Below are positions 1 through 64,000 of a stretch of 64,000 nucleotides of DNA, piece by piece. Made by a program: the position numbers and the translations under genes. Within the stretch, counting starts at the first letter, position 1. Each line of letters opens with the position of its first letter. Origin of the DNA: Candidatus Poribacteria bacterium (GTDB lineage Bacteria; Poribacteria; WGA-4E; WGA-3G); assembly GCA_965197475.1 (NCBI GenBank), contig CBDANF010000003.1:288001-352000 (forward strand). Direction: 5' to 3'. The notes beneath the pieces are model-generated. The model was not told the origin of the DNA. It searched no databases and saw nothing but the letters and a program-made list of their open reading frames with translations.

Positions 1-2816
1 ACCTCCATCAAAAACCGTCGATCCAATTCGTGACGCACCTCATCATGATCGGCTTCATTAAACGGCAACATCCGCTCGTGTTTCATCTCACTGAAAATCT
101 GATCGGCATTCGTCAATGCATCAGCAGAAAGACACCGCACATCTAACGTAGGCAAGGTGTATAATGTCAATTGCGATAACATACCTCGCCCGGGCTGCTG
201 TTTACTGCTATGTTTCCAATGACAAAACAGTCCCAATGTAGTGTTGCACCAGAGCGTCCATGCTATTTCATAACGTGGATTCTCAAAAGCAACATTCTTG
301 ATTAAACTCACTCCCAACGTAGGTCTTTCTGTGAAAAGGGAAACAATAGAATTCGCATTAAAGCGTAAACCCAGATTGTAATGGGCGCGGCTATTTCGTG
401 CAAGGAGCTGCTGCAATTTCGGTCTCCCATCAGAACGGAGGACACCGTGTGAATCAGGTTGCACAACCACCGCCCGTTGTCCAGGAGATGCCACTTTCCA
501 GAGACATGGGTAGTCATCGGTGTCGGTACATCCAGTTCCCATGTCAAATGCACCTCTCCCATTACCGCCAAAAACATCTAAATGTGACATCCCAAGCGTT
601 GCGATGTCCTCAACTTGGCAGATAGGGATATCTATAGGTGTTGTCTGCGTTGGTAACCACAACTCTCCACTTGCTAAACGGTATGCCGCTTGGATTAATT
701 CCATCGCTTTTACACGGGATGCTGCCCATGCCTCGTCTATAGGTAAAGGGCAGTTGAGTAGATGACCAACAGTTTCATCACCTATCTTGAGTTCATCGCC
801 GCCGATTGGGGTATCTTCCATTGTTCGTGTGTTATCTATTCTGAGGATGCCGTTTCCTATTGCCACACTCTCAAGTGCACTCCGTGGTTGATGTAGCAGG
901 GAGATAAACTTCCCACGGCCTGTGTTATCTGCCTTACCTTTTGTCGCTACGACCATACACTCCGCCATTCCGGTATCAGATGAAAAGGTACAACCTGAAG
1001 CTTGGGCGTCTGCGATCGTAACCACAATCACGTCGTGATATTCAGTTGCCCACATGTCCCGAACTTTCTGCCAATGCGGCGAAGCGAGGGCTGTCGCTGG
1101 TAAAATGAATCCCATTGTTGAACTACCGTTGGATTTGAGCATTCTGTCTGCCAAATCAACGAAATAAGAGGCGAGTCCCGCTTGTCCATTGGCGACGCGA
1201 ATATCCTCTTTTCGGAGTATGCGCCGCATTGCGTTTGTATCGGCTTGGGACCGTTCGCTCCCTTCAAACACCGGTTTTGGCATGCTGCTGCCACTATCAG
1301 CGTTCGGTTTGCTGAAGGGCGGATTCTCCACCACAATATCAAACTCGCGATGCCGAAATGCTTCTTGCCGGTTGACAGTGGCATCCCCTTCACCCCCGAC
1401 TTGCCTCGCTTCACTCTCCATGAGATAGAATATCTGCGTTTGCTCAGGCTCATTGAGAAGATCCAGGGCACCGAGGGCGTAACTACCATCTGCCTGTTTT
1501 CCGTAAGGGAGTGTATGAATCCGGGTCCGCCCGATCCTCTTATCGGGGTAGGTGCTGGTGAGGAGCGAAGCGGTGAGATGGCTGGCGTTCGGCATAATAT
1601 CACATCCACCGATATTGTGTTCCATCATGCTGCTGTGAATTTCTGCCCCGATGCCGCCTGCTTGTTCGTGCATGTTGAGAATGCGCTGGTATATACCGTT
1701 GAGGAGGGCTCCAGTACCGCATGCAAAATCCGCCACCTTCAACGTATGGACCGCGGGTGTATCGTTTGCGTGAGCCTGAGGGACCATGGGAAGTACCAAT
1801 GTGGATAAAAGTGCTACGGCCTCAGGGCGGGTATAGTTTGCCTTAATATATTTTCGATCGATAATGAGGCGTTGGAAGACGATGCCTGCTAATTCGTGGA
1901 CTTGGGTAATGCCTCCACTGACTAATTCGTGTGCTGCACGACAGAGGATAGACAGGACTCTGTTGACCAATTTGTCATCGGTTGCGATCACGTGTACAAG
2001 CTGGCGCGCAACATCAAAGATGTGCCGATAGTTGATCTCGTGAATAATATTCCAATCTTTCAGGACATCACTATAATTAACAGGTGTTGTATCTGTGGTG
2101 AGCTGCGCAAGAGAGGATACTTGTTCCATTTCAGGCTTGCCCGCGAGAGAGCTCTGGAAAACGAAAGCGTTGGTAATAATCAGCATCGCCATCCGGGTAG
2201 TTTGCTCACCGTGTTGCTGGTGGAGGATGTTACCGATCGCCGCGCCGATGCTAGGGCGCGTTTCAATTGCGGCTTCCAACAGAAGCGCAGCTTGGTTGAT
2301 TCGATGTTCTAGCAATGCTGCAGATTCCTGAATCCTTGAATTCGGCGTTGCCCCAAGTTGGAGTGCCATGGCTACATCGCCGATTGTGCCTCCCGCCCAT
2401 CCTTCATGCGGGAACCTGTTGGTTTCCGATCCATCCCTACTAAGTAGAACATAGTGAATATCATCCGCCTGTCGGAGTTCCTGTTCAAGGTCCCGACGTT
2501 CGACTTGTAGGAAGCGCGCGGGAATGCGGAGTGCCATAGCAGTGGTAAGCGTCTCTGCCATCATATTCGGTGCGGGTAAGAGTTCCTCACCGAGGTGTTG
2601 AAATGCTTGCGGTTCACCACGTATATTCGGGCTTTTGCCATCAAGTTTGACTTCAATAGCGACAGGTTCACGCCCGAGTTCAGTTACAAAGACATCGGGA
2701 CATTTCTGATTGTTTTTGAAAGGCCGTGCTTGCTCTGCAAGGGTCCAAGTACTCCGCATCCTATTGAAGATATCTACCAGCTTTGTTGTAATTGTGTTTT
2801 CGTGTTGTCTTGACAT
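1..2816 (-). CDS. Type IIG-like restriction endonuclease / N6-adenine methyltransferase fusion (3' end beyond window)
   Basis: Manual translation from the ATG at 2816 gives MSRQHENTITTKLV..., a nuclease-like PD..(D/E)xK motif 'PDVFVTELGREPVAIEVK', SAM-binding motif I 'VADFACGTGALL' and motif IV 'FDIVVENPPF'. The same frame reads ...ELDRRFLME at the left edge. Absent from the ORF track, consistent with no stop in the window. Confidence 0.85.
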   Translation of the reverse strand, partial: MSRQHENTITTKLVDIFNRMRSTWTLAEQARPFKNNQKCPDVFVTELGREPVAIEVKLDGKSPNIRGEPQAFQHLGEELLPAPNMMAETLTTAMALRIPARFLQVERRDLEQELRQADDIHYVLLSRDGSETNRFPHEGWAGGTIGDVAMALQLGATPNSRIQESAALLEHRINQAALLLEAAIETRPSIGAAIGNILHQQHGEQTTRMAMLIITNAFVFQSSLAGKPEMEQVSSLAQLTTDTTPVNYSDVLKDWNIIHEINYRHIFDVARQLVHVIATDDKLVNRVLSILCRAAHELVSGGITQVHELAGIVFQRLIIDRKYIKANYTRPEAVALLSTLVLPMVPQAHANDTPAVHTLKVADFACGTGALLNGIYQRILNMHEQAGGIGAEIHSSMMEHNIGGCDIMPNASHLTASLLTSTYPDKRIGRTRIHTLPYGKQADGSYALGALDLLNEPEQTQIFYLMESEARQVGGEGDATVNRQEAFRHREFDIVVENPPFSKPNADSGSSMPKPVFEGSERSQADTNAMRRILRKEDIRVANGQAGLASYFVDLADRMLKSNGSSTMGFILPATALASPHWQKVRDMWATEYHDVIVVTIADAQASGCTFSSDTGMAECMVVATKGKADNTGRGKFISLLHQPRSALESVAIGNGILRIDNTRTMEDTPIGGDELKIGDETVGHLLNCPLPIDEAWAASRVKAMELIQAAYRLASGELWLPTQTTPIDIPICQVEDIATLGMSHLDVFGGNGRGAFDMGTGCTDTDDYPCLWKVASPGQRAVVVQPDSHGVLRSDGRPKLQQLLARNSRAHYNLGLRFNANSIVSLFTERPTLGVSLIKNVAFENPRYEIAWTLWCNTTLGLFCHWKHSSKQQPGRGMLSQLTLYTLPTLDVRCLSADALTNADQIFSEMKHERMLPFNEADHDEVRHELDRRFLME

Positions 2817-2821
2817 GTTAC

Positions 2822-5800
2822 CTATTCCACTTTCGGCAAGGTTGGCAGTGTTAAGCTTGGTCGGTTGCCGAAATCAGGGAGTTCGGGTGGATTATCTTCC
2901 ATCTCTTGGAGGAGAATCTCTATTGCCTTATCAAGTTGTGGGTCACCTTCTGCGATGTAATCCTGCGGACGATAATCTACTTCAATGTCCGGATCGGTGC
3001 CGTAGTTCTCAACGCTCCAACCAACATCAACGAACCAGAAAGAATACTCAGGTTGCGTAGTTGAACCGCCATCTACAAACCCTTGATGCGGTGAGATACC
3101 AATAACGCCACCCCATGTTCGCTTACCGATGAGTTTTCCTAACTTCATCAATTTGAAGCAGTGAGAAAAGATGTCGCCATCAGACCCTGCATTTTCATTA
3201 GTGACAGTCACCATCGGACCTAACACGGAAGCGGCGGGGTAAGGGTTCGGTGTGCCCCATCGTGGAACAGCATATCCAATGCGGTGACGAGACAACTTTT
3301 CTAAAATCAGTTGTGAAACATTTCCACCTCCGTTATAACGGACATCAATAAGCAGCCCCGGATAGCTAACTTCAGCGAGGTAACCACGATGAAACTCTGC
3401 ATATCCACGTCTTCCCATGTCGGGAATGTGAACGTACCCGACTTTGCCATCCGTTTTTTCGTGGACGTATTTCCGATTTTGTGCAACCCATTCGCGGTAT
3501 CGCAATTCGCCTTCACCGCCGAGTACCTTGATTGTGACAACGCGTTTTTCACCATCGTTGGCGTTTTTAAACGTGGTTTGAACCTCTTGTCCCGCCAGGT
3601 TGACTAATAGTTCGCCTGGAGAAACATTTTGGCTCACCTGTTGCCCGCCGATAGAAAGGAGAACGTCTCCTTCTTGGACGTTGACCCCAGGTGCGTTAAG
3701 CGGTGAATCCCTTCTCTCGCTCCATGTATCGCCACGCACGATGTGCGTGATACGGTAGCCGTTGTTTTCTGAATCGTAAACAAAATCAGCACCAAGGAAT
3801 CCCTGTGAGTAGTTTGGTGAGCTGCGATAATCGCCACCGGATTCATACGCGTGTGAGGTGCCAAGTTCTCCTTGCATCTCCCACATCAGATCAGAAAATT
3901 CGGCACGGGTTGCAACCCGATCAAGTAAAGGGAGGTAACGTTGGTATACATTTTCCCAATCAACATTGGACATATCCTCAGTCCAAAAATAATCGCGCTG
4001 TAGTCGCCATGCTTCGCGATACATCTGTGTCCATTCAGATGAAGGGATAACAGAGGGTTTGATACGGTTAACATCTATCCAACCACTGTGTCGGTTAGTG
4101 CCGCCTTTGTTTTCAGATTTTGAGTCATCCTCGGCTTTTCTCCCAGCTTTGATCACACGTAACCGATCACCGGTGCGATACACAAGGTTCTTGTTGTCTC
4201 GCGAAAGTTGGAAAGAGTCGATATCTGAAGCGAGAACTTCCTTCTTCTGTTCTTTGAAATCGTAAGCGTGGAGTTTCCCTTTAGCACTTGAACCTTCTTC
4301 ACCGGGTGAGTTTTGTGCATGCTGAACAGGAAAAGATGTGAAAATCGCTTTACCCTCAACACCAGCGATCTGTCTGTAACGTCCATGTGAATATGGAAAA
4401 GCGATAACGCGTTGTTCAATACCGTCTAACGCAATGGCAATCGGTTTTTTCTTTTTCTCATCTTTTTTCTCTTTAGAATCATCCTCTTTTTCGCTAACCT
4501 TTTCTTCGGTATCCTTGTCATCTTTTTCCTTCTTTTCCTTATCCTTTTCATCATCAGGAGGTGGAGTAGCAGGTAAAAAAGGATTCCGTAATTCTTTCTG
4601 CAGTGCTACCAGCAGTGGACGCGTAGCTGTAGGAAATCCGAGATCAAAGTGAAGTGCGTCACTGACCGGATCAAATTCGCGATGTGAGAGAAAATACAAG
4701 TATTTTCCGTCCGGATCCCATGCAGGTGCGAAATCCCTGAATTCAGGTTGGGTAACATACCACGTTTCTCCAGTTTCGACTTTGCAGAGTTTAATTGAAG
4801 ATGTGGTCTCTGTGGAAGGAAAACTATAGGCGATCCATTTACCATCGGGCGACCAACTTGTGCCTTGGATGCGATTGTATAGGCTTTTGTCAAGCACTCG
4901 AAATTCTGGTGTTTCGAGTTCAATATGCAAAAGTTCAAAACGGTGATTAACGATGAGGAGTTGGTCTTTCAGTTTATCGCCAGGGGGACAGACTGCGAGT
5001 TGTCGAACGTGTCCAATGTCAAGATCGTCAAGACGGCGCACCTCTTCACTACCGTCGCAGGTATGAATTTCAAGTGCTTCTTCTCCATCAGCATCGGAAA
5101 GCGTCAGGACGCGTTTCCCATCGTTAAGCCATCGTGTCATTCGGTAGCGGGTGCCGTTACGCATACCTTGCTGGAGAACAGCACCGTCCCAATTTGCCAT
5201 CGTGAATAGTTTGCCACGGGCAGTTAAAGCAATAGATCGACCATCAGCGGATGGTGCATATTCTTGCAGATACCTTGATGCATTAACGAATTTGCGTTGT
5301 CTCTGGATGCGCGGACTGAGGAATCCAACATCAACTTGGTAATTGGTATCACTTTCAATTTCGTACATCCATAGGTCTGCGCCTGCATGATAAACGATGC
5401 GGGTGTCGTCTGTTTGCGCGGAGCGACAGTAGTAGGTTTCTTGATGTGTGTGACGTTGGATGTCCTCACCAGAAGTAAGGCAGGAGTAAATGTTTCCAAT
5501 ACCTTCGTGGTCGGAGATAAAGTAGATACGATCACCAATCCACATCGGTGTGGTAAAATTACTATCAACCGGCGCAAAAGGTTGAAATTGTCCGTCTCCA
5601 TTTACATCTATCCAGAGTTGACCGGCTGTTCCACCACGATAGCGTTTCCATCTTGCGGGATCTCGTGTTAACCTGCCGAGTATAACGCCGCCATCATTTC
5701 CGAATGCGATATGGTTAGCGGGTCCGTAGGAGAGACGTTGTGGTTCACCTCCATCAGCGGAGATGCTCCATATCCATGCGCCAAACGCTGATCCTGCCCC

Positions 5801-6109
5801 ACTAGTATAAAGTATGTTTTCTCCATCAGAATCCCAACCGACAATACTGGCATTACTTCCCTGATAGGTAAGTCGTTTTGCTTCGCCGCCGAGTGCGGGC
5901 ATGACGTAAACTTCTGACGGACCTTCCTCTCGACCTGCAAATGCAAGATGTTCGCCATTTGCGGATAACTGGGGGGAGCCTGTTGCACCAAGATTTGATG
6001 TGAGCCTTCGGGCAACACCGCCACTGATTGGGACCGTCCACAAATCATCTTCACAAACAAAAACAATGGTTTCCTGAGAAATTGTTGGGAATCGATAATA
6101 TCCTGACAT
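2822..6109 (-). CDS. Tricorn protease (peptidase S41; beta-propellers, PDZ, catalytic domain)
   Basis: 1095 aa; N-terminal GYYRFPT and propeller repeats; 'GELGTSHAY', 'IDVRYNGGG' and the catalytic Ser motif 'AGSDGDIFS'; no signal peptide. Confidence 0.95.
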   Translation of the reverse strand: MSGYYRFPTISQETIVFVCEDDLWTVPISGGVARRLTSNLGATGSPQLSANGEHLAFAGREEGPSEVYVMPALGGEAKRLTYQGSNASIVGWDSDGENILYTSGAGSAFGAWIWSISADGGEPQRLSYGPANHIAFGNDGGVILGRLTRDPARWKRYRGGTAGQLWIDVNGDGQFQPFAPVDSNFTTPMWIGDRIYFISDHEGIGNIYSCLTSGEDIQRHTHQETYYCRSAQTDDTRIVYHAGADLWMYEIESDTNYQVDVGFLSPRIQRQRKFVNASRYLQEYAPSADGRSIALTARGKLFTMANWDGAVLQQGMRNGTRYRMTRWLNDGKRVLTLSDADGEEALEIHTCDGSEEVRRLDDLDIGHVRQLAVCPPGDKLKDQLLIVNHRFELLHIELETPEFRVLDKSLYNRIQGTSWSPDGKWIAYSFPSTETTSSIKLCKVETGETWYVTQPEFRDFAPAWDPDGKYLYFLSHREFDPVSDALHFDLGFPTATRPLLVALQKELRNPFLPATPPPDDEKDKEKKEKDDKDTEEKVSEKEDDSKEKKDEKKKKPIAIALDGIEQRVIAFPYSHGRYRQIAGVEGKAIFTSFPVQHAQNSPGEEGSSAKGKLHAYDFKEQKKEVLASDIDSFQLSRDNKNLVYRTGDRLRVIKAGRKAEDDSKSENKGGTNRHSGWIDVNRIKPSVIPSSEWTQMYREAWRLQRDYFWTEDMSNVDWENVYQRYLPLLDRVATRAEFSDLMWEMQGELGTSHAYESGGDYRSSPNYSQGFLGADFVYDSENNGYRITHIVRGDTWSERRDSPLNAPGVNVQEGDVLLSIGGQQVSQNVSPGELLVNLAGQEVQTTFKNANDGEKRVVTIKVLGGEGELRYREWVAQNRKYVHEKTDGKVGYVHIPDMGRRGYAEFHRGYLAEVSYPGLLIDVRYNGGGNVSQLILEKLSRHRIGYAVPRWGTPNPYPAASVLGPMVTVTNENAGSDGDIFSHCFKLMKLGKLIGKRTWGGVIGISPHQGFVDGGSTTQPEYSFWFVDVGWSVENYGTDPDIEVDYRPQDYIAEGDPQLDKAIEILLQEMEDNPPELPDFGNRPSLTLPTLPKVE

Positions 6110-6497
6110 TTACACCTCCACAGATGAAGTTAGAATTAATTGAGGATGTTCATAATTATTTGGCGTAGCAACATAGGCAGTAGCACACTTCAGGCACCTG
6201 TTCATTATAGGAAGGTTCCCGTTGGTAGTCGCGCAATTCATCGCTAAATCAACGCTAAGTGCGCGTATAGTATTTGTCGCCTCTTTGAATGGGTTACGGA
6301 GAACCCGCGGAGCGTACCTACTACTTTTAAGCGCACATTCACATCGAATTATCCATGCGCCCTCAATAATTGAGTAGAACAAGGTTAAAAAAGTAAAAGG
6401 CGAGGCACCAAATTAACGCTGAATGCAGGTAGCATTCGGTGAATACCTCGCCCTATAGTTATCTGAGCATGGCGCGGAATAGAAGGAGGAAGAAGAA

Positions 6498-9497
6498 TTA
6501 ATTTCCCTCTAAATTTGCCTGCTTATCAGAATCGGGTGGGTTGCCGAGCCAGAGTTCTACAGCCGGACTGCTTGCAATACGCCGATTTCCAACTGAAGCG
6601 TTAATGACAAAGGTATACGGCCTTGTCTGTTTATTTCCAATGAATGGGTTTCGTCGTATTTCGTTCCTTCCACTGGTGATAATGTTCGGAACAAGCGTTA
6701 TTGTTGCTTCGGACGTGCCTCTACGGAGTACGGTTGTTTGTCGCTGGAGCCTCACACCAACCGGCAAACCAACTACAGTCAAATTCATGTTTTGTCGGTT
6801 ACCTCTCCTACGATCAACTTTCACGGTAATATCAACCGGTCCGTCTGGGGTAACGACGACTTCGTTAGGAGTAGCAGATACAATAATAGGTGAAGACTCC
6901 GTTACACTGACGACAATGTTTTTGCGCTGAACAGTCCGATCATTGTTCCGAATTTGATATACCTGCACGGGAGATGCGGCACGCCGGATTTGATGTCCGG
7001 ATGTTGTGGTAACAATGCCGACTACCTCGACAACACTATGTGCTAAGTCAGCACCTGGTGCAGCCGTTAAGGTTAGATAACCTTGGTCATTTCCGCCTTC
7101 AGATAGAATTGCACTCTGACTCGCAGTGATCCCGGGTGGAAGATTCTCAACGGAGAGCAGGATCGGTTCTGTAAATCCGACTCGACGTTGTAATGTCACA
7201 TCTAACAGCACTGTACCGCCACGACCAATATTTGGGTTATCGGGTGTTACCGAGATAGCAAAATCCGGGGAGGTTGGACGGACATCTAAGTGATAAACAT
7301 AACCTGCCCCACCTTTACCGGAAACATCTTCAACGCGGAGTGCATAGTCACCAGGCCGAGCAAAACTGTAATCAATAATCGCATTCCGTCTTCCACCCCT
7401 GCCAGCGTTATTTCTTAACACTCTGCCTTCAGCATTCAACAAGGTTAAGGAAGGACTCAGTGGCGAGTTCAGGTTTTCTGCGGATAGATCAATAGAATAA
7501 CCGCCGATGTCAGCGAAGAATCCCCAAGGCCCGTAACCGTTTGTGATCTTGAAAAGAATTTTGTTGCGACCTTTGGATACTGGTAACTCAATAACATCGT
7601 CCCCTCGGCTGAGAGCCCGATGTACATATTTACTGAAGATCAATTGATCGTTCACCCATATCTTAATCGTGTCGTCGGAACCGAGGGATAAGAGATACTT
7701 CTGGTCTCGCTCTGATTCAAAGTAGGTCAAAGCGTATCCGGTAACATCGTCTTCTGGGACATTAGAGAATACGTTTTGGCCTCTGTTGTTGGTCTTATAC
7801 CATTTTATTTTCCGCCCATCTTTACCGATATATTCTTTTTCAAGATCAATTTTAACCTCAGGCGGATAGACGGTATCAAACCCTTTTTCATCTGCATTAT
7901 CAAACGGGTGGATAACCCACCAAGGTCCGAGACGAGAGCCTTCTTCGATCGTAAAGCGATAATAGTCCACCTCCCCCGGTTCAGAAATACGTCCACTTAT
8001 TGCACCAGGAGTGGTAATGCGTTGGGAACTCTCAATCCGTTTTGCGATGAGCTGCCCCATACGGACAACCTCCTCAGCAACGAAGGCGATAATGCGATCG
8101 CGCTCAGTAAGTGTGATGTCTGCGTTGTCTTTCTCTGCCATGCGTGTGATAGTGTTTTCCCACTGCTCAGCGGTTAGGGCGCGATTTTCTGGGGAACGAA
8201 GTTCGTGGCATGCAGTGCATTTTGTTTGGAAAATAATTTCGGACTCGGTGTTCTTCGCTTGACCTTCGTTTTCTTCAGAAGTGTCTGAAGTCTCGTTATG
8301 AGCAATATTCTCAGGTGCAAGTTCAACATCCTCAGAATATTCGTTCGCGATGAATGGAAAGATACCATAGGATGTGCGAATGAGTTTGACCCCTGGCTGT
8401 TGATCGCTTGGTAATTCAACTTCCCACTTTGTTTCTGGGAGGTTTTCGCCCCCAATTGTTGTTTCAATTGTGTTTCCAATTTTTCCGCCCGTTGGGAAAA
8501 TATAGGTGTTGTAGGGGACAACACCACTCGTCAAACGGTAAACAGAATCTGGATTGCCACGAAAGAGTAGGTCACGGACACGTAGAGAATAGATGCCATC
8601 TTCGGGCAGCGTGAAGTCAATAAGCGGGTCAAGACTGTAGAACCCATTACTGCGAGCAAGTTCCTTGCCTTGCACATCAAAAAGTGAGATTGTTGGATTG
8701 AAAAACTGTTGACTGATGTTGTTATATCGATACGCTTTCACGTTGAAAACGCAGCGATCACCTTTTGTTCCGTTAAAGGTGTAAAAATCTTCATCACCAC
8801 CTGGATTAACAACGCCATTGATGATGATAGGCAATTCTATGGCAGTGGCATCTTCAGGGAGGTTGTTAGATTCAGTTTCAAAAATGTCATCTACATCAGT
8901 GATTTCAAAGGGCCATGCAGTAGATGCACCGTTTTTACCAACGATACGGATTTCACGCACACCGATTGGGGCATCGGACGCGATGACTAACTCTGCTGTC
9001 ATCCCGCCACTTGCTCTTGCAGCGGATTTTAAGTAGCGAACGATTTTGGTTTGATCATCCTCACTGATTTCCGCGCCTTTGTTCCGAACCATGCGTTGGA
9101 CGACAGATGCCCACTGTGTTGCAGTCATAGAACGGTTACTCGGGGAACGGAGTTCATGACATTGACCGCAATTCGCTTTGAAAACAGGTTTATGTGTTTC
9201 ATCAACTTCCCCACCACCAGCGTTGAGTTTGCCAGTAATGCCGGGTTCACCTTCAACAATGAGGGTATGCGCGCCATCCAAATCTGAACCTTGAATTTTC
9301 ACCTCAACGGTCTTTCCTACTTGTGCTCCCGTCGGAAAGAGAGAATTCAGTCGTGGTGTGGCTTGTGCAAAGACGGAAAGCGGCGCACCCATTGAAACAA
9401 GAAGCAACAGATGCAGAAGAGGTTTCAAATACCGCCTTGATCGCGAATTGAGGCGTTGATTTGGATAGAAATGGTTATTTTTTTTGTTGACATACAT
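6498..9497 (-). CDS. Secreted PPC (pre-peptidase C-terminal-like) repeat protein with two c-type heme (CxxCH) inserts and a possible PA14-like domain
   Basis: GGAGGT before ATG 9497; signal peptide; 'SLFPTGAQVGKTVEV', 'ETESNN', 'DEDFYTF', 'DPLIDFTLPEDGIYSLRVRD'; CGQCH and CTACH, each followed by ELRSPxNRxxTAxQW; 'LGSDDTIKIWVND'. Confidence 0.8.
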   Translation of the reverse strand: MYVNKKNNHFYPNQRLNSRSRRYLKPLLHLLLLVSMGAPLSVFAQATPRLNSLFPTGAQVGKTVEVKIQGSDLDGAHTLIVEGEPGITGKLNAGGGEVDETHKPVFKANCGQCHELRSPSNRSMTATQWASVVQRMVRNKGAEISEDDQTKIVRYLKSAARASGGMTAELVIASDAPIGVREIRIVGKNGASTAWPFEITDVDDIFETESNNLPEDATAIELPIIINGVVNPGGDEDFYTFNGTKGDRCVFNVKAYRYNNISQQFFNPTISLFDVQGKELARSNGFYSLDPLIDFTLPEDGIYSLRVRDLLFRGNPDSVYRLTSGVVPYNTYIFPTGGKIGNTIETTIGGENLPETKWEVELPSDQQPGVKLIRTSYGIFPFIANEYSEDVELAPENIAHNETSDTSEENEGQAKNTESEIIFQTKCTACHELRSPENRALTAEQWENTITRMAEKDNADITLTERDRIIAFVAEEVVRMGQLIAKRIESSQRITTPGAISGRISEPGEVDYYRFTIEEGSRLGPWWVIHPFDNADEKGFDTVYPPEVKIDLEKEYIGKDGRKIKWYKTNNRGQNVFSNVPEDDVTGYALTYFESERDQKYLLSLGSDDTIKIWVNDQLIFSKYVHRALSRGDDVIELPVSKGRNKILFKITNGYGPWGFFADIGGYSIDLSAENLNSPLSPSLTLLNAEGRVLRNNAGRGGRRNAIIDYSFARPGDYALRVEDVSGKGGAGYVYHLDVRPTSPDFAISVTPDNPNIGRGGTVLLDVTLQRRVGFTEPILLSVENLPPGITASQSAILSEGGNDQGYLTLTAAPGADLAHSVVEVVGIVTTTSGHQIRRAASPVQVYQIRNNDRTVQRKNIVVSVTESSPIIVSATPNEVVVTPDGPVDITVKVDRRRGNRQNMNLTVVGLPVGVRLQRQTTVLRRGTSEATITLVPNIITSGRNEIRRNPFIGNKQTRPYTFVINASVGNRRIASSPAVELWLGNPPDSDKQANLEGN

Positions 9498-9585
9498 GAA
9501 TGTTACCTCCAAAATCAGCACGTAGGGGATACAGATTCGCTAAGACCGCGCATCTCAGCGTTGATTCCCTCCCACAATAATAACG

Positions 9586-10623
9586 TTAGAATTCGTGAGT
9601 TAATTTATTGTTTCTAATACTCCAGATTCGAACTTTTCCATCACGGCCGCCTGCGGCAACTCGATCACCGTCACGACTTATCTGTACGGCATAGACAGCA
9701 TCTGTGGAGTCGTTAAAGGTACGACGGCGGTTGCCGTTGTTGATGTTCCACACAATCACGGAAGTATCAGCACTACCGGAAGCGATAATTTCTTGGTTGT
9801 TCCAAATACCACAATCAACGCTATAGACAGCTCCCTGGTGTCCGTTGAATTGCCGAACGAGTGCACCTCGGGTATTACCGTTGTTGTTTTGGGTGACTCT
9901 CCAGGAGCGGACTACATTATCCGCGGATCCTGAAACGATAAGGTTTTCTTGTGTTGCGTAGGCAAGTGAATATACTGAATCGTCGTTACCATCAAAACTG
10001 ACGAGCACCGTATAACTCTCTGGATCCCACACTTTTAAGGTTTTATCTTCGCTACCAGTGACAAAGTAGTTACCGTTTGGATGGTACAGTGTGCAAAGCA
10101 CTCTGCCAACGTGTTGCGTGAGCCATTTTGCTTGATCGTCTATCGGTGTAGCATCATCAAGTTTCTGTAAGTCAATGACAGTACTATATTCGTCCATGCT
10201 TGCTGTGAGTAACTTACCGTTATCGGGACTAATGGCGATAGATTCGATGGTATCGCCGTGAATTTCAAGCGTTTTAATGAGTTCTTCTGAAGCGACATCC
10301 CATAAACGGATTTCACCGCTTTGAGCTGCCATGCCGCCGCTTGCGTACAACATTTTACCATCGGTAGAAAACTTTAGGCATCGTACTCGGCCTGCATGGG
10401 GTTCATAGACACGAGTCATTTCCTGAGTCTCTAAATCCCAGAGTTCTACCCACTGATATTTTCCAACGGCGAGCGTTTTTCCATCAGGACTAAATTGAAG
10501 TGCCCAGATAGGAGACAAAAGTTCCGCTTTTTCCTGTGAGGGTTCATCTGCTTCTGTTATATTTCCGAACAGTGTAAACACCAGGATAGCGAATAAGAAA
10601 AGAGAGTAATTGCGGTTTTTCAT
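9586..10623 (-). CDS. Exported WD40-repeat protein
   Basis: Signal peptide and about seven WD repeats (e.g. HGDTIESIAISPDNGKLLTASMD, SGSADTSVIVWN). Confidence 0.92.
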   Translation of the reverse strand: MKNRNYSLFLFAILVFTLFGNITEADEPSQEKAELLSPIWALQFSPDGKTLAVGKYQWVELWDLETQEMTRVYEPHAGRVRCLKFSTDGKMLYASGGMAAQSGEIRLWDVASEELIKTLEIHGDTIESIAISPDNGKLLTASMDEYSTVIDLQKLDDATPIDDQAKWLTQHVGRVLCTLYHPNGNYFVTGSEDKTLKVWDPESYTVLVSFDGNDDSVYSLAYATQENLIVSGSADNVVRSWRVTQNNNGNTRGALVRQFNGHQGAVYSVDCGIWNNQEIIASGSADTSVIVWNINNGNRRRTFNDSTDAVYAVQISRDGDRVAAGGRDGKVRIWSIRNNKLTHEF

Positions 10624-10682
10624 GGTCTTATCCTAAGTTAACGAGGATGGTTCGTTAGAGATGGAGATAATGGGGAAGGTTT

Positions 10683-10838
10683 GTAGTAGCGGATTGGCAG
10701 TCAGTCGAACGTGCAATAAGTTCTGCTACTACAGGTTACCCGCGCCATCCGTAGATAAGAATTATACACCAACCTCGGTTAGCAGCAGGTAGCACGAGAT
10801 CAACGTCGCAATCGAAACGTTTGTTGACCTCGTACTAC
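10683..10838. repeat. Two GTAG...CTAC REP-like hairpins
   Basis: gtagtagcgga...tctgctactac (10683-10732) and gtagcacgag...ctcgtactac (10789-10838). Confidence 0.6.
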
Positions 10839-10862
10839 AAGTATAGTGGAATGCTATTCTGT

Positions 10863-12176
10863 CTAAGCCAAGACACCCCGGATCGGTCGTCCGCCTCTTG
10901 AAAGGACAATACGGACACCATCAGGAGATTCAATGCTCTGATTATAATCAATACCGAGACTCTGATAGATAGTGGCTGACAAATCTTCAGGTCGGACGGG
11001 TGTTTCGGCGGGTTCCATTCCAAAGGGATCGGATGCACCGACAATCTGTCCACCGTTAACACCGCCACCCGCTAACATCATAGAGAAAACGCGGGAGTGG
11101 TGATCACGCCCACCGTTTCGGTTGATGACAGGGGTTCTACCGAATTCACCCATGGCGAGTACCAGTGTGCTTTCAAGTAGTCCACGTTCGGAAAGATCGT
11201 TAATCAGGGTCGCCATTGTCTGGTCAAAAGCATTAAGTTTCCCCGGCAAGGATGAGAAGATATTGTTGTGGTTATCCCAACCGCCATTGCTGACAGTGAC
11301 GAAATTTACGCCCGCTTCAACAAGTCTTCGTGCAAGGAGACAGCTTTGTCCAAATGTGTCTCGACGATACGCATCGCGCGCCTTTTTGGGTTCTTTTGAA
11401 AGATCAAATGCGGCGCGAGCATCCTCGGAACTCATCAGGTTGTAAGCAGCGTTATAGAAATTATCCATGGCTTCAACCCTTGGATTCCCTGCTTCGTATT
11501 TCTTGAAAGCATTATCAACGGCTTGACGCAAGTTCTTTCGGTTTTCAACGCGTTCAAAAGAGACACCTCTCGGTGGTTCCATATCGCGCACCTTGAAATT
11601 GTTGCTTGCTGGGTTGCCATCTGGAGAGAACGGCGCAAGCGAGGCACCTAAGAACCCACCACCGGCATAAGCAACAGGTGACGGAATGGCGATGTAAGGT
11701 GGCAAAGCACTCCGCTGTTCTTTGAGTTTAGAAACAACGGCACCGTGACCAGGAACTGCAAAGCCGGGCAAAGGTTGATAACCTGTTATCATATAATGGG
11801 TGCCACGCTCATGAGCAGCTTCCGGTGAGGTCATTGAACGGATAATACAAAGCTTATCTGCTTGTTTTGCAAGCCTCGGCATGTGTTCACTAATCTGAAC
11901 ACCGTTGGCGTTTGTGGAAATAGGTTTGAACAGACCACGGATCTCTTCAGGCGCATTGGGTTTGAGATCCCACATATCAAGATGGCTTGGACCGCCGCCT
12001 AACCATACAAGAATAACCGATTTGGCTGTACCTGGTTTGGCAGTAGGCTCCGCTATCGCTTTAAGACGGAAAAAGTCTGTGAGACCGAAGCCGAAAAGTC
12101 CTAAGACACCAGCTTTAATTAGGTCTCTGCGATAAAATCCTTCACAGTCTGTGTTTGTGCAGTCTCTTTGAGGCAT
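10863..12176 (-). CDS. DUF1501 family protein
   Basis: Tat-like 'RRDLIK', 'WLGGGPSHLDMWDLKP', 'CLLARRLVEAGVNFV', 'GWDNH', 'GEFGRTP..N..GGRDH'. Confidence 0.95.
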   Translation of the reverse strand: MPQRDCTNTDCEGFYRRDLIKAGVLGLFGFGLTDFFRLKAIAEPTAKPGTAKSVILVWLGGGPSHLDMWDLKPNAPEEIRGLFKPISTNANGVQISEHMPRLAKQADKLCIIRSMTSPEAAHERGTHYMITGYQPLPGFAVPGHGAVVSKLKEQRSALPPYIAIPSPVAYAGGGFLGASLAPFSPDGNPASNNFKVRDMEPPRGVSFERVENRKNLRQAVDNAFKKYEAGNPRVEAMDNFYNAAYNLMSSEDARAAFDLSKEPKKARDAYRRDTFGQSCLLARRLVEAGVNFVTVSNGGWDNHNNIFSSLPGKLNAFDQTMATLINDLSERGLLESTLVLAMGEFGRTPVINRNGGRDHHSRVFSMMLAGGGVNGGQIVGASDPFGMEPAETPVRPEDLSATIYQSLGIDYNQSIESPDGVRIVLSRGGRPIRGVLA

Positions 12177-12562
12177 AGGGTCCTCCTAATATTTGGTTAG
12201 CAGTTATCTCGTAATGTTGAACTTTCTTTTATTCACAAACGTTGTGGCATATTACATCGGAGGGTTTTATCTTGGTAATGATGCAAGATTCGGAGCGGAA
12301 AACCTTCCTAACCGCACTTCACGATGAGAAATTGTTTAATTATATCTTATTAAAAAGGTTAAGTCAAGGGAAAAATACAAAAAGTGTGCAAAATTTTGAC
12401 ACTCAATACTAAATGTCTTTGGTAAAGTATTTCAATTTAAACTTTTGCCCCTACGAAACAGATTCCAACCAATTAATAGCAGCCTATTCGTCTTGCTCAA
12501 TAGCGATTTCAATGGCGCGCTTGGCATTTGCCGCCTCTTACAACTTTCTTTGTGAGAATTTC

Positions 12563-14029
12563 CTACAATCTTTGCCGAAGTTTGAGGATTTTGAGCCAAT
12601 TTTGTGCTTTAGGTATACTGGTATCAAGCGGCTCTTTCATTTCAAAACATTCGGTTTGTCCTGCATAGATGTGGTGCCAGTCAACAATACACGGCATTTT
12701 TTGTTTTTTAAGGTTTCGCATAAGATACCCGCGAACCCTTGCGCGCGTGTTACGAGGTGCGTTGCTAATGGCATGACTAATTTGTTGGTCTGTAATCACC
12801 CGTCTCATACACCCTTCGCTTTGAAGCGCGTAGAAGATACTGCTTTCAGGGTCAATATTGTGGTATTCTAAATCAAGGCTTTTGAGCCACGGATCATCCC
12901 AAGTCAACTCCTCTTCGTCGACTAAAGCGTCAAGAAACCATTTTTTCGCTGCCCAATCAAGCCGTGTTGTGAGTCGTGTCCAATCTGTTTCCAGGTCATT
13001 GAGGACAGTTTCCCATTCAGCGAGAATCCACGCAGCAGTTTCATCAGGTTGAGTTATCATGTTTTGGACAAAATTGAGATATTCGCGTTGAACGTCAATG
13101 GCAGAAACAGTTCTACCGTTCTGCAGATCAACCTGCCATGCAAAGGTAGTGTCTCGTGAAATATGCCGAATAGCAGCGATAGGGTCTGTAAGATCAAGAT
13201 TCGGGATCGGAAGTTTTTCACCATGAATTTCATAATGTATCTCAATGGCATCAAGGATGAGCGCAGTTGTGCCGACTTTGAGCGCAGTCGCATACTCCGA
13301 CATGTTGGAGTCGCCCACGAGAAGATGGAGTCTGCGGTATTTTGTATAATCACTGAGCGGTTCATCGCGCGTATTGATGATAGCTCTGCTAAACTGAATC
13401 CATTCATAGATTTCAGTGACGATGTGGTCAGCCCGTTGGGATATTTGGTATCCGATAAAGTCGTCAGTGCTGTATTGCCCATCTCCAAATTCAAGGATGT
13501 CATCGTATCCGCCGACCCTTCCTGTGCCAGCGTAAATCTGTCGCGTCACAAAGAAAGGGAGCAGGGTTGGGATGACGATCTTATAGAAGGGGACATCGCG
13601 TCGCGCCTGAAAGTTCTCATGGCATCCAAAAGTTGCACCTGTAAAATGGTCTATGTTGTTTTTGTAGAAGACGACGTGTGCGGAAAGACCGGTGTCTTGT
13701 AAAATCGCTGTGATGACGTGTTCAATGGCTTTATCGTAAGCGATGAGGTCAAAGAGGCTCCCGCACTCCGGTGTTGCGTATTCAAGATGCCCCATGTCTA
13801 TGTAGAGTCTACCACCGTTAAAGAGGAAACCACCATTGCCGGGAGGTTCGCCCCAGTCACGATAGTGCAGATCGGGGATACCGAGTTCAAGTGTTTTGAA
13901 GACATGGTCTCTGACGCGAGCAGCGATACCTTCAGGTGATACTTTGATACGTTGTGTCTGCATCGCCTGAGACTGAATCATGCACCCAAATTCAGTTTCG
14001 ATTCCCATTATTCTGTGTGTCACGGGCAT
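12563..14029 (-). CDS. pafA: Pup/UBact-protein ligase PafA homolog
   Basis: 'RIMGIETEFG', 'NGGRLYIDMGHLEYATPEC', 'GCHENF', 'INTRDEPL', 'RRLHLLVGDSNMSE'; distal position in the proteasome operon. Confidence 0.88.
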   Translation of the reverse strand: MPVTHRIMGIETEFGCMIQSQAMQTQRIKVSPEGIAARVRDHVFKTLELGIPDLHYRDWGEPPGNGGFLFNGGRLYIDMGHLEYATPECGSLFDLIAYDKAIEHVITAILQDTGLSAHVVFYKNNIDHFTGATFGCHENFQARRDVPFYKIVIPTLLPFFVTRQIYAGTGRVGGYDDILEFGDGQYSTDDFIGYQISQRADHIVTEIYEWIQFSRAIINTRDEPLSDYTKYRRLHLLVGDSNMSEYATALKVGTTALILDAIEIHYEIHGEKLPIPNLDLTDPIAAIRHISRDTTFAWQVDLQNGRTVSAIDVQREYLNFVQNMITQPDETAAWILAEWETVLNDLETDWTRLTTRLDWAAKKWFLDALVDEEELTWDDPWLKSLDLEYHNIDPESSIFYALQSEGCMRRVITDQQISHAISNAPRNTRARVRGYLMRNLKKQKMPCIVDWHHIYAGQTECFEMKEPLDTSIPKAQNWLKILKLRQRL

Positions 14030-14120
14030 ATTCCCCTTTTTTCAATCGGCTATGGATAAGAGCACTATGTCTATAGAAAGGCGGCAACTTTGGTTATTTT
14101 AGATTCGACTATAAAATTTG

Positions 14121-14573
14121 TTAGTTGAATTCAATTTCAAGGATTGCATGGCTCCAAATCTTCCACATACCATTCTCTTCACGAAAAACATGAATTGTAT
14201 CAAGAATGTTATCATTGAATTCCGGTCCAGCCACTTGTTCCGTGGAAAACTTAAATCTGGCGACTGCGTACTCACCATCCTGTCCAATATATCGGAATAG
14301 GAGTAGATCATAATTTAGATCGTAAGTTCCAAACAGAATATTAGCAGTTTTTTCCGTCTGTGAGTAACCGGGAGATTCGGAATGTAGTGTCCCCAACATA
14401 GCATCCAGATCCTCCGTTCTTGTTGCTCTCAGGTTTTCTATTACTAACGCCTTGAGTTCTGCCTCAACATCTTCGTCGGCATCTGCCACAAAATCAGCAT
14501 TTTCAGGTGAGAATGCTACAAAATACAAACACAGAAGTAACATAATTGAGATAGCAGCATAAAACATTTTCAT
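14121..14573 (-). CDS. Membrane-anchored/secreted NTF2/SnoaL-like protein
   Basis: GAGGAG before ATG 14573; hydrophobic N-terminus; 'EDLDAML..LH', 'FREENGMWKIW'. Confidence 0.65.
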   Translation of the reverse strand: MKMFYAAISIMLLLCLYFVAFSPENADFVADADEDVEAELKALVIENLRATRTEDLDAMLGTLHSESPGYSQTEKTANILFGTYDLNYDLLLFRYIGQDGEYAVARFKFSTEQVAGPEFNDNILDTIHVFREENGMWKIWSHAILEIEFN

Positions 14574-14758
14574 AATTGGCACTCCTCAAAATTTTTGGTC
14601 ATATAATACAAATTAACTGGATTATTAGTTTTCTGATAAGGTCAGCATTGCAAGGAGGACCCAGAGACCTCGCGGGACAAATCGCGTTAATTCGGTATAA
14701 GGTAATTATTCAGCCCCATTGACAGCGAGTTTACAAAACACTCCTAACGCAGTTTATA

Positions 14759-14897
14759 ATAACGTGAGTTTGGTAAAAACGAGACTTCGTGCTTCTCGTA
14801 GGGGCGAGCTCCCCTCGCCCGTAGGGGTTAGGCAACCTAACCCCTACGAAAATGTCCGCATATTTTTAGAATGTGCCATATATCAAACTCACGTTAT
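14759..14897. mobile_element. MITE/REPIN-like element with 17-bp terminal IRs enclosing GTAG hairpins
   Basis: ataacgtgagtttggta ... tatcaaactcacgttat (16/17 match); internal gtaggggcgagctcccctcgccc and gtaggggttaggcaacctaacccctac. Confidence 0.65.
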
Positions 14898-14961
14898 AAT
14901 ATGATGGGTTCTACTATAGTTTTTAGTGGTGCAACTTATTGCGCAAATGTGCTATGAGAAG

Positions 14962-15735
14962 TTAATCTGCTGCATCGCGTGATCCCTGAATCTCATCATG
15001 CGTTAGGATACGGAATTTGGTGTCTCCAGGTAGGGAGCTATCTAATATACCAGCCTCAATTTCTCCATTCTCTAATTCAGTTTTAATAATTTCGTCTATC
15101 TGTTCGTCTGTTACTTCGGTGTTGTCTTCAGCATCTTCAGAACGTTGGCTTAGTCCTCTACCGACTGCCCATGTTTTGAGTGCCAACTGAAGCGCGTCTG
15201 TAAGGTCGCGTCCCGTATCAGATTGCGCGGCAGCGAGATAGTTTTGCATTGCGTTTTCGATTTCCATGGTGCCGCCAATTACTGCTGAGTCGTGTTGGAC
15301 TTTAACGTTACCATCATAGTTGATATGTGTAAATTGTGTTATGGCATCGCCATTGCCGATTTCAACGAGAAGCATTTTGATAATATATGCTTCACCGACG
15401 ATGGCTTCGAACGCTTGTTTGAAGGTGTGCGCCAAAACATAATGTGTTAATCGGTGCAGGTTTACATCTTCGGTCGCGCTCTGGAAAGCTTGGACGCTTG
15501 CAGTGTCGGTAACAAGCATTCGGAGACGTTCAATGTCGGCAGGGTGTCCGATGGCGGAGAGAGCAATTCGGTCATGAACTTCAAATATTTTTTGAGCACC
15601 TTTGGTAACAGTCAACAAGAGGCTGCCTTGTGCGTAAGGTAGTCCAACAACAGGACTTCCGAGTCTAAGTTGGTCTTCTATGTAGTCGCGCCGGTCCTGA
15701 ATTGCTTCAATCCAACGGTACGGCAGATCGCGCAT
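14962..15735 (-). CDS. prcA: 20S proteasome alpha subunit
   Basis: 'QKIFEVHDRIALSAIGHPADIERLR'; ATG overlaps the prcB stop (TAATG). Confidence 0.92.
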   Translation of the reverse strand: MRDLPYRWIEAIQDRRDYIEDQLRLGSPVVGLPYAQGSLLLTVTKGAQKIFEVHDRIALSAIGHPADIERLRMLVTDTASVQAFQSATEDVNLHRLTHYVLAHTFKQAFEAIVGEAYIIKMLLVEIGNGDAITQFTHINYDGNVKVQHDSAVIGGTMEIENAMQNYLAAAQSDTGRDLTDALQLALKTWAVGRGLSQRSEDAEDNTEVTDEQIDEIIKTELENGEIEAGILDSSLPGDTKFRILTHDEIQGSRDAAD

Positions 15736-16607
15736 TATGTAGCCTCCACGTAACAATCTTTTAAGTATTCTTCAGCGAGTGTTTCAACTCCCTGTCTGGT
15801 GATAGTTTTGACAGTCGGAAAAATTTCGGCTTTCGCGTTGTATCCGCTGGTTGCTGCGTCATATTCACTTGCTGTATCAAGCATCCTTAAAATGGTGATG
15901 GTTGCCTGTCGTTGATCCATATTTTCCAACCGAGTTTCACCCCATCTGTCAAGGTAACGTAATACGCCACGGATCCAGATCGAACCGGAACCAGTTGTAG
16001 CGAAATCCACGTTCTCAAAGTGTGCGCCGAGTGCGTCGTAGAAGTAGATTTTACCGCCGTTCTCAGCTTCATCAGTATACGGTGCGTACAAAGCAAAGAT
16101 AGGGATAACCGCACCAATACCTTGCATTGCCATGGGGAGATTTTCACGGATAAGGCGCGAAAGGGTTCGGAGTTTTCCTTCTACGCTGAGTTCTTGGAGT
16201 TGACTTCGGCGGAAATATTGGAAAGAATGTTTTAAAACGCGTGCTATTTCATAAGCGGTCGCTGGTGCCCCAGATATCGCGAGAACAGAATGTGTGTCAA
16301 TCGGAAGGACTTTCTCAGCGCGGTCATGAACAACGGAGGTGCCGGCAGTTGCGCGCCGATCCCCTGCGATGATAATACCTTTTTTGTAACGCATAGCGAT
16401 AACCGTAGTAGCTTCCGTTAACTCAAACGTGGCACCTTGGGTTGGTTTTCCCTGCAATGGCAACTGAAAAGCATCACGCATTGGGTTTTTTGTGCCTTGA
16501 AAAATATCGTACGTTTCAGTTTCCGAGGTGCCGCGAGTCACTTCAGCATCAACTTGCAAGGTGTCAGCGTGTTTTAAAAGGCTGAGAAAGTCGCCTTTAG
16601 GGTTCAT
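15735..16607 (-). CDS. prcB: 20S proteasome beta subunit with propeptide
   Basis: Propeptide then TTVIAMRYKKGIIIAGDRRATAG (Ntn Thr1), 'TTGSGS', 'YDAATSG'. Confidence 0.93.
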   Translation of the reverse strand: MNPKGDFLSLLKHADTLQVDAEVTRGTSETETYDIFQGTKNPMRDAFQLPLQGKPTQGATFELTEATTVIAMRYKKGIIIAGDRRATAGTSVVHDRAEKVLPIDTHSVLAISGAPATAYEIARVLKHSFQYFRRSQLQELSVEGKLRTLSRLIRENLPMAMQGIGAVIPIFALYAPYTDEAENGGKIYFYDALGAHFENVDFATTGSGSIWIRGVLRYLDRWGETRLENMDQRQATITILRMLDTASEYDAATSGYNAKAEIFPTVKTITRQGVETLAEEYLKDCYVEAT

Positions 16608-16804
16608 TATTCCCCCGTTCTTTGACGGTATCGCCGAGATTGGTCTTTGTCAACACGGCGCATACGTTTGAGGAGTTCTTGCGTGTCCGGTCTATTGACA
16701 TCAGGACGCTTGGGTGCGTTGCTGTCGTCGCCACCATCGCCGGGTTCAACCGGTTTTACTGGTCGCTGTTTGCGTTCGGGGAAATAGGCAATCTGGTCTT
16801 TCAT
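16607..16804 (-). CDS. ubact: Ubiquitin-like modifier UBact
   Basis: 65 aa, disordered; C-terminus 'ELLKRMRRVDKDQSRRYRQRTGE' matches the UBact R(S/T)G(E/Q) end; occupies the pup position between dop and prcB. Confidence 0.92.
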   Translation of the reverse strand: MKDQIAYFPERKQRPVKPVEPGDGGDDSNAPKRPDVNRPDTQELLKRMRRVDKDQSRRYRQRTGE

Positions 16805-16858
16805 CAGAAATTCTCCTTAATTTGCTTTGTAGAGGCAGTTTCTGGCTTACAAGCCGGG

Positions 16859-18376
16859 TTAGGGTAAACCAAGTTTTTCAACGAGAGTTTGGGGATTAGG
16901 GGATAAGTCAAGAGCTTCATTATATTTTCGTGCGATTTCAGGGTTTGCGAGCGAGTTCATATTAACGGTAACGGACTTACCTTTAATCTCAAAGGTAATG
17001 CTGTCCCATTGAACAGTTTTGATTGAGTCCTCAAACTTGTTGAGGGATTTGCCACGGAAATAAGCGCGTGTGTCCAGTGGAGGTGTGTGAGTAGCGGTAT
17101 GGATCTGTTCATCCGTCACAACCCGTTGCATCTGTAATCCGTAGAATAAACCTTCTTCAAGGTTAATGTTATGGTATTCTAAATCAATGCTTTGCAGCCA
17201 AGGATCGTCCCACGCAATTTCTTCTGATTCAACAAAGGTTTCCAGCAACCACTTTTTTGCAACCCAATCAAGTCGGTCTGTAAGAACCATCGGGTCATTT
17301 TCAAGTGCGTCAAGTGTTTCCTCCCACTGTGTTAACACCCAATCGGTGTCGCTATTTTGGTGTGTGAGATGTTTTTGAGCAAGCGCAAGATACTCGCGTT
17401 GATGGTCAATAGCACTAATTATTTTGCCATCAACTTTCTGTAGAATCCATTGATACGTCTGGTCGTGCGAAATCGTTTTGATGGTATCAATCGGGTTTGC
17501 GATTGCGAATGTCGTAGGGATAAGCCGCTGTTCAATCAGGTCAATAACAAGAGCGGTTGTGCCGATCTTGAGTGCCGTGGCATATTCGGACATGTTTGCG
17601 TCACCGACGATTCCGTGAAGTCTGCGGTATGTAGCAGGGTCAGCGTGCGGTTCGTCCCGTGTGTTGACAATAGGACGTTTGTGCATTGTATCCACACTCG
17701 CTTCAACGTGAAAGAAATCCGAGCGTTGTGTGAGTTGGAAATGTCCGGGTGTTGCGAGGCCTGCTTCGGTTTCAATGCCTATCTTACCTGCCCCCGCGAA
17801 AATTTGTCGCGTGACGAAAAACGGCAGGATGCAAGCTTTGAGGTAATCAAAAGGCACTTCGCGCGCCATGAGATAGTTATCGTGGCATCCGTAACTATGC
17901 CCGTAAAAATCAGTATTGTTTTTGTATAGGATGACGCGTTGCCCAAGTTCTTCACTACGGCTTTCAGCACATTTCTGGAGTATCCGTTCACCGGCTTTGT
18001 CGTGTGCGACCAGGTCAAAAAGACTTTGACATTCCGGTGTTGAATATTCCGGATGCGCGTGGTCATTATAAAGCCTGGCACCGTTGATAAGGATGCGGTC
18101 ACTTTTAATCTCCCGAAAGGAACGTCCCGGTTGCTTGGCAAATCGCTCGCGGTCGCGTTTTTCTTCCTCTACTTCATCGGGATGATTATTGAGATGTTTT
18201 GCTCGGAAACCACGTTCATCTCGAAACGGATCTTCGCCATTGTAATCCCAGAGCGGCAAGAACGGGTCGCGCCGATAATTCTTTATCAGATCAATGGATT
18301 CCTTGACGGTATCGATCTGTTCAGCGTTTTCAAGGGTGATGCCGTATTCGGTTTCGATTCCAAAAAGTCTGTGCAT
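16859..18376 (-). CDS. dop: Depupylase/deamidase Dop (PafA2) homolog
   Basis: 'LFGIETEYGI', 'NGARLYNDHAHPEYSTPEC', 'YKNNTDFYGHSYGCHDNYL', 'NTRDEPHAD'. Confidence 0.9.
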   Translation of the reverse strand: MHRLFGIETEYGITLENAEQIDTVKESIDLIKNYRRDPFLPLWDYNGEDPFRDERGFRAKHLNNHPDEVEEEKRDRERFAKQPGRSFREIKSDRILINGARLYNDHAHPEYSTPECQSLFDLVAHDKAGERILQKCAESRSEELGQRVILYKNNTDFYGHSYGCHDNYLMAREVPFDYLKACILPFFVTRQIFAGAGKIGIETEAGLATPGHFQLTQRSDFFHVEASVDTMHKRPIVNTRDEPHADPATYRRLHGIVGDANMSEYATALKIGTTALVIDLIEQRLIPTTFAIANPIDTIKTISHDQTYQWILQKVDGKIISAIDHQREYLALAQKHLTHQNSDTDWVLTQWEETLDALENDPMVLTDRLDWVAKKWLLETFVESEEIAWDDPWLQSIDLEYHNINLEEGLFYGLQMQRVVTDEQIHTATHTPPLDTRAYFRGKSLNKFEDSIKTVQWDSITFEIKGKSVTVNMNSLANPEIARKYNEALDLSPNPQTLVEKLGLP

Positions 18377-18440
18377 TATTCGCGTCTTTCTATGGTATTC
18401 AGACAGTAATATGATTGAATCTACGGTGAAAGGTGAAGAA

Positions 18441-20222
18441 TTAAATCACTGGGCTCGGTGCTCTCCGAGGCTCCTTCTTTTCAGACTGAATAGGTGTAAT
18501 TTTGACAACATTTACGGGATCATAATCAAGGAGTTTAAGCCAATCCTCAGTAGCCTCTGTCGGTGGGAAAATGTCGTTTTCACTATATTCTGCATTGAGT
18601 GCGTCCAAAAGATCATTTATGGAGATGCCGGTCTCAGTAGTCGGGTCTGCGATTGCTCGTTTCATGGCAGATTCTTTTGCTCTCTGAACAATAGACTCAA
18701 TAATCGCACCACTACAGAGATGACCGCGGTAGAGAATGTCTCGCCTACCATTGCGGAGCGCGACTTCAAGGAATCGGTTTTCAGCTGTTTCGCGATACAT
18801 TTCATCAACGACCTGTGTTATCAAACCGTCAACGACCTCTTCGTCTGCGGTTTCACCCGGTTCCGTTTCAATGGGAAGTTCTGGGGTTAGGTAGATACTG
18901 AAAATATCCTTGGCAGCGTCTTTATTCGGACGAGTTACTTTGATTTTTCTGTCAATTCGTCCCGGACGAAGGACAGCCGGATCAATTAAGTCGGGTCTGT
19001 TGGTTGCCAAAATGATGACAACCTCTTGCAACGGCTCAATACCGTCCATTTCTGCACAGAACATCGGTACGAGTGTGTTAGAGATACTATGTGACCGCAT
19101 AGCGCGGCGGGTTCCCAAAATGGATTCTGCTTCATCAATAAAGACAAATGCCAGTTTGCCTTCAGCGCGTTTTTCTCGTGCTGCCTGAAAGATTTCTCTG
19201 ACCTTCCGCTCCGATTCACCCAACCACATATTGAGAATTTCAGGACCTTTAATATGAAGAAAGGTGCCTTCAATCTCTTCTCCTGTCTCTGTTTTGAGGC
19301 GTTCGGTTAAGTTGTAAGCAGTCGCTTTTCCAATAAGGGTTTTACCGCAACCGGGAGGACCGTGGAGAAGAAACCCTTTCGGTACAGTATACTGAAACCG
19401 CTTGAAAAGTTTAGGATGCAAAATTGGTTGTTCAATAGTATTCTTAATTCGCTGGATAGTTTCGTCAAGTCCGCCAATCTTCGTCCATGGAATTTGCGGC
19501 ACTGCTTCAAGCGCGTAGTCGTTGTGTTCTTTTGAGGCGATCCGTTCAATGGCAACTTTTAAACTGGCATCAAGGCGGACTTCGTCACCGGACTTTAACT
19601 TGACATCTGCCAGGTCGGCAGCGCGTTCTATAATAACGGATTGAAGACTCGGTTCAGACCCAACGCGTAGCCTGCCATCAGGAAGGACCTCGGCAATTTT
19701 AGCAATTGGTCCCGATTCTGTATAGCCAAGTTCCCCCACAACAACAAAAGCTTCGTTAAGGAGCACGCTAACACCTTTTTTGAGGTTTTTTGTGTCTAAT
19801 TGCTGGTCAACATTAGCATAGTATTCGGAGCCGCTAACAGTGACGCGCGCTGTATCGTCTTTGGGTATTGCGAGAAGAGTTCCAATGCGGTTTGCTGGTT
19901 CAGTCAGTTTATCAATTTGTTCTACCATCTCATCGCGTATGCGGATTGCTTCCTGCTCAACGGCTCGGACCCTTTGCCGAAATTCACCTTCATCATTGAT
20001 GATGGAGCGGCGCAGTTCTACTAACATCCGTCGTCTACGGTCTTCCACAGGAGTTTCTGAGATGATGAGATGAATCAGTCGCAGGGAATAGCCGGAACTT
20101 GCCTTGTCTTCATCAATATTCTCATCTTCATCCTCATCCAGTTCCAACTCATCCTCGTCTTCAAAAAAATCATGCTCGTCGGGACCCACGCCAACATCGC
20201 TAAACGTCTTCTTATCGTACAT
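18441..20222 (-). CDS. arc: Proteasome AAA ATPase ARC/Mpa
   Basis: AGGAGA before ATG 20222; coiled coil and OB interdomain; Walker A GPPGCGKT, 'IKGPEILNMWLGESERKVR', Walker B FIDEAES, 'ATNRPDLIDPAVLRPGRIDRKI'. Confidence 0.92.
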   Translation of the reverse strand: MYDKKTFSDVGVGPDEHDFFEDEDELELDEDEDENIDEDKASSGYSLRLIHLIISETPVEDRRRRMLVELRRSIINDEGEFRQRVRAVEQEAIRIRDEMVEQIDKLTEPANRIGTLLAIPKDDTARVTVSGSEYYANVDQQLDTKNLKKGVSVLLNEAFVVVGELGYTESGPIAKIAEVLPDGRLRVGSEPSLQSVIIERAADLADVKLKSGDEVRLDASLKVAIERIASKEHNDYALEAVPQIPWTKIGGLDETIQRIKNTIEQPILHPKLFKRFQYTVPKGFLLHGPPGCGKTLIGKATAYNLTERLKTETGEEIEGTFLHIKGPEILNMWLGESERKVREIFQAAREKRAEGKLAFVFIDEAESILGTRRAMRSHSISNTLVPMFCAEMDGIEPLQEVVIILATNRPDLIDPAVLRPGRIDRKIKVTRPNKDAAKDIFSIYLTPELPIETEPGETADEEVVDGLITQVVDEMYRETAENRFLEVALRNGRRDILYRGHLCSGAIIESIVQRAKESAMKRAIADPTTETGISINDLLDALNAEYSENDIFPPTEATEDWLKLLDYDPVNVVKITPIQSEKKEPRRAPSPVI

Positions 20223-20416
20223 TGTGAACGTCTCCTCATACAGAAGGGGTGACTTTACGATAGTTTTTACCACATTCTAATCTATTTTGCTAATTTTATC
20301 GCATGTTAGCAAATGTAATCAACGATTCTTGATTTTTTAGCAGATTCTGCTAAAAAGTTGACTCAACTGCGGTAATTGTCATTAGTTTAACATATTTCTA
20401 AAATCGATGCAAGTTA

Positions 20417-20452
20417 AATAGTTGGTTGTTTCGCAATAGTTGGTTGTTTCGC
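20417..20452. repeat. 18-bp perfect tandem repeat in the arc/rplM divergent intergenic region
   Basis: aatagttggttgtttcgc x2. Confidence 0.7.
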
Positions 20453-20729
20453 AAATTTGTTCTGCCTGTAATCCTTATCTGTCTTAAAATGTAAAAGAGA
20501 CCATCGTAAAGTTTGTGCAGTTTATCATGTATTATTATACGATGCAAGTTAAAAGGACTTTTTAACTTGGTTTTTGTTGCGATTTACGGAGTTTTTTGGA
20601 GACAAGTGATAAGAGACGCACAATGAATTGCGCGACGACAAACGCAGCAGCCTAAAAGATAAGGGCCCGTGAAGCGCGTCACTAACCTATGGTGAAAGAT
20701 CAAAAATTATAAACACACCTCATTTAATT

Positions 20730-20759
20730 TTGACAAGCCACCCTTTATTATAGTATAAT
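20730..20759 (+). promoter_or_regulatory. sigma70-type promoter of rplM-rpsI
   Basis: TTGACA-18 nt-TATAAT. Confidence 0.8.
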
Positions 20760-20822
20760 ACATTATGCATGTGAGCAAATAACATTTGGAAATGTCAGCA
20801 TTTCCCGAAAAGGTCAAGAATT

Positions 20823-21260
20823 ATGGTATTGAAAACGAAAACCTATTTTCCTAAATCCGATAAAGAGATTAAGTGGTACGTCGTGGATGCGCAAGGGCAA
20901 GTGCTCGGACGTTTAGCATCCCGAATCGCACAAGTATTGAGAGGGAAACACGACCCCGGTTTTACACCCCACGCGGATTTAGGGTATCGTGTTGCTGTGA
21001 TTAACGCCAAAAAAGTTGTTGTCACCGGAAATAAGAGTGAGCAGAAGACTTATTTCCGACATAGCGGTTATCCTGGTGGTGATAGATATCGAACGTTCAA
21101 TGAACAGATGAAACGCAGTCCTGAATTTATTATCACAGCTGCAGTCAAGGGGATGGTGCCCAAGAATCATCTCGGTGCAAAATTGATGAAGGGATTAAAG
21201 GTTTACGCAGGTCCAAACCACCCACACCAAGCACAGGAACCGGAAGTCTTAACATTTTAA
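20823..21260 (+). CDS. rplM: 50S ribosomal protein L13
   Basis: '[27 protein letters not shown]', 'HSGYPGG', 'HPHQAQ'. Confidence 0.99.
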
Positions 21261-21282
21261 TATTTTAACAGTTGAGGAAAAT

Positions 21283-23044
<1,762 letters not shown>

Positions 23045-23115
23045 CGGTGCGGGACAACACTATCCTACCACGGCAACTTGCCACAGTTAGTTTTTCTGGT
23101 TTTTTGCATTTTAAT

Positions 23116-23144
23116 TTGACATTTGCCAAGAATGGTTGTATCAT
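23116..23144 (+). promoter_or_regulatory. Promoter of the tRNA pair
   Basis: TTGACA-17 nt-TATCAT. Confidence 0.7.
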
Positions 23145-23160
23145 TATATATTGTGAATTT

Positions 23161-23233
23161 GAGCCGTTAGCTCAGCAGGTAGAGCATCTGACTTTTAATC
23201 AGGTGGTCACAGGTTCGATTCCTGTACGGCTCA
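23161..23233 (+). tRNA. tRNA-Lys(UUU), CCA not encoded
   Basis: Cloverleaf GAGCCGT...ACGGCTC; anticodon loop CT-TTT-AA; T-loop GGTTCGATTCC. Confidence 0.97.
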
Positions 23234-23252
23234 TTTAATTTTGTTTCTATAT

Positions 23253-23327
23253 GCCCCTGTCGTCTAGCCTGGCCAAGGACACCGCCCTTTCACGGCGGCG
23301 ACACGAGTTCAAATCTCGTCGGGGGTA
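23253..23327 (+). tRNA. tRNA-Glu(UUC), CCA not encoded
   Basis: GCCCCTG...CGGGGGTA; anticodon stem CCGCC/GGCGG with CT-TTC-AC; T-loop AGTTCAAATCT. Confidence 0.96.
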
Positions 23328-23336
23328 TTTGAAAAA

Positions 23337-23369
23337 GAAAACCAACCCTATATTGTGGGTTGGTTTTTT
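23337..23369 (+). terminator. Rho-independent (bidirectional) terminator
   Basis: aaaaccaaccc-loop-gggttggtttttt. Confidence 0.85.
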
Positions 23370-23444
23370 GTTTATAGTAATATCTAAAAATACCTTCGTA
23401 TTTTCTTTGTATTAACGTATGAATTCAAGAGATATAGGTGAATA

Positions 23445-23903
23445 TCAATCTGCAGCCTCAGCAAGCTCCAACAACACTGGCGATTCGACTCGGATAGCGT
23501 CTTTGATACAGACCTCTTCACAAAGCAGGCAGCCGACACAATCCTTTGGTTTAACAAGTTCGCAGATACCAAAGAAACTATCGGCATGTTCATTTGTTAC
23601 CGGATCTTTTATTTCAAGGCACTCCCACGGGCAGATTTGTACACAGAAATCGCACCCAGAGCATAACTCCTCATAAATAACAGCGATGGGGCGATGCGTG
23701 AGACGAGGGATAAATTTACACACTTCCCCGAATTGGTCATGAATCGCTTCCACGGGACAGACCATGCCGCATGCGCCACAATCAATGCATACATCGGGAT
23801 CAATGATGTGTAATTTATTGCGATCACCAGTAATTGCATCAACCGGACATTTACATAAACACTGCAGGCATCCGATGCATTCGTCAGTTATAAAATACGC
23901 CAT
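23445..23903 (-). CDS. Polyferredoxin, up to four [4Fe-4S] clusters
   Basis: CIGCLQCLCKCP, CIDCGACGMVCP, CSGCDFCVQICP, CVGCLLCEEVCI. Confidence 0.9.
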   Translation of the reverse strand: MAYFITDECIGCLQCLCKCPVDAITGDRNKLHIIDPDVCIDCGACGMVCPVEAIHDQFGEVCKFIPRLTHRPIAVIYEELCSGCDFCVQICPWECLEIKDPVTNEHADSFFGICELVKPKDCVGCLLCEEVCIKDAIRVESPVLLELAEAAD

Positions 23904-23929
23904 AACAGTTATACCTCCTATGTTCTATT

Positions 23930-26362
23930 TTAGCACAACCCAAGATGTGTAACAACAAGCTTTTCTAACCTTGCACTCCATATTTCAGGTGAATGCACCT
24001 TCCCGTGTCGTGCATCAATGACTTTTCCATCAGTATCAATGAGTATGAAGGCAGGTAGCTTAACTTTACGGGTTCCTGGACCCGATCCGAATCCGAACTG
24101 ATCAGCCAATGCAGCTTGCTGTCCATCAGCATCAGCATAGATATACTGTCCTTGACGGTTTTCCCTGCGAACTACATCGCGCAATGCTTCTGCGTCCCTC
24201 CATCCACCAACATTGACACCAATTACCTCAAATCTATTATTGTGATGTTTTTTGTAAAGTGTGTCAATGTCCGTGAGTTCTTGTTCATTGTGTATGTAAC
24301 CAAAATGGAGTAGGACAACTTTCCCACGAAATGCAGAGGCTGAAATAGGATTTCCATCAACATCAACTGCAGAAAAATCTGGAATCACGTTACCTATGCG
24401 TGCGATATCTGTCCACTTCACAAGTTGTCCAAGTTGTTCTCCTCTTGTACCTACTGAGATGATCTTCCCATCTCTATCAATGAGCCACTGTGAAGGCACA
24501 CTATTAATACCGAAAAACTGTGCGAGTTCGCTTTTCCATCCTTTTCCATCATAGATTTGGGGCCACGGTATCTCATGTTCCTCAATGTATTCGCGTAGTT
24601 CTGTTTCATTCTCATCCAGACTCACACCGATAACATCAAAACCATCTTTGTGATGGTTCTCGTATACCTTTTTGAGATAAGGAATTTCTGGCGCGCAGAA
24701 ACCACACCATTTCGCACAAAAATTAAGAACCAACATTTTGCCATGGTAATCCGAGACCGATACAGGTGTGCCATCAATAGCAACCGCAGAAAAATCGGGA
24801 AGTTGCTTCCCAACCCATGCATCTTGTTTCCATCTAAATTCAGGATGAGGTTCCCACGGATATTTTTGTGCTAATTCGGTTTCTCCCAACGTTTCATAGA
24901 CATCCCCAAGTCCGCGTAGGGCATACCAATCGTCTGGTTCAACATTAAGTCGTTGCTGAAATGCATGTTGCATTTGCTCAATCAAGGGTTTACATTTTGC
25001 AATAAGTTCGGCATTTGCATCAGAATTCCTCATCAGATTCCGATAGATATGGCACGGTGTTCTGCCTACCTCTTTATAAAGTTTTGTCAACCAACCGGAC
25101 AATTCCGATTCACCTTGCTGCTTTGCTCTTTCAAACATTCTCTCAAGGGCAGTAAGTGTCAGTTTAAACAATGGATCAAAGGGGCCATCATAATGACTAA
25201 CTGCAAAAAAACATGTTTCAGCATCTTTGGGAGCCAACGTCATGGCTTGTTCAAGGAAGGTAAGGTCACTATCCGATTCTCCATGACGGACACGTTTACC
25301 CTCCCACACAATGATTACTAACATTTTCACAGCAGCACCGTTTTCAGGTTGTGTTTCAAGTGCCTCTTCAACGAATTCACGTAGTTCCAGATGCATCGCT
25401 TCAGGAAAATTTGAGATGTGCTCTTGAAGTTGTGCTGGCAGCGTTGTTTTACCATCAACAACCCCTGCTTTAATCTTTGTTTTGAAATACTCCAGAAGTT
25501 GTTCTTGATCTTTCTCTGTGAGTCTTCTTGGCGGTGCATGTTTACGGTTTTCAAACGATTTTAGATACGCGTCCCATATATCGGTATGATCGGATATCGC
25601 ATCGACTAAGTCTTGTTGATCCTCCGATTGTTGTCCCAAATTTTTCCGAAATGCAGCCTTTTCCATAGGAACCAAATCTCTACACTTCTTTATCAGGGAA
25701 TTATATCTATCAATTTTCGGACTACTTCCATCAGAACGTGATGAATTTTGAAGGTTATCCGTAAGGTCCCTAAGTCCATCTTTAAGGTGCTTATAAACTG
25801 TGTAGGGGGTTATCCTATGCTGCCAATAGAATGACCTTGCCTCCTGATAACGAGCAGTGTCGTCTTGTTGCGCTGCCCAAGTATATAAGTTTTCAAGTGC
25901 CATGAGAACTTTTTCTCGGTCCGCGATGCCACCGAAAAATCCGCCATTGCATCTATATCTGTCTATCACAACCAAATTCATACACGGGTCTTTCGGTATT
26001 AGCGACATTGACTCATCCACATGTGGATCATTTTTTAAATCCCAGTCTGAAATTTCCACAATTGTGCAAAGTAAGGCTGCTGCGCCATTTTTCGGATCAG
26101 ATTTAAGAAAACTATCGGCTAACGCTCGTAATTTTGGCAGCATCTCTTTTGGAAATCGCCAAAAGTAATTGTGGATACCAGGGGGAAGTGTTGTTACTCC
26201 ATCCGAGACACCTTCTTCAATTTTCGTTTTGATGTAAGCGAGGAGTTTTTCTTGCGTTTCCTCGTCTAATTCTGATATGCCACTACTTGATGAGAGTCCA
26301 AAATTGTAAAGTGAATTGATGAACGTATACCAGAAATCCGTAGAATCGTATTTTTCGAACAT
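23930..26362 (-). CDS. Redoxin (TlpA/AhpC-TSA) domain protein with a duplicated helical N-terminal region
   Basis: Two redoxin domains (first 'FCAKWCGFCAPEIP', second without CxxC); repeated module 'KTKI..GV.DG.TTLP...P.NGAA'; TPR-like 'ALRGLGDVYETLGETELA'. Confidence 0.85.
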   Translation of the reverse strand: MFEKYDSTDFWYTFINSLYNFGLSSSSGISELDEETQEKLLAYIKTKIEEGVSDGVTTLPPGIHNYFWRFPKEMLPKLRALADSFLKSDPKNGAAALLCTIVEISDWDLKNDPHVDESMSLIPKDPCMNLVVIDRYRCNGGFFGGIADREKVLMALENLYTWAAQQDDTARYQEARSFYWQHRITPYTVYKHLKDGLRDLTDNLQNSSRSDGSSPKIDRYNSLIKKCRDLVPMEKAAFRKNLGQQSEDQQDLVDAISDHTDIWDAYLKSFENRKHAPPRRLTEKDQEQLLEYFKTKIKAGVVDGKTTLPAQLQEHISNFPEAMHLELREFVEEALETQPENGAAVKMLVIIVWEGKRVRHGESDSDLTFLEQAMTLAPKDAETCFFAVSHYDGPFDPLFKLTLTALERMFERAKQQGESELSGWLTKLYKEVGRTPCHIYRNLMRNSDANAELIAKCKPLIEQMQHAFQQRLNVEPDDWYALRGLGDVYETLGETELAQKYPWEPHPEFRWKQDAWVGKQLPDFSAVAIDGTPVSVSDYHGKMLVLNFCAKWCGFCAPEIPYLKKVYENHHKDGFDVIGVSLDENETELREYIEEHEIPWPQIYDGKGWKSELAQFFGINSVPSQWLIDRDGKIISVGTRGEQLGQLVKWTDIARIGNVIPDFSAVDVDGNPISASAFRGKVVLLHFGYIHNEQELTDIDTLYKKHHNNRFEVIGVNVGGWRDAEALRDVVRRENRQGQYIYADADGQQAALADQFGFGSGPGTRKVKLPAFILIDTDGKVIDARHGKVHSPEIWSARLEKLVVTHLGLC

Positions 26363-26469
26363 AATTTTCTCCGAGGCGGATATTCAATTAGGATGCCTTT
26401 AGTATAAATTAGTATAATGTTTTAACTTTTGTGTGTCCAGTGAATATTTACATCTTTTGATAAAAACGA

Positions 26470-26551
26470 GGGTGTTGTCTAACGAGTGATATAGCGTAGT
26501 TCTTATGGTTGGAACTGGCACCTATACCAAATTAGTTGTTAAGACAACACC
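26470..26551. repeat. Short inverted-repeat element (MITE-like or terminator)
   Basis: ggtgttgtct ... agacaacacc. Confidence 0.45.
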
Positions 26552-26588
26552 TTTAGTTTTTAACTGACAGGTAGTCACTTGATGCTAT

Positions 26589-26852
26589 TTACTGAAAATA
26601 TGCAGCGTTAATCTCTGTGAAATGTTCCCATTCTTCCGGCACATCTTCTTCCATGAAGATAGCCTCAACAGGACATTCTGGCTCACATACACCACAATCG
26701 ATGCATTCTTCTGGATCAATGTAGAGCATGTCTACCCCTTCAAATTCATCAGGTGCATCTGTTGGATGTGGGTGAATACAATCCACAGGACAGACATCAA
26801 CACAAGAGCTGTCTTTTTCGTCAATGCAGGGTTCGCAAATTACATAGGTCAT
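26589..26852 (-). CDS. Ferredoxin (dicluster, FdxA/7Fe-like)
   Basis: CEPCIDEKDSSCVDVCPVDCI ... CIDCGVCEPECP. Confidence 0.95.
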   Translation of the reverse strand: MTYVICEPCIDEKDSSCVDVCPVDCIHPHPTDAPDEFEGVDMLYIDPEECIDCGVCEPECPVEAIFMEEDVPEEWEHFTEINAAYFQ

Positions 26853-26893
26853 TTTGTTATTCTCCTTTTGTTTTAATCGGAAAGGTTATCAGG

Positions 26894-27175
26894 TTAAATA
26901 CTGAGTTGTTGTTTATTGAAATAATCAGCGTTTTTTTCAATGAAACGTTCCCATTCCTCCGGCACATCTTCATCAAAAAAGATAGCCTCAACAGGGCATT
27001 CAGGTTCACACACGCCACATTCAATGCATGTTTCTGGATCAATGAAGAGTTGATTTACCCCTTCATAGTCATCGGATTCATGCATTGGATTTGGGCGTAT
27101 GGAATCACAAGGGCAAATATCAACACAAGTGCTGTCTTTTACATCAACGCAGGGTTCACAAATTACATACGTCAT
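26894..27175 (-). CDS. Ferredoxin (dicluster, FdxA/7Fe-like)
   Basis: CEPCVDVKDSTCVDICPCDSI ... CIECGVCEPECP. Confidence 0.95.
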   Translation of the reverse strand: MTYVICEPCVDVKDSTCVDICPCDSIRPNPMHESDDYEGVNQLFIDPETCIECGVCEPECPVEAIFFDEDVPEEWERFIEKNADYFNKQQLSI

Positions 27176-27230
27176 TTGTTATTTCTCCTTTTATTATATT
27201 CTGTTCGGCTAAATTGTCAATTGTTATTTT

Positions 27231-27494
27231 TTATTGAAAATAATCAGCGTTGATTTCTATAAAATGTTCCCATTCTTCTGGAACTTCATCTTCAATGAAG
27301 ATAGCTTCAACTGGACATTCATGTTCGCATATAGCACAATCAATGCATTCTTCTGGGTCAATATAGAGTTGGTTTACCTCTTCAAATTCGTCGGGATTGT
27401 TTGTCGGATGTGGGTGAATGCAATCCACAGGACAAGGGTCAACACAAGCACTGTCTTTTACATCAATGCAGGGTTCGCAAATTACATAGGTCAT
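27231..27494 (-). CDS. Ferredoxin (dicluster, FdxA/7Fe-like)
   Basis: CEPCIDVKDSACVDPCPVDCI ... CIDCAICEHECP. Confidence 0.95.
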   Translation of the reverse strand: MTYVICEPCIDVKDSACVDPCPVDCIHPHPTNNPDEFEEVNQLYIDPEECIDCAICEHECPVEAIFIEDEVPEEWEHFIEINADYFQ

Positions 27495-27533
27495 TTTAGA
27501 ATTCCTCCTTTATGTGTAAGTTGTCTTTTCATG

Positions 27534-28349
27534 TTACCAGGGCCGGGATGAACTTACCCGTGCGTTTTTCCAATTAATTGTATGTGTCCAGCCAGGCTTC
27601 ACACCCTTTTTAGGTCCCATACCGTAAGCCCCTACACGATAATCAATCCCTGTCATAAACATTAAGCGGGATGCCAATTCCTTAGCCTCTGCGACATCTA
27701 TTTCAACTTCTCTGTCTTTCTCTAATTGAAAACCGTTATGGATCAATCTCACTTGTAGTCCGTGCTTTCCAATTTTAGATTGTAAACGTCGTGCTGCTTC
27801 TTGGACTTTTGAAAACTGGACATCAGGAGCGTGCTCCTTTGGATATAGGCTAAAACCCGCATGGCGGACATGAAAAACGTTATCCCCGTCTCCAAAACAA
27901 CCTTCAAGCATCATACTCTCAAGCAATGTTTCAAGTTCTATCATATCACCAGTGCGGAATTGTGTCGGATCATCTGGGAGAGCTACCACTGTAAACCATA
28001 AGTGAAGGATATTGAAAGGTAGTTCTCGTTCTTTAATTAAGGATCGGAGCACTTCCTTAACTTCCGCGATACGAGTTGAATTTGACGCTAAATGTTCCAC
28101 TTCGTCATATATTTCAGATATACTACGCCCTCTGGAAAGACACCAATGTCCACTGATTGTAAAATTTTTTAATTTTTCCGCGATTTTATCCCCTTTCCAC
28201 CGTCTAATTATATCCTCCGTGTATGATCTCGTTGTTGGGTTGTCATCTTCAGAGATCAATAGAGGACCTTTTTCGACAGTGGAGATAGGTATCTTGATAT
28301 CCTTAATTAGAGACCTTATCAATTCCGTGACTTCATTCGGGTTCATCAT
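27534..28349 (-). CDS. Hypothetical cytoplasmic protein, paralog family A (copy 3)
   Basis: AGGAGG RBS; shares 'NPN(D/E)V..L..SL', 'H.GF.L' and 'GI.Y' with its two neighbours. Confidence 0.85.
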   Translation of the reverse strand: MMNPNEVTELIRSLIKDIKIPISTVEKGPLLISEDDNPTTRSYTEDIIRRWKGDKIAEKLKNFTISGHWCLSRGRSISEIYDEVEHLASNSTRIAEVKEVLRSLIKERELPFNILHLWFTVVALPDDPTQFRTGDMIELETLLESMMLEGCFGDGDNVFHVRHAGFSLYPKEHAPDVQFSKVQEAARRLQSKIGKHGLQVRLIHNGFQLEKDREVEIDVAEAKELASRLMFMTGIDYRVGAYGMGPKKGVKPGWTHTINWKNARVSSSRPW

Positions 28350-28385
28350 TCATCCTCCTTTCTTAATGGTTCTTGCCAAACTAAA

Positions 28386-29228
28386 TTAATAGTAAGGTCC
28401 GGATGCACTTACCCTTACAATTTTCCAATTAATTGCGTTTGTCCACCCGGGTGGAATTTCATCCACACTTAACTGCATACCATACCCGCTTCCTCCAGGA
28501 TAGTTAATCCCTGTCATAATACTTAGTCGAATTGCCAACTCTTTTGTTTCGGAAACATGTATTTCAAATTCGCGCTTCTTCTCTAATACAAAACCTTCAT
28601 GGAGTAGACACACCTTCAGATCATGTTTTTCCAATGCGGACTGAAGAAATTTCATCATTTCTTGAACTTGCGAAAATGAGATGTCGGGTTTATCGTATTC
28701 TCTATCATCCATTCGATTTAAACTAAAACCGCTATGGCGTACCCGTACATTTAAGTTCTCCTTTTCAAGCAATGTTTCAAGTTCTATCATCTCTTTGTTA
28801 CGATATTGTATCGGGTCTTCTGGGAGAATAATCACGCTAAAAGCACGGTTGAAAATCTTAAAGGGCAGACCTTGTTCTTTAATCAAAGATTCCAATACTT
28901 TTCTAACTTGCGGAACATGAGATGTCTCAAGAGCAAGACGTTCTATCTCTACACAGATATCAGATACGGTTATTCCCACAGATGTCCGATAGTTTCTATG
29001 TTTACCATAAATGCCGATAGATTCTCTCGCCTCTTGCACCTCTTGAGGAATATCGTCGTATTCACCTTTATCAAGTTCCATCCACTGTTGAGCAATATCT
29101 TTAAGCCGTTCTCTTGGCACTTTAGTATCGTCTTCACTAATCAATAGAGGTCCGCAATTGGACGCAACTGGTAGAGAAGATTCTGCAGTTAAAGATTCCA
29201 ATAATTTCTTAACATCGTTGGGATTCAT
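28386..29228 (-). CDS. Hypothetical cytoplasmic protein, paralog family A (copy 2)
   Basis: AGGAGG RBS; 'GPLLISEDD', 'MIELETLLE', 'VRHSGFSL', 'INWK'. Confidence 0.85.
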   Translation of the reverse strand: MNPNDVKKLLESLTAESSLPVASNCGPLLISEDDTKVPRERLKDIAQQWMELDKGEYDDIPQEVQEARESIGIYGKHRNYRTSVGITVSDICVEIERLALETSHVPQVRKVLESLIKEQGLPFKIFNRAFSVIILPEDPIQYRNKEMIELETLLEKENLNVRVRHSGFSLNRMDDREYDKPDISFSQVQEMMKFLQSALEKHDLKVCLLHEGFVLEKKREFEIHVSETKELAIRLSIMTGINYPGGSGYGMQLSVDEIPPGWTNAINWKIVRVSASGPYY

Positions 29229-29276
29229 AACTCAACCTCCTAATGTCGAATCAGGTTGCAGTAAAGTTTAGTCTTT

Positions 29277-29999
29277 TCAACTTTTCCATTGACGCCGTGG
29301 AAAACGCCATAAAGAAATCCGGATATTAGCACTTGTGCAGTTTGTAGATTTGAATGTATCCTCGGAAGGTGGCGTGTGATATGAATCCAACCTATAGTTG
29401 ATGCCGAGGGTATCATCTATCCGTTTTGCAATCTCACTAACCTGTGAGAGAGGTATGTTAGATTCAGAAGTTTTCTCTAATCTGAAACCTCGGTGGAACA
29501 ATTTTGCCTTGATGCGTTTCTCCTTTAATATCGTCTCATAGCGATTTGCCACCCCTTCAAACTGCGATGCCACCACCTTAACCCCTGCTTGTTTTTCTAA
29601 CCGAAATCCACCGTGAAGCATTTTGACAGGATAGCGCGTCGTGTCATCCTCAGCCAATGTCACCAATCGGAATCCGTGATCGGTAAAACGGATAGGCAGA
29701 TTCTCTTCCGCTATGAGAGATTCAAGGATGACTTCAACTTCTAAAGATTCTAACAATTCTTTTGCAGACGAGTCCGCATCGGTTTTGGAATAGAATTCCA
29801 TAATATCTTCTCGACCAGGATGACGCGTGTAGATTTTACCCTCTTTGTTCCATTGATGGATAACATCTTTGATGCGCCCCTCTGTGGTATAATCCGATGC
29901 CCCTAAACTTTGAATAGCGGATATATCAATTACCTCAATCGGGATCCCTTCCTCCACAATTAAAGTTTTTAATAATTCCTTGACATCATTCGGTGTCAT
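29277..29999 (-). CDS. Hypothetical cytoplasmic protein, paralog family A (copy 1)
   Basis: AGGAGA before ATG 29999; MTPNDVKELLKTLI; three (H/G)GFRL repeats. Confidence 0.8.
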   Translation of the reverse strand: MTPNDVKELLKTLIVEEGIPIEVIDISAIQSLGASDYTTEGRIKDVIHQWNKEGKIYTRHPGREDIMEFYSKTDADSSAKELLESLEVEVILESLIAEENLPIRFTDHGFRLVTLAEDDTTRYPVKMLHGGFRLEKQAGVKVVASQFEGVANRYETILKEKRIKAKLFHRGFRLEKTSESNIPLSQVSEIAKRIDDTLGINYRLDSYHTPPSEDTFKSTNCTSANIRISLWRFPRRQWKS

Positions 30000-30070
30000 G
30001 TTAGCTCTCCTTTTAGAGTAAGAATGCAAATCGGTTGAAAAGGTTACATAAAAAACACTGTTTTGCGAAT

Positions 30071-30685
30071 TCAATCTGTTTTCGGATTTTCTTTTTTTCT
30101 AAATATATGGTCGAATTCGCCGGGATATTCCGCTTTCATCCAAGCGGTGACCTTTTTCTTGGCACGATACAATCGAACCTTAGTCGCTGACAATGTTATT
30201 TCTAAAGTCTTGGCGATTTCTTCCAGCATCATTCTGGGATTGGCAAGTTTCAACTCAAACACTTCTCGTTCCGACTTTGATAACCGGCGCGCTAAGGCAT
30301 AAACGATCTCTAATTGTTCTTTGCCAATAATACGATATATAGGCGAACGATGCTCAAGGTCTACCAGATGTGCTTCAGGATTCCCTTCAAGCGATCCGAT
30401 TTCGAGTTTTCTCTGGTCTTCACGGAAGTGTGCTGCAACGAGTTGATATGCAATACTGAACAGCCAACTTGAAAAACTTTTGGGATCCCGAAGGGTTCCG
30501 AGATTTTGATGAACCTTAATAAACGTCTCTTGCACAAGGTCTTGCGCGGTTTCCCAATTGCCAACGCGCCTATAGAAAAAACTGAGGAGGGGACCTTCGT
30601 ACCGATGATAAAGGATTTCAAATGTCCCATCATCAGCATCGGCTAAATTTTGATCCACCAATTCCTCGTCGCGAAACTCATCCAT
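30071..30685 (-). CDS. ECF RNA polymerase sigma factor
   Basis: Region 2 'AQDLVQETFIKV...FSSWLFSIA'; region 4 'EEIAKTLEITLSATKVRLYRAKKK'. Confidence 0.93.
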   Translation of the reverse strand: MDEFRDEELVDQNLADADDGTFEILYHRYEGPLLSFFYRRVGNWETAQDLVQETFIKVHQNLGTLRDPKSFSSWLFSIAYQLVAAHFREDQRKLEIGSLEGNPEAHLVDLEHRSPIYRIIGKEQLEIVYALARRLSKSEREVFELKLANPRMMLEEIAKTLEITLSATKVRLYRAKKKVTAWMKAEYPGEFDHIFRKKENPKTD

Positions 30686-31078
30686 TGTCGTTCCACCCTC
30701 TGTTAACATCACTATTTTATTTACACTCAACTATAGAGAAGCATATAATTAATGAAACACTTGATATTGTAAAATTGAAATTTGAATTTAAATATAAGAA
30801 TGCAAATCAGATAAAAAGGTTACATAAAAATGAAGTGTTCAATTTGCGGCAGTCTGTTCGGAGGTGAAAATTTTTCGTCATGCTCATTATGTGGAATTTC
30901 AAGGACAGTTGCAAGTTTTTTTGAAGAAAACCGATTCCGTTGATAACTAAAAAAAGATGGTAATAACTGTATGTGTATCTATCAACTCCACAAAGGAGAT
31001 AAACCGATAACAAATAATATGAAAGTCCTAATTTGATTAAAAATCGATGAAATTATTTTGTTTGGAGGTAATATCATT

Positions 31079-31636
31079 ATGTTCAAGGAATTAAAAAAGA
31101 TAAGCGTTGTGCTTGTGTTATTGGCATGTTTTATTGGATGCGGCGACGTTGACCCAACTCCGGTGTCACCTCCAGTTTATTTGGCAATTAACCAGGTTTT
31201 AAAACGGTGGCGAGAAGGTTATGAAACTGAAGATATAGAGACTTATATGAGTGCTTACTGGTCGCAAGGTTTCCGATACGTCTCAGACTGGGGAACAGAC
31301 GGCGATAAAACTGATGATCTCATATTTGATGATATTCGAGACGAACGTGATTCTGCAATTCATGTCTTTAGCCAATTTCAGGATATTGAAATAGAACTTT
31401 CTATTCCTCCCGAAATAGCCATGAATAAAGATGGCACGCAAGCCGAAGTCCGAAATCATTACCGAATCCAAGGCTTTGTGGCAGATGGCGAATCACTTGA
31501 AGGCGGATTTACGGGGTGGTTCGCGGAAGGCGACAACCTGTTTATCTTTGAAAAAAGAGATGACGAATGGCGCATCATTGAATGGTATGATGAGGCTTTC
31601 AATGATGAAGAAATTCGCATTGCTAATAACCTATAG
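31079..31636 (+). CDS. Lipoprotein with NTF2/SnoaL-like domain
   Basis: Lipobox 'LACFIG-C'; 'W..GYETEDIETYMSAY'; 'FEKRDDEWRIIEW'. Confidence 0.75.
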   Translation: MFKELKKISVVLVLLACFIGCGDVDPTPVSPPVYLAINQVLKRWREGYETEDIETYMSAYWSQGFRYVSDWGTDGDKTDDLIFDDIRDERDSAIHVFSQFQDIEIELSIPPEIAMNKDGTQAEVRNHYRIQGFVADGESLEGGFTGWFAEGDNLFIFEKRDDEWRIIEWYDEAFNDEEIRIANNL

Positions 31637-31689
31637 CTTGGTCAATTTTAAAACATTCAGAATAAATTATCCAAACTATAGTTAAATCA

Positions 31690-31723
31690 CAAGGTATCTC
31701 ATAAATTTTTATGAGATACCTTG
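31690..31723 (+). terminator. Hairpin / putative terminator
   Basis: caaggtatctcat ... atgagataccttg followed by a T-rich tract. Confidence 0.6.
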
Positions 31724-31885
31724 ATTCTTTTTAGCAGATAGGTTATGCTTTAAACAGATTGATTGCAGTGACACAGTTGGAAGAAATTCATCTTACCTGA
31801 TCACATACCAAGTTGGCATTATCTGTTAATTTTTGTAAAAAATTTAATATGAGGACGCATAACATATAAAATAGTGAAAAAAATC

Positions 31886-31998
31886 TCGACTCTTTTTTGC
31901 AAATTTGATACACTTTATAACAATTGATTGCAATGGTACGTGGTTAAGAGGGTTATCCACTACTTTCTGCAGTCCCATTCGTTAAATAAAACCCTTTT
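31886..31998 (+). promoter_or_regulatory. Promoter plus putative structured 5' leader RNA (pseudoknot)
   Basis: TCGACT-17-TACACT, then stems GATTGCA/TGCAGTC and GTGG/CCAC; loop AAGAGGGTT complementary to AACCCTTTT; homologous to 44629-44737. Confidence 0.5.
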
Positions 31999-32051
31999 GT
32001 TTAATTTCCGAAATGCACATGACAGTGCAATTTTCAAGGAGGATTAAAACA

Positions 32052-32798
32052 ATGCGTAAACAATTAGAGATAATTCTTACCGCTCTGTTTCCTATAATGG
32101 TTTTGGCAATAGGTTATTTTGTTGTTTCTTCAAAAGTTCAAGTGCAGGCTAATCAGACAACATTCTATCCCGCAGAAGCAGGTCCTTATTATGATGATCC
32201 TGGTGTAGACGGAACGTATTTCGGCGTTGAAATTAATTCTGACGACTTGTGCGATGTGCAAAATGGCTTTAACATTGCAAGTACAACGGAAGCTGCCAGT
32301 ATCCGTCGTATCCGTGCCGCAAATGGCAATCTTGGAATTCGTTGGAGTCGAACACAGGATTGGCGTTTTGGTGATGTTACGCCTTGGGGTGGTGACTCTG
32401 CCTACATAATTTATACTGATGATATGGGATGGGGTGAGGTATACGACCCTGAGAAAACAGGCATAACTGGTTTTCCTTGGGAAGGAAGCGAAAGCCATGA
32501 TCGATATGTCTATGAAGGTAAACAATATATATTTACTTTTGCCGTAGTAACAGGATATGAGCGTTTAACACATAATAATATAAAGTATGTCTGTCCAAGG
32601 TACTATAAATCTGTTTATAATATTATATATTCTTGTAGTGCTAAAGCGACCCATTGGGCCGATGGCACATTTAGGGAAGTTCGCAAACACCAATTTGGTC
32701 CTATAGAACTTCGTATTCCTGGAGACAGTAGTTCAGCGGCTCGACTTGTAGACGAAGATGGCTTTCGTGAATGGTTCCCTTGCATAGAGTTAGACTAA
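32052..32798 (+). CDS. Secreted Cys/Trp-rich protein, paralog family B (copy 1)
   Basis: GGAGG RBS; signal MRKQLEIILTALFP...; motifs EAGPYY..PG..G.YFG.EI, W...Q.W.F...TPWGG, TGFPW.G, CP.YY and C-terminal W..C. Confidence 0.85.
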   Translation: MRKQLEIILTALFPIMVLAIGYFVVSSKVQVQANQTTFYPAEAGPYYDDPGVDGTYFGVEINSDDLCDVQNGFNIASTTEAASIRRIRAANGNLGIRWSRTQDWRFGDVTPWGGDSAYIIYTDDMGWGEVYDPEKTGITGFPWEGSESHDRYVYEGKQYIFTFAVVTGYERLTHNNIKYVCPRYYKSVYNIIYSCSAKATHWADGTFREVRKHQFGPIELRIPGDSSSAARLVDEDGFREWFPCIELD

Positions 32799-33067
32799 TG
32801 CATCTCAAAGTCATCAGATTCCGATGTTTATCAGTGTTTACTTGTTATTTGTTCCTGAAAATACTCGTTGAGAGTAGATAAGATGTGTCTTTGTCCAGAT
32901 ATTTCAAGTCGTATTTGATGAATTATTTTACGTATCAAACGACTTGGATGTTGTATCAAGAGATAAATTAATAGTTTATGCCTAAGTTTGCAGAGACACC
33001 ATGTCGTTTCTCCAAACTTATTGATGATAACTTCAAAATTGTGCAAATTATCACGGAGGATAAAAAA

Positions 33068-33769
33068 ATGCGTAAACAATTAGAGATAATTCTTACCGCT
33101 CTGTTTCCTGTAATGGTTTTGGCAGTAGGTTTTTTTGTCGTTTCTTCAAAAGCAGAATTGCGTAATAATGAAACAGCCATTCCTGAAGAGGCAGGTCCTT
33201 TTTATAGATACCCTGGTGTAGATGGAGAATATTTCGGAGCTGAAATTTATTTTAACGTTATGTGCGATGTTTTTAATGGCTTTGAAATTGTCTCGGCATT
33301 TGAAAATGCCACTGTCTCTGCTTCGGATATCGCTGGTGCAGTTAGTTGGGATAAAGTGCAGAATTGGAGATTTAACGGAGATACGCCGTGGGGCGGTCAC
33401 TTTGCCATAATTAGTGCTGATATAACTATCAGGTGGTCAGAGATCCGTACAGGGTTTCCTTGGAGTGGACACCAGGGCTCTGTGCGAGTCATTGATGATG
33501 GTGAACAAGTTATATACGACAGTGGCACTGTAATAGGATGGGAGCAGTTTACGGACCCAAATGAGGCAAAACACATCTGTCCTATGTCCTACTTTCACAC
33601 GTTGGATAATAAATTATTTTGTGTAGATAAGAGTTTTGAATTGGGCGAAATGATAATAATAGGAGAAGAAGGATTTGGCGATCCAGTGTTAGTTGATCCT
33701 GAAGAAGGTATATATAGTCGGAAGGTAGTAGATATAGGCAGATGGATCGATTGCAAAAAGTTAAATTAA
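33068..33769 (+). CDS. Secreted Cys/Trp-rich protein, paralog family B (copy 2)
   Basis: Near-identical signal peptide to copy 1 and the same motifs. Confidence 0.85.
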   Translation: MRKQLEIILTALFPVMVLAVGFFVVSSKAELRNNETAIPEEAGPFYRYPGVDGEYFGAEIYFNVMCDVFNGFEIVSAFENATVSASDIAGAVSWDKVQNWRFNGDTPWGGHFAIISADITIRWSEIRTGFPWSGHQGSVRVIDDGEQVIYDSGTVIGWEQFTDPNEAKHICPMSYFHTLDNKLFCVDKSFELGEMIIIGEEGFGDPVLVDPEEGIYSRKVVDIGRWIDCKKLN

Positions 33770-33814
33770 AAATTGGTCATTGCAGTTACTATAAACTGAT
33801 ATATTTACGCGATT

Positions 33815-33918
33815 GCACTCCAGTGGAACTAGTGTTCTGTCCATTCTAATCTTGTAGGTCGGGTTTCGTGCCTCAACCCGACCTACAAGATTAGAATGGA
33901 CAGTCCACTGTAGAGTGT
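33815..33918. repeat. Long palindrome (29-bp perfect arms) with a GTAG core
   Basis: 33837-33865 and 33875-33903 are exact reverse complements; outer cagtgga/tccactg. Confidence 0.8.
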
Positions 33919-33996
33919 GATGCCAATCAATAAGTAGCAACTTGTGTTATTTATTTTACAATGTTAAAAGAAGGTTCTAACAGAGAGGTTATCTTT

Positions 33997-34830
33997 ATGC
34001 AGGTTAAAACTATAAAAGCTCTGTGTTGGTTTCTGTATATCTTCACTTTTGCAGTAGACCGGCGAAAGAGCACTATAAAAATTGTTTTTGGAGTTGTTTT
34101 ATTGAGTGCTTTGACAACTGGTAGTGGTTATACTGGAGTCTGGAAAGATGATTTTGATGACATAGCCCTCAATGGTTGGGAACGTATTGTTGAGAAAAAT
34201 CCTTGGTTGGCAGACTGGGAAGTTTCCCCATTTACTATTGGACGCCTTCTTGCAGTAATACAGAAACCAGAACAGGAGCAGGGAACAGCTGCAGATTTTC
34301 TACACTGGAATGTCCACCAATTTCAACTTGACAAGATAACAGTGGTAGGTGATGAAGTCCGTTACACGCCTGTTCCAAATAATCCGCGTGGTGAACTTTG
34401 CTTATTCCTCGGTAAACGACAACCTTCGCCTGACTTCGCAGAAGGTTATATTTTCAGTCCTGAAAAGACAACAAGAATACAGTTTACCGAAAACGGCGTT
34501 TACAAGAAGGGTGAAGTGAAAGAGGATTATGCTCTAATGTTTCGACTAACTTCTGAGCATTTAAAGGTTGTTTTTGAGGCCGGAAAGTTTCAACTCTGGA
34601 CGCAAGACCTTCTAATTACAGAATTTGTTGACGACGATATTCCCATGATTGATGTTGTTGGTTTAATCAGCGTATGTGAACTTTTAGGGAAATGGTTTGA
34701 TGGGACTATCTCAACCTTTTCAATTTCTGGGCAAGGTATCCCTACCAATAATTCTTTTGATGTGCAGTTGGAAAACACGCAATTGACTACAACTTGGGGG
34801 AAGTTGAAAGATCTTAAGCAAGCTCAATAG
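33997..34830 (+). CDS. Secreted putative lectin/jelly-roll protein with TTWG C-terminal tail (family C)
   Basis: Extended signal; 'VWKDDFDD...GW'; ends 'TQLTTTWGKLK'. Confidence 0.8.
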   Translation: MQVKTIKALCWFLYIFTFAVDRRKSTIKIVFGVVLLSALTTGSGYTGVWKDDFDDIALNGWERIVEKNPWLADWEVSPFTIGRLLAVIQKPEQEQGTAADFLHWNVHQFQLDKITVVGDEVRYTPVPNNPRGELCLFLGKRQPSPDFAEGYIFSPEKTTRIQFTENGVYKKGEVKEDYALMFRLTSEHLKVVFEAGKFQLWTQDLLITEFVDDDIPMIDVVGLISVCELLGKWFDGTISTFSISGQGIPTNNSFDVQLENTQLTTTWGKLKDLKQAQ

Positions 34831-34882
34831 CCGCGTAACAGTTCTTATAGACACATCTTTAATTAATAAGGCAGCATATCTG

Positions 34883-37807
34883 ATGGACTTTGCATACATG
34901 CGGAAGCTCAGTAAACATCGGTTCAAACCTTCTATTTTACTTGTTGTGCTTACTATCATGTTAAGCACTTCGCTTTTTCTTTGTGTTTTTATTCGAACAG
35001 CGAATTATCCCCGTCTAGAAGAAACATATCTACTTGGTACTGACTCCTATCGTTTTCTTCGTCAAGCCGATCTGATTGTTTCTCAAGGACATTTGCCAGA
35101 AGTAGATACGCAACGATGGCAATTAGAAGGGAGAGATTTATCTACCTCGCCCACTCTCTTTTCTTATGTTCTTGCTTACGCTTATTGTCTTCTGCACTGG
35201 ATTTTTGCGGACATCAGTCTCTACAAGGTTGCTGTGTCCGCACCTATTGTGTGCTATTCGCTTTGTCTGTTGGCACTCTACGTTCTATGGAAGCATATTT
35301 TTGATACGCCTATCGCTCTTCTCGCTGTCAATTTTACCGCTATTTTCCCATCCTTAAATCTGCATCGTTCCGCCGCTGGTTTTGTGGACAGAGATGCTTT
35401 CGTCCTATTGTTGTGGTTGGTTATGTTCCTGTTCTACTTGAAGGCAGAATCTGGTATCTCTAAAACAGATTCATCTGCTGACATCACCCAGTCTTCCCCT
35501 CTGGTAAAGGGGATAAAGAGGAGTTCCGTATGTAGCAAATGGTCGATTTTCTTTTCTGCAGCGATATCGGGAATTGTCGGCGGATTGATCGCACTTTCTT
35601 GGGAGGGGGTAGGCCTTGCAATATCTATTCTTTCTATCTGGATCGGTGTCCGTGTGCTGCGGGGAGGTTTTTCTCGTCAAAGTGCGTTGGTTTATGTTAT
35701 CTGGTATCTCTGCTTCACCGTCCTTGTTTTCACATTTACGCGTGCCTATCACAACATCTGGGTTCCTTATGCTTTTTTGACAATTGTCATTCCAACTATT
35801 ACCCTTTTCTGTACCCTCACATTTTTTGGAGAGGAGAATTCAAAAACTACCAAAGCAGAAAAACCCGTTTCATTATGGAAACGTTTGCTGGAATTCTCAA
35901 GGTCCAGCAATATCCATAGATGCCTTTTCGGTTGCGTTATCACTACCTTCCTGTTGGCGGGGTTTGCTCTGTTGCAATCACCTGATATTGGTGAAACATT
36001 TCGTCGACTGTTTGACAATTTTGTCTCACCATTGGGGCAAAGCCGCCTTATGCGGACTGTTTCTGAACTTTTTGACTTAAGCGGAATCAGGTTTCTCAGT
36101 AGGTATTCAGTCATAGCTCTGGCGGCAATGGCAGGTTGTGGGGTCCTAGTTTACAATTTCTTTTCAAAAGAACGCGTTATTTTTCGGTTAACTCTAATTG
36201 GTTTTGAAATCGCGCTTGGTGGAACCCTTCTCTCCCTTTTCCTTACAAATTCGGATGTCTCTTTCAATATTTTTGGTTTTTCTTTTTTGATAAGTGGAAT
36301 TATAATAGGAATAGCATATATCCTTCGAACAGGAGATAATCTTGGAAATAATAAATATCTCTTACTGTTAATATGGATGTTTATTGGACTCGCCAGCAGC
36401 CGTGGTGCTGAACGATACCTCTTTTTTATTGATCCTGTGTTTGCTGTCTTCGTAAGTTTGCTGATTTTTACGGTGCTGCGCAGATGTATGAGGGAGCAAA
36501 TTGAAAATGATTCGTCTGATAAGACTGCAGCAAACGGTTCTGCTATCCAAATAGGGCCTGCAGTAAGAAATGTCCACACAGAATTGTGTGTGATAAGTCT
36601 TATCGTGGCTTCTGAACTATATATCGGATATCGTCTATCTGATGTAGATAGTTTCATAAGGTGGATATTTCTTGGCATGTCAATACCTTGTGGACTCTTC
36701 GGAGTTTTGCTGCTATACAAAATTGCGATGCTAAAAATAACCCACCTCCAAAGGTTTGGCTGCCTCGCGATCGTGTTTATTCTCATTCTTTTCACAAGTT
36801 CAGATGTTTTTTCTGTAGGTGGCGTTTTCAACCCCGCACCCTACCCGCTGCATAAAGGATTTGTCCGCGCAAGTACCGAGGCTGTAAGTAAAACAGCAGT
36901 TCCTCGTTCTCCGAAATTACAGAAGCATTTGGCTAATATAGCGGAGTATACCGATGAAGACGCGGTTATTGCCGCGTGGTGGGATTACGGAAGTAAAGTG
37001 AATTGGTTTACGAAACGTGCAACCGTTGTTGACGAGTACCACTACATTCCTTATTGGATATTTTTGACAGCACGACATGTCTTCAGTGGTATATCTTCTA
37101 CTGAAGCACTTGCATTTTTAAAAACACATAATGTAACGCATCTGTTGATAACGACAAACGAACTCCTTAAACTTGATACCGTTACGTATACAGGGTCCGA
37201 TGAAACTTATGACCGTGGTGCAGCTGTTCATTTTCTCATGCCGGGGCGCAGCCGTGAAGTTACGCCCTCCGTACGGCAAACAGACTTTATTCCACATAGT
37301 TATCGAACTGTGGATATGCTGTCGTTAAATGGAAAGGAATACCCACCCGGCAAATGGCTGCTGCGGGGTGTTTCAATTAGATCGGATGGTGATAGTTGGG
37401 AAGCGAAGGTTCATGGTGTAACCAAAGAAGGTGAGTTTTCTCTGCCGCCAGCAGAATTTCGGGTTGGCACATTACACATCAGTCATGAGAAAAAAGGGGT
37501 TCCCGGTTCTGTGGTTGTTTTTCATAACGAAATAGGTGGAAAATTGCAAGCATTCTATCTATCAGAAGGTGCTGCACGCTTACTTTCAGTACGATTATAT
37601 CTATTTTTGGAAGAGATTCCAGGTTTTTCATTGATATATGATACGAATTCTGAAGCGCGGTGTGATCCTGAAGGGTTCAGGCTCTGGAAAATTGATTATC
37701 CCGAAGCAATCCAACCCGATCCGAAATATCGGCAGCACGATTTTCCAAGCACTAAAAAGAAGTTGAAAAAATCTTGGGAACGTGGTAAGTTTTATAGTGT
37801 TCAGTAG
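34883..37807 (+). CDS. STT3/AglB/PglB-family oligosaccharyltransferase
   Basis: Multi-TM N-terminus; 'GTDSYRFLR', 'GFVDRD', 'TVSE' (TIxE-like), canonical 'AAWWDYG'. Confidence 0.88.
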   Translation: MDFAYMRKLSKHRFKPSILLVVLTIMLSTSLFLCVFIRTANYPRLEETYLLGTDSYRFLRQADLIVSQGHLPEVDTQRWQLEGRDLSTSPTLFSYVLAYAYCLLHWIFADISLYKVAVSAPIVCYSLCLLALYVLWKHIFDTPIALLAVNFTAIFPSLNLHRSAAGFVDRDAFVLLLWLVMFLFYLKAESGISKTDSSADITQSSPLVKGIKRSSVCSKWSIFFSAAISGIVGGLIALSWEGVGLAISILSIWIGVRVLRGGFSRQSALVYVIWYLCFTVLVFTFTRAYHNIWVPYAFLTIVIPTITLFCTLTFFGEENSKTTKAEKPVSLWKRLLEFSRSSNIHRCLFGCVITTFLLAGFALLQSPDIGETFRRLFDNFVSPLGQSRLMRTVSELFDLSGIRFLSRYSVIALAAMAGCGVLVYNFFSKERVIFRLTLIGFEIALGGTLLSLFLTNSDVSFNIFGFSFLISGIIIGIAYILRTGDNLGNNKYLLLLIWMFIGLASSRGAERYLFFIDPVFAVFVSLLIFTVLRRCMREQIENDSSDKTAANGSAIQIGPAVRNVHTELCVISLIVASELYIGYRLSDVDSFIRWIFLGMSIPCGLFGVLLLYKIAMLKITHLQRFGCLAIVFILILFTSSDVFSVGGVFNPAPYPLHKGFVRASTEAVSKTAVPRSPKLQKHLANIAEYTDEDAVIAAWWDYGSKVNWFTKRATVVDEYHYIPYWIFLTARHVFSGISSTEALAFLKTHNVTHLLITTNELLKLDTVTYTGSDETYDRGAAVHFLMPGRSREVTPSVRQTDFIPHSYRTVDMLSLNGKEYPPGKWLLRGVSIRSDGDSWEAKVHGVTKEGEFSLPPAEFRVGTLHISHEKKGVPGSVVVFHNEIGGKLQAFYLSEGAARLLSVRLYLFLEEIPGFSLIYDTNSEARCDPEGFRLWKIDYPEAIQPDPKYRQHDFPSTKKKLKKSWERGKFYSVQ

Positions 37808-37912
37808 CAGTGGATGGATAATCTGTTTCTATAAACGCACATCTAAAAAAATAGAACGCGTCAATATTTCTTGACACAACGATGACATTAGGTAAATTTG
37901 CTTTAATTTTTA

Positions 37913-38104
37913 ACCCAAGTTGCTACCAATTAAAAATTCATCTTAATGTGTTCAATCTTTCGCTCCAGCGGAGCGATATGTTTATAGAAAAAAGTTAGTC
38001 TGTTCTTCCGCTCCAGCGGAGCGGTATGTCCAGTAACTATGAGTAGCACTTTTCTGAATATCCGCACCTATGATGTTTTCCAGGTTATAGGTGGCAACTG
38101 AGGT
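37913..38104. repeat. Palindromic intergenic element with two gctccagcggagc hairpins
   Basis: Outer agttgctacc / ggtggcaact IR; 'cgctccagcggagcg' twice. Confidence 0.55.
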
Positions 38105-38159
38105 AATTTTTAGAAGTTTAGCAACTGCATGCAACAAGGCAAGCAACTGAGGTAATATC

Positions 38160-39257
38160 ATGTCAAAACGTTCCATTATCACAACAATCATCATTCCGGT
38201 TCTGCTGATTTCTGTGCTGGTTATTGTGCTTGTTAATAACCAGCAGGAGTTCCCTGGGGAACTGGTTTTTGCCGAAAACAGAGTCAATTTCGGGACAATC
38301 CCTGAATGGGAGGGGACCGTAACACGTTCAGTGATAGCGAGAAATGAGGGAAGAAGCCCATTGCGAATAGAAAGAATTCGTGCAGGGTGTAGTTATGCAA
38401 AAATTACCGGACCAAGACTGATTCAGCCTAATGAAGAAGGAACGTTCGAAGTTGTGCTTAATCCCAAAATTGTTCCAACTGATGCAAAAGCGGCGACAGC
38501 GATCCTTTTCACAGATAGTCCAAGAACCCCACAAGTTTATCTAACAATTGTTGCTGCATCAAAGCGGTTCGCCACACTGAGTGCTGAAATTTGTGATTTC
38601 GGACAGATAATCCCTGGAACAACACATAAAAAGAAAATAAAACTATGTGTAAACGCACCACTCAATTTAGAGAAAGTCCGACTCATGCCATCAGCGCATC
38701 CAAACCTGACTTGGAAAATGTCTCCAGATCCGAATTCGGAGTGTTTCCTCATCACAATTCAATTGCAGGCACCAAAAATATGGAAACAGGGAGACACAGA
38801 AACCCGACCCTATAATGCTGAAAAACTATTTTCTTCAATACTTACCGTCGCTTTTCCAAATGAGCGAACCTTGGCGTTACCTATTACTGCGAGAATCGTG
38901 CGACCCGTGACGGTGCAACCGAAAACCCTCTCCTATGGAGCAGTGGATAAAGACGCAAACCCATCTGCCGAATTCACACTTTCTGCGAAAAAGGGTTTTA
39001 AGGTACTCAGTATTCAGGTTCCTGACTATTTGCGGGTTGCTGCGCCGGACAATTGGACGCAATCCTTGCACGCCTACAACGCGCACTCACAACAAGAAAA
39101 ACGGTACAAGGTTTTTTGGGAGGTAGCAAATTCACCTGAACTGCTGCGTCAAGAGATCCTGGTCATGACAACAGCAGAAAAGTTACCGATTACTATTCCT
39201 GTCTACGGGTTAATTCGAACCGCAAAAAATGAAACTACCAAACTAACAGAGAGGTAA
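38160..39257 (+). CDS. DUF1573 (Ig-like) membrane-anchored protein
   Basis: N-terminal TM; 'NFGTIP...RNEGRSPLRIERIRAGCSY...IQPNEEGTFEV'; repeated FG/YG Ig-like modules. Confidence 0.8.
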   Translation: MSKRSIITTIIIPVLLISVLVIVLVNNQQEFPGELVFAENRVNFGTIPEWEGTVTRSVIARNEGRSPLRIERIRAGCSYAKITGPRLIQPNEEGTFEVVLNPKIVPTDAKAATAILFTDSPRTPQVYLTIVAASKRFATLSAEICDFGQIIPGTTHKKKIKLCVNAPLNLEKVRLMPSAHPNLTWKMSPDPNSECFLITIQLQAPKIWKQGDTETRPYNAEKLFSSILTVAFPNERTLALPITARIVRPVTVQPKTLSYGAVDKDANPSAEFTLSAKKGFKVLSIQVPDYLRVAAPDNWTQSLHAYNAHSQQEKRYKVFWEVANSPELLRQEILVMTTAEKLPITIPVYGLIRTAKNETTKLTER

Positions 39258-39263
39258 ATTTTC

Positions 39264-40091
39264 ATGAGAATGAAAACTTTAAAATGCATTCACAGATTCT
39301 ATACGTTTTTACCTATTTTTAGTACTATTATTGATAAAAAAAAGATAATGGTAAAAACCCTTTTTTCTTTAGTCCTGTTATGTGTTCTCTTGTGCGGACA
39401 CAGTTACGCTGAGGTATGGAACGACTCGTTTGATGATGAGGAGCTCAAAGGATGGGAGCGAATTTGGCTGCGAAATCGTGGGGATGCCAAATGGGAAGCT
39501 GTTGATGGATTCCTCTTTGCCAATATTCAGGCAAATGATATCCCTCCAAGATGTCATAAGAACACAGTAGCTTTTCTGCACTGGAAAATCGTCCAATTTA
39601 ACTTTGAGCAGTTAACAATAGTAGGGGAAGAAATAACTTATCCACAGGAAGGAGGAGATGGTATGGGGGAACTCTGCTTGTTTATTGGGAAACGTCAAGA
39701 TGATCCTGATTTAGCAGTCCAAGGTTATATCGTTAGTCCCGAAGAGATTAGTAAAGTTACCATTTCAGAGAAGGAATATAGTAGAGGAAAGACGAAAGCG
39801 TGGTATGGGAACATATTCCAAAACACGACACGCAATCTTACAACTGTTTTTGATTCTGGCCATTTCCAAGTCCGGACTGGCGACGAACTGATAACTGAAT
39901 TCATTGATGAGAACTTAAAAACTATTGATATTGTGGGATTGCTCATTACGTGTCACTTCGGAGGAGAGTGGTTTGGCAGCAGGATATCAAGTATCTCGAT
40001 TTCTGATAAAGCAATAATCAAACCTAATCTTGCTGTACAATTACGAGGGACACAACTCACGACAACTTGGGGAGCGTTGAAGCGATTCTAA
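39264..40091 (+). CDS. Secreted putative lectin/jelly-roll protein with TTWG tail (family C)
   Basis: Close paralog of 33997..34830 ('GELCLF.GKRQ'); ends 'TQLTTTWGALKRF'. Confidence 0.8.
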   Translation: MRMKTLKCIHRFYTFLPIFSTIIDKKKIMVKTLFSLVLLCVLLCGHSYAEVWNDSFDDEELKGWERIWLRNRGDAKWEAVDGFLFANIQANDIPPRCHKNTVAFLHWKIVQFNFEQLTIVGEEITYPQEGGDGMGELCLFIGKRQDDPDLAVQGYIVSPEEISKVTISEKEYSRGKTKAWYGNIFQNTTRNLTTVFDSGHFQVRTGDELITEFIDENLKTIDIVGLLITCHFGGEWFGSRISSISISDKAIIKPNLAVQLRGTQLTTTWGALKRF

Positions 40092-40130
40092 TCAAAATCA
40101 AAACGTGTGTTTAAGATAAGGAGTTGTAAC

Positions 40131-40916
40131 ATGAAGCATATCATACGCATCTTAATAGGACTTACGTTATTCTTTGTGTCCGGTATTTTTTGTCCATCCG
40201 CTTTTTCACAAGGTTACCATGATGGTTTTGATGTTTTGAGAGAGAAAAACTGGGAACATTGGGGCAAATATGCTATATGGAAAACCGAAGACGGCATATT
40301 AAAGGGATGGATTAACGCACCCGATTTCGGGGATGTGGGGCCTACAATTGAGCTGCTCCAATTCAAGGATTTCAGTGGTGCTTATGAAAACTATGAGACC
40401 GCTAATGGTCAAGAAGTGATTCAAAGACAGATAAAAAATCCGGGATACGAAACCTTCACAATTATCGTCCAAAACATAGGTGAAAAGCGTGCGGATTTTG
40501 GCATAGCGCTCGGGAAGCGGTTTTCCGAACGCCGTGGAGACAGGCCATTTTTCTATCTGTTTCTAACGCATATATCATATTCTGTACGTTTTGATGTCGG
40601 GGGAGGTGTGGCATTTGGCAAGTCTACTGGACGGGAACCTCTTAACCCTGATACTAACTGGAGGACTCAAGAGTTGGAATCCATGGAACTACATTTCAAT
40701 AAAGGACATATTCAGTGGTTCGCGGATGGTGAAAAACGCGCTGATTTTGAAGACCCTGATTTTTCTTCTGTTGAGATTCTCGGATTTGTCGTAATTGGGA
40801 ATGGAGTTGCTGTTGGACATGCATGGGTAGATTCATTCAAGATTTCTGGTCCAGGGTTATCCGTTTCACCACAAGCAAAGTTAGCAACAACGTGGGGACA
40901 ACTCAAGCAGCGTTAG
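40131..40916 (+). CDS. Secreted putative lectin/jelly-roll protein with TTWG tail (family C)
   Basis: Signal peptide; 'FGIALGKRF'; ends 'WVDSFKISGPGLSVSPQAKLATTWGQLK'. Confidence 0.8.
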   Translation: MKHIIRILIGLTLFFVSGIFCPSAFSQGYHDGFDVLREKNWEHWGKYAIWKTEDGILKGWINAPDFGDVGPTIELLQFKDFSGAYENYETANGQEVIQRQIKNPGYETFTIIVQNIGEKRADFGIALGKRFSERRGDRPFFYLFLTHISYSVRFDVGGGVAFGKSTGREPLNPDTNWRTQELESMELHFNKGHIQWFADGEKRADFEDPDFSSVEILGFVVIGNGVAVGHAWVDSFKISGPGLSVSPQAKLATTWGQLKQR

Positions 40917-40964
40917 TAGTAATACCAAGTTCATGTCCACACTTAGTGAGAAAAAGCAAACCGT

Positions 40965-43076
40965 ATGTACAACATTATCCTTACTTATATCGTCTTGCTT
41001 CTGCTATGTTTTGGTACTTCTATTGGAATCTGTCAATCCCAAAATGTCGGCACAATTCAGGGACAGGTAACAGATAAACAGAACAACCCACTCTCCGATT
41101 ATGTCATATCAGCAATATCACAAACAGACAACATAACTTACGCCGCCAAAACTAATTCTGGAGGGCAGTTTACGCTGACAAACCTTCCTGATGGCACTTG
41201 GGATGTGGAAGTTCGGCATTACAGCACGTTACTTGCACAACGTGAAGTTGCGGTTACCGAGAAAACCGAGGTAAAAGCCGATTTTGTGATTGAAGGCACA
41301 GGAATCATTTCCGGCTTTTTGCTTGATTCTGATAACAAACTTCCGTTGCCGATTACGGGTGAGGTCCAGATTGGTCTCCTCACACATGACGATGGGTGGA
41401 TAGAAAGCACGTACAACGGCACGGTATCCAACGGATATTTTGAAGTCAAAAATCTGTTATCGGGACGCTATCGTATTATTGATGCTTTTGACGGTTATGT
41501 TTTTGCGAAATCCGACTCGTCTACGGTGACGGTCTATCCTGATAGCAATATCGGCGGCATAGAGGTGTTTTTGAAACCGGGGGCATCTCTCTCTGGCAGT
41601 TTCGTTGATGCTGAAAATGGAAACCCTATCTCTGGCGTTACTGTCCGTGCAGCTTCCGAAGTGAAGGATACCGTCTATCCTGACAGAAGCTATGCACACC
41701 AAACAGAGACGGACGCAAAAGGTGAATTCCATCTCACAATACCGAATGATTCCGATACCTATTATGCCTTCACACTGATAGCATTGCATCCCCAGTACCA
41801 AACGCACCGTTGGCGATGGGAGATGTCTCCTGAGAAAAATGTATACGATTTAGGAGAACTTTCACTGAAACCGTTCCTCTCGCTGCAGGGCAGGGTTTCT
41901 GCTTCAAACGCACGTTACACAGTTGACGGACTCAAGGTGCAGTTAAAGATGCACAACAAATCCGCAGACTTCTTTCGTGCCGGGGCACAACCTGAACATA
42001 TAGTGCAAACCGATGCAGAAGGCAATTTCATCTTCTCTGAACTTCATCCGATTGAATACAGTTTGACAATTTCCCGAAATGATGTTATTATTGCATTTTT
42101 AGAGTCGGTCAATCCGCAAAGCAAAAAACCGCTCAAAATCCGCGTGCCAAAAATGCAAACGTTGTACGGCACGGTCGTTGATGCAAAGCAGAATCCTATT
42201 GCAGATGCGAATCTCTATGCAGCACGCCGCAGCGAAAACCGGCACGGACACCGTGCTCTCTTAGCAATGACGCAAACGGATGCAAATGGTGTTTTCCAAA
42301 TGCAGCTGTTAGAGACGAAACCACATCTTCTGTCCGTTGAGGTGTCTAAAAAGGGGTATCTTTCAAGTGTATATTCGAATGTAGATATTGAAAAAGAGCC
42401 GCTGATTGTTCCGCTTCAAAAAGGGTTTGTTGTAAGAGGACGCGTCATTCTACCGCAGGATGTCTCTTCAAACAGATATTATGACGTGAAAGTTTTCCCC
42501 GAAGGTGTCAAAATGGAACCGACGCTGAATCCGCGAACATTGAACAGACCGCTTCTATCAAAACGATTTCCTGTAACAGAAACGACTTTCGTATTGAACG
42601 GTCTCTTTGAGGAAAAGTATAGACTCTATATTGCCGGGGATGGCATCGCTGCAACCGAAATAGACGTGAAAGCATCTGCGAATGGTGAAGAGGTGTTCAT
42701 CGTAGCAGATAGACCAACGGTGGAGTTAAAGGGACAAGTGCTTTGGGCAGAAACAGGCAAACCCGTTGAGAATGCTCTGGTATCGCGTTCATGGTATCCA
42801 TGGGAATTGAGCCAATACGATATGTCGTTGACCTTAGATCGCTTTGAAACGGAGACAGACGCACAGGGTAATTTTGTGTTCTCAAATTTGACACAAGAAC
42901 GTTATCAATTACATATCCGTGCTGTTCAGTCGGTTTTTGAAAAAGAAGCGGGAACATATCAACGTACTCAGATTCAGAAACAGGTCGCAATTCCTATTTG
43001 TAGTGATAATACACATCGTATCTATCTTGGGAAAGTGGATGGAACACCATTTGCCACCGCTTCCACAGAAAATTGA
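40965..43076 (+). CDS. Secreted carboxypeptidase-regulatory-like (beta-sandwich repeat) protein
   Basis: Repeats of 'G.V.D...NP+..' and 'TDA.G.F'; signal peptide. Confidence 0.85.
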   Translation: MYNIILTYIVLLLLCFGTSIGICQSQNVGTIQGQVTDKQNNPLSDYVISAISQTDNITYAAKTNSGGQFTLTNLPDGTWDVEVRHYSTLLAQREVAVTEKTEVKADFVIEGTGIISGFLLDSDNKLPLPITGEVQIGLLTHDDGWIESTYNGTVSNGYFEVKNLLSGRYRIIDAFDGYVFAKSDSSTVTVYPDSNIGGIEVFLKPGASLSGSFVDAENGNPISGVTVRAASEVKDTVYPDRSYAHQTETDAKGEFHLTIPNDSDTYYAFTLIALHPQYQTHRWRWEMSPEKNVYDLGELSLKPFLSLQGRVSASNARYTVDGLKVQLKMHNKSADFFRAGAQPEHIVQTDAEGNFIFSELHPIEYSLTISRNDVIIAFLESVNPQSKKPLKIRVPKMQTLYGTVVDAKQNPIADANLYAARRSENRHGHRALLAMTQTDANGVFQMQLLETKPHLLSVEVSKKGYLSSVYSNVDIEKEPLIVPLQKGFVVRGRVILPQDVSSNRYYDVKVFPEGVKMEPTLNPRTLNRPLLSKRFPVTETTFVLNGLFEEKYRLYIAGDGIAATEIDVKASANGEEVFIVADRPTVELKGQVLWAETGKPVENALVSRSWYPWELSQYDMSLTLDRFETETDAQGNFVFSNLTQERYQLHIRAVQSVFEKEAGTYQRTQIQKQVAIPICSDNTHRIYLGKVDGTPFATASTEN

Positions 43077-43100
43077 TCTCATATTGTTGAAAAGACTCAA

Positions 43101-43793
43101 ATGAAAAACATAGCACACACTTTGAGATTGTTCATCACGATTTTTGCTTTCCTTGCATTACAAGGCATCGCGAATGCTGTTACGTGGCAAGATGACTTTG
43201 ACCAGGAAACAGAAGACAACTGGCAACTACAAGGAAGCGATTCTGTATGGCGAATTGAAGATGGATATTTAAGAACAGAAATTCAGACAGAGAAGCAGTG
43301 GCGCACTCTATTTGAATTCTACCAATTTATAGCCTTCCCCGGACCTTATGATACTTTTACGATTGCGATTGATACCATCGGCGCATCCGTAGAAGCCCGA
43401 TTTGGTATTGCACTTGGAAAACGTTTCCTAAACGATGCAGGAGAGGTAGAGGAGATAGGTTATTATCTATTTTTGACAAACGATATGCAAGCGTCAAGGG
43501 ATGGCAAAGTGTTTCTTGGTCCCGGCAAACGTTGGCACACAGACGAACTCAATCAGATGGTGTTGCACTTTGATGGTGGTAGATTTCAACTAATCGGTGA
43601 TGACGAAACGCGTATGGATTTTATAGACGCTAACTTACTGAAAATTGATATAATCGGCTTTGTCCTTGTCGGATACGTTACAGATAGGACGAGTACAGAC
43701 AAAGCATGGGTGGATAAAATAACGATTTCGGGGCTTTCGGTATCGCCAAAGCGGAAATTAACGACTATCTGGGGACATCTGAAGCGAGAATAG
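43101..43793 (+). CDS. Secreted putative lectin/jelly-roll protein with TTWG tail (family C)
   Basis: 'TWQDDFD..W..W.IEDGYL', 'FIAFPGPY'; ends 'KLTTIWGHLK'. Confidence 0.8.
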   Translation: MKNIAHTLRLFITIFAFLALQGIANAVTWQDDFDQETEDNWQLQGSDSVWRIEDGYLRTEIQTEKQWRTLFEFYQFIAFPGPYDTFTIAIDTIGASVEARFGIALGKRFLNDAGEVEEIGYYLFLTNDMQASRDGKVFLGPGKRWHTDELNQMVLHFDGGRFQLIGDDETRMDFIDANLLKIDIIGFVLVGYVTDRTSTDKAWVDKITISGLSVSPKRKLTTIWGHLKRE

Positions 43794-43798
43794 ATATA

Positions 43799-44736
43799 GA
43801 GGGTATTGCCTAACTAATGATATTCATGGTTTCCATTCCGCCAAGTTTTAAAATGTCAAACACGTCTCCATTAACACGAAATCGTGCGAACAAGGCAATC
43901 GTTAGGTTCACCATCTCCACACTTTTTGAAACAATAATGGACGGACGTTTGAACCGGCCGAACCAGTGCCGCATCAAGCAATTGTTGCGTTCAATGCGAT
44001 GTGTCTCCGCCTTCGTTTGAACATGTTTTGAAGCAGGTAGGATGGATTCGTCCACCTGCCACTTGTCGGTGTAGGACATTTTGACATTCAAGGCTTTGAG
44101 GCGATGCGTCAGTTTTTCAAGGGTTTCTGTGTTGCGTCCGCCGCATTGCCAATCTATGAGGTATCCTGTGTTCCTGTCAAGTGCTTTCCATATCCAAAGT
44201 TTGTTTTTCTTCTTTCCGATATAATGCCACATTTCATCAAGCTCCAAAACTACGGTGGATCCGGGTGAAAATGTCCGTTTCGGGGCGTGTTTTTTCGCAT
44301 AGGAGCGTCCCCATTTGAGAACAGTTGTTACATGAATGTTGAAGAGTTTTGAGATAGCATTCATTGAAATACCGTGGCAGTCCAAGAGCAGAGCGAGGGT
44401 TTTATGTGTCTGGGGTTTACCTCGTGGTGTTTTGCGTGTGAATTGATAGTGGCAACTTGGACATTTATAGCGTTGTTTTGCGTTGACGAACCCGTTTTTG
44501 ACGAAGTGAATATGTTGACATCTTGGACACGCTTTCATGGTATCCTCCTGTGAGTAGAAATGAGTTGTTTTCAATGAGGATACAGGTTTTAGGCATATAA
44601 GTCAATGAAAATCAGTCTGATTTTTTCATTGACAACTCTCGTTATAAGTGTTATCATTACCGCAACTGAAATATGATGCAGCGCGGTTCAGAGGGTATCC
44701 CGCTAATTCTTGCATCATTATTTAACCAATACCCTC
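43799..44736 (-). mobile_element. IS1-family insertion sequence (~938 bp)
   Basis: Terminal IRs gagggtattgcctaactaatgat / revcomp gagggtattggttaaataatgat (20/23); 8-bp direct repeat TAGATATA at 43791-43798 and 44737-44744. Confidence 0.8.
43810..44538 (-). CDS. IS1-family transposase (single in-frame InsAB)
   Basis: Zn finger CPRC...CPSC, HTH, DDE motifs 'ELDEMWHYIGKKKNKLWIW', 'YTDKW', 'IERNN'. Confidence 0.92.
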   Translation of the reverse strand: MKACPRCQHIHFVKNGFVNAKQRYKCPSCHYQFTRKTPRGKPQTHKTLALLLDCHGISMNAISKLFNIHVTTVLKWGRSYAKKHAPKRTFSPGSTVVLELDEMWHYIGKKKNKLWIWKALDRNTGYLIDWQCGGRNTETLEKLTHRLKALNVKMSYTDKWQVDESILPASKHVQTKAETHRIERNNCLMRHWFGRFKRPSIIVSKSVEMVNLTIALFARFRVNGDVFDILKLGGMETMNIIS

Positions 44737-44737
44737 T
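44629..44737 (+). promoter_or_regulatory. Outward-facing promoter plus structured leader within the IS end
   Basis: TTGACA-17-TATCAT; stems ATGATGCA/TGCATCAT and GCGG/CCGC; loop AGAGGGTAT pairs with ATACCCTCT. Confidence 0.55.
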
Positions 44738-44758
44738 AGATATAAAATAGGGAAAGTA

Positions 44759-45502
44759 ATGTTACGAAAAAATTTAGACCTGATTTTTAATGGATTATTG
44801 CTATTGGCAATTTTAGGCGTTTTGTTCTGGAGCACTTATGCGAAAGCAAAATTGAATCCGCATGAGCGCGCTGACCCCGCAGCATCGGGGGCATATTATA
44901 GGACACCCGGTAAAAACAGAAAGTGGTTCGGATCTGAAATAAACTCCTTAACACTCTGTGAAGGTGTGCATAACCTTTACAACAATAGAGGTTTTTTCGA
45001 CATTATAGAAACCATTGAGAATGCGGTTGTATCCAAGTCAAATATTCAAGGTGCATTACATTGGTACCGGCGACAAAAGTGGGGCTTCGCGAGCGACGAG
45101 ACACCTTGGGGCACAAACGTTTCTTATATAACGCTCCATGACGACCTTGGGTGGAGTGAAATTAATCGGGGAACTGGGACAACAGGCTTCCCTTGGAGTG
45201 GAATTGAACGGCATTGGCGCGACGGTAACATTATCCGATCACAATCCTCTGTGATGGGATGGCGGCAATATGCGCGAGGAAGAGAGCGGTGGATTTGCCC
45301 TATGTATTACAAAGTTGGTGGGTGGAATGACGAAGATCTTGAGGTACACTGTAAAACCCTCAGGACATGGTTTCCACCTGATTGGAATGTCTTAACACAG
45401 AAAGATAGAGATTTCGGCACCCCCGTTGAGAGAAAACCAGGGGTGATAAGTCGAAAAGGGAAACGGACAAACCGTTGGTACGATTGTATAAAGATCAATT
45501 AG
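44759..45502 (+). CDS. Secreted Cys/Trp-rich protein, paralog family B (copy 3)
   Basis: 'GAYYRTPG..WFGSEINSLTLC', 'W..RQKWGF..TPWG', 'TGFPWSG', 'ICPMYY', C-terminal 'RWYDCIKIN'. Confidence 0.85.
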   Translation: MLRKNLDLIFNGLLLLAILGVLFWSTYAKAKLNPHERADPAASGAYYRTPGKNRKWFGSEINSLTLCEGVHNLYNNRGFFDIIETIENAVVSKSNIQGALHWYRRQKWGFASDETPWGTNVSYITLHDDLGWSEINRGTGTTGFPWSGIERHWRDGNIIRSQSSVMGWRQYARGRERWICPMYYKVGGWNDEDLEVHCKTLRTWFPPDWNVLTQKDRDFGTPVERKPGVISRKGKRTNRWYDCIKIN

Positions 45503-45617
45503 CATGAACTCAATCGTTGGCACAGTCAATCTGTTAATTCGTTTGTAGTTGCGCAATTCACGCGCCTCTTATTTGCGGTCAGAAACGCGCAGCTGCATTT
45601 CTAGGCAAAACAGTAAA

Positions 45618-46319
45618 ATGATGAAAACCATGTCCATAATTTTACTAATCATTTTTAGTTTGGTCGGTAGTACCATCTCAACATCTGCGGACATCTGGCA
45701 CGATGATTTTGACACCGAAAATCCAGAAGCATGGAACATCGTAGGAAACAATGATGTATGGAAGGTAGTTGACGGATTTTTGCGCATTGAGGTTAATCGG
45801 GATTGGGCAGTCCAATATGATCTCTACGAATTTATTGCATTCCCCGCTCCCTATCGTGACTTTACTATCAAGATTAAGGATTTTGGTGGAGACAAAATAC
45901 GTCTCGGTTTTTGCGTGGGACGACGTTTTCCTGATACCCCTGAAGAAGATCCATTTTTTTATGTGTTTTTCCCAGATGAAATCAGAGCCGTGCGTTTTGA
46001 TGGCAAAGGAAGTAGGCATCCTTTTCATACTCGATTGTCGCGAGAACCTCGTTTACGCTGGGACACAGATACTCTGACGGAGATGGAGTTACATTTTAAT
46101 TCAGGGATCTTTCTACTGTTCGCTGATGGTGAATTCCGTGCTAAATTCCGAGATGCAAACTTCAATAGGATTGAGATTCTCGGTTTTGTCGTGGAGGGAA
46201 TAAATATCGCAAACCAATGGATTGGCAATGGATGGGTAGATTCGTTCACTATTTCCGGACTAAACGTTTCTCCTGAAGTAAAAGCAACCTCAACTTGGGC
46301 ACAACTTAAGAGGAATTGA
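45618..46319 (+). CDS. Secreted putative lectin/jelly-roll protein with TTWG-like tail (family C)
   Basis: 'IWHDDFD', 'FIAFPAPY'; ends 'VSPEVKATSTWAQLK'. Confidence 0.8.
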   Translation: MMKTMSIILLIIFSLVGSTISTSADIWHDDFDTENPEAWNIVGNNDVWKVVDGFLRIEVNRDWAVQYDLYEFIAFPAPYRDFTIKIKDFGGDKIRLGFCVGRRFPDTPEEDPFFYVFFPDEIRAVRFDGKGSRHPFHTRLSREPRLRWDTDTLTEMELHFNSGIFLLFADGEFRAKFRDANFNRIEILGFVVEGINIANQWIGNGWVDSFTISGLNVSPEVKATSTWAQLKRN

Positions 46320-46825
46320 TGCGTCTTTATCCAAAAAAATCTCAAAGCGATATACAAAACAGGTCTGAGCGCGGATTATCTCAACAAATTATCAAGGAAT
46401 CGCTAATTGTTTGTGTTTGGATCAGTTTTGGAGCCTTAACACTCTGGGGGGCGGAGGTGGCTGGACTTTTCTCTTCCACCTTCCAAATTCAGGGAAGTTC
46501 TACCTTACAAGTTGATTTCCCTGCAGTCTACCAAATTTGGAAACGTGGAGAGGCTGTTTTTGTAGACTCGCGTTCCGCAGCCAACTTCAGGCGGGGGCAT
46601 ATCCCAGATGCCGTAAATGTACCTATCAACCGCGTGCAGCAGGAATTAGATGTACTGCCAACAGACAAAGAAGTGCTTTTGATTACCTATTGCGGAAGCA
46701 TTGAATGTCCAAATGCCTATCAGTTGATGAACGTTCTATTGGGGTACGGTTACCAAAACGTAAAGTTTTTTCCGCGCGGACTGAGAGGTTGGCAGGCATT
46801 AGGACACCTACTGGAAACAGAATGA
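46319..46825 (+). CDS. Membrane-anchored rhodanese-like protein
   Basis: 'FVDSRS..F..GHIPDAVNVP', 'ITYCGSIEC', 'RGLRGW'; TGATG coupling to the upstream gene. Confidence 0.88.
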   Translation: MRLYPKKSQSDIQNRSERGLSQQIIKESLIVCVWISFGALTLWGAEVAGLFSSTFQIQGSSTLQVDFPAVYQIWKRGEAVFVDSRSAANFRRGHIPDAVNVPINRVQQELDVLPTDKEVLLITYCGSIECPNAYQLMNVLLGYGYQNVKFFPRGLRGWQALGHLLETE

Positions 46826-47316
46826 CAATTCCGTCACTGTTGGTGACAACACTCAGAATTATTCTTGGGGCGATTCTTCTGTTCGCCGGGATTGCTAAGC
46901 TTGCGAATTTCAACGCGTTTGTAACCGATGTAGCCGGTTACCAGATATTACCGACGGGATTGGCAAAGCCGATAAGTTATCTATTGGTATCGGAAGAGAT
47001 AACGTTAGGGATAGCGTTGAGCATAGGCTATTTTTCGCGAGGCGCAGGTATATTGGCATCATTTCTCTTTCTGATATTTGCGATTGCATTGGCAAATGTG
47101 TTGTGGCGAGAACTACCCGTAGCGGATTGCGGCTGTGCCAATTTTCTTTTTACTATTCTGGATTTCTTAGGGTTTTCGATTTCAACAACGCCTAATTGGA
47201 AGATGGTTTTCGTAGATATTGGGTTAGGGGTAACATGTTTTGGGATAGCTTGTTCACCGCAACTGGGATATGGTTTGGAATCTTTTATCCCAAGAATGAG
47301 ACGTAATGAAGTTTAA
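46822..47316 (+). CDS. MauE/DoxX family membrane protein
   Basis: 'LRIILGAILLFAGIAKL', 'DCGC'; ATGA overlap with the rhodanese gene. Confidence 0.88.
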   Translation: MTIPSLLVTTLRIILGAILLFAGIAKLANFNAFVTDVAGYQILPTGLAKPISYLLVSEEITLGIALSIGYFSRGAGILASFLFLIFAIALANVLWRELPVADCGCANFLFTILDFLGFSISTTPNWKMVFVDIGLGVTCFGIACSPQLGYGLESFIPRMRRNEV

Positions 47317-47369
47317 TTTACAATCTCTCCTAAATAATTCTGAAAATATTATAATTTTCAAAATTTAAG

Positions 47370-47480
47370 TTGACAAAAAATTAAATTCGCGTATAATTTA
47401 CCAAAAGTGGTGAAAAAACTGATAATTTCGCGAATTTTTTGAAAAAAGATTTGACATTTACTGAAACTTACTGTTATAAT
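47370..47480 (+). promoter_or_regulatory. Two tandem consensus sigma70 promoters
   Basis: TTGACA-16-TATAAT (47370-47397) and TTGACA-18-TATAAT (47451-47480). Confidence 0.65.
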
Positions 47481-47908
47481 ACCTATATTAAGTCGTATAT
47501 ATAAATATAAATTTAGGCGTGAAAAAGAGAAGCGAGACTTTAAACGTCGCAATCATGTTTTCTGATGAATGATGGAGGTTTTATCAATAGAGTAACCAAC
47601 ATTAATGAATAACCGACATGTAAATACCGCAATCCAGAAAAGATCACATCCAGATACTCGTCATTTAAGCAAGGACAGTGTTTGTGGGTTTGTATTAATT
47701 ACCCCCCCCTCACTTCACATTCGTTAATTTATTCACAGGACAAGGTCTTATTGCAGGATGGACATGCTGCAATATTTTTGTGCCCGCACGTACTTCGTCT
47801 TTCACGGAGTGTCACGTCGCGGGCTTTTGTTGTTACACATTCGGAATTTCCGATGTTTATTATCCCTGCACTGCAGATGAAACCTATAACTATTGCTTAT
47901 TTTTTGAT

Positions 47909-47937
47909 TTGACAAAATTCAGTGGAAAACGTAGAAT
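47909..47937 (+). promoter_or_regulatory. Promoter of the 48062 operon
   Basis: TTGACA-17-TAGAAT. Confidence 0.65.
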
Positions 47938-48061
47938 TGCATTAACGCTACCCGAACAACCTGTCCGAAGGACGGACACTGAAAACCAAAACGGATAGCA
48001 TTCGCAAATTCACTATTTTCCACTTATCGCCACAGAAAAATGTGGCAAGGAGATAAACAAA

Positions 48062-48919
48062 ATGAAAAGAAGATTTGTTGAATGCGCGCTATTATTAGGC
48101 ATTGTGATGTCTGTTGTCTTTTTAGCACAAACGCAAGATGGATTGGGGCACAGTAAAAATATGCACGATCCTCAATTTGATGTTGATCCGAGTGGCAACG
48201 AAGTTGGGCAAGGTAATGGTAATGATCCGAGGGGCAAAAGTTTTCATTATTCTAACGGCAGTGTTATCGGCTATGTATGGGGTAAAGGTTGGCAGTACCG
48301 AGGAGGACTGTTGAATGGAGCGACCGAAGAACAGACAAATGATCCAAACGATACTGGTCACCCAGAAGACGAAATCCATCAAATGATTTATGTCTTGCAG
48401 ATTAGAGCTGACTGCTGGGCAAGGCCTTCGTCATGTGAGGCAGAAATAAAACCGAGTCTTAAATATGTTGATGCATTGGCTCCAAGAAGACATGTTTTTG
48501 GAGGATGGGGATCAATAAGTCTTAAATTTTCCCATGTGTGTTATCATGAAGTCGTCGGAATCTGGTCTCAGCAGCAGTGTGAGGTAAGGGAGAGAGAGGA
48601 AACACTGTGGAGTGCTGGTCAATCAATTTTCATTAAGGTTACTCTCAATGAATACGCTGAGAAGAGAAGTGGGAGTTTTGGTGCATCACTTAAAGGCGTT
48701 TCTGCTTCATATTCCCACGAGTATCAAGAAAAGTATAATGATCTTCACGCACGTGGATTTGGCATAAAAGCGAAACTCAGGGGCAATCCGTATGACCCTG
48801 TGATTTATAAACAAGATAAGTATGCGGGTGCCTCCGGATATGTTCAGAGCGCAAGAACTGGTGATCTCCTGGCAGCCCGTCCTGGTGTTGACAGTCATGA
48901 ATGTCCAGGTTCACAATGA
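48062..48919 (+). CDS. Secreted Cys-containing hypothetical protein
   Basis: AAGGAG RBS; signal peptide; beta-rich C-terminal half. Confidence 0.8.
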   Translation: MKRRFVECALLLGIVMSVVFLAQTQDGLGHSKNMHDPQFDVDPSGNEVGQGNGNDPRGKSFHYSNGSVIGYVWGKGWQYRGGLLNGATEEQTNDPNDTGHPEDEIHQMIYVLQIRADCWARPSSCEAEIKPSLKYVDALAPRRHVFGGWGSISLKFSHVCYHEVVGIWSQQQCEVREREETLWSAGQSIFIKVTLNEYAEKRSGSFGASLKGVSASYSHEYQEKYNDLHARGFGIKAKLRGNPYDPVIYKQDKYAGASGYVQSARTGDLLAARPGVDSHECPGSQ

Positions 48920-49027
48920 GGATTGTAAACGACGATGCATAGATCAGCTGGGCGTTGGGGCGATATTTGGTGATCGCCCCAACAAATCAATAGTAGTTCT
49001 CTAACTACATCAATCGGAGGATGTAAA

Positions 49028-50383
49028 ATGAAAAGACGAATGATTTTAACAACGCTGCTTTTTCTTATAATTGTCATTGGTTTTTCTGTTTACCTGAATA
49101 ATAGAAAGACAGGACAACAGTCTATCACGGAGCAGCTTTCTACGTTCAAGCAGCATGAACACATCGCACCAGATGGCACTGTCGTGAAACATCAACACAC
49201 TTACGAGGTTCCCGAACTATCCGAAGGTGTTGTGAAACCGAAACCGGTTTCCGAGTCAAGGCATCCCATCCAGCGCGCATGGGAAGCACTTGACCTCGCA
49301 GCAATTAAAAGGAAATATCAACCTTACACCGTCGCTGAAATGCAGGAAATGTGGTCGCAATCTTATATGACCAACTTTGGTCCAAATTACCCACATGAAC
49401 TTGATGAGGCATATCCACAAGAGGAATGGCTTCAACACAATTTGGAATTAGGGCAACATTTCGCAGATTTTACGGACTATGAAACAACGTTGGAGCGGCG
49501 ATATATGATGGTAGATCATCGGGACAAGTGGAAAGTTAAGGACGAAGTAGGCAGAGAGGAAATGCGTGGATACCTTGATTTGCCGTCCTACGTAGACACC
49601 TGGGAAGAGTATGAGGATGCATTCCTTAAGACACTTATCACCTCTTATCACACGTTTGTAGTGGCAACAGAGTCGGATCCTGATATTGAAGGTGGCACTG
49701 TCGGCACCGATGGCACCCTCATCCCGTTCAAGAAGAACACTGTGTATGTCCATGTTAATATAGAAAAAGGTTTTTCAACGTTCACGGGAACAGAGTTAAC
49801 CAACGACGAAGAAAATACGTTAACAATGTATGGTGTTGTCCCTGAAGGGCTAACAGTTATCTATACAGATGAGGGAGGAAAACCTTTATCATCGGATACT
49901 CCTCCGCCTACTTTCCATGCGCGGCGTATGAAGGAATTGGAACAAGCACAAACATATCTGCAACAGCAAATAACAGATCATGAAGTATTGTTAGAACTTG
50001 ATGCTATTCTCAATCCACAGGAAAAAGGAGCAGGCACTACTTCTGTACCGCATGAACATGAACATGAGCAGGAGCATGACCACACACACGAGACACTGCA
50101 ACCTCCTGATAAGGTAACGCCACAGCAGTCTAATGCAAAGCAGCCCCTGCCGCATCTGAAGATACCACCGGAACTACGCACGCCAGAAGCGATCAATCAA
50201 TGGTTTACCGAATTAGAGGTACTGCACGGTGGGCAATTGCCGAAAGATTTGCAGGCACTCCGGGAAGTTATCACTGAATTGGAGAAAATAAGACAGGAAG
50301 GTGAAGCGAAGTTGAAACCGCCACAACCGCCAGAACGTCCGGCACCGCCAGAAGGAAATTCCCCTCCTGATAAGACAGACTAA
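49028..50383 (+). CDS. Membrane-anchored His-rich hypothetical protein (family D)
   Basis: N-terminal TM; 'HEHIAPDGTVVKHQH'; 'HEHEHEQEHDHTHE'; Pro-rich tail. Confidence 0.85.
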   Translation: MKRRMILTTLLFLIIVIGFSVYLNNRKTGQQSITEQLSTFKQHEHIAPDGTVVKHQHTYEVPELSEGVVKPKPVSESRHPIQRAWEALDLAAIKRKYQPYTVAEMQEMWSQSYMTNFGPNYPHELDEAYPQEEWLQHNLELGQHFADFTDYETTLERRYMMVDHRDKWKVKDEVGREEMRGYLDLPSYVDTWEEYEDAFLKTLITSYHTFVVATESDPDIEGGTVGTDGTLIPFKKNTVYVHVNIEKGFSTFTGTELTNDEENTLTMYGVVPEGLTVIYTDEGGKPLSSDTPPPTFHARRMKELEQAQTYLQQQITDHEVLLELDAILNPQEKGAGTTSVPHEHEHEQEHDHTHETLQPPDKVTPQQSNAKQPLPHLKIPPELRTPEAINQWFTELEVLHGGQLPKDLQALREVITELEKIRQEGEAKLKPPQPPERPAPPEGNSPPDKTD

Positions 50384-50420
50384 GGGTTACCGCTTGAAGA
50401 TTCAAGCACGTGAAAACGCC

Positions 50421-51017
50421 ATGAAAAATCGAATAATTCGGGTAGTCATAGTCCTTTTCATGCTTGTTATCGTGGGCATCGTCTATCTCAGTGCTCAGAA
50501 GACAGATACGCCATCGTTGATAGACATTACTGAACAAGAACGCAACCATGAATTACGAAGTGTGAAAAAGTTTGCATGGTTTAAACATTGGGACCAACTT
50601 GACCTTGCCATTGTCAAAAGATATTATCAACGATACACCGTCGCTGAGATGCGGATAATATGGGATGAAAAAATGCATGCCAAGTCCGGTAACTTTGAAG
50701 GGAGAGAACATGCAGATGCTGTCTATCCTTGGGATACCTATCTTACGCGCCTGCTTGAATTGGGGTACCCTTTTGTTGACTTCTCAGACTATGAGAACGC
50801 CTTATATACGCGGATGTGTATACTAATTCCGACACGAACCTACTGGCATACCATCAATATATCTGCAAAAGGTGAGTATCTCAAGGTCCGCGGGTTGTCC
50901 GCTGATACAACCTGGACAACGTATGAGGAGTCATTGATAAAAAAGATCGTTGTCTGTCGTATCAATTGGTGGCGTTCAGGCGGTATAGATCCTTTTTCAG
51001 AGTGGGAATCACAGTAA
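50421..51017 (+). CDS. Membrane-anchored hypothetical protein, short paralog of 49028..50383
   Basis: Shared 'W..LDLA.+KR.YQ.YTVAEM...W' and 'LELG..F.DF.DYE..L..R'. Confidence 0.8.
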   Translation: MKNRIIRVVIVLFMLVIVGIVYLSAQKTDTPSLIDITEQERNHELRSVKKFAWFKHWDQLDLAIVKRYYQRYTVAEMRIIWDEKMHAKSGNFEGREHADAVYPWDTYLTRLLELGYPFVDFSDYENALYTRMCILIPTRTYWHTINISAKGEYLKVRGLSADTTWTTYEESLIKKIVVCRINWWRSGGIDPFSEWESQ

Positions 51018-51028
51018 TGTTTGTTCTC

Positions 51029-51150
51029 AGTCGGGAATAGGAATTCCCTCCTACGGTAGGAGCGACCGTACTCCCTCCTACGGTAGGAACGATCTCTTGA
51101 TCGCGACCTTACTCCCTCCTGCTGTAGGAGCGATCTCCTGATCGCAACCG
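51029..51150. repeat. Cluster of REP-like units
   Basis: tccctcctacggtaggagcga-type unit three times plus gcgatc..gatcgc hairpins. Confidence 0.75.
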
Positions 51151-51220
51151 GACTCACAAATTTGGGACACAGCACTCTTTACTTGTGGAGGCGGTTACAA
51201 CGAAAATAAAGTCAGTAAAA

Positions 51221-51973
51221 ATGAAACATTCGTTAGCATTTATCGTTATCCTTGCAATCAGTTTCGGAATAACTCTGTTTCTTGTCCTTGGTCGTGGACG
51301 CGGTTCTGATGCACTAAACACATCTAAGACTTCTACACATCAAACAGGGGTTATTATAAACAACACTGTAACGCAGGAACGCAACCTCCCAAAACAGAGT
51401 CCCATCCAGAAGGGTGACGATAAGGTTCTTGTTTCTAACAATGAAGAAGACTTCTACCGCACCATTATTGAAAATAACATATTTCGACCACTTAACTGGA
51501 AACCGACACGACAAGACCCGGCGTATATATTGATCGGCACTCTCGTACCTTCAGATGATAGTACTGCTACCGCATACATTAGTGAACGGAAGACAGATCA
51601 GTTTTACACCGTAAAGGTTGGTGAAAAAATAGGTAATGCTACTGTTACAGCGATTCTCCCAAAGCATGTCACGTTGGACAAAGAAGGCAAGGCGTTAAAC
51701 CTCTATATGGCATCTGCCTCACTTCTAAGCCGAACCCGTAGTGGCAGAAGTTCATCCTACCGCCCATCACCTCAGCCACAAGTCACATCCCAGAATCGCA
51801 ATTCGCAAACACGCAGCACAACGGACAAAGAACGCCAAGCGTGGCGAGATACACAAAAAGAACGGATAGCAGAATTGAAAGAGATGGCAGAAAAGCTCCG
51901 CGCCGTTTCAGAGGAAGAACGCAGCCGAATGCAGGAACATCTTGAACAACGTGCAAGCAGAAACTCCCAATAA
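51221..51973 (+). CDS. GspC/PilP-like (T2SS HR-domain) membrane protein
   Basis: TM, then 'IIENNIFRPL...LIGTLV...AYI...VKVGEKIGNATVTAI....VTL..EGK'. Confidence 0.7.
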   Translation: MKHSLAFIVILAISFGITLFLVLGRGRGSDALNTSKTSTHQTGVIINNTVTQERNLPKQSPIQKGDDKVLVSNNEEDFYRTIIENNIFRPLNWKPTRQDPAYILIGTLVPSDDSTATAYISERKTDQFYTVKVGEKIGNATVTAILPKHVTLDKEGKALNLYMASASLLSRTRSGRSSSYRPSPQPQVTSQNRNSQTRSTTDKERQAWRDTQKERIAELKEMAEKLRAVSEEERSRMQEHLEQRASRNSQ

Positions 51974-51995
51974 GACTAACGTGAAAACTTATCAA

Positions 51996-54455
51996 ATGAA
52001 CCACTCCTTACTGCCCCGTATCGGTGCATCACTCATACTCCTCACGCTTTTATTTTTATCGTTTTGGATTCGGGTACAAGGTGTAGAACGTATTCCGGAT
52101 GGGCAGTTTAGTGCTAACGATGCCTACCTTTATTATTGGAATGCACAAAGAATTGCTGAACTCGGATATCTCCCTGCTATTGACGAACACCGATGGCTGC
52201 CTCAAGGTAGAGACGTAAGCCAAACGCTTGCCTTTTACTCCTACGTGCTCGCTTACACGCATAGAGTAACAAAGTTATTCTTTTACAAGGTCTCCCTCTA
52301 CCACATCCAACTTTATGCCCCCGCTGTTTGTTTCACACTTGCCCTTGGAATTTTAGCACTTTTTCTTACCCGCACAGTCGGATTTCTATTTGCTTTCATT
52401 GTCACCGTGCTGCTGGCAACGTTGCCGGGCTGTGTGGATAGAAGTGCCGCGGGCTTTAGTGATAGAGACGCGTGGTGTTGGTTGTTAGGCACTCTCGCTG
52501 TCGTTTCCTACCTATGGAAAGAGCAGATACCTTTAAATCCCCCTGACAAAGGGGGTTGCGTCCCTGTCAAAGAAGGAAAAGGGCTAAAAAATTGGCGTAG
52601 GTACACTGCTACCGGACTCTGCGGGTTTATTGTTTTTTTAGGTGGACTCTCTTGGGAAGGGTTCGGTGTATTTCTTTTAGTTATCCTCTTTATAGAACTT
52701 TGGAAGTTCTGCACCTCCGACACAGAAGAGCATCTGCTTGAGTATGCAATATGGGTGGCAATGTTCGTGCCGTGGCTTTATCTCACTTCACCTGCATATC
52801 GGGGCGGTCAGGTTTTCACTACACATCTCACTGCCCTTGTGTTGGTGCCACCGCTTGTCGTCCTTGGACTTCAAGGGGTAAGATATATCCTGCTTCATTT
52901 CTTTAAACCGCTCCAAATCCATGCCAGAAAAATAGCAGGACTCCTAACACTTCTTGCGATTGTGGGCGCGGGATTCTACGTTTTTTCCCAAGTTGGGACC
53001 TTTGCGAGTACCACGGTCCCGTTTAGTGAAAACCGATTGATGCAGCAGACAACCGAATTAGAAAACCCAAGTTTTATGTATTGGGTGTCTCGATATGGGG
53101 GTGTGTTTGTGTTGGGCAGCATTGGCTTAGTAGGCACATGCTTTCATTTGTGGAAATGGGAAGGGGTTCCTTTGGCAGTCTCCCTTTCCTTATTTGCACT
53201 CACAACCTTCTTGCGAGGTCCTCTCATCGGTTTCATAAGTGCCTCTCTATGTGATGCGTTGTTTCTCGCTGCGTTAGGACTTGCTATCATCGGCATCGGA
53301 TTCGCATGTTTCCGAAAAGAAGTAGGACAAAATGAACGTGCCTTCATCGCAACTGTAGCGTGGTTCATCTTATGGGTAGGTTTGTCGAAAAGTGCAGTAC
53401 GTTATGACTTCTTTATCGGAATCCCACTGGCAATTGGAACAGCATCTATTTTGGCACGTTCACCTACGTCTGGCAAACCCGTTCACATTAGTGGTAGAGA
53501 CATTCACCCTAAATTAGTAACCGCGGCGTTTGCAGTCGGCATGTTGGTACTTCTTCTATTTTGGGCACCTGTTGGTGGCTATGCCAATAGAGCAATCCGA
53601 GTTGCCAGTGAACGTCCACCGGTACCTGGACACAGCAGTTTGCTTCAGGCATACACTTGGATGAAAACCGAACTCCGCGCAGATACAACGGTGATGGCTG
53701 CAAACTGGGGGTACGGCAGCCAACTTAACGTCCTTGGCAGTGTAAAAACTATTGTTGACCAAGACCATTTTATACAGCACTGGATACATCTCTACTACCG
53801 ACACGTTTATTGTGCCCAATCTGAACAAGAAGCTTTAGAATTCCTCAAAACACACCACGCAACACATCTGATGATCACAGCTTCTGATCTAACCATCAAC
53901 GCAGGTGGGATGTCATACGTCGGCAGCGATGCTGATTTAGACAGACACTTCGACTTTTACGCACTTGATGCAATGCCCACCGCACCCGGAACACAATACA
54001 CTCTTGCACCGAAAATATATCAAAGACCTCCGCGTTTCATGCCACAAACCACATTAGATACCATTGACATCCGCGGCACCGAAATTGAAAACTTATCCGT
54101 AACCGCACGGTTCAAAACAGGCGATATATCACACATCCCTTATGTCGCTTATGTCGGCAACCAGCGGATCACACCAAAAGAAAAAACGGATACAGAAAAC
54201 GGCAGTCTTGTTATACTCTTCGACGTACAAAAGAAACTTCTATACAGTTTTTACCTTCCAGCCATCGGATGGAACAGTCTTGCAGTCAAATTGTTCATAC
54301 GTGGCGAACACACGGAGGCATTTGTAAACGTTCACACTATTACCCCAAAAGGTATAGATATTCCTCCGGAAGTCAAAATATGGAAAATCAACTATCCACC
54401 TGACATCAAAAAGAACCAGAAATATCTTGAAACAGAACCACCCGAAGGTTATTGA
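51996..54455 (+). CDS. Second STT3/AglB-family oligosaccharyltransferase-like protein (degenerate WWDYG)
   Basis: Paralog of 34883..37807; 'ANDAYLYY', 'AAGFSDRDA', 'QTTE', 'AANWGYG', 'FLKTHHATHL', 'KIWKINYP'. Confidence 0.85.
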   Translation: MNHSLLPRIGASLILLTLLFLSFWIRVQGVERIPDGQFSANDAYLYYWNAQRIAELGYLPAIDEHRWLPQGRDVSQTLAFYSYVLAYTHRVTKLFFYKVSLYHIQLYAPAVCFTLALGILALFLTRTVGFLFAFIVTVLLATLPGCVDRSAAGFSDRDAWCWLLGTLAVVSYLWKEQIPLNPPDKGGCVPVKEGKGLKNWRRYTATGLCGFIVFLGGLSWEGFGVFLLVILFIELWKFCTSDTEEHLLEYAIWVAMFVPWLYLTSPAYRGGQVFTTHLTALVLVPPLVVLGLQGVRYILLHFFKPLQIHARKIAGLLTLLAIVGAGFYVFSQVGTFASTTVPFSENRLMQQTTELENPSFMYWVSRYGGVFVLGSIGLVGTCFHLWKWEGVPLAVSLSLFALTTFLRGPLIGFISASLCDALFLAALGLAIIGIGFACFRKEVGQNERAFIATVAWFILWVGLSKSAVRYDFFIGIPLAIGTASILARSPTSGKPVHISGRDIHPKLVTAAFAVGMLVLLLFWAPVGGYANRAIRVASERPPVPGHSSLLQAYTWMKTELRADTTVMAANWGYGSQLNVLGSVKTIVDQDHFIQHWIHLYYRHVYCAQSEQEALEFLKTHHATHLMITASDLTINAGGMSYVGSDADLDRHFDFYALDAMPTAPGTQYTLAPKIYQRPPRFMPQTTLDTIDIRGTEIENLSVTARFKTGDISHIPYVAYVGNQRITPKEKTDTENGSLVILFDVQKKLLYSFYLPAIGWNSLAVKLFIRGEHTEAFVNVHTITPKGIDIPPEVKIWKINYPPDIKKNQKYLETEPPEGY

Positions 54456-54549
54456 GTATCTCATTATACCACACGGATGCTCCTTTGACACACAATCTTA
54501 TTTCTTATGTCGGACTCACGATATTGTGAATACATATCGCAAACATATT

Positions 54550-55278
54550 TTACGAATCGCTACAAATCGCATCAGCGCGTAGTATTTCATAATACGGCAA
54601 ACACTCCGATAAAATACTTTCCAACGTTTTAGGAAAAGGTTCACGTTTCGGTTGATATGGCGCAAAACCTTCGCTCCGATGTACATTATGATACCAATGC
54701 AGTGCCCAAACACCATCCGAGGGATGTCCACCGAGCGGCCATGACAACATTGATTCCTCAAACGGAAGTCCTAACCGAGAACAGAGTATTGATAATACGT
54801 TTTTTGGTGCAAGCAACAATTCCCGCGCACCCAAGATAGGGGGCGATTGTCCCATCTCTCGTAATTCCATCAACAATTCAGCTTGTATCTTTAAGCCTGT
54901 GTCGTTCAAAGTCGGAATCCCAATGACTTTCGTTAAAGAGGGAAGCATCTCCTTCGGATCGCGGATCAACAAGATATTGACTGTTTTCTGCATAAATGAT
55001 CTGTCAATATCAACGAGGTGGTGTGCCATCTGCTTCATAAAGAGGACAGGTTTCGCACAGGGACCGAGGATTACGTCACGGATGACCGCAGCACCGTCAG
55101 CCTGCATAGATGCCATAACATCTTTTCGACCAGGATGTACTGCACCTGTGACGTGAAGGTAGTGCGCATACAGCGGTTCATCAACGATTACGGTATCGTT
55201 CCGTTGCCCGAAAGCATACATTAATGCTGTTGAAATATTCCGTGGTCCTGACCAGAGACAGATTCGTTGGAGTTGCAT
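54550..55278 (-). CDS. Sulfotransferase-like protein (family also found N-terminal of BCAT-like proteins)
   Basis: 'WSGPRNISTALMYAF', 'DEPLYAHYL', 'KQMAHH', 'LLIRDP', 'DGVWA.HWY'. Confidence 0.85.
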   Translation of the reverse strand: MQLQRICLWSGPRNISTALMYAFGQRNDTVIVDEPLYAHYLHVTGAVHPGRKDVMASMQADGAAVIRDVILGPCAKPVLFMKQMAHHLVDIDRSFMQKTVNILLIRDPKEMLPSLTKVIGIPTLNDTGLKIQAELLMELREMGQSPPILGARELLLAPKNVLSILCSRLGLPFEESMLSWPLGGHPSDGVWALHWYHNVHRSEGFAPYQPKREPFPKTLESILSECLPYYEILRADAICSDS

Positions 55279-55331
55279 CTAAATTCCTCACTTGTATAAT
55301 ATATCGTTTTACATTTAGATGTCAAGTGTTT

Positions 55332-55500
55332 GAGGGGTGTGTAAAGTTTTTGGCATTAACCATTCCCTTTCTCTTGTAGGAGGGTTTTCAACCCTGATTT
55401 CCAATATATCAAGCGCGCATTTGCCATTGATTTGACACCAAGTTTCCCAAAATCCGCATAATCCGCGATTCAGAAATTGACAAAAACTTTACACACCCTC
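55332..55500. mobile_element. MITE-like element with ~22-bp terminal IRs
   Basis: gaggggtgtgtaaagtttttggca ... tgacaaaaactttacacaccctc; internal gtaggagggttttcaaccct hairpin. Confidence 0.6.
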
Positions 55501-55831
55501 GCTTTCCTTTATTGTTGCGCGGGTCTGGAATTTCTGCTAACATCTCAAGTAAGTGGCAAAAGGATTTTCTTGTCATACTTCACCTCAAAATAGTTTGGTT
55601 TTTAAGGTGAAGTATAGCAGAAGGCGCATGAAAAGTCACGCGCCTTCTGTCGAAAACTGCCAGTTTACATGCTTTGTCTCCGCATGCGATGTGCTGCCTA
55701 TGTTGTCGCCTCATAAAAATAACGTTCTCATTTTATCATCCTTAGCACTAATAGGACAAGAAGAAAATAACCTACACTAATCACAACATGGCAGCGCACA
55801 GGAACCTTGCCCTACGAATTTAGTGTTGCTA

Positions 55832-56250
55832 TTAAAAAGAGACACCCAACTTAACACTACGTTCAGGATGGTTGTCCATTTCAATGTAAGCCTCAACCGA
55901 ATCTTCAAATGGAATAATTGGGTCAACGATGTCTTCACAGTCAAATCTACCTTCTGCAAGCCATTTCCAGCAGGTGTCTACGATACGTCTAAAATTCCAA
56001 CGCGGATGGTCGCTGTTTGGATCGCTGTTTGCACGTGCAAAGATGAGGTTCGGAATGTTGAAATGTGCTATAGCACCCAGGTCCAGTCCGCCTTTGCATT
56101 CCTTTGCCCAACCTGCAACAACAACCGTGCCTTCAAATGCCACACTCCGAATTGCATCGTCAAGTGCGTTGTAATTCGCGCTCTTTTCAATTGCAACATC
56201 AAGTTCGAGTCCACCTGTGGCTTCCTTAAGCACTTCACCGACATTACATG
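55832..56250 (-). pseudogene. 3' fragment duplicate of the zinc-type dehydrogenase gene
   Basis: Nearly identical protein to the C-terminal ~135 aa of 60949..61920; homology stops abruptly at 56250. Confidence 0.9.
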
Positions 56251-56460
56251 AAAAACGCTTTCTTGCGGTTTTTCAGGGGTAACCGTTTTTTGACTCTGTT
56301 CAAGGACACTCAAGCCGCACCCCGTGTTAATAACGATGGTTAGCGTTACAATAACAAAAGCAAAACTCAATTTAGCAAAACTCTTCGCACTGTTTTTTCT
56401 CCTTGTAATGATTCTCAATGATATTATGCCCACTCTACTGTTCACACAATTGGATCCGTT

Positions 56461-56592
56461 TTATAGTAAACCCATATTATTTATATGCTGCGGTAGATGC
56501 GGTTTCCTAACCGCATCTACCGAGTCTGGTAAATGGTGCGGTTAAGAAACCGCACCAGGGGTGTGTCCACATATTTTTAGATTTTACTATAA
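56461..56592. mobile_element. MITE/REPIN-like element
   Basis: ttatagtaaa...tttactataa ends; internal cggtagatgcggtt..aaccgcatctaccg and ggtgcggtt..aaccgcacc hairpins. Confidence 0.6.
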
Positions 56593-56828
56593 ACGGGCGA
56601 GGTTACAAACCTTACGAGTAAAACTATGGATTTTATTATTTGCTATTATCAGTATATGCACAATTTTTGTGCCAATGCCAATACGCTAAATATGTTGATG
56701 AGTCTGGTATTTCAACGTTTGAATTGCCCGAAAAGGTGCAATAGGGAGATGACTGCACGATTTTGTGCAGAAGCAGATGGTAAAATTCAAGGGATTATGG
56801 GACAGCAGGGGTTGTGTCCCATAAAAGT

Positions 56829-57773
56829 TTATCGGATGGCAATTGGATTACCGGGTGAGCCACTTGCACCTTTAAGACGCAGCGGCGCAAAACTGAAGGC
56901 GAATTCATAAACCTTGTCCGCCGCTAATTCCTCTGTGATAATGTTCTCAAGGTTATAAATGCCGTGTTTGACAATAAACAGTTGATGCACCGGAAACGCA
57001 AGGGATTCATCCGGATTCGGGACCACCTCAATTCCCCAATTATCACAACACGCCATCACAATTTTCTGATCAACGAGGTATTGTCCCGCTTCCAATCCGA
57101 TGCCGGGTTCTGTCTTGCTGTAGCGATCATTATCTGTCATCCAGAATTTTCCCCAACCAGTGTGGATAACCACAACATCACCTGGTGTGATCTCAACGTT
57201 CTGCTTTTTCAGCGCGCCCTCTAAATCAGCACGTGTAATTTCATAACTATCATCAAGGACTTCAACGTCTTTATAACTAGCAACATCAATCAGCACGCCG
57301 CGGGTGACGATTTGTCCGATCTCACCGCTGAAGATCTCCTCAAACCATGTCGTTTTGTTTTCACCGAGTGGACCGGATATTTTTGGAATCCGCAAGCTAT
57401 AATGCCGTGTGCCGAAGACAGGCATACCGCTTTCGTAAACTCTGCCGAGTTGATAAACCTCGCCAGTTTTAATTAAGGTTGCCGCTTCTAACACTTTTTG
57501 CTGTGTTAATCGGTTTGCAGCACCACGACGGTCATCTGCACCCCATTCGGACGGAAACGATGACTCCGGTGGTTTCGGGTCATTTTCAAGTTTGACGATA
57601 GACTTCCACACCTTAGGTTTCAGTGGTCGTGGTGATTGCTCAGATTGAAACGCTTCAGCTTGCGGTAAACGTCCGGCGTTTATGAACTGATCGGTTAGCG
57701 TATATGTTACTATTAGGATAATCAATCCCAATATAACTATAAACAGCACGAGGTGTTTCGGTTTATTAAACAT
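56829..57773 (-). pseudogene. Cyclase (kynurenine formamidase-like) family protein with in-frame loss of the metal-binding motif
   Basis: 'WGADDRRGAAN', 'TRGVLID', 'PGDVVVIHTGW', 'GASGSPGNPIAI' are present, but EIGQI joins directly to VTRG with no GT(Q/H)xDxxxH segment. Confidence 0.7.
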
Positions 57774-57794
57774 TGTGTTGTCTCCTTATCAAAT

Positions 57795-60700
57795 TTAATT
57801 TTTGCCTAAAATGCCCGCCAAGATAGCGCGCTGTAACCGAGTCGTCTTTGTCTTTTTGGTAATACGAACACTTGGATCCCTTGTCGTTGGTGGATTTTCG
57901 GAAACCCCACTCAGCGTGATAGGTAAGGTGAGTGTTTCATCATTCACTTCGATTGTTACCTGTAGTACGTCACCAGATTTCCACGTTTTAGCACTTTCAC
58001 GGAGGTCAGCAAATGTTTCAATTTTCATACCGTCAACAGAAATTAAACGCCAAGTTTCATTTTCTATACTCGCTTTTAGCACATCATAAACATAATCGGT
58101 TGTCGGCAATTCTTCGCTGTATTCTATCTGTACATCTAAACCTGCATAGTTGAAATATTCCGCAAGCGGTAGACGTTCTTTTCCTGTAACATAGGTTTTG
58201 AAGAAAGTATCAAAATCTTTACCGGCTACCTTATTTACGGTCCTAATGATATCGTGCTGTGTATACTCTATAGAATTATCAGAAAACTTTTGATACATCT
58301 GCTGCATTACGTGATTAAAATTTTTCCTATTTTTTGTAAGGTGGCGTATTTGTAAGTCTAATGATGCTGCAACAAGACTTCCTCCAGCGTTCAGAAGTCG
58401 AGCATCAGTAGAACCATCAACTACTGCCAATTTCCGTGGCACGGACAAATATAATTCGCAAGCACGTTCTAACCTTTCCAGAAATTTACTTTCAGATAGA
58501 TAGCCGAGACGGGACGAAGTAATTTCCGAATAGTAATTCGTGACTCCTATGCTGAACCAGCGTTCCTTTGCTGTAAATGGATTGAGTGCGGTGAGACCGT
58601 TCCAGATACGGAACACTTCATGACCGAGAAAAGGTGCCCACTCATGTTTTGTTGCGTCATCTAAAGTCCAATCCATTAAAATCCTGACACTGCGACCAGT
58701 CTTGTACCCGTGTATCCGTTTTCCGACTTTCTTCTCATAAGGATTTACGAAAAACATAAGGCGACCTTCCGGCTCTCCGTTAAAGACCTTTGAATAAGCA
58801 CATAGGAACTGTTCAAATGTGTCTTGCATTGTATTTTGATATGACTTAGGCCTGCCGCCGATAGCAAGCACTACTTCAGTCTTACCAGATTTTACCCGAG
58901 CCTCAGCGTGCTGCCCAATAAGCAGTGCAGAATTTGTTAACTCCTCCTGATCAGTGACAGTGAACCTATTGCTAGTGTCTCCGATGGGTTGCCAAGGTGT
59001 TGACACACGCCACCAGCTTTCAGGCAGTTTGAACTCTACTTCAATTTCATTAATTTGTTTACCGACAATGAAAAGCTCCTCACTTGTCCACTGAGTGGTA
59101 CCCAATCTGCTAAAAGGCAATATTCCCGGGGTCGTAGGCGTTTCCCACTTTCTATTATCATATCCTAATGAGATTTTGTAGCTTAATGTCAATGGAAATT
59201 TAATATCCTCGTCATGCGTATGTCTAGGAAATCTAAATTCCCATATACCCGTAGTGGACCAACTGCCGCTCGGTTTTCTACCGCGAGCATCTACTAAGGT
59301 TACGTCACGAATATAAGCACCAGAACCTTTGAGATGCAACAAGATTTTCTCATGCACTGGTTCTACTGGGGTTAAACCACAAATAACCGTCATAGTTTCA
59401 GGTGCATCTGCATTTGCAGATATAACATACGAAGCCTTTTTTAAAGCAGTTATCTGTTCGGGTTCCCTAATTTTCTGTTCCTTTCCATGTTCAACAACCT
59501 GAAATATCTCAATAAACCCTTTGGGATTATTATTATTCCATTTGTACGTCCAAGTTGTGCCGAGGTCCAAAGGAAGATATTCCTCACTTTTACTTGGCAC
59601 ATGAAACTTAGCCAATTCAGATTCTGTGACAACACCATTTGAATGTTCGTAGCGCGTTTTGACAATCCCAACACCTTTGGCAAACCACAGATAGCGCGTG
59701 CCGTTAACAAACGCATTCTCCTCCTCTGAGCCAGTAGTTGCACCTGTGAGTACAGTTTTCTGCTTAAGGCACTCTCGAAAAGTTCCGGCAGCGATCTTAA
59801 CCTGTTCAAAACCCTCTATAGTGATTTCCTCCAACGAACGATGAGCTCCGGGTTGCGTCCAAATCTTTCCTATATTTAAAGGAAAGCGAAGTAAGTCTGT
59901 TTCATGATAGGCAGTAATATTATCTAACAACGTATGTTTCAGAATCGAGGCAGAATTTGCACCTGACAGTCCGCGATCAACAGAACGTGTTAATGCCAAA
60001 GCACTATCAGTTTTTGCTATATTGAAAACCGCTTCTCTTAAATCTTCACCTTTTTCTGTAGCAACCTTGACATTGAGTGTGCGCCATACTTGAGCAGAGA
60101 ATTTATTATCTTTGCCACTGAGTTGAACTTTTTCAATAAAAGTCTCGTCAAAATAGTTATTATGCCATTTGTAGGTCCACATCGTGCCAGAGGTCAAAGG
60201 TAGGTATTCATTACTATTACCAGAAACCTTACGATCAATCAATTCCGCTTCAGTAATAATACCGTTAGAATGTTCATAACGCATCTTTACAAGTCCGACA
60301 CCTTTGGCAAACCACAGATAACGGATGCCGTTAACCAGAGCGTTTTTCACTTCTGCAAACGCAGGAGTACCTGCCAAGCCAACGTTATGCTTAGTGTTTG
60401 TAAAGACAGTTTTATGCTTGAGACAATTCGGAAAGATGCCAGCGGTAACCTTGACTGTTTCCGAATTTTCTATGGTTACCCGTGCCCGTAAATTCCTATC
60501 TGATGATTCTGTATTTTCCCATTCCCAAGTGCTACCTACAGATAAAGGAAACTTGAAAAGGGTTGGTCGGATATTTCCTTTCTTATCATACCGGTTCATT
60601 GTTCTAAGATTATTAAACAGCATACTCATAGAATCCGGGGTAGTTCCTATCTGTTGCGAGAATCTTGAGAGGGACACAGTCATAAATATATCTGTTTTTT

Positions 60701-60851
60701 TAATTTTATATGTCCCCTTTCCCAATCCTACACCGATATCAGACATTACTTCAACAGTTAAGTTGCGTTCAATTGTTTCAGTAGCACTGTCAATGGAGTT
60801 GCAAAAGGTTATCACTATAATCACACTTAAAATGGAAAATAACGATTTCAT
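57795..60851 (-). CDS. Secreted M61 glycyl-aminopeptidase-like protein with duplicated N-terminal domain and PDZ-like C-terminus; zinc motif degenerate
   Basis: AGGAGA RBS; two 'V.+.AG.F..CLK...YLWFAKGVG+VK.RYEHSNG' repeats; 'WRVSTPW', 'GHEVFRIWN', 'WFSIGVTNYY', 'LDLQIR'. Confidence 0.8.
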   Translation of the reverse strand: MKSLFSILSVIIVITFCNSIDSATETIERNLTVEVMSDIGVGLGKGTYKIKKTDIFMTVSLSRFSQQIGTTPDSMSMLFNNLRTMNRYDKKGNIRPTLFKFPLSVGSTWEWENTESSDRNLRARVTIENSETVKVTAGIFPNCLKHKTVFTNTKHNVGLAGTPAFAEVKNALVNGIRYLWFAKGVGLVKMRYEHSNGIITEAELIDRKVSGNSNEYLPLTSGTMWTYKWHNNYFDETFIEKVQLSGKDNKFSAQVWRTLNVKVATEKGEDLREAVFNIAKTDSALALTRSVDRGLSGANSASILKHTLLDNITAYHETDLLRFPLNIGKIWTQPGAHRSLEEITIEGFEQVKIAAGTFRECLKQKTVLTGATTGSEEENAFVNGTRYLWFAKGVGIVKTRYEHSNGVVTESELAKFHVPSKSEEYLPLDLGTTWTYKWNNNNPKGFIEIFQVVEHGKEQKIREPEQITALKKASYVISANADAPETMTVICGLTPVEPVHEKILLHLKGSGAYIRDVTLVDARGRKPSGSWSTTGIWEFRFPRHTHDEDIKFPLTLSYKISLGYDNRKWETPTTPGILPFSRLGTTQWTSEELFIVGKQINEIEVEFKLPESWWRVSTPWQPIGDTSNRFTVTDQEELTNSALLIGQHAEARVKSGKTEVVLAIGGRPKSYQNTMQDTFEQFLCAYSKVFNGEPEGRLMFFVNPYEKKVGKRIHGYKTGRSVRILMDWTLDDATKHEWAPFLGHEVFRIWNGLTALNPFTAKERWFSIGVTNYYSEITSSRLGYLSESKFLERLERACELYLSVPRKLAVVDGSTDARLLNAGGSLVAASLDLQIRHLTKNRKNFNHVMQQMYQKFSDNSIEYTQHDIIRTVNKVAGKDFDTFFKTYVTGKERLPLAEYFNYAGLDVQIEYSEELPTTDYVYDVLKASIENETWRLISVDGMKIETFADLRESAKTWKSGDVLQVTIEVNDETLTLPITLSGVSENPPTTRDPSVRITKKTKTTRLQRAILAGILGKN

Positions 60852-60948
60852 TTCATTCTCCTCATCACAAAATGGTACATGGGAACGACATACACTAATC
60901 ACAACATGGCAGGGCACAGAGATCCTGCCCTACAATGTGCTTTCGCTA

Positions 60949-61920
60949 TTAGAAAGAGACACCCAACTTAACACTACGTTCAGGATGATTGTCCATCTCT
61001 ATGTATGCCTCAACCGAATCTTCAAATGGAATAACTGGGTCAACGATGTCTTCACAGTCAAACCTACCTTCCGCGAGCCATTTCCAGCAGGTGTTTACAA
61101 TACGTCTAAAATTCCAACGCGGATGGTCGCGGTTCGGATCGCTGTTGGCACGTGCGAAGATCAGGTTCGGAATGTTGAAATGTGCGACAGCACCCAGATC
61201 CAGTCCGCCTTTGCATTCCTTCGCCCAACCTGCAACGACAACCGTGCCTTCAAACGCTACACTCCGAATTGCATCGTCAAGTGCGTTGTAATTCGCGCTT
61301 GTTTCAATGGCAACGTCAAGCCCAAGTCCGCCAGTGGCTTCTTTCAGCACTTCACCGACATTGCATGTAGTCGGATCCAAGACGAGATCCGCACCTGTTT
61401 TCTCAGCGACAGCGCGGCGTCCTTCAATTGGGTCAACACAAGCGATGAAATCGGCACCCGCTTCCTTCGCGTACTGCTGGGTTACGAGTCCAATTGCACC
61501 AAGTCCAAAGACTGCAACACGATCACCGACACGCACTTGTCCATCGCGTATAGCGGATAATGCAAAGTGAGCAGGATCATAGCAGACTGCCTCTTTCCAT
61601 GTCATCCGTTCAGGCATTTTGAGGACACCACCTGCTCCCCATGTATGAGTCTCCTTGAGATGTCCGTGTCCAGCGACGCGCTCACCAATTTCGCAGTCCT
61701 CAACTTCTTCGCCGATTTCTATAATCTTCCCGACGCACATATTTCCGAGTCCCTGCGGAAATCCCGCGCCTCGGAGTCCGTAATACATTGTCATCTCAGT
61801 GCCGCGTTTCGGCGCGCCGAATTCGACTTGGACTCGGACACTGCCTTTTGGGACAGGTCCATCTTCATATTCTCTCAAAACGGGTTGCCGAGGTGCAACC
61901 GCCACTAATTCTTTTGGCAT
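60949..61920 (-). CDS. Zinc-type (MDR family) alcohol dehydrogenase-like protein
   Basis: AAGGAG RBS; 'GDRVAVFGLGAIG', 'GLDVAIETS'. Confidence 0.9.
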   Translation of the reverse strand: MPKELVAVAPRQPVLREYEDGPVPKGSVRVQVEFGAPKRGTEMTMYYGLRGAGFPQGLGNMCVGKIIEIGEEVEDCEIGERVAGHGHLKETHTWGAGGVLKMPERMTWKEAVCYDPAHFALSAIRDGQVRVGDRVAVFGLGAIGLVTQQYAKEAGADFIACVDPIEGRRAVAEKTGADLVLDPTTCNVGEVLKEATGGLGLDVAIETSANYNALDDAIRSVAFEGTVVVAGWAKECKGGLDLGAVAHFNIPNLIFARANSDPNRDHPRWNFRRIVNTCWKWLAEGRFDCEDIVDPVIPFEDSVEAYIEMDNHPERSVKLGVSF

Positions 61921-61982
61921 TTTTTTCTCCTTAAAAGTAGTAGGCACACGCTCTGTGCCGTAAACCGAAATCAGATTATTAA

Positions 61983-64000
61983 CTAATGCGGAATACCTAA
62001 TTGATGCATCCGACGGTGAATCGCCTTTCGTGCCTCTTGGAATGGACGAGAGAGGAATTCCAAATGATCATGTTCGCCGTGGTGATGCGTTACGGTACCG
62101 GGTTCATGATGACGTGCTGTCTGTCGAATATAGGACAACCCGCCTTCAATCAAGGTCAACATATAGTTTGCCGTTTCTGGATCAAACATCCACCATTCAC
62201 TACCGACAGCGATGTAAATTGGGGATGTATGAGCAATGATGCCGCGCCTCCACCCATCGTGATGCGGGACTGCCTGTGCATAGTTAGGTCCACCGCACCG
62301 CGCAGCTAACCACGAATGCTTATCAACATTCAGATTGGCTTTAAGACGTAACTGGTGCGATCCACTGCTTTCCTCTGTAGAGGCAACAACTTCTCCTGCT
62401 TGAACAATCTGCAAAGTATGGATAGGAAAAATAGAATTCGCGGAGGCTTCAACTTCTACAGTGCCACCGTTACCGGGCAGATTGATAGTGCTGCCTATCG
62501 GTTGTCCATCAGCGGTGAGTCGGATCATTGGACCACCACTAAGAAATGTGTTGCCAGCACTCATATATTTGCACCAGTTGTCATAGTTGGATTCCTCGTT
62601 TTCGGGAATGTGGACGTACGTTCTATAAACACCTACCGGAACATCGCTCGTCATCTTATCCGTGCCACCGACGAGTGGCAATTTATAGCCACAGTTGAGA
62701 TAACGATAGTATTCATTGTGTCCATACATCGCGTTTGTGAGGTATTCAACAGCATCAACACGTTCAGTTGCGATCAACGTTGCAGGTTCGCAATTCGGAT
62801 TAGGAATATGCGGTAAAACCACGGTGCCACCTTGTGCGTGACAAGCATCTGCCCAATGCGATAGCGTGACCTCCATGTTTCCACCGAGTTCTGCTTCGCC
62901 AGGTCCATCGGAACACCACGGCGCGACCTGCTTTTTCAACCCAAGCAGTGTCAGGTGTCCCAGCACATGCTGCCGATTTTCCTGCGTTGCATAGACAATA
63001 CTTTGCCCATCCGCAGAAACCGTAGGTCTTCCAATGAATTCCTCTGTATTTGTGAAGAGGTGTCCCCACTGCGAAAGGAGGAGATTGACTACCCCAAGGT
63101 CTTCACCTTGTGCTTCGGTATGTGCCCCTTGCGTAGAAAGGAAGTGGACGTGTGTATCACCACTGAAATAGCGATCGGCGTTCATATTGCACCACCGCTT
63201 AATCCGTAACGTCAACTCACGCTGTCCCGGTTTTATGTTCACAGTTGTTCGCAAAGGCGTATATTCAAATCCACGAGCAACATCCACGATGACATCACCA
63301 CGAGGCAGCCATCCCTGACAGGTGCCATCAATATAAGCATAACTAATCTGTCCCAACCGCACATCACCACCTATATCTATGTGCCATGTGCCCATGTTAG
63401 AGTTGACATGCGCGTGATGTCCGTGGGGAGCGTAAGGCACACCGTGCGGGGAGCGGAAGTGGACACGACACGGAACAGGTTTATTCGTGTCTTCATCTAT
63501 AACGGTGGTATGCACCCAGTTCCTGCCTGTGTCAATGACTTCCACCTTGACCCGTTCGTTCGGTTGGACAACTCTCTTTTTTTGGAGTTCACCCCAGTTG
63601 ACCGTGCCAAGCACTTCACCTCGGTTTTTAACCTCAACAGTAGCGGATGGTGTAGCGGATACCTCTACATACGCTGGACTGCTTTTGTTGTTTTGAAATT
63701 CTCCCCATCCTTTGAAATCGTCATTGATAAACTCTTCGGATGAGTTTTCTGGCAGTGGATAAGGATAGGTCGCAGTGCCGCGATCAACGTTGACTTCCAT
63801 GTCAAAAGGTTTGTCAGCATCTTCTGCTTGGGGGAGTGTGATTTTAACCTCACGGTTAGGACGTCGTGGGATTGGGTCCTCGTCAAGGTGACCAAGTGTG
63901 ATTGCTGCAACGATAAACTTACGTTCCTGTGGTCGAATTTCGATAGATGCTATTTCAACATCAGGATTGGGATTTTTCCAAATCCACAGATAATAGTTAC
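61983..64000 (-). CDS. CehA/McbA family metallohydrolase-like protein (5' end beyond window)
   Basis: 'SGDTHVHF', 'GHLTLLG', 'GGTVVLPH', 'YRYLNCGYKLPLVGGTD', 'AHTSPIY'; frame stays open from 63800 to the window end. Confidence 0.85.
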   Translation of the reverse strand, partial: NYYLWIWKNPNPDVEIASIEIRPQERKFIVAAITLGHLDEDPIPRRPNREVKITLPQAEDADKPFDMEVNVDRGTATYPYPLPENSSEEFINDDFKGWGEFQNNKSSPAYVEVSATPSATVEVKNRGEVLGTVNWGELQKKRVVQPNERVKVEVIDTGRNWVHTTVIDEDTNKPVPCRVHFRSPHGVPYAPHGHHAHVNSNMGTWHIDIGGDVRLGQISYAYIDGTCQGWLPRGDVIVDVARGFEYTPLRTTVNIKPGQRELTLRIKRWCNMNADRYFSGDTHVHFLSTQGAHTEAQGEDLGVVNLLLSQWGHLFTNTEEFIGRPTVSADGQSIVYATQENRQHVLGHLTLLGLKKQVAPWCSDGPGEAELGGNMEVTLSHWADACHAQGGTVVLPHIPNPNCEPATLIATERVDAVEYLTNAMYGHNEYYRYLNCGYKLPLVGGTDKMTSDVPVGVYRTYVHIPENEESNYDNWCKYMSAGNTFLSGGPMIRLTADGQPIGSTINLPGNGGTVEVEASANSIFPIHTLQIVQAGEVVASTEESSGSHQLRLKANLNVDKHSWLAARCGGPNYAQAVPHHDGWRRGIIAHTSPIYIAVGSEWWMFDPETANYMLTLIEGGLSYIRQTARHHEPGTVTHHHGEHDHLEFLSRPFQEARKAIHRRMHQLGIPH

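Follow-up and report, generated by a model that had tools for sequence, protein, structure and literature searches.

The best described relatives of the enzymes considered here are archaeal AglB and eukaryotic STT3, catalytic subunits whose Pfam family (PF02516, STT3) we take to be GT66. Besides STT3, the multi-subunit oligosaccharyltransferase (OST) of eukaryotes contains the thioredoxin-like Ost3/Ost6 subunits and the lectin malectin. A study on Archaeoglobus fulgidus reports three AglB paralogs in one genome (PMC3703281).

We analyzed positions 31079..54455 of a 64-kb window (the whole stretch of DNA examined) from a sponge-symbiont, Candidatus Poribacteria bacterium. All 20 ORFs were confirmed at their coordinates (Table 1), 19 on the plus strand and the IS1 transposase on the minus strand, and Pfam matches were obtained for STT3 (two proteins), DUF1573, CarboxypepD_reg, rhodanese, MauE/DoxX and IS1. 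Inspection of the translations by eye revealed N-terminal signal or anchor segments in the predicted proteins. Genes within blocks are tightly spaced, with gaps of 7-53 bp or overlaps. These coordinates and matches bear out the gene inventory of a preliminary description, and BLAST within the genome recovered its three family-B, five family-C and two family-D paralogs. It had also stated that genes for glycan synthesis or flippases are missing nearby, which holds for the 64-kb window: a family search found no glycosyltransferase or flippase families among the other 26 ORFs. While gene content and coordinates stand, its points on sequons, the TTWG tail, a lone GspC-like protein and a single unit were not confirmed or need correction. 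Rather than one 23-kb system, three evolutionary units are joined side by side, and we hold with about even confidence that these are three Poribacteria-specific envelope gene units abutting here, two of them centred on STT3-family (GT-C) glycosyltransferases.

Table 1. Features of the analyzed region (positions in the window)
Position	Strand	Feature	Basis or remark
31058..31636	+	SnoaL-like lipoprotein	Pfam SnoaL_4 E 0.0013, under cut-off; flank, outside cassettes
32013..32798	+	B1, family B: N-terminal membrane anchor, beta-rich ectodomain, 4 conserved Cys	no Pfam/NCBIfam family
32978..33769	+	B2, family B	40% identical to B1; family alignment
33961..34830	+	C1, family C: ConA-like fold family, TTWG tail	BLAST within genome
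34883..37807	+	STT3a, 974 aa, STT3/AglB-type oligosaccharyltransferase candidate	Pfam STT3 E 1.1e-14
37910..38107	.	Intergenic repeat element with CGCTCCAGCGGAGCG palindromes	blastn vs genome: up to 12 copies
38160..39257	+	DUF1573 / HYDIN-VesB-like Ig-domain protein, N-terminal anchor	Pfam DUF1573 E 7.8e-10
39264..40091	+	C2, family C	BLAST within genome
40107..40916	+	C3, family C	BLAST within genome
40965..43076	+	CarboxypepD_reg (transthyretin-like) repeat protein, secreted	Pfam E 4.7e-50, 5 stretches; starts near-universal core
43101..43793	+	C4, family C, ConA-like jelly roll, disordered TTWG tail	AF2, Foldseek
43810..44574	-	IS1-family transposase between C4 and B3	NCBIfam transpos_IS1 E 2.7e-57
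44759..45502	+	B3, family B, widely conserved member	orthologues 70-89% identical
45549..46319	+	C5, family C	BLAST within genome; core synteny
46316..46825	+	Membrane-anchored rhodanese-domain protein	Pfam Rhodanese E 2.9e-13
46705..47316	+	MauE/DoxX membrane protein	Pfam MauE E 3.7e-19; closes core
47317..48061	.	Junction, core / STT3b cassette	contains repeat 47695-47837, up to 15 genome copies
48062..48919	+	Protein X, secreted, no known family, invariant DPR motif	opens STT3b cassette
49028..50383	+	D1, family D: N-terminal anchor, conserved helical domain, His- and Pro-rich tail	BLAST within genome
50394..51017	+	D2, family D, short form	BLAST within genome
51185..51973	+	GspC-HR-like anchored protein	Pfam T2SSC, NCBIfam GspC_delta, both under cut-off; alignment
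51942..54455	+	STT3b, 837 aa, divergent STT3-family GT-C enzyme	Pfam STT3 E 2.1e-10

Unit 1, the core (40965-47316), has the order CarboxypepD_reg–C4–B3–C5–rhodanese–MauE. The IS1 element (span ~43798-44738, up to 29 genome copies) is absent from the C4-B3 position in genome G003. Family B occurs in 109 of 111 genomes of the bacterial family and 112 of 159 genomes of the order, mostly without STT3a; as STT3a is present in 10 of the same 111 genomes, the idea that families B and C are tied to an OST fails. Two genomes without STT3a (G022 and G021) keep SnoaL-CarboxypepD_reg-C4-B3-C5-rhodanese-MauE, with the SnoaL-like gene directly adjoining the CarboxypepD_reg gene. Judging from gene distribution, the core appears to be an old unit that exists without an adjacent STT3 in most relatives (~100 genomes without STT3a).

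The AF2 model of C4 (pLDDT 81.8; residues 215-230 below 50) matched legume lectins in Foldseek (E 5.6e-7, TM 0.4-0.56), and family C is accordingly predicted to have a ConA-like lectin fold, in agreement with its earlier description as lectin-like. For family B, comparison of the AF2 model of B1 (pLDDT 77.6) with PDB structures gave no known-fold match. The TTWG tail is not special to this cluster: it was found in 96 ORFs of the genome and across the phylum, and is a phylum-wide C-terminal tag, independent of STT3.

Unit 2 (32013-40916) consists of B, B, C1, STT3a, DUF1573, C2 and C3. STT3a contains WWDYG (residues 699-703), RSAAGFVDRD and TVSE, and its alignment with yeast STT3 spans the RSxAGxxDxD/E loop (D-x-D/E motif) and WWDYG. 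Because WWDYG and the acidic motifs are intact, STT3a resembles a genuine STT3/AglB-type N-oligosaccharyltransferase, and its assignment to the STT3 class is supported. It was detected in 14 of 159 genomes of the order (E<=1e-60). We examined 12 loci whose STT3a is at least 48% identical, from at least four genera and two families. At 48-81% identity, all 12 adjoin core-family genes in several gene orders (deviating in G015, G092/G091, G061 and G093), a family B and/or C gene and a DUF1573 and/or CarboxypepD_reg gene being adjacent. In most loci the gene directly upstream of STT3a is C1, and the DUF1573 gene adjoins STT3a in other genomes too. Thus, the proposed co-occurrence of STT3 with families B and C is true of STT3a in 12/12 loci, but elsewhere B and C mostly occur without it. 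None of the unit 2 or core neighbours was found beside the STT3a-like genes of genus g6 (G032, G077; 25-33% identity). Split STT3a genes occur in G016, G020 and the L035 record, and only remnants persist in G007, where the order is C1, STT3a remnants, DUF1573, C2, C3, CarboxypepD_reg, rhodanese, MauE and then an STT3b-type gene; these copies suggest that STT3a is dispensable. Unit 2 seems to be accessory and lies beside unit 1 wherever present. At the intergenic repeat of this unit, a depth peak and loose ends were observed.

Unit 3 (48062-54455) has the order X–D1–D2–GspC-like–STT3b. Both STT3-like proteins reported earlier match Pfam STT3, but the second has NWGYG in place of WWDYG, with the acidic motifs kept. 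The same is seen throughout the STT3b clade, which has NW[G/S/E]YG at this position and retains the acidic motifs. Among 17 aligned Poribacteria STT3 proteins, all possess the D-R-D motif and only four, the STT3a orthologues, have WWDYG, the rest having [NSHD]W[GESD][YHN]G; D60, D174, D176, E372, W589 and G592 are invariant across 11 STT3b-type proteins. The C-terminal region of STT3b can still be aligned with the periplasmic domain of STT3. At E<=1e-40, the clade was found in 94 of 111 genomes of the family, with several matches each (up to 7 per genome among the matches listed), and in 0 of 47 genomes of the other three families.

In G003, MauE is directly followed by a sulfotransferase gene 84% identical to window 54550-55278, the gene after STT3b here; X-D1-D2-GspC-like-STT3b is therefore a separate cassette. 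No X, D, GspC-like or STT3b genes were found in 60 kb around STT3a in G003 and G020. Ten cassette loci from 6 genomes were selected for X lying near STT3b, and the order X-D1-(D2)-GspC-like-STT3b recurs in nine of them (25-80% identity); in the tenth, L057, X was detected by blastp only. Among 10 further, unselected STT3b-type loci in G007 and G022, three have D-like and/or GspC-like neighbours, one lies beside the core and six are without detectable D-like, GspC-like or core neighbours. The genome studied (G000) contains the full cassette at only one of its five STT3b-type loci. In addition, a CDP-alcohol phosphatidyltransferase gene follows three STT3b-type genes (two in G000, one in G007). 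The GspC-like gene as called overlaps the start of STT3b, and the two abut or overlap in the cassettes of relatives as well.

The GspC-like protein scored 25.9 bits against Pfam T2SSC, just below the cut-off of 27, and 33.7 bits against NCBIfam GspC_delta (cut-off 150); in its alignment, conservation covers the beta domain and a FYxxIIxNNIFRPLNWKP motif. Far from being a lone protein, it has 10 further paralogs in the genome (11 in total). A role in export is not borne out either: it has no PDZ domain, T2SS genes were not found nearby, and the one secretin gene of the whole genome is located elsewhere. Sequons are at background: pooled over 14 cluster proteins, their density is 0.58 per 100 aa, vs 0.54 in 1185 ORFs crudely called exported; equality with background had been named beforehand as an outcome that would refute the proposed system. 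The extended D/E-x-N-x-S/T sequon occurs in 0/14 cluster proteins, the sequons of family B show no conservation in the family alignment, and X has no conserved N-x-S/T among aligned relatives.

With regard to mechanism, STT3a would most likely act at the outer surface of the inner membrane, moving a lipid-linked glycan, presumably made elsewhere in the genome, onto Asn residues of exported proteins, and its constant neighbours may be substrates or glycan-binding/folding partners. STT3b appears to have lost WWD, which reads the +2 Ser/Thr; it is probably still a glycan transferase, whose acceptor would be other than the standard N-x-S/T sequon. The foremost candidate for that acceptor is X, which is secreted, fast-evolving and encoded in the same cassette; the D and GspC-like proteins, both anchored, may be accessory subunits. 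Since two separate lineage-specific STT3-type cassettes lie beside an older exported-protein set, glycosylation of envelope proteins in Poribacteria may take an unusual, multi-copy form.

A single 23-kb maturation, glycosylation and export system, in which B and C would be substrates reserved for the OSTs and export would fall to the GspC-like protein, is very improbable. The genes are co-oriented with exported or membrane-bound products, both STT3 genes lie within one stretch in this genome, and an STT3b-type gene follows MauE in G007 too; however, the X-to-STT3b part is absent from this position in G003 and G020 and found elsewhere in relatives, most genomes have B and C without STT3a, sequons are at background density, and the GspC-like protein, with its 10 paralogs, has neither PDZ nor T2SS neighbours. 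Of the earlier interpretation, the assignment to Candidatus Poribacteria, the class of STT3a, its co-occurrence and the lectin-like family C survive, but not the single module, OST dependence, the sequon argument or the export role. It is also rather unlikely that no functional link exists, the region being a rearrangement-prone island of lineage-specific exported-protein genes where general-purpose or decaying OSTs reside by chance. The IS1 insertion and multi-copy repeats at block boundaries are in keeping with such an island, as are the patchy STT3a (14/159; broken or deleted in several genomes), the independence of the core from STT3a, background sequons and the several other contexts of STT3b-type genes. 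Against it, STT3a lies beside the same families in 12/12 loci across at least four gene orders and ~50% protein divergence, including G061 from a different family; paralogous cassettes sharing as little as 25-50% identity retain the X-D-GspC-like-STT3b order, and the GspC-like gene runs up to or into the start of STT3b. As the relatives compared are mostly of one bacterial family, shared gene order comes in part from common descent.

We consider it quite unlikely that the STT3b clade, possibly with STT3a, represents GT-C enzymes whose acceptor is a different type of residue, a lipid or a polysaccharide. The loss of WWD throughout the clade with acidic motifs kept, the CDP-alcohol phosphatidyltransferase gene after three STT3b-type genes and the lack of a conserved N-x-S/T in X agree with this; however, the sole GT-C family match is Pfam STT3, above cut-off, the C-terminal region aligns to the STT3 periplasmic domain, and to our knowledge the STT3 family has no non-OST function.

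Among known systems, the GspC/PilP HR domain (PF11356) shares with the GspC-like protein an N-terminal anchor and, after it, a small beta domain weakly similar to T2SSC (25.9 bits), but the GspC-like protein is below cut-off, lacks PDZ and adjacent T2SS genes, and belongs to 11 paralogs in a genome with one secretin gene, its partner gene being STT3, not secretin. Likeness to eukaryotic OST is functional at most, in that STT3 is encoded with rhodanese and MauE/DoxX thiol-redox, beta-sandwich and lectin-fold proteins; these accessory proteins have no sequence relationship to the OST subunits, and rhodanese and MauE belong to a core present without STT3a. As in Campylobacter PglB, a single-subunit STT3-family enzyme occurs in a Gram-negative-type envelope with presumed periplasmic acceptors exported. 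A PDB sequence search with STT3a and STT3b gave no PglB chain at E<=1; unlike the pgl locus, the 64-kb window lacks glycan-synthesis and flippase genes, and D/E-x-N-x-S/T is found in 0/14 neighbour proteins. Likeness to archaeal AglB and eukaryotic STT3 is seen in several features: STT3a and STT3b each score above cut-off for the Pfam STT3 domain, the best NCBIfam match is archaeo_STT3, and the proteins (837-974 aa) have many hydrophobic segments in the N-terminal half. They differ in their bacterial host, in NCBIfam scores far below cut-off (68 and 52 bits vs 450), in that the STT3b clade lacks WWD, in that each genome has many paralogs, and in that the neighbours are families without a known N-glycosylation role. 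Several STT3-family paralogs per genome are shared with A. fulgidus, for which three are reported (PMC3703281), as against up to 7 STT3b-type matches per genome among those listed here; in contrast, the poribacterial STT3b-type genes reside in conserved cassettes with unrelated accessory genes.

The 20 ORFs at 31058-54455 of the window (169-974 aa, 19 of them on the + strand) fall into three units that are distributed differently among related genomes: a core, CarboxypepD_reg-C4-B3-C5-rhodanese-MauE; an upstream block, B1-B2-C1-STT3a-DUF1573-C2-C3; and a downstream cassette, X-D1-D2-GspC-like-STT3b. An N-terminal signal or anchor segment was seen by eye in the translation of every protein of the region. 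BLAST within the source genome (G000) confirmed the three paralog families proposed in the preliminary description, with three members in family B, five in C and two in D; the B proteins are 30-40% identical and have no further copy in G000. Apart from the proteins with a Pfam or NCBIfam assignment in the table, the remaining eleven match no family of either library, the sole exception being a sub-threshold HypB-prefix match of D1 (18.4 bits vs 35). The profile search found no glycosyltransferase or flippase gene in the window's other 26 ORFs, which bears out the earlier remark that glycan-synthesis and flippase genes are missing nearby.

Features of the region in window coordinates, with the searches by which they were assigned
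Feature	Position	Strand	Assignment
SnoaL-like	31058-31636		Pfam/NCBIfam, weak match
Family B (B1; B2; B3)	32013; 32978; 44759		BLAST within G000
Family C (C1; C2; C3; C4; C5)	33961; 39264; 40107; 43101; 45549		BLAST within G000
STT3a	34883-37807		Pfam STT3, E 1.1e-14, 55.2 bits vs cut-off 24.5
DUF1573 / HYDIN-VesB Ig-like	38160-39257		Pfam/NCBIfam
CarboxypepD_reg, five stretches	40965-43076		Pfam/NCBIfam
IS1 transposase	43810-44574	-	Pfam/NCBIfam
Rhodanese	46316-46825		Pfam, 50.5 bits vs cut-off 22.2
MauE/DoxX	46705-47316		Pfam, 69.7 bits vs cut-off 27
Family D (D1; D2)	49028; 50394		BLAST within G000
GspC-like	51185-51973		T2SSC (PF11356), sub-threshold, 25.9 bits vs cut-off 27
STT3b	51942-54455		Pfam STT3, E 2.1e-10, 41.2 bits vs cut-off 24.5
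TTWG tails	34780-34830; 40050-40091; 40870-40916; 43750-43793; 46270-46319		

Two genomes of the source genus that lack STT3a (G022 and G021) have the order SnoaL-CarboxypepD_reg-C4-B3-C5-rhodanese-MauE, and CarboxypepD_reg-C4-B3-C5 recurs in genera g13 and g9. Family B was found in 112 of the 159 genomes of the order (109/111 in f1, the family of the source genome, 0/11 in f2, 2/29 in f3 and 0/7 in f4). STT3a was detected at E≤1e-60 in 14 of the 159: seven of 39 genomes plus G000 itself in the source genus (g1), 2/2 in g11, 1/1 in g12, 1/1 in g14, 2/20 in g6 and 0/65 in g13. Because STT3a is patchy and the core order is kept without it, B1-B2-C1-STT3a-DUF1573-C2-C3 (31637-40964) is best described as an accessory block, flanked by SnoaL and the core.

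The co-occurrence of STT3 with families B and C, as proposed earlier, stood when viewed from STT3a, which at 48-81% identity adjoins the same families in all 12 loci examined (in G000, G003, G020, G016, G015, G013, G093, G092, G091, G061 and the records of loci L035 and L038), but not when viewed from the far more widespread family B. The gene order around STT3a in G003, G020 and G016 is that of the window. It reads B-C1-STT3a-DUF1573-CarboxypepD_reg-rhodanese-MauE-B-C-C-C-C in G015, CarboxypepD_reg-C-B-C-DUF1573-STT3a in G092 and G091, and CarboxypepD_reg-B-C-C-C-rhodanese-MauE-DUF1573-C-STT3a in G061, a member of another family. This membership, kept despite rearrangement, argues for a functional tie and also for an association that arose early and was lost later. 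Split STT3a genes were seen in G016, G020 and the L035 record, and in G007 only remnants of the gene lie between C1 and DUF1573; stops within the matches of G054 and G091, which may fall at match ends, were left uncounted. The STT3a-like genes of g6 (25-33% identity; G032 and G077) have none of B, C, DUF1573 or CarboxypepD_reg as neighbours. In G032, which belongs to another family of the order, tandem STT3a-like genes (25-29% identity) occur at L031/L032 (G032:C1:1585875-1597008), with matches in three adjacent frames, two of which were seen in the fetched locus.

The downstream cassette behaves as a separate unit. In G003, the gene directly 3' of MauE encodes a sulfotransferase with 84% identity to window 54550-55278, the gene that comes after STT3b here; moreover, in the 60 kb retrieved around STT3a, neither G003 nor G020 has X, D, GspC-like or STT3b. 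It follows that 47317-54500 is an indel relative to these two genomes, and a repeat with as many as 15 copies in the genome lies at its left junction. X homologues are present in 14 of 40 genomes of the genus, and each of the listed X matches compared lies ~3-4 kb upstream of an STT3b-type match. Ten loci were fetched on the basis of X (two from G003, three from G007, two from G013 and one each from G009, G021 and G050), and nine of them show the order X-D1-(D2)-GspC-like-STT3b at 25-80% identity to the window proteins (tblastn); at the tenth, L057, X was seen only by blastp of its ORFs. In the cassettes, the GspC-like gene is contiguous with, or overlaps, the start of STT3b. Among 10 unselected STT3b-type loci (G007 and G022; tblastn), three have D-like and/or GspC-like neighbours, one lies beside the core and six have none; two of the three have the order D-D2-STT3b-GspC-like, in one case followed by a CDP-alcohol phosphatidyltransferase gene. 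In G000, the full cassette exists in the window copy only, and the other four STT3b-type loci have different neighbours, three of them being truncated or split. Judged from these sequence comparisons, X-D1-D2-GspC-like-STT3b is a multi-copy paralogous cassette.

Several further observations concern the surroundings of these genes. A CDP-alcohol phosphatidyltransferase gene follows STT3b-type genes at L044:1985-2563 (-), L045:5086-5700 (+) and L101:728-1333 (-), two loci of G000 and one of G007, with a GspC-like gene in between in the G007 case. Locus L102 (G007:C1:4764001-4776000) carries C1, small STT3a remnants, DUF1573, C2, C3, CarboxypepD_reg, rhodanese and MauE, then directly an intact STT3b-type gene, the second case of such a gene placed after MauE. 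An IS1-family element (43798-44738, up to 29 copies in G000) has inserted itself into the interval from C4 to B3, two genes with a spacing of 22 bp in G003. The intergenic repeats at 37910-38107, 47695-47837 and 51030-51150 contain palindromes that are short and GC-rich, such as CGCTCCAGCGGAGCG and CTCCTACGGTAGGAG. In G000, copies of the first repeat number up to 12 and those of the second up to 15; in contigs from metagenomes and RNA libraries, depth over the repeats is very high and loose ends are numerous. Divergent from the cluster are three no-family ORFs and an ECF-type sigma factor gene (27534-30730, -; sigma factor 30071-30730), whose product could be a regulator of the exported-protein genes. 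A Pup-proteasome set (12563-20273, -) comprises two Pup-ligase family genes, a proteasome subunit and a proteasomal AAA ATPase with OB domains; an ORF with no assigned family (14962-15756) adjoins the subunit gene. Three sponge metatranscriptome runs of one study yielded short contigs with 0 or 1 differing letter from the window, covering C2, the CarboxypepD_reg gene, B3, C5, rhodanese/MauE, the MauE-X gap, IS1 and STT3b, and none over STT3a 34883-37427 or from X to D1; such contigs may derive from DNA, so that their coverage indicates neither expression nor silence.

Enzymes of the STT3/AglB/PglB type are marked by WWDYG in the periplasmic domain, acidic motifs in external loops 1 and 2, and a T/S-I/V-x-E motif in EL5. 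In STT3a, AAWWDYGSKV aligns with AAWWDYGYQI of yeast STT3, and RSAAGFVDRD with its RSVAGSYDNE (the RSxAGxxDxD/E loop). It also carries GTDSY (by alignment) and TVSE (read in the sequence), which we take to fall where the first acidic motif and the EL5 motif are expected. PglB chains gave no match to STT3a or STT3b at E≤1; what matched was eukaryotic STT3 and the C-terminal domains of archaeal AglB, and among NCBIfam models archaeo_STT3 came first, with a score far under its cut-off. The motifs, the yeast alignment and these matches make STT3a a credible candidate N-oligosaccharyltransferase of the STT3/AglB type. The relatives of STT3a and those of the STT3b type are named 'hypothetical protein' at NCBI.

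The proposal of two oligosaccharyltransferases (OSTs) was sound as to the Pfam domain and acidic motifs, which both proteins have, but WWDYG is replaced by NWGYG in STT3b. Among 17 aligned Poribacteria STT3 proteins, the D-R-D loop is present in all, WWDYG only in the four STT3a orthologues, and [NSHD]W[GESD][YHN]G in the other 13 (STT3b-type or other non-STT3a), with D60, D174, D176, E372, W589 and G592 invariant in 11 STT3b-type proteins. In PglB/AglB structures, the Ser/Thr at sequon position +2 is held by hydrogen bonds from the WWD residues. Since the catalytic carboxylates are kept and WWD is varied, the STT3b clade is likely to be active with an altered acceptor rule. At E≤1e-40 it was found in 94 of 111 f1 genomes vs none of the 47 from the other three families, with as many as 7 matches in one genome even though no more than 6 candidates were scored, and by this search is confined to one family. 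A complex prediction of STT3b residues 20-837 with GspC-like residues 1-180 scored 0.00, which speaks neither for nor against binding.

N-x-S/T sequons had been read as the mark of OST substrates. This did not hold up: their pooled density is 0.58 per 100 aa in 14 cluster proteins vs 0.54 in 1185 exported ORFs of G000 (crudely called), the two family-B sequon positions carry a sequon in only 3 of 10 members and the NGS site of X in only 2 of 11, and orthologues (65-88% identity) are too alike to show conservation. The TTWG tail likewise extends well beyond the cluster it had been thought to characterize. In G000, 96 of the 18,761 ORFs with 60 aa or more carry the pattern within their final 16 residues, and it lies at only 9 internal places in 2.85 million residues; the consensus is roughly (V/A)(E/D)Pxx K L(A/T)TTW(G/A)x(L/I)K, followed by 0-6 residues. 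Its bearers are diverse, with Laminin_G_3, PD40 and WD40 domains recognized by Pfam and LRR-, YWTD- and zincin-like proteins recognized by eye. The DNA pattern occurs 5-92 times per genome in all 41 relatives vs 0-2 for the reversed control, and in nearly all of 121 genomes sampled phylum-wide, two g19 genomes and G025 being near control level. The five f2 genomes of g5, which lack STT3, have 47-92 matches and the sixth f2 genome, G025, only 5. Such abundance across the phylum, including STT3-less genomes, identifies the tail as a phylum-wide, STT3-independent C-terminal tag.

The tail as an STT3 target was rejected, given its abundance in g5 and other STT3-less genomes. The T9SS C-terminal sorting domain TIGR04183 (Por_Secre_tail) has no match in the five family-C proteins at E≤0.01; it has 57 genomic matches in G000, and for the few TTWG ORFs compared with them by eye the match lies in a different open frame. 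A 2194-aa open frame of G000 contains five sub-threshold SprA/Sov translocon pieces, the best at 65.8 bits vs a cut-off of 200. These T9SS-related features lie outside the window (e.g. C2:828346-828594; C3:1990729-1994694). Kamke et al. 2014 (PMC3909097) reported tails of the T9SS type and no Por secretion genes. A literature search for a TTWG tail returned only unrelated papers. Further family-C-like genes with the tail form a second small group at L043:2595-5857 (G000:C3:2992595-2995857), one of them fused behind a WD40 propeller (562 aa).

The accessory proteins are largely of unknown families. An AF2 model of C4 (30-sequence alignment, pLDDT 81.8) is a beta jelly roll whose last 16 residues, the TTWG tail, have pLDDT <50, and it resembles legume lectins and other ConA-like proteins (Foldseek E 5.6e-7, probability 1.00, TM 0.40-0.56); PF06439 (3-keto-disaccharide hydrolase) matches 4 of 30 family-C members weakly. 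The earlier term 'lectin-like' holds for the modeled fold only. Family B, with 36 representative clusters among 1.84 billion, has an N-terminal anchor and four conserved Cys. Its model (pLDDT 77.6) shows long antiparallel strands and has no convincing PDB match (Foldseek best E 0.014, TM ~0.1); a wide VIA-align comparison gave Z≤4.8 on the N-terminal helix 1-42 only, and so probes the beta domain weakly. In the ESM Atlas, B1 residues 45-261 reached a best score of 0.76, at lead level only, and X had no usable match. A word-based homologue search returned 3 proteins for B1 and 40 for D1, none of the latter with a Pfam family or name. A relationship between families B and X was rejected (profile-profile probability 5%). 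X has a signal peptide; across 11 members its D-P-R motif is invariant and two Cys are nearly so, and an (S/T)-x-N-G stretch near D-P-R has its Asn in 8 of the 11. The D proteins share an anchored helical domain of no known family. The GspC-like proteins share FYxxIIxNNIFRPLNWKP and a small beta domain; NF041515 scores 33.7 vs 150. This protein had been described as standing alone, but it has 10 paralogs in G000, where the single secretin gene is elsewhere (C2:571734-572261).

The three units, their distribution and the motif states are observed results. We propose a picture of these units in which STT3a acts as an OST with constant partners and the STT3b paralogs act on non-canonical acceptors, and see roughly even chances for it. 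Exported proteins would receive from STT3a a lipid-linked glycan synthesized elsewhere, and the genes constantly found beside it would encode substrates or glycan-handling partners. For the STT3b paralogs, the prime candidate acceptor would be X of their own cassette, and the D and GspC-like proteins may be accessory subunits. The rhodanese-MauE/DoxX pair, part of the STT3-independent core, may support B, the disulfide-bearing protein, or thiol chemistry in general. A bolder joint reading, improbable when taken as a whole, would have f1 Poribacteria run a multi-paralog protein glycosylation unknown elsewhere in bacteria: each STT3b, its Ser/Thr-reading WWD turned into a variable motif, would serve its own fast-evolving secreted X at a non-canonical site, one candidate being the conserved Asn of (S/T)-x-N-G just after the invariant DPR, with D and GspC-HR-like accessory subunits, and STT3a with its lectin-fold, Ig-like and thiol-redox neighbours would be a bacterial counterpart of the multi-subunit OST with glycan-dependent envelope-protein handling.

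Mere co-location, with no functional link among the genes of the region, is an unlikely competitor; it would suit the six unselected STT3b-type loci with none of these neighbours, and the constant membership around rearranged STT3a genes speaks against it. That the STT3b acceptor is a non-protein or a non-Asn residue seems quite unlikely; the altered WWD position would be compatible with it. Least probable is the single integrated 23-kb system of the preliminary description, for which the contiguity of the genes in the window would speak; the cassette is missing there in G003 and G020, and the core order exists without STT3a in G022 and G021.

A search for literature joining Poribacteria with oligosaccharyltransferase, STT3, AglB, PglB or GT66 found none in the texts covered; in passages of PMC11839104 the two terms occur unrelated to each other, and neither 'glycosylation' nor 'STT3' appears in PMC3909097. 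An uncultured sponge-symbiont phylum carries an STT3/AglB-like enzyme with all hallmark motifs, together with a second STT3 clade, altered in its acceptor-reading motif, that has undergone a lineage-specific expansion; both are encoded with conserved protein sets. If active, these enzymes would extend bacterial protein glycosylation beyond its known range, offer natural OST variants, possibly of new acceptor specificity, for glycoengineering, and suggest glycosylated surface proteins as players at the sponge-symbiont interface.

N-linked glycosylation in bacteria is known chiefly from Campylobacterota and from some Desulfobacterota, where a single PglB is encoded within a pgl locus. Unlike such a locus, the window has no glycan-synthesis or flippase families in its 46 ORFs, and D/E-x-N-x-S/T occurs in 0 of the 14 cluster proteins. 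GspC of type II secretion has a C-terminal PDZ (or coiled-coil) domain and sits in a gsp operon with a secretin; the GspC-like protein has no PDZ match, and no T2SS gene was found in the window. Compared with STT3/AglB/PglB enzymes, STT3a has the domain, WWDYG and the acidic motifs, and STT3b the domain and acidic motifs but not WWDYG. The enzyme family itself is already known; the novelty lies in the phylum, in the expansion of a clade without WWD, and in two conserved partner sets of unknown families.
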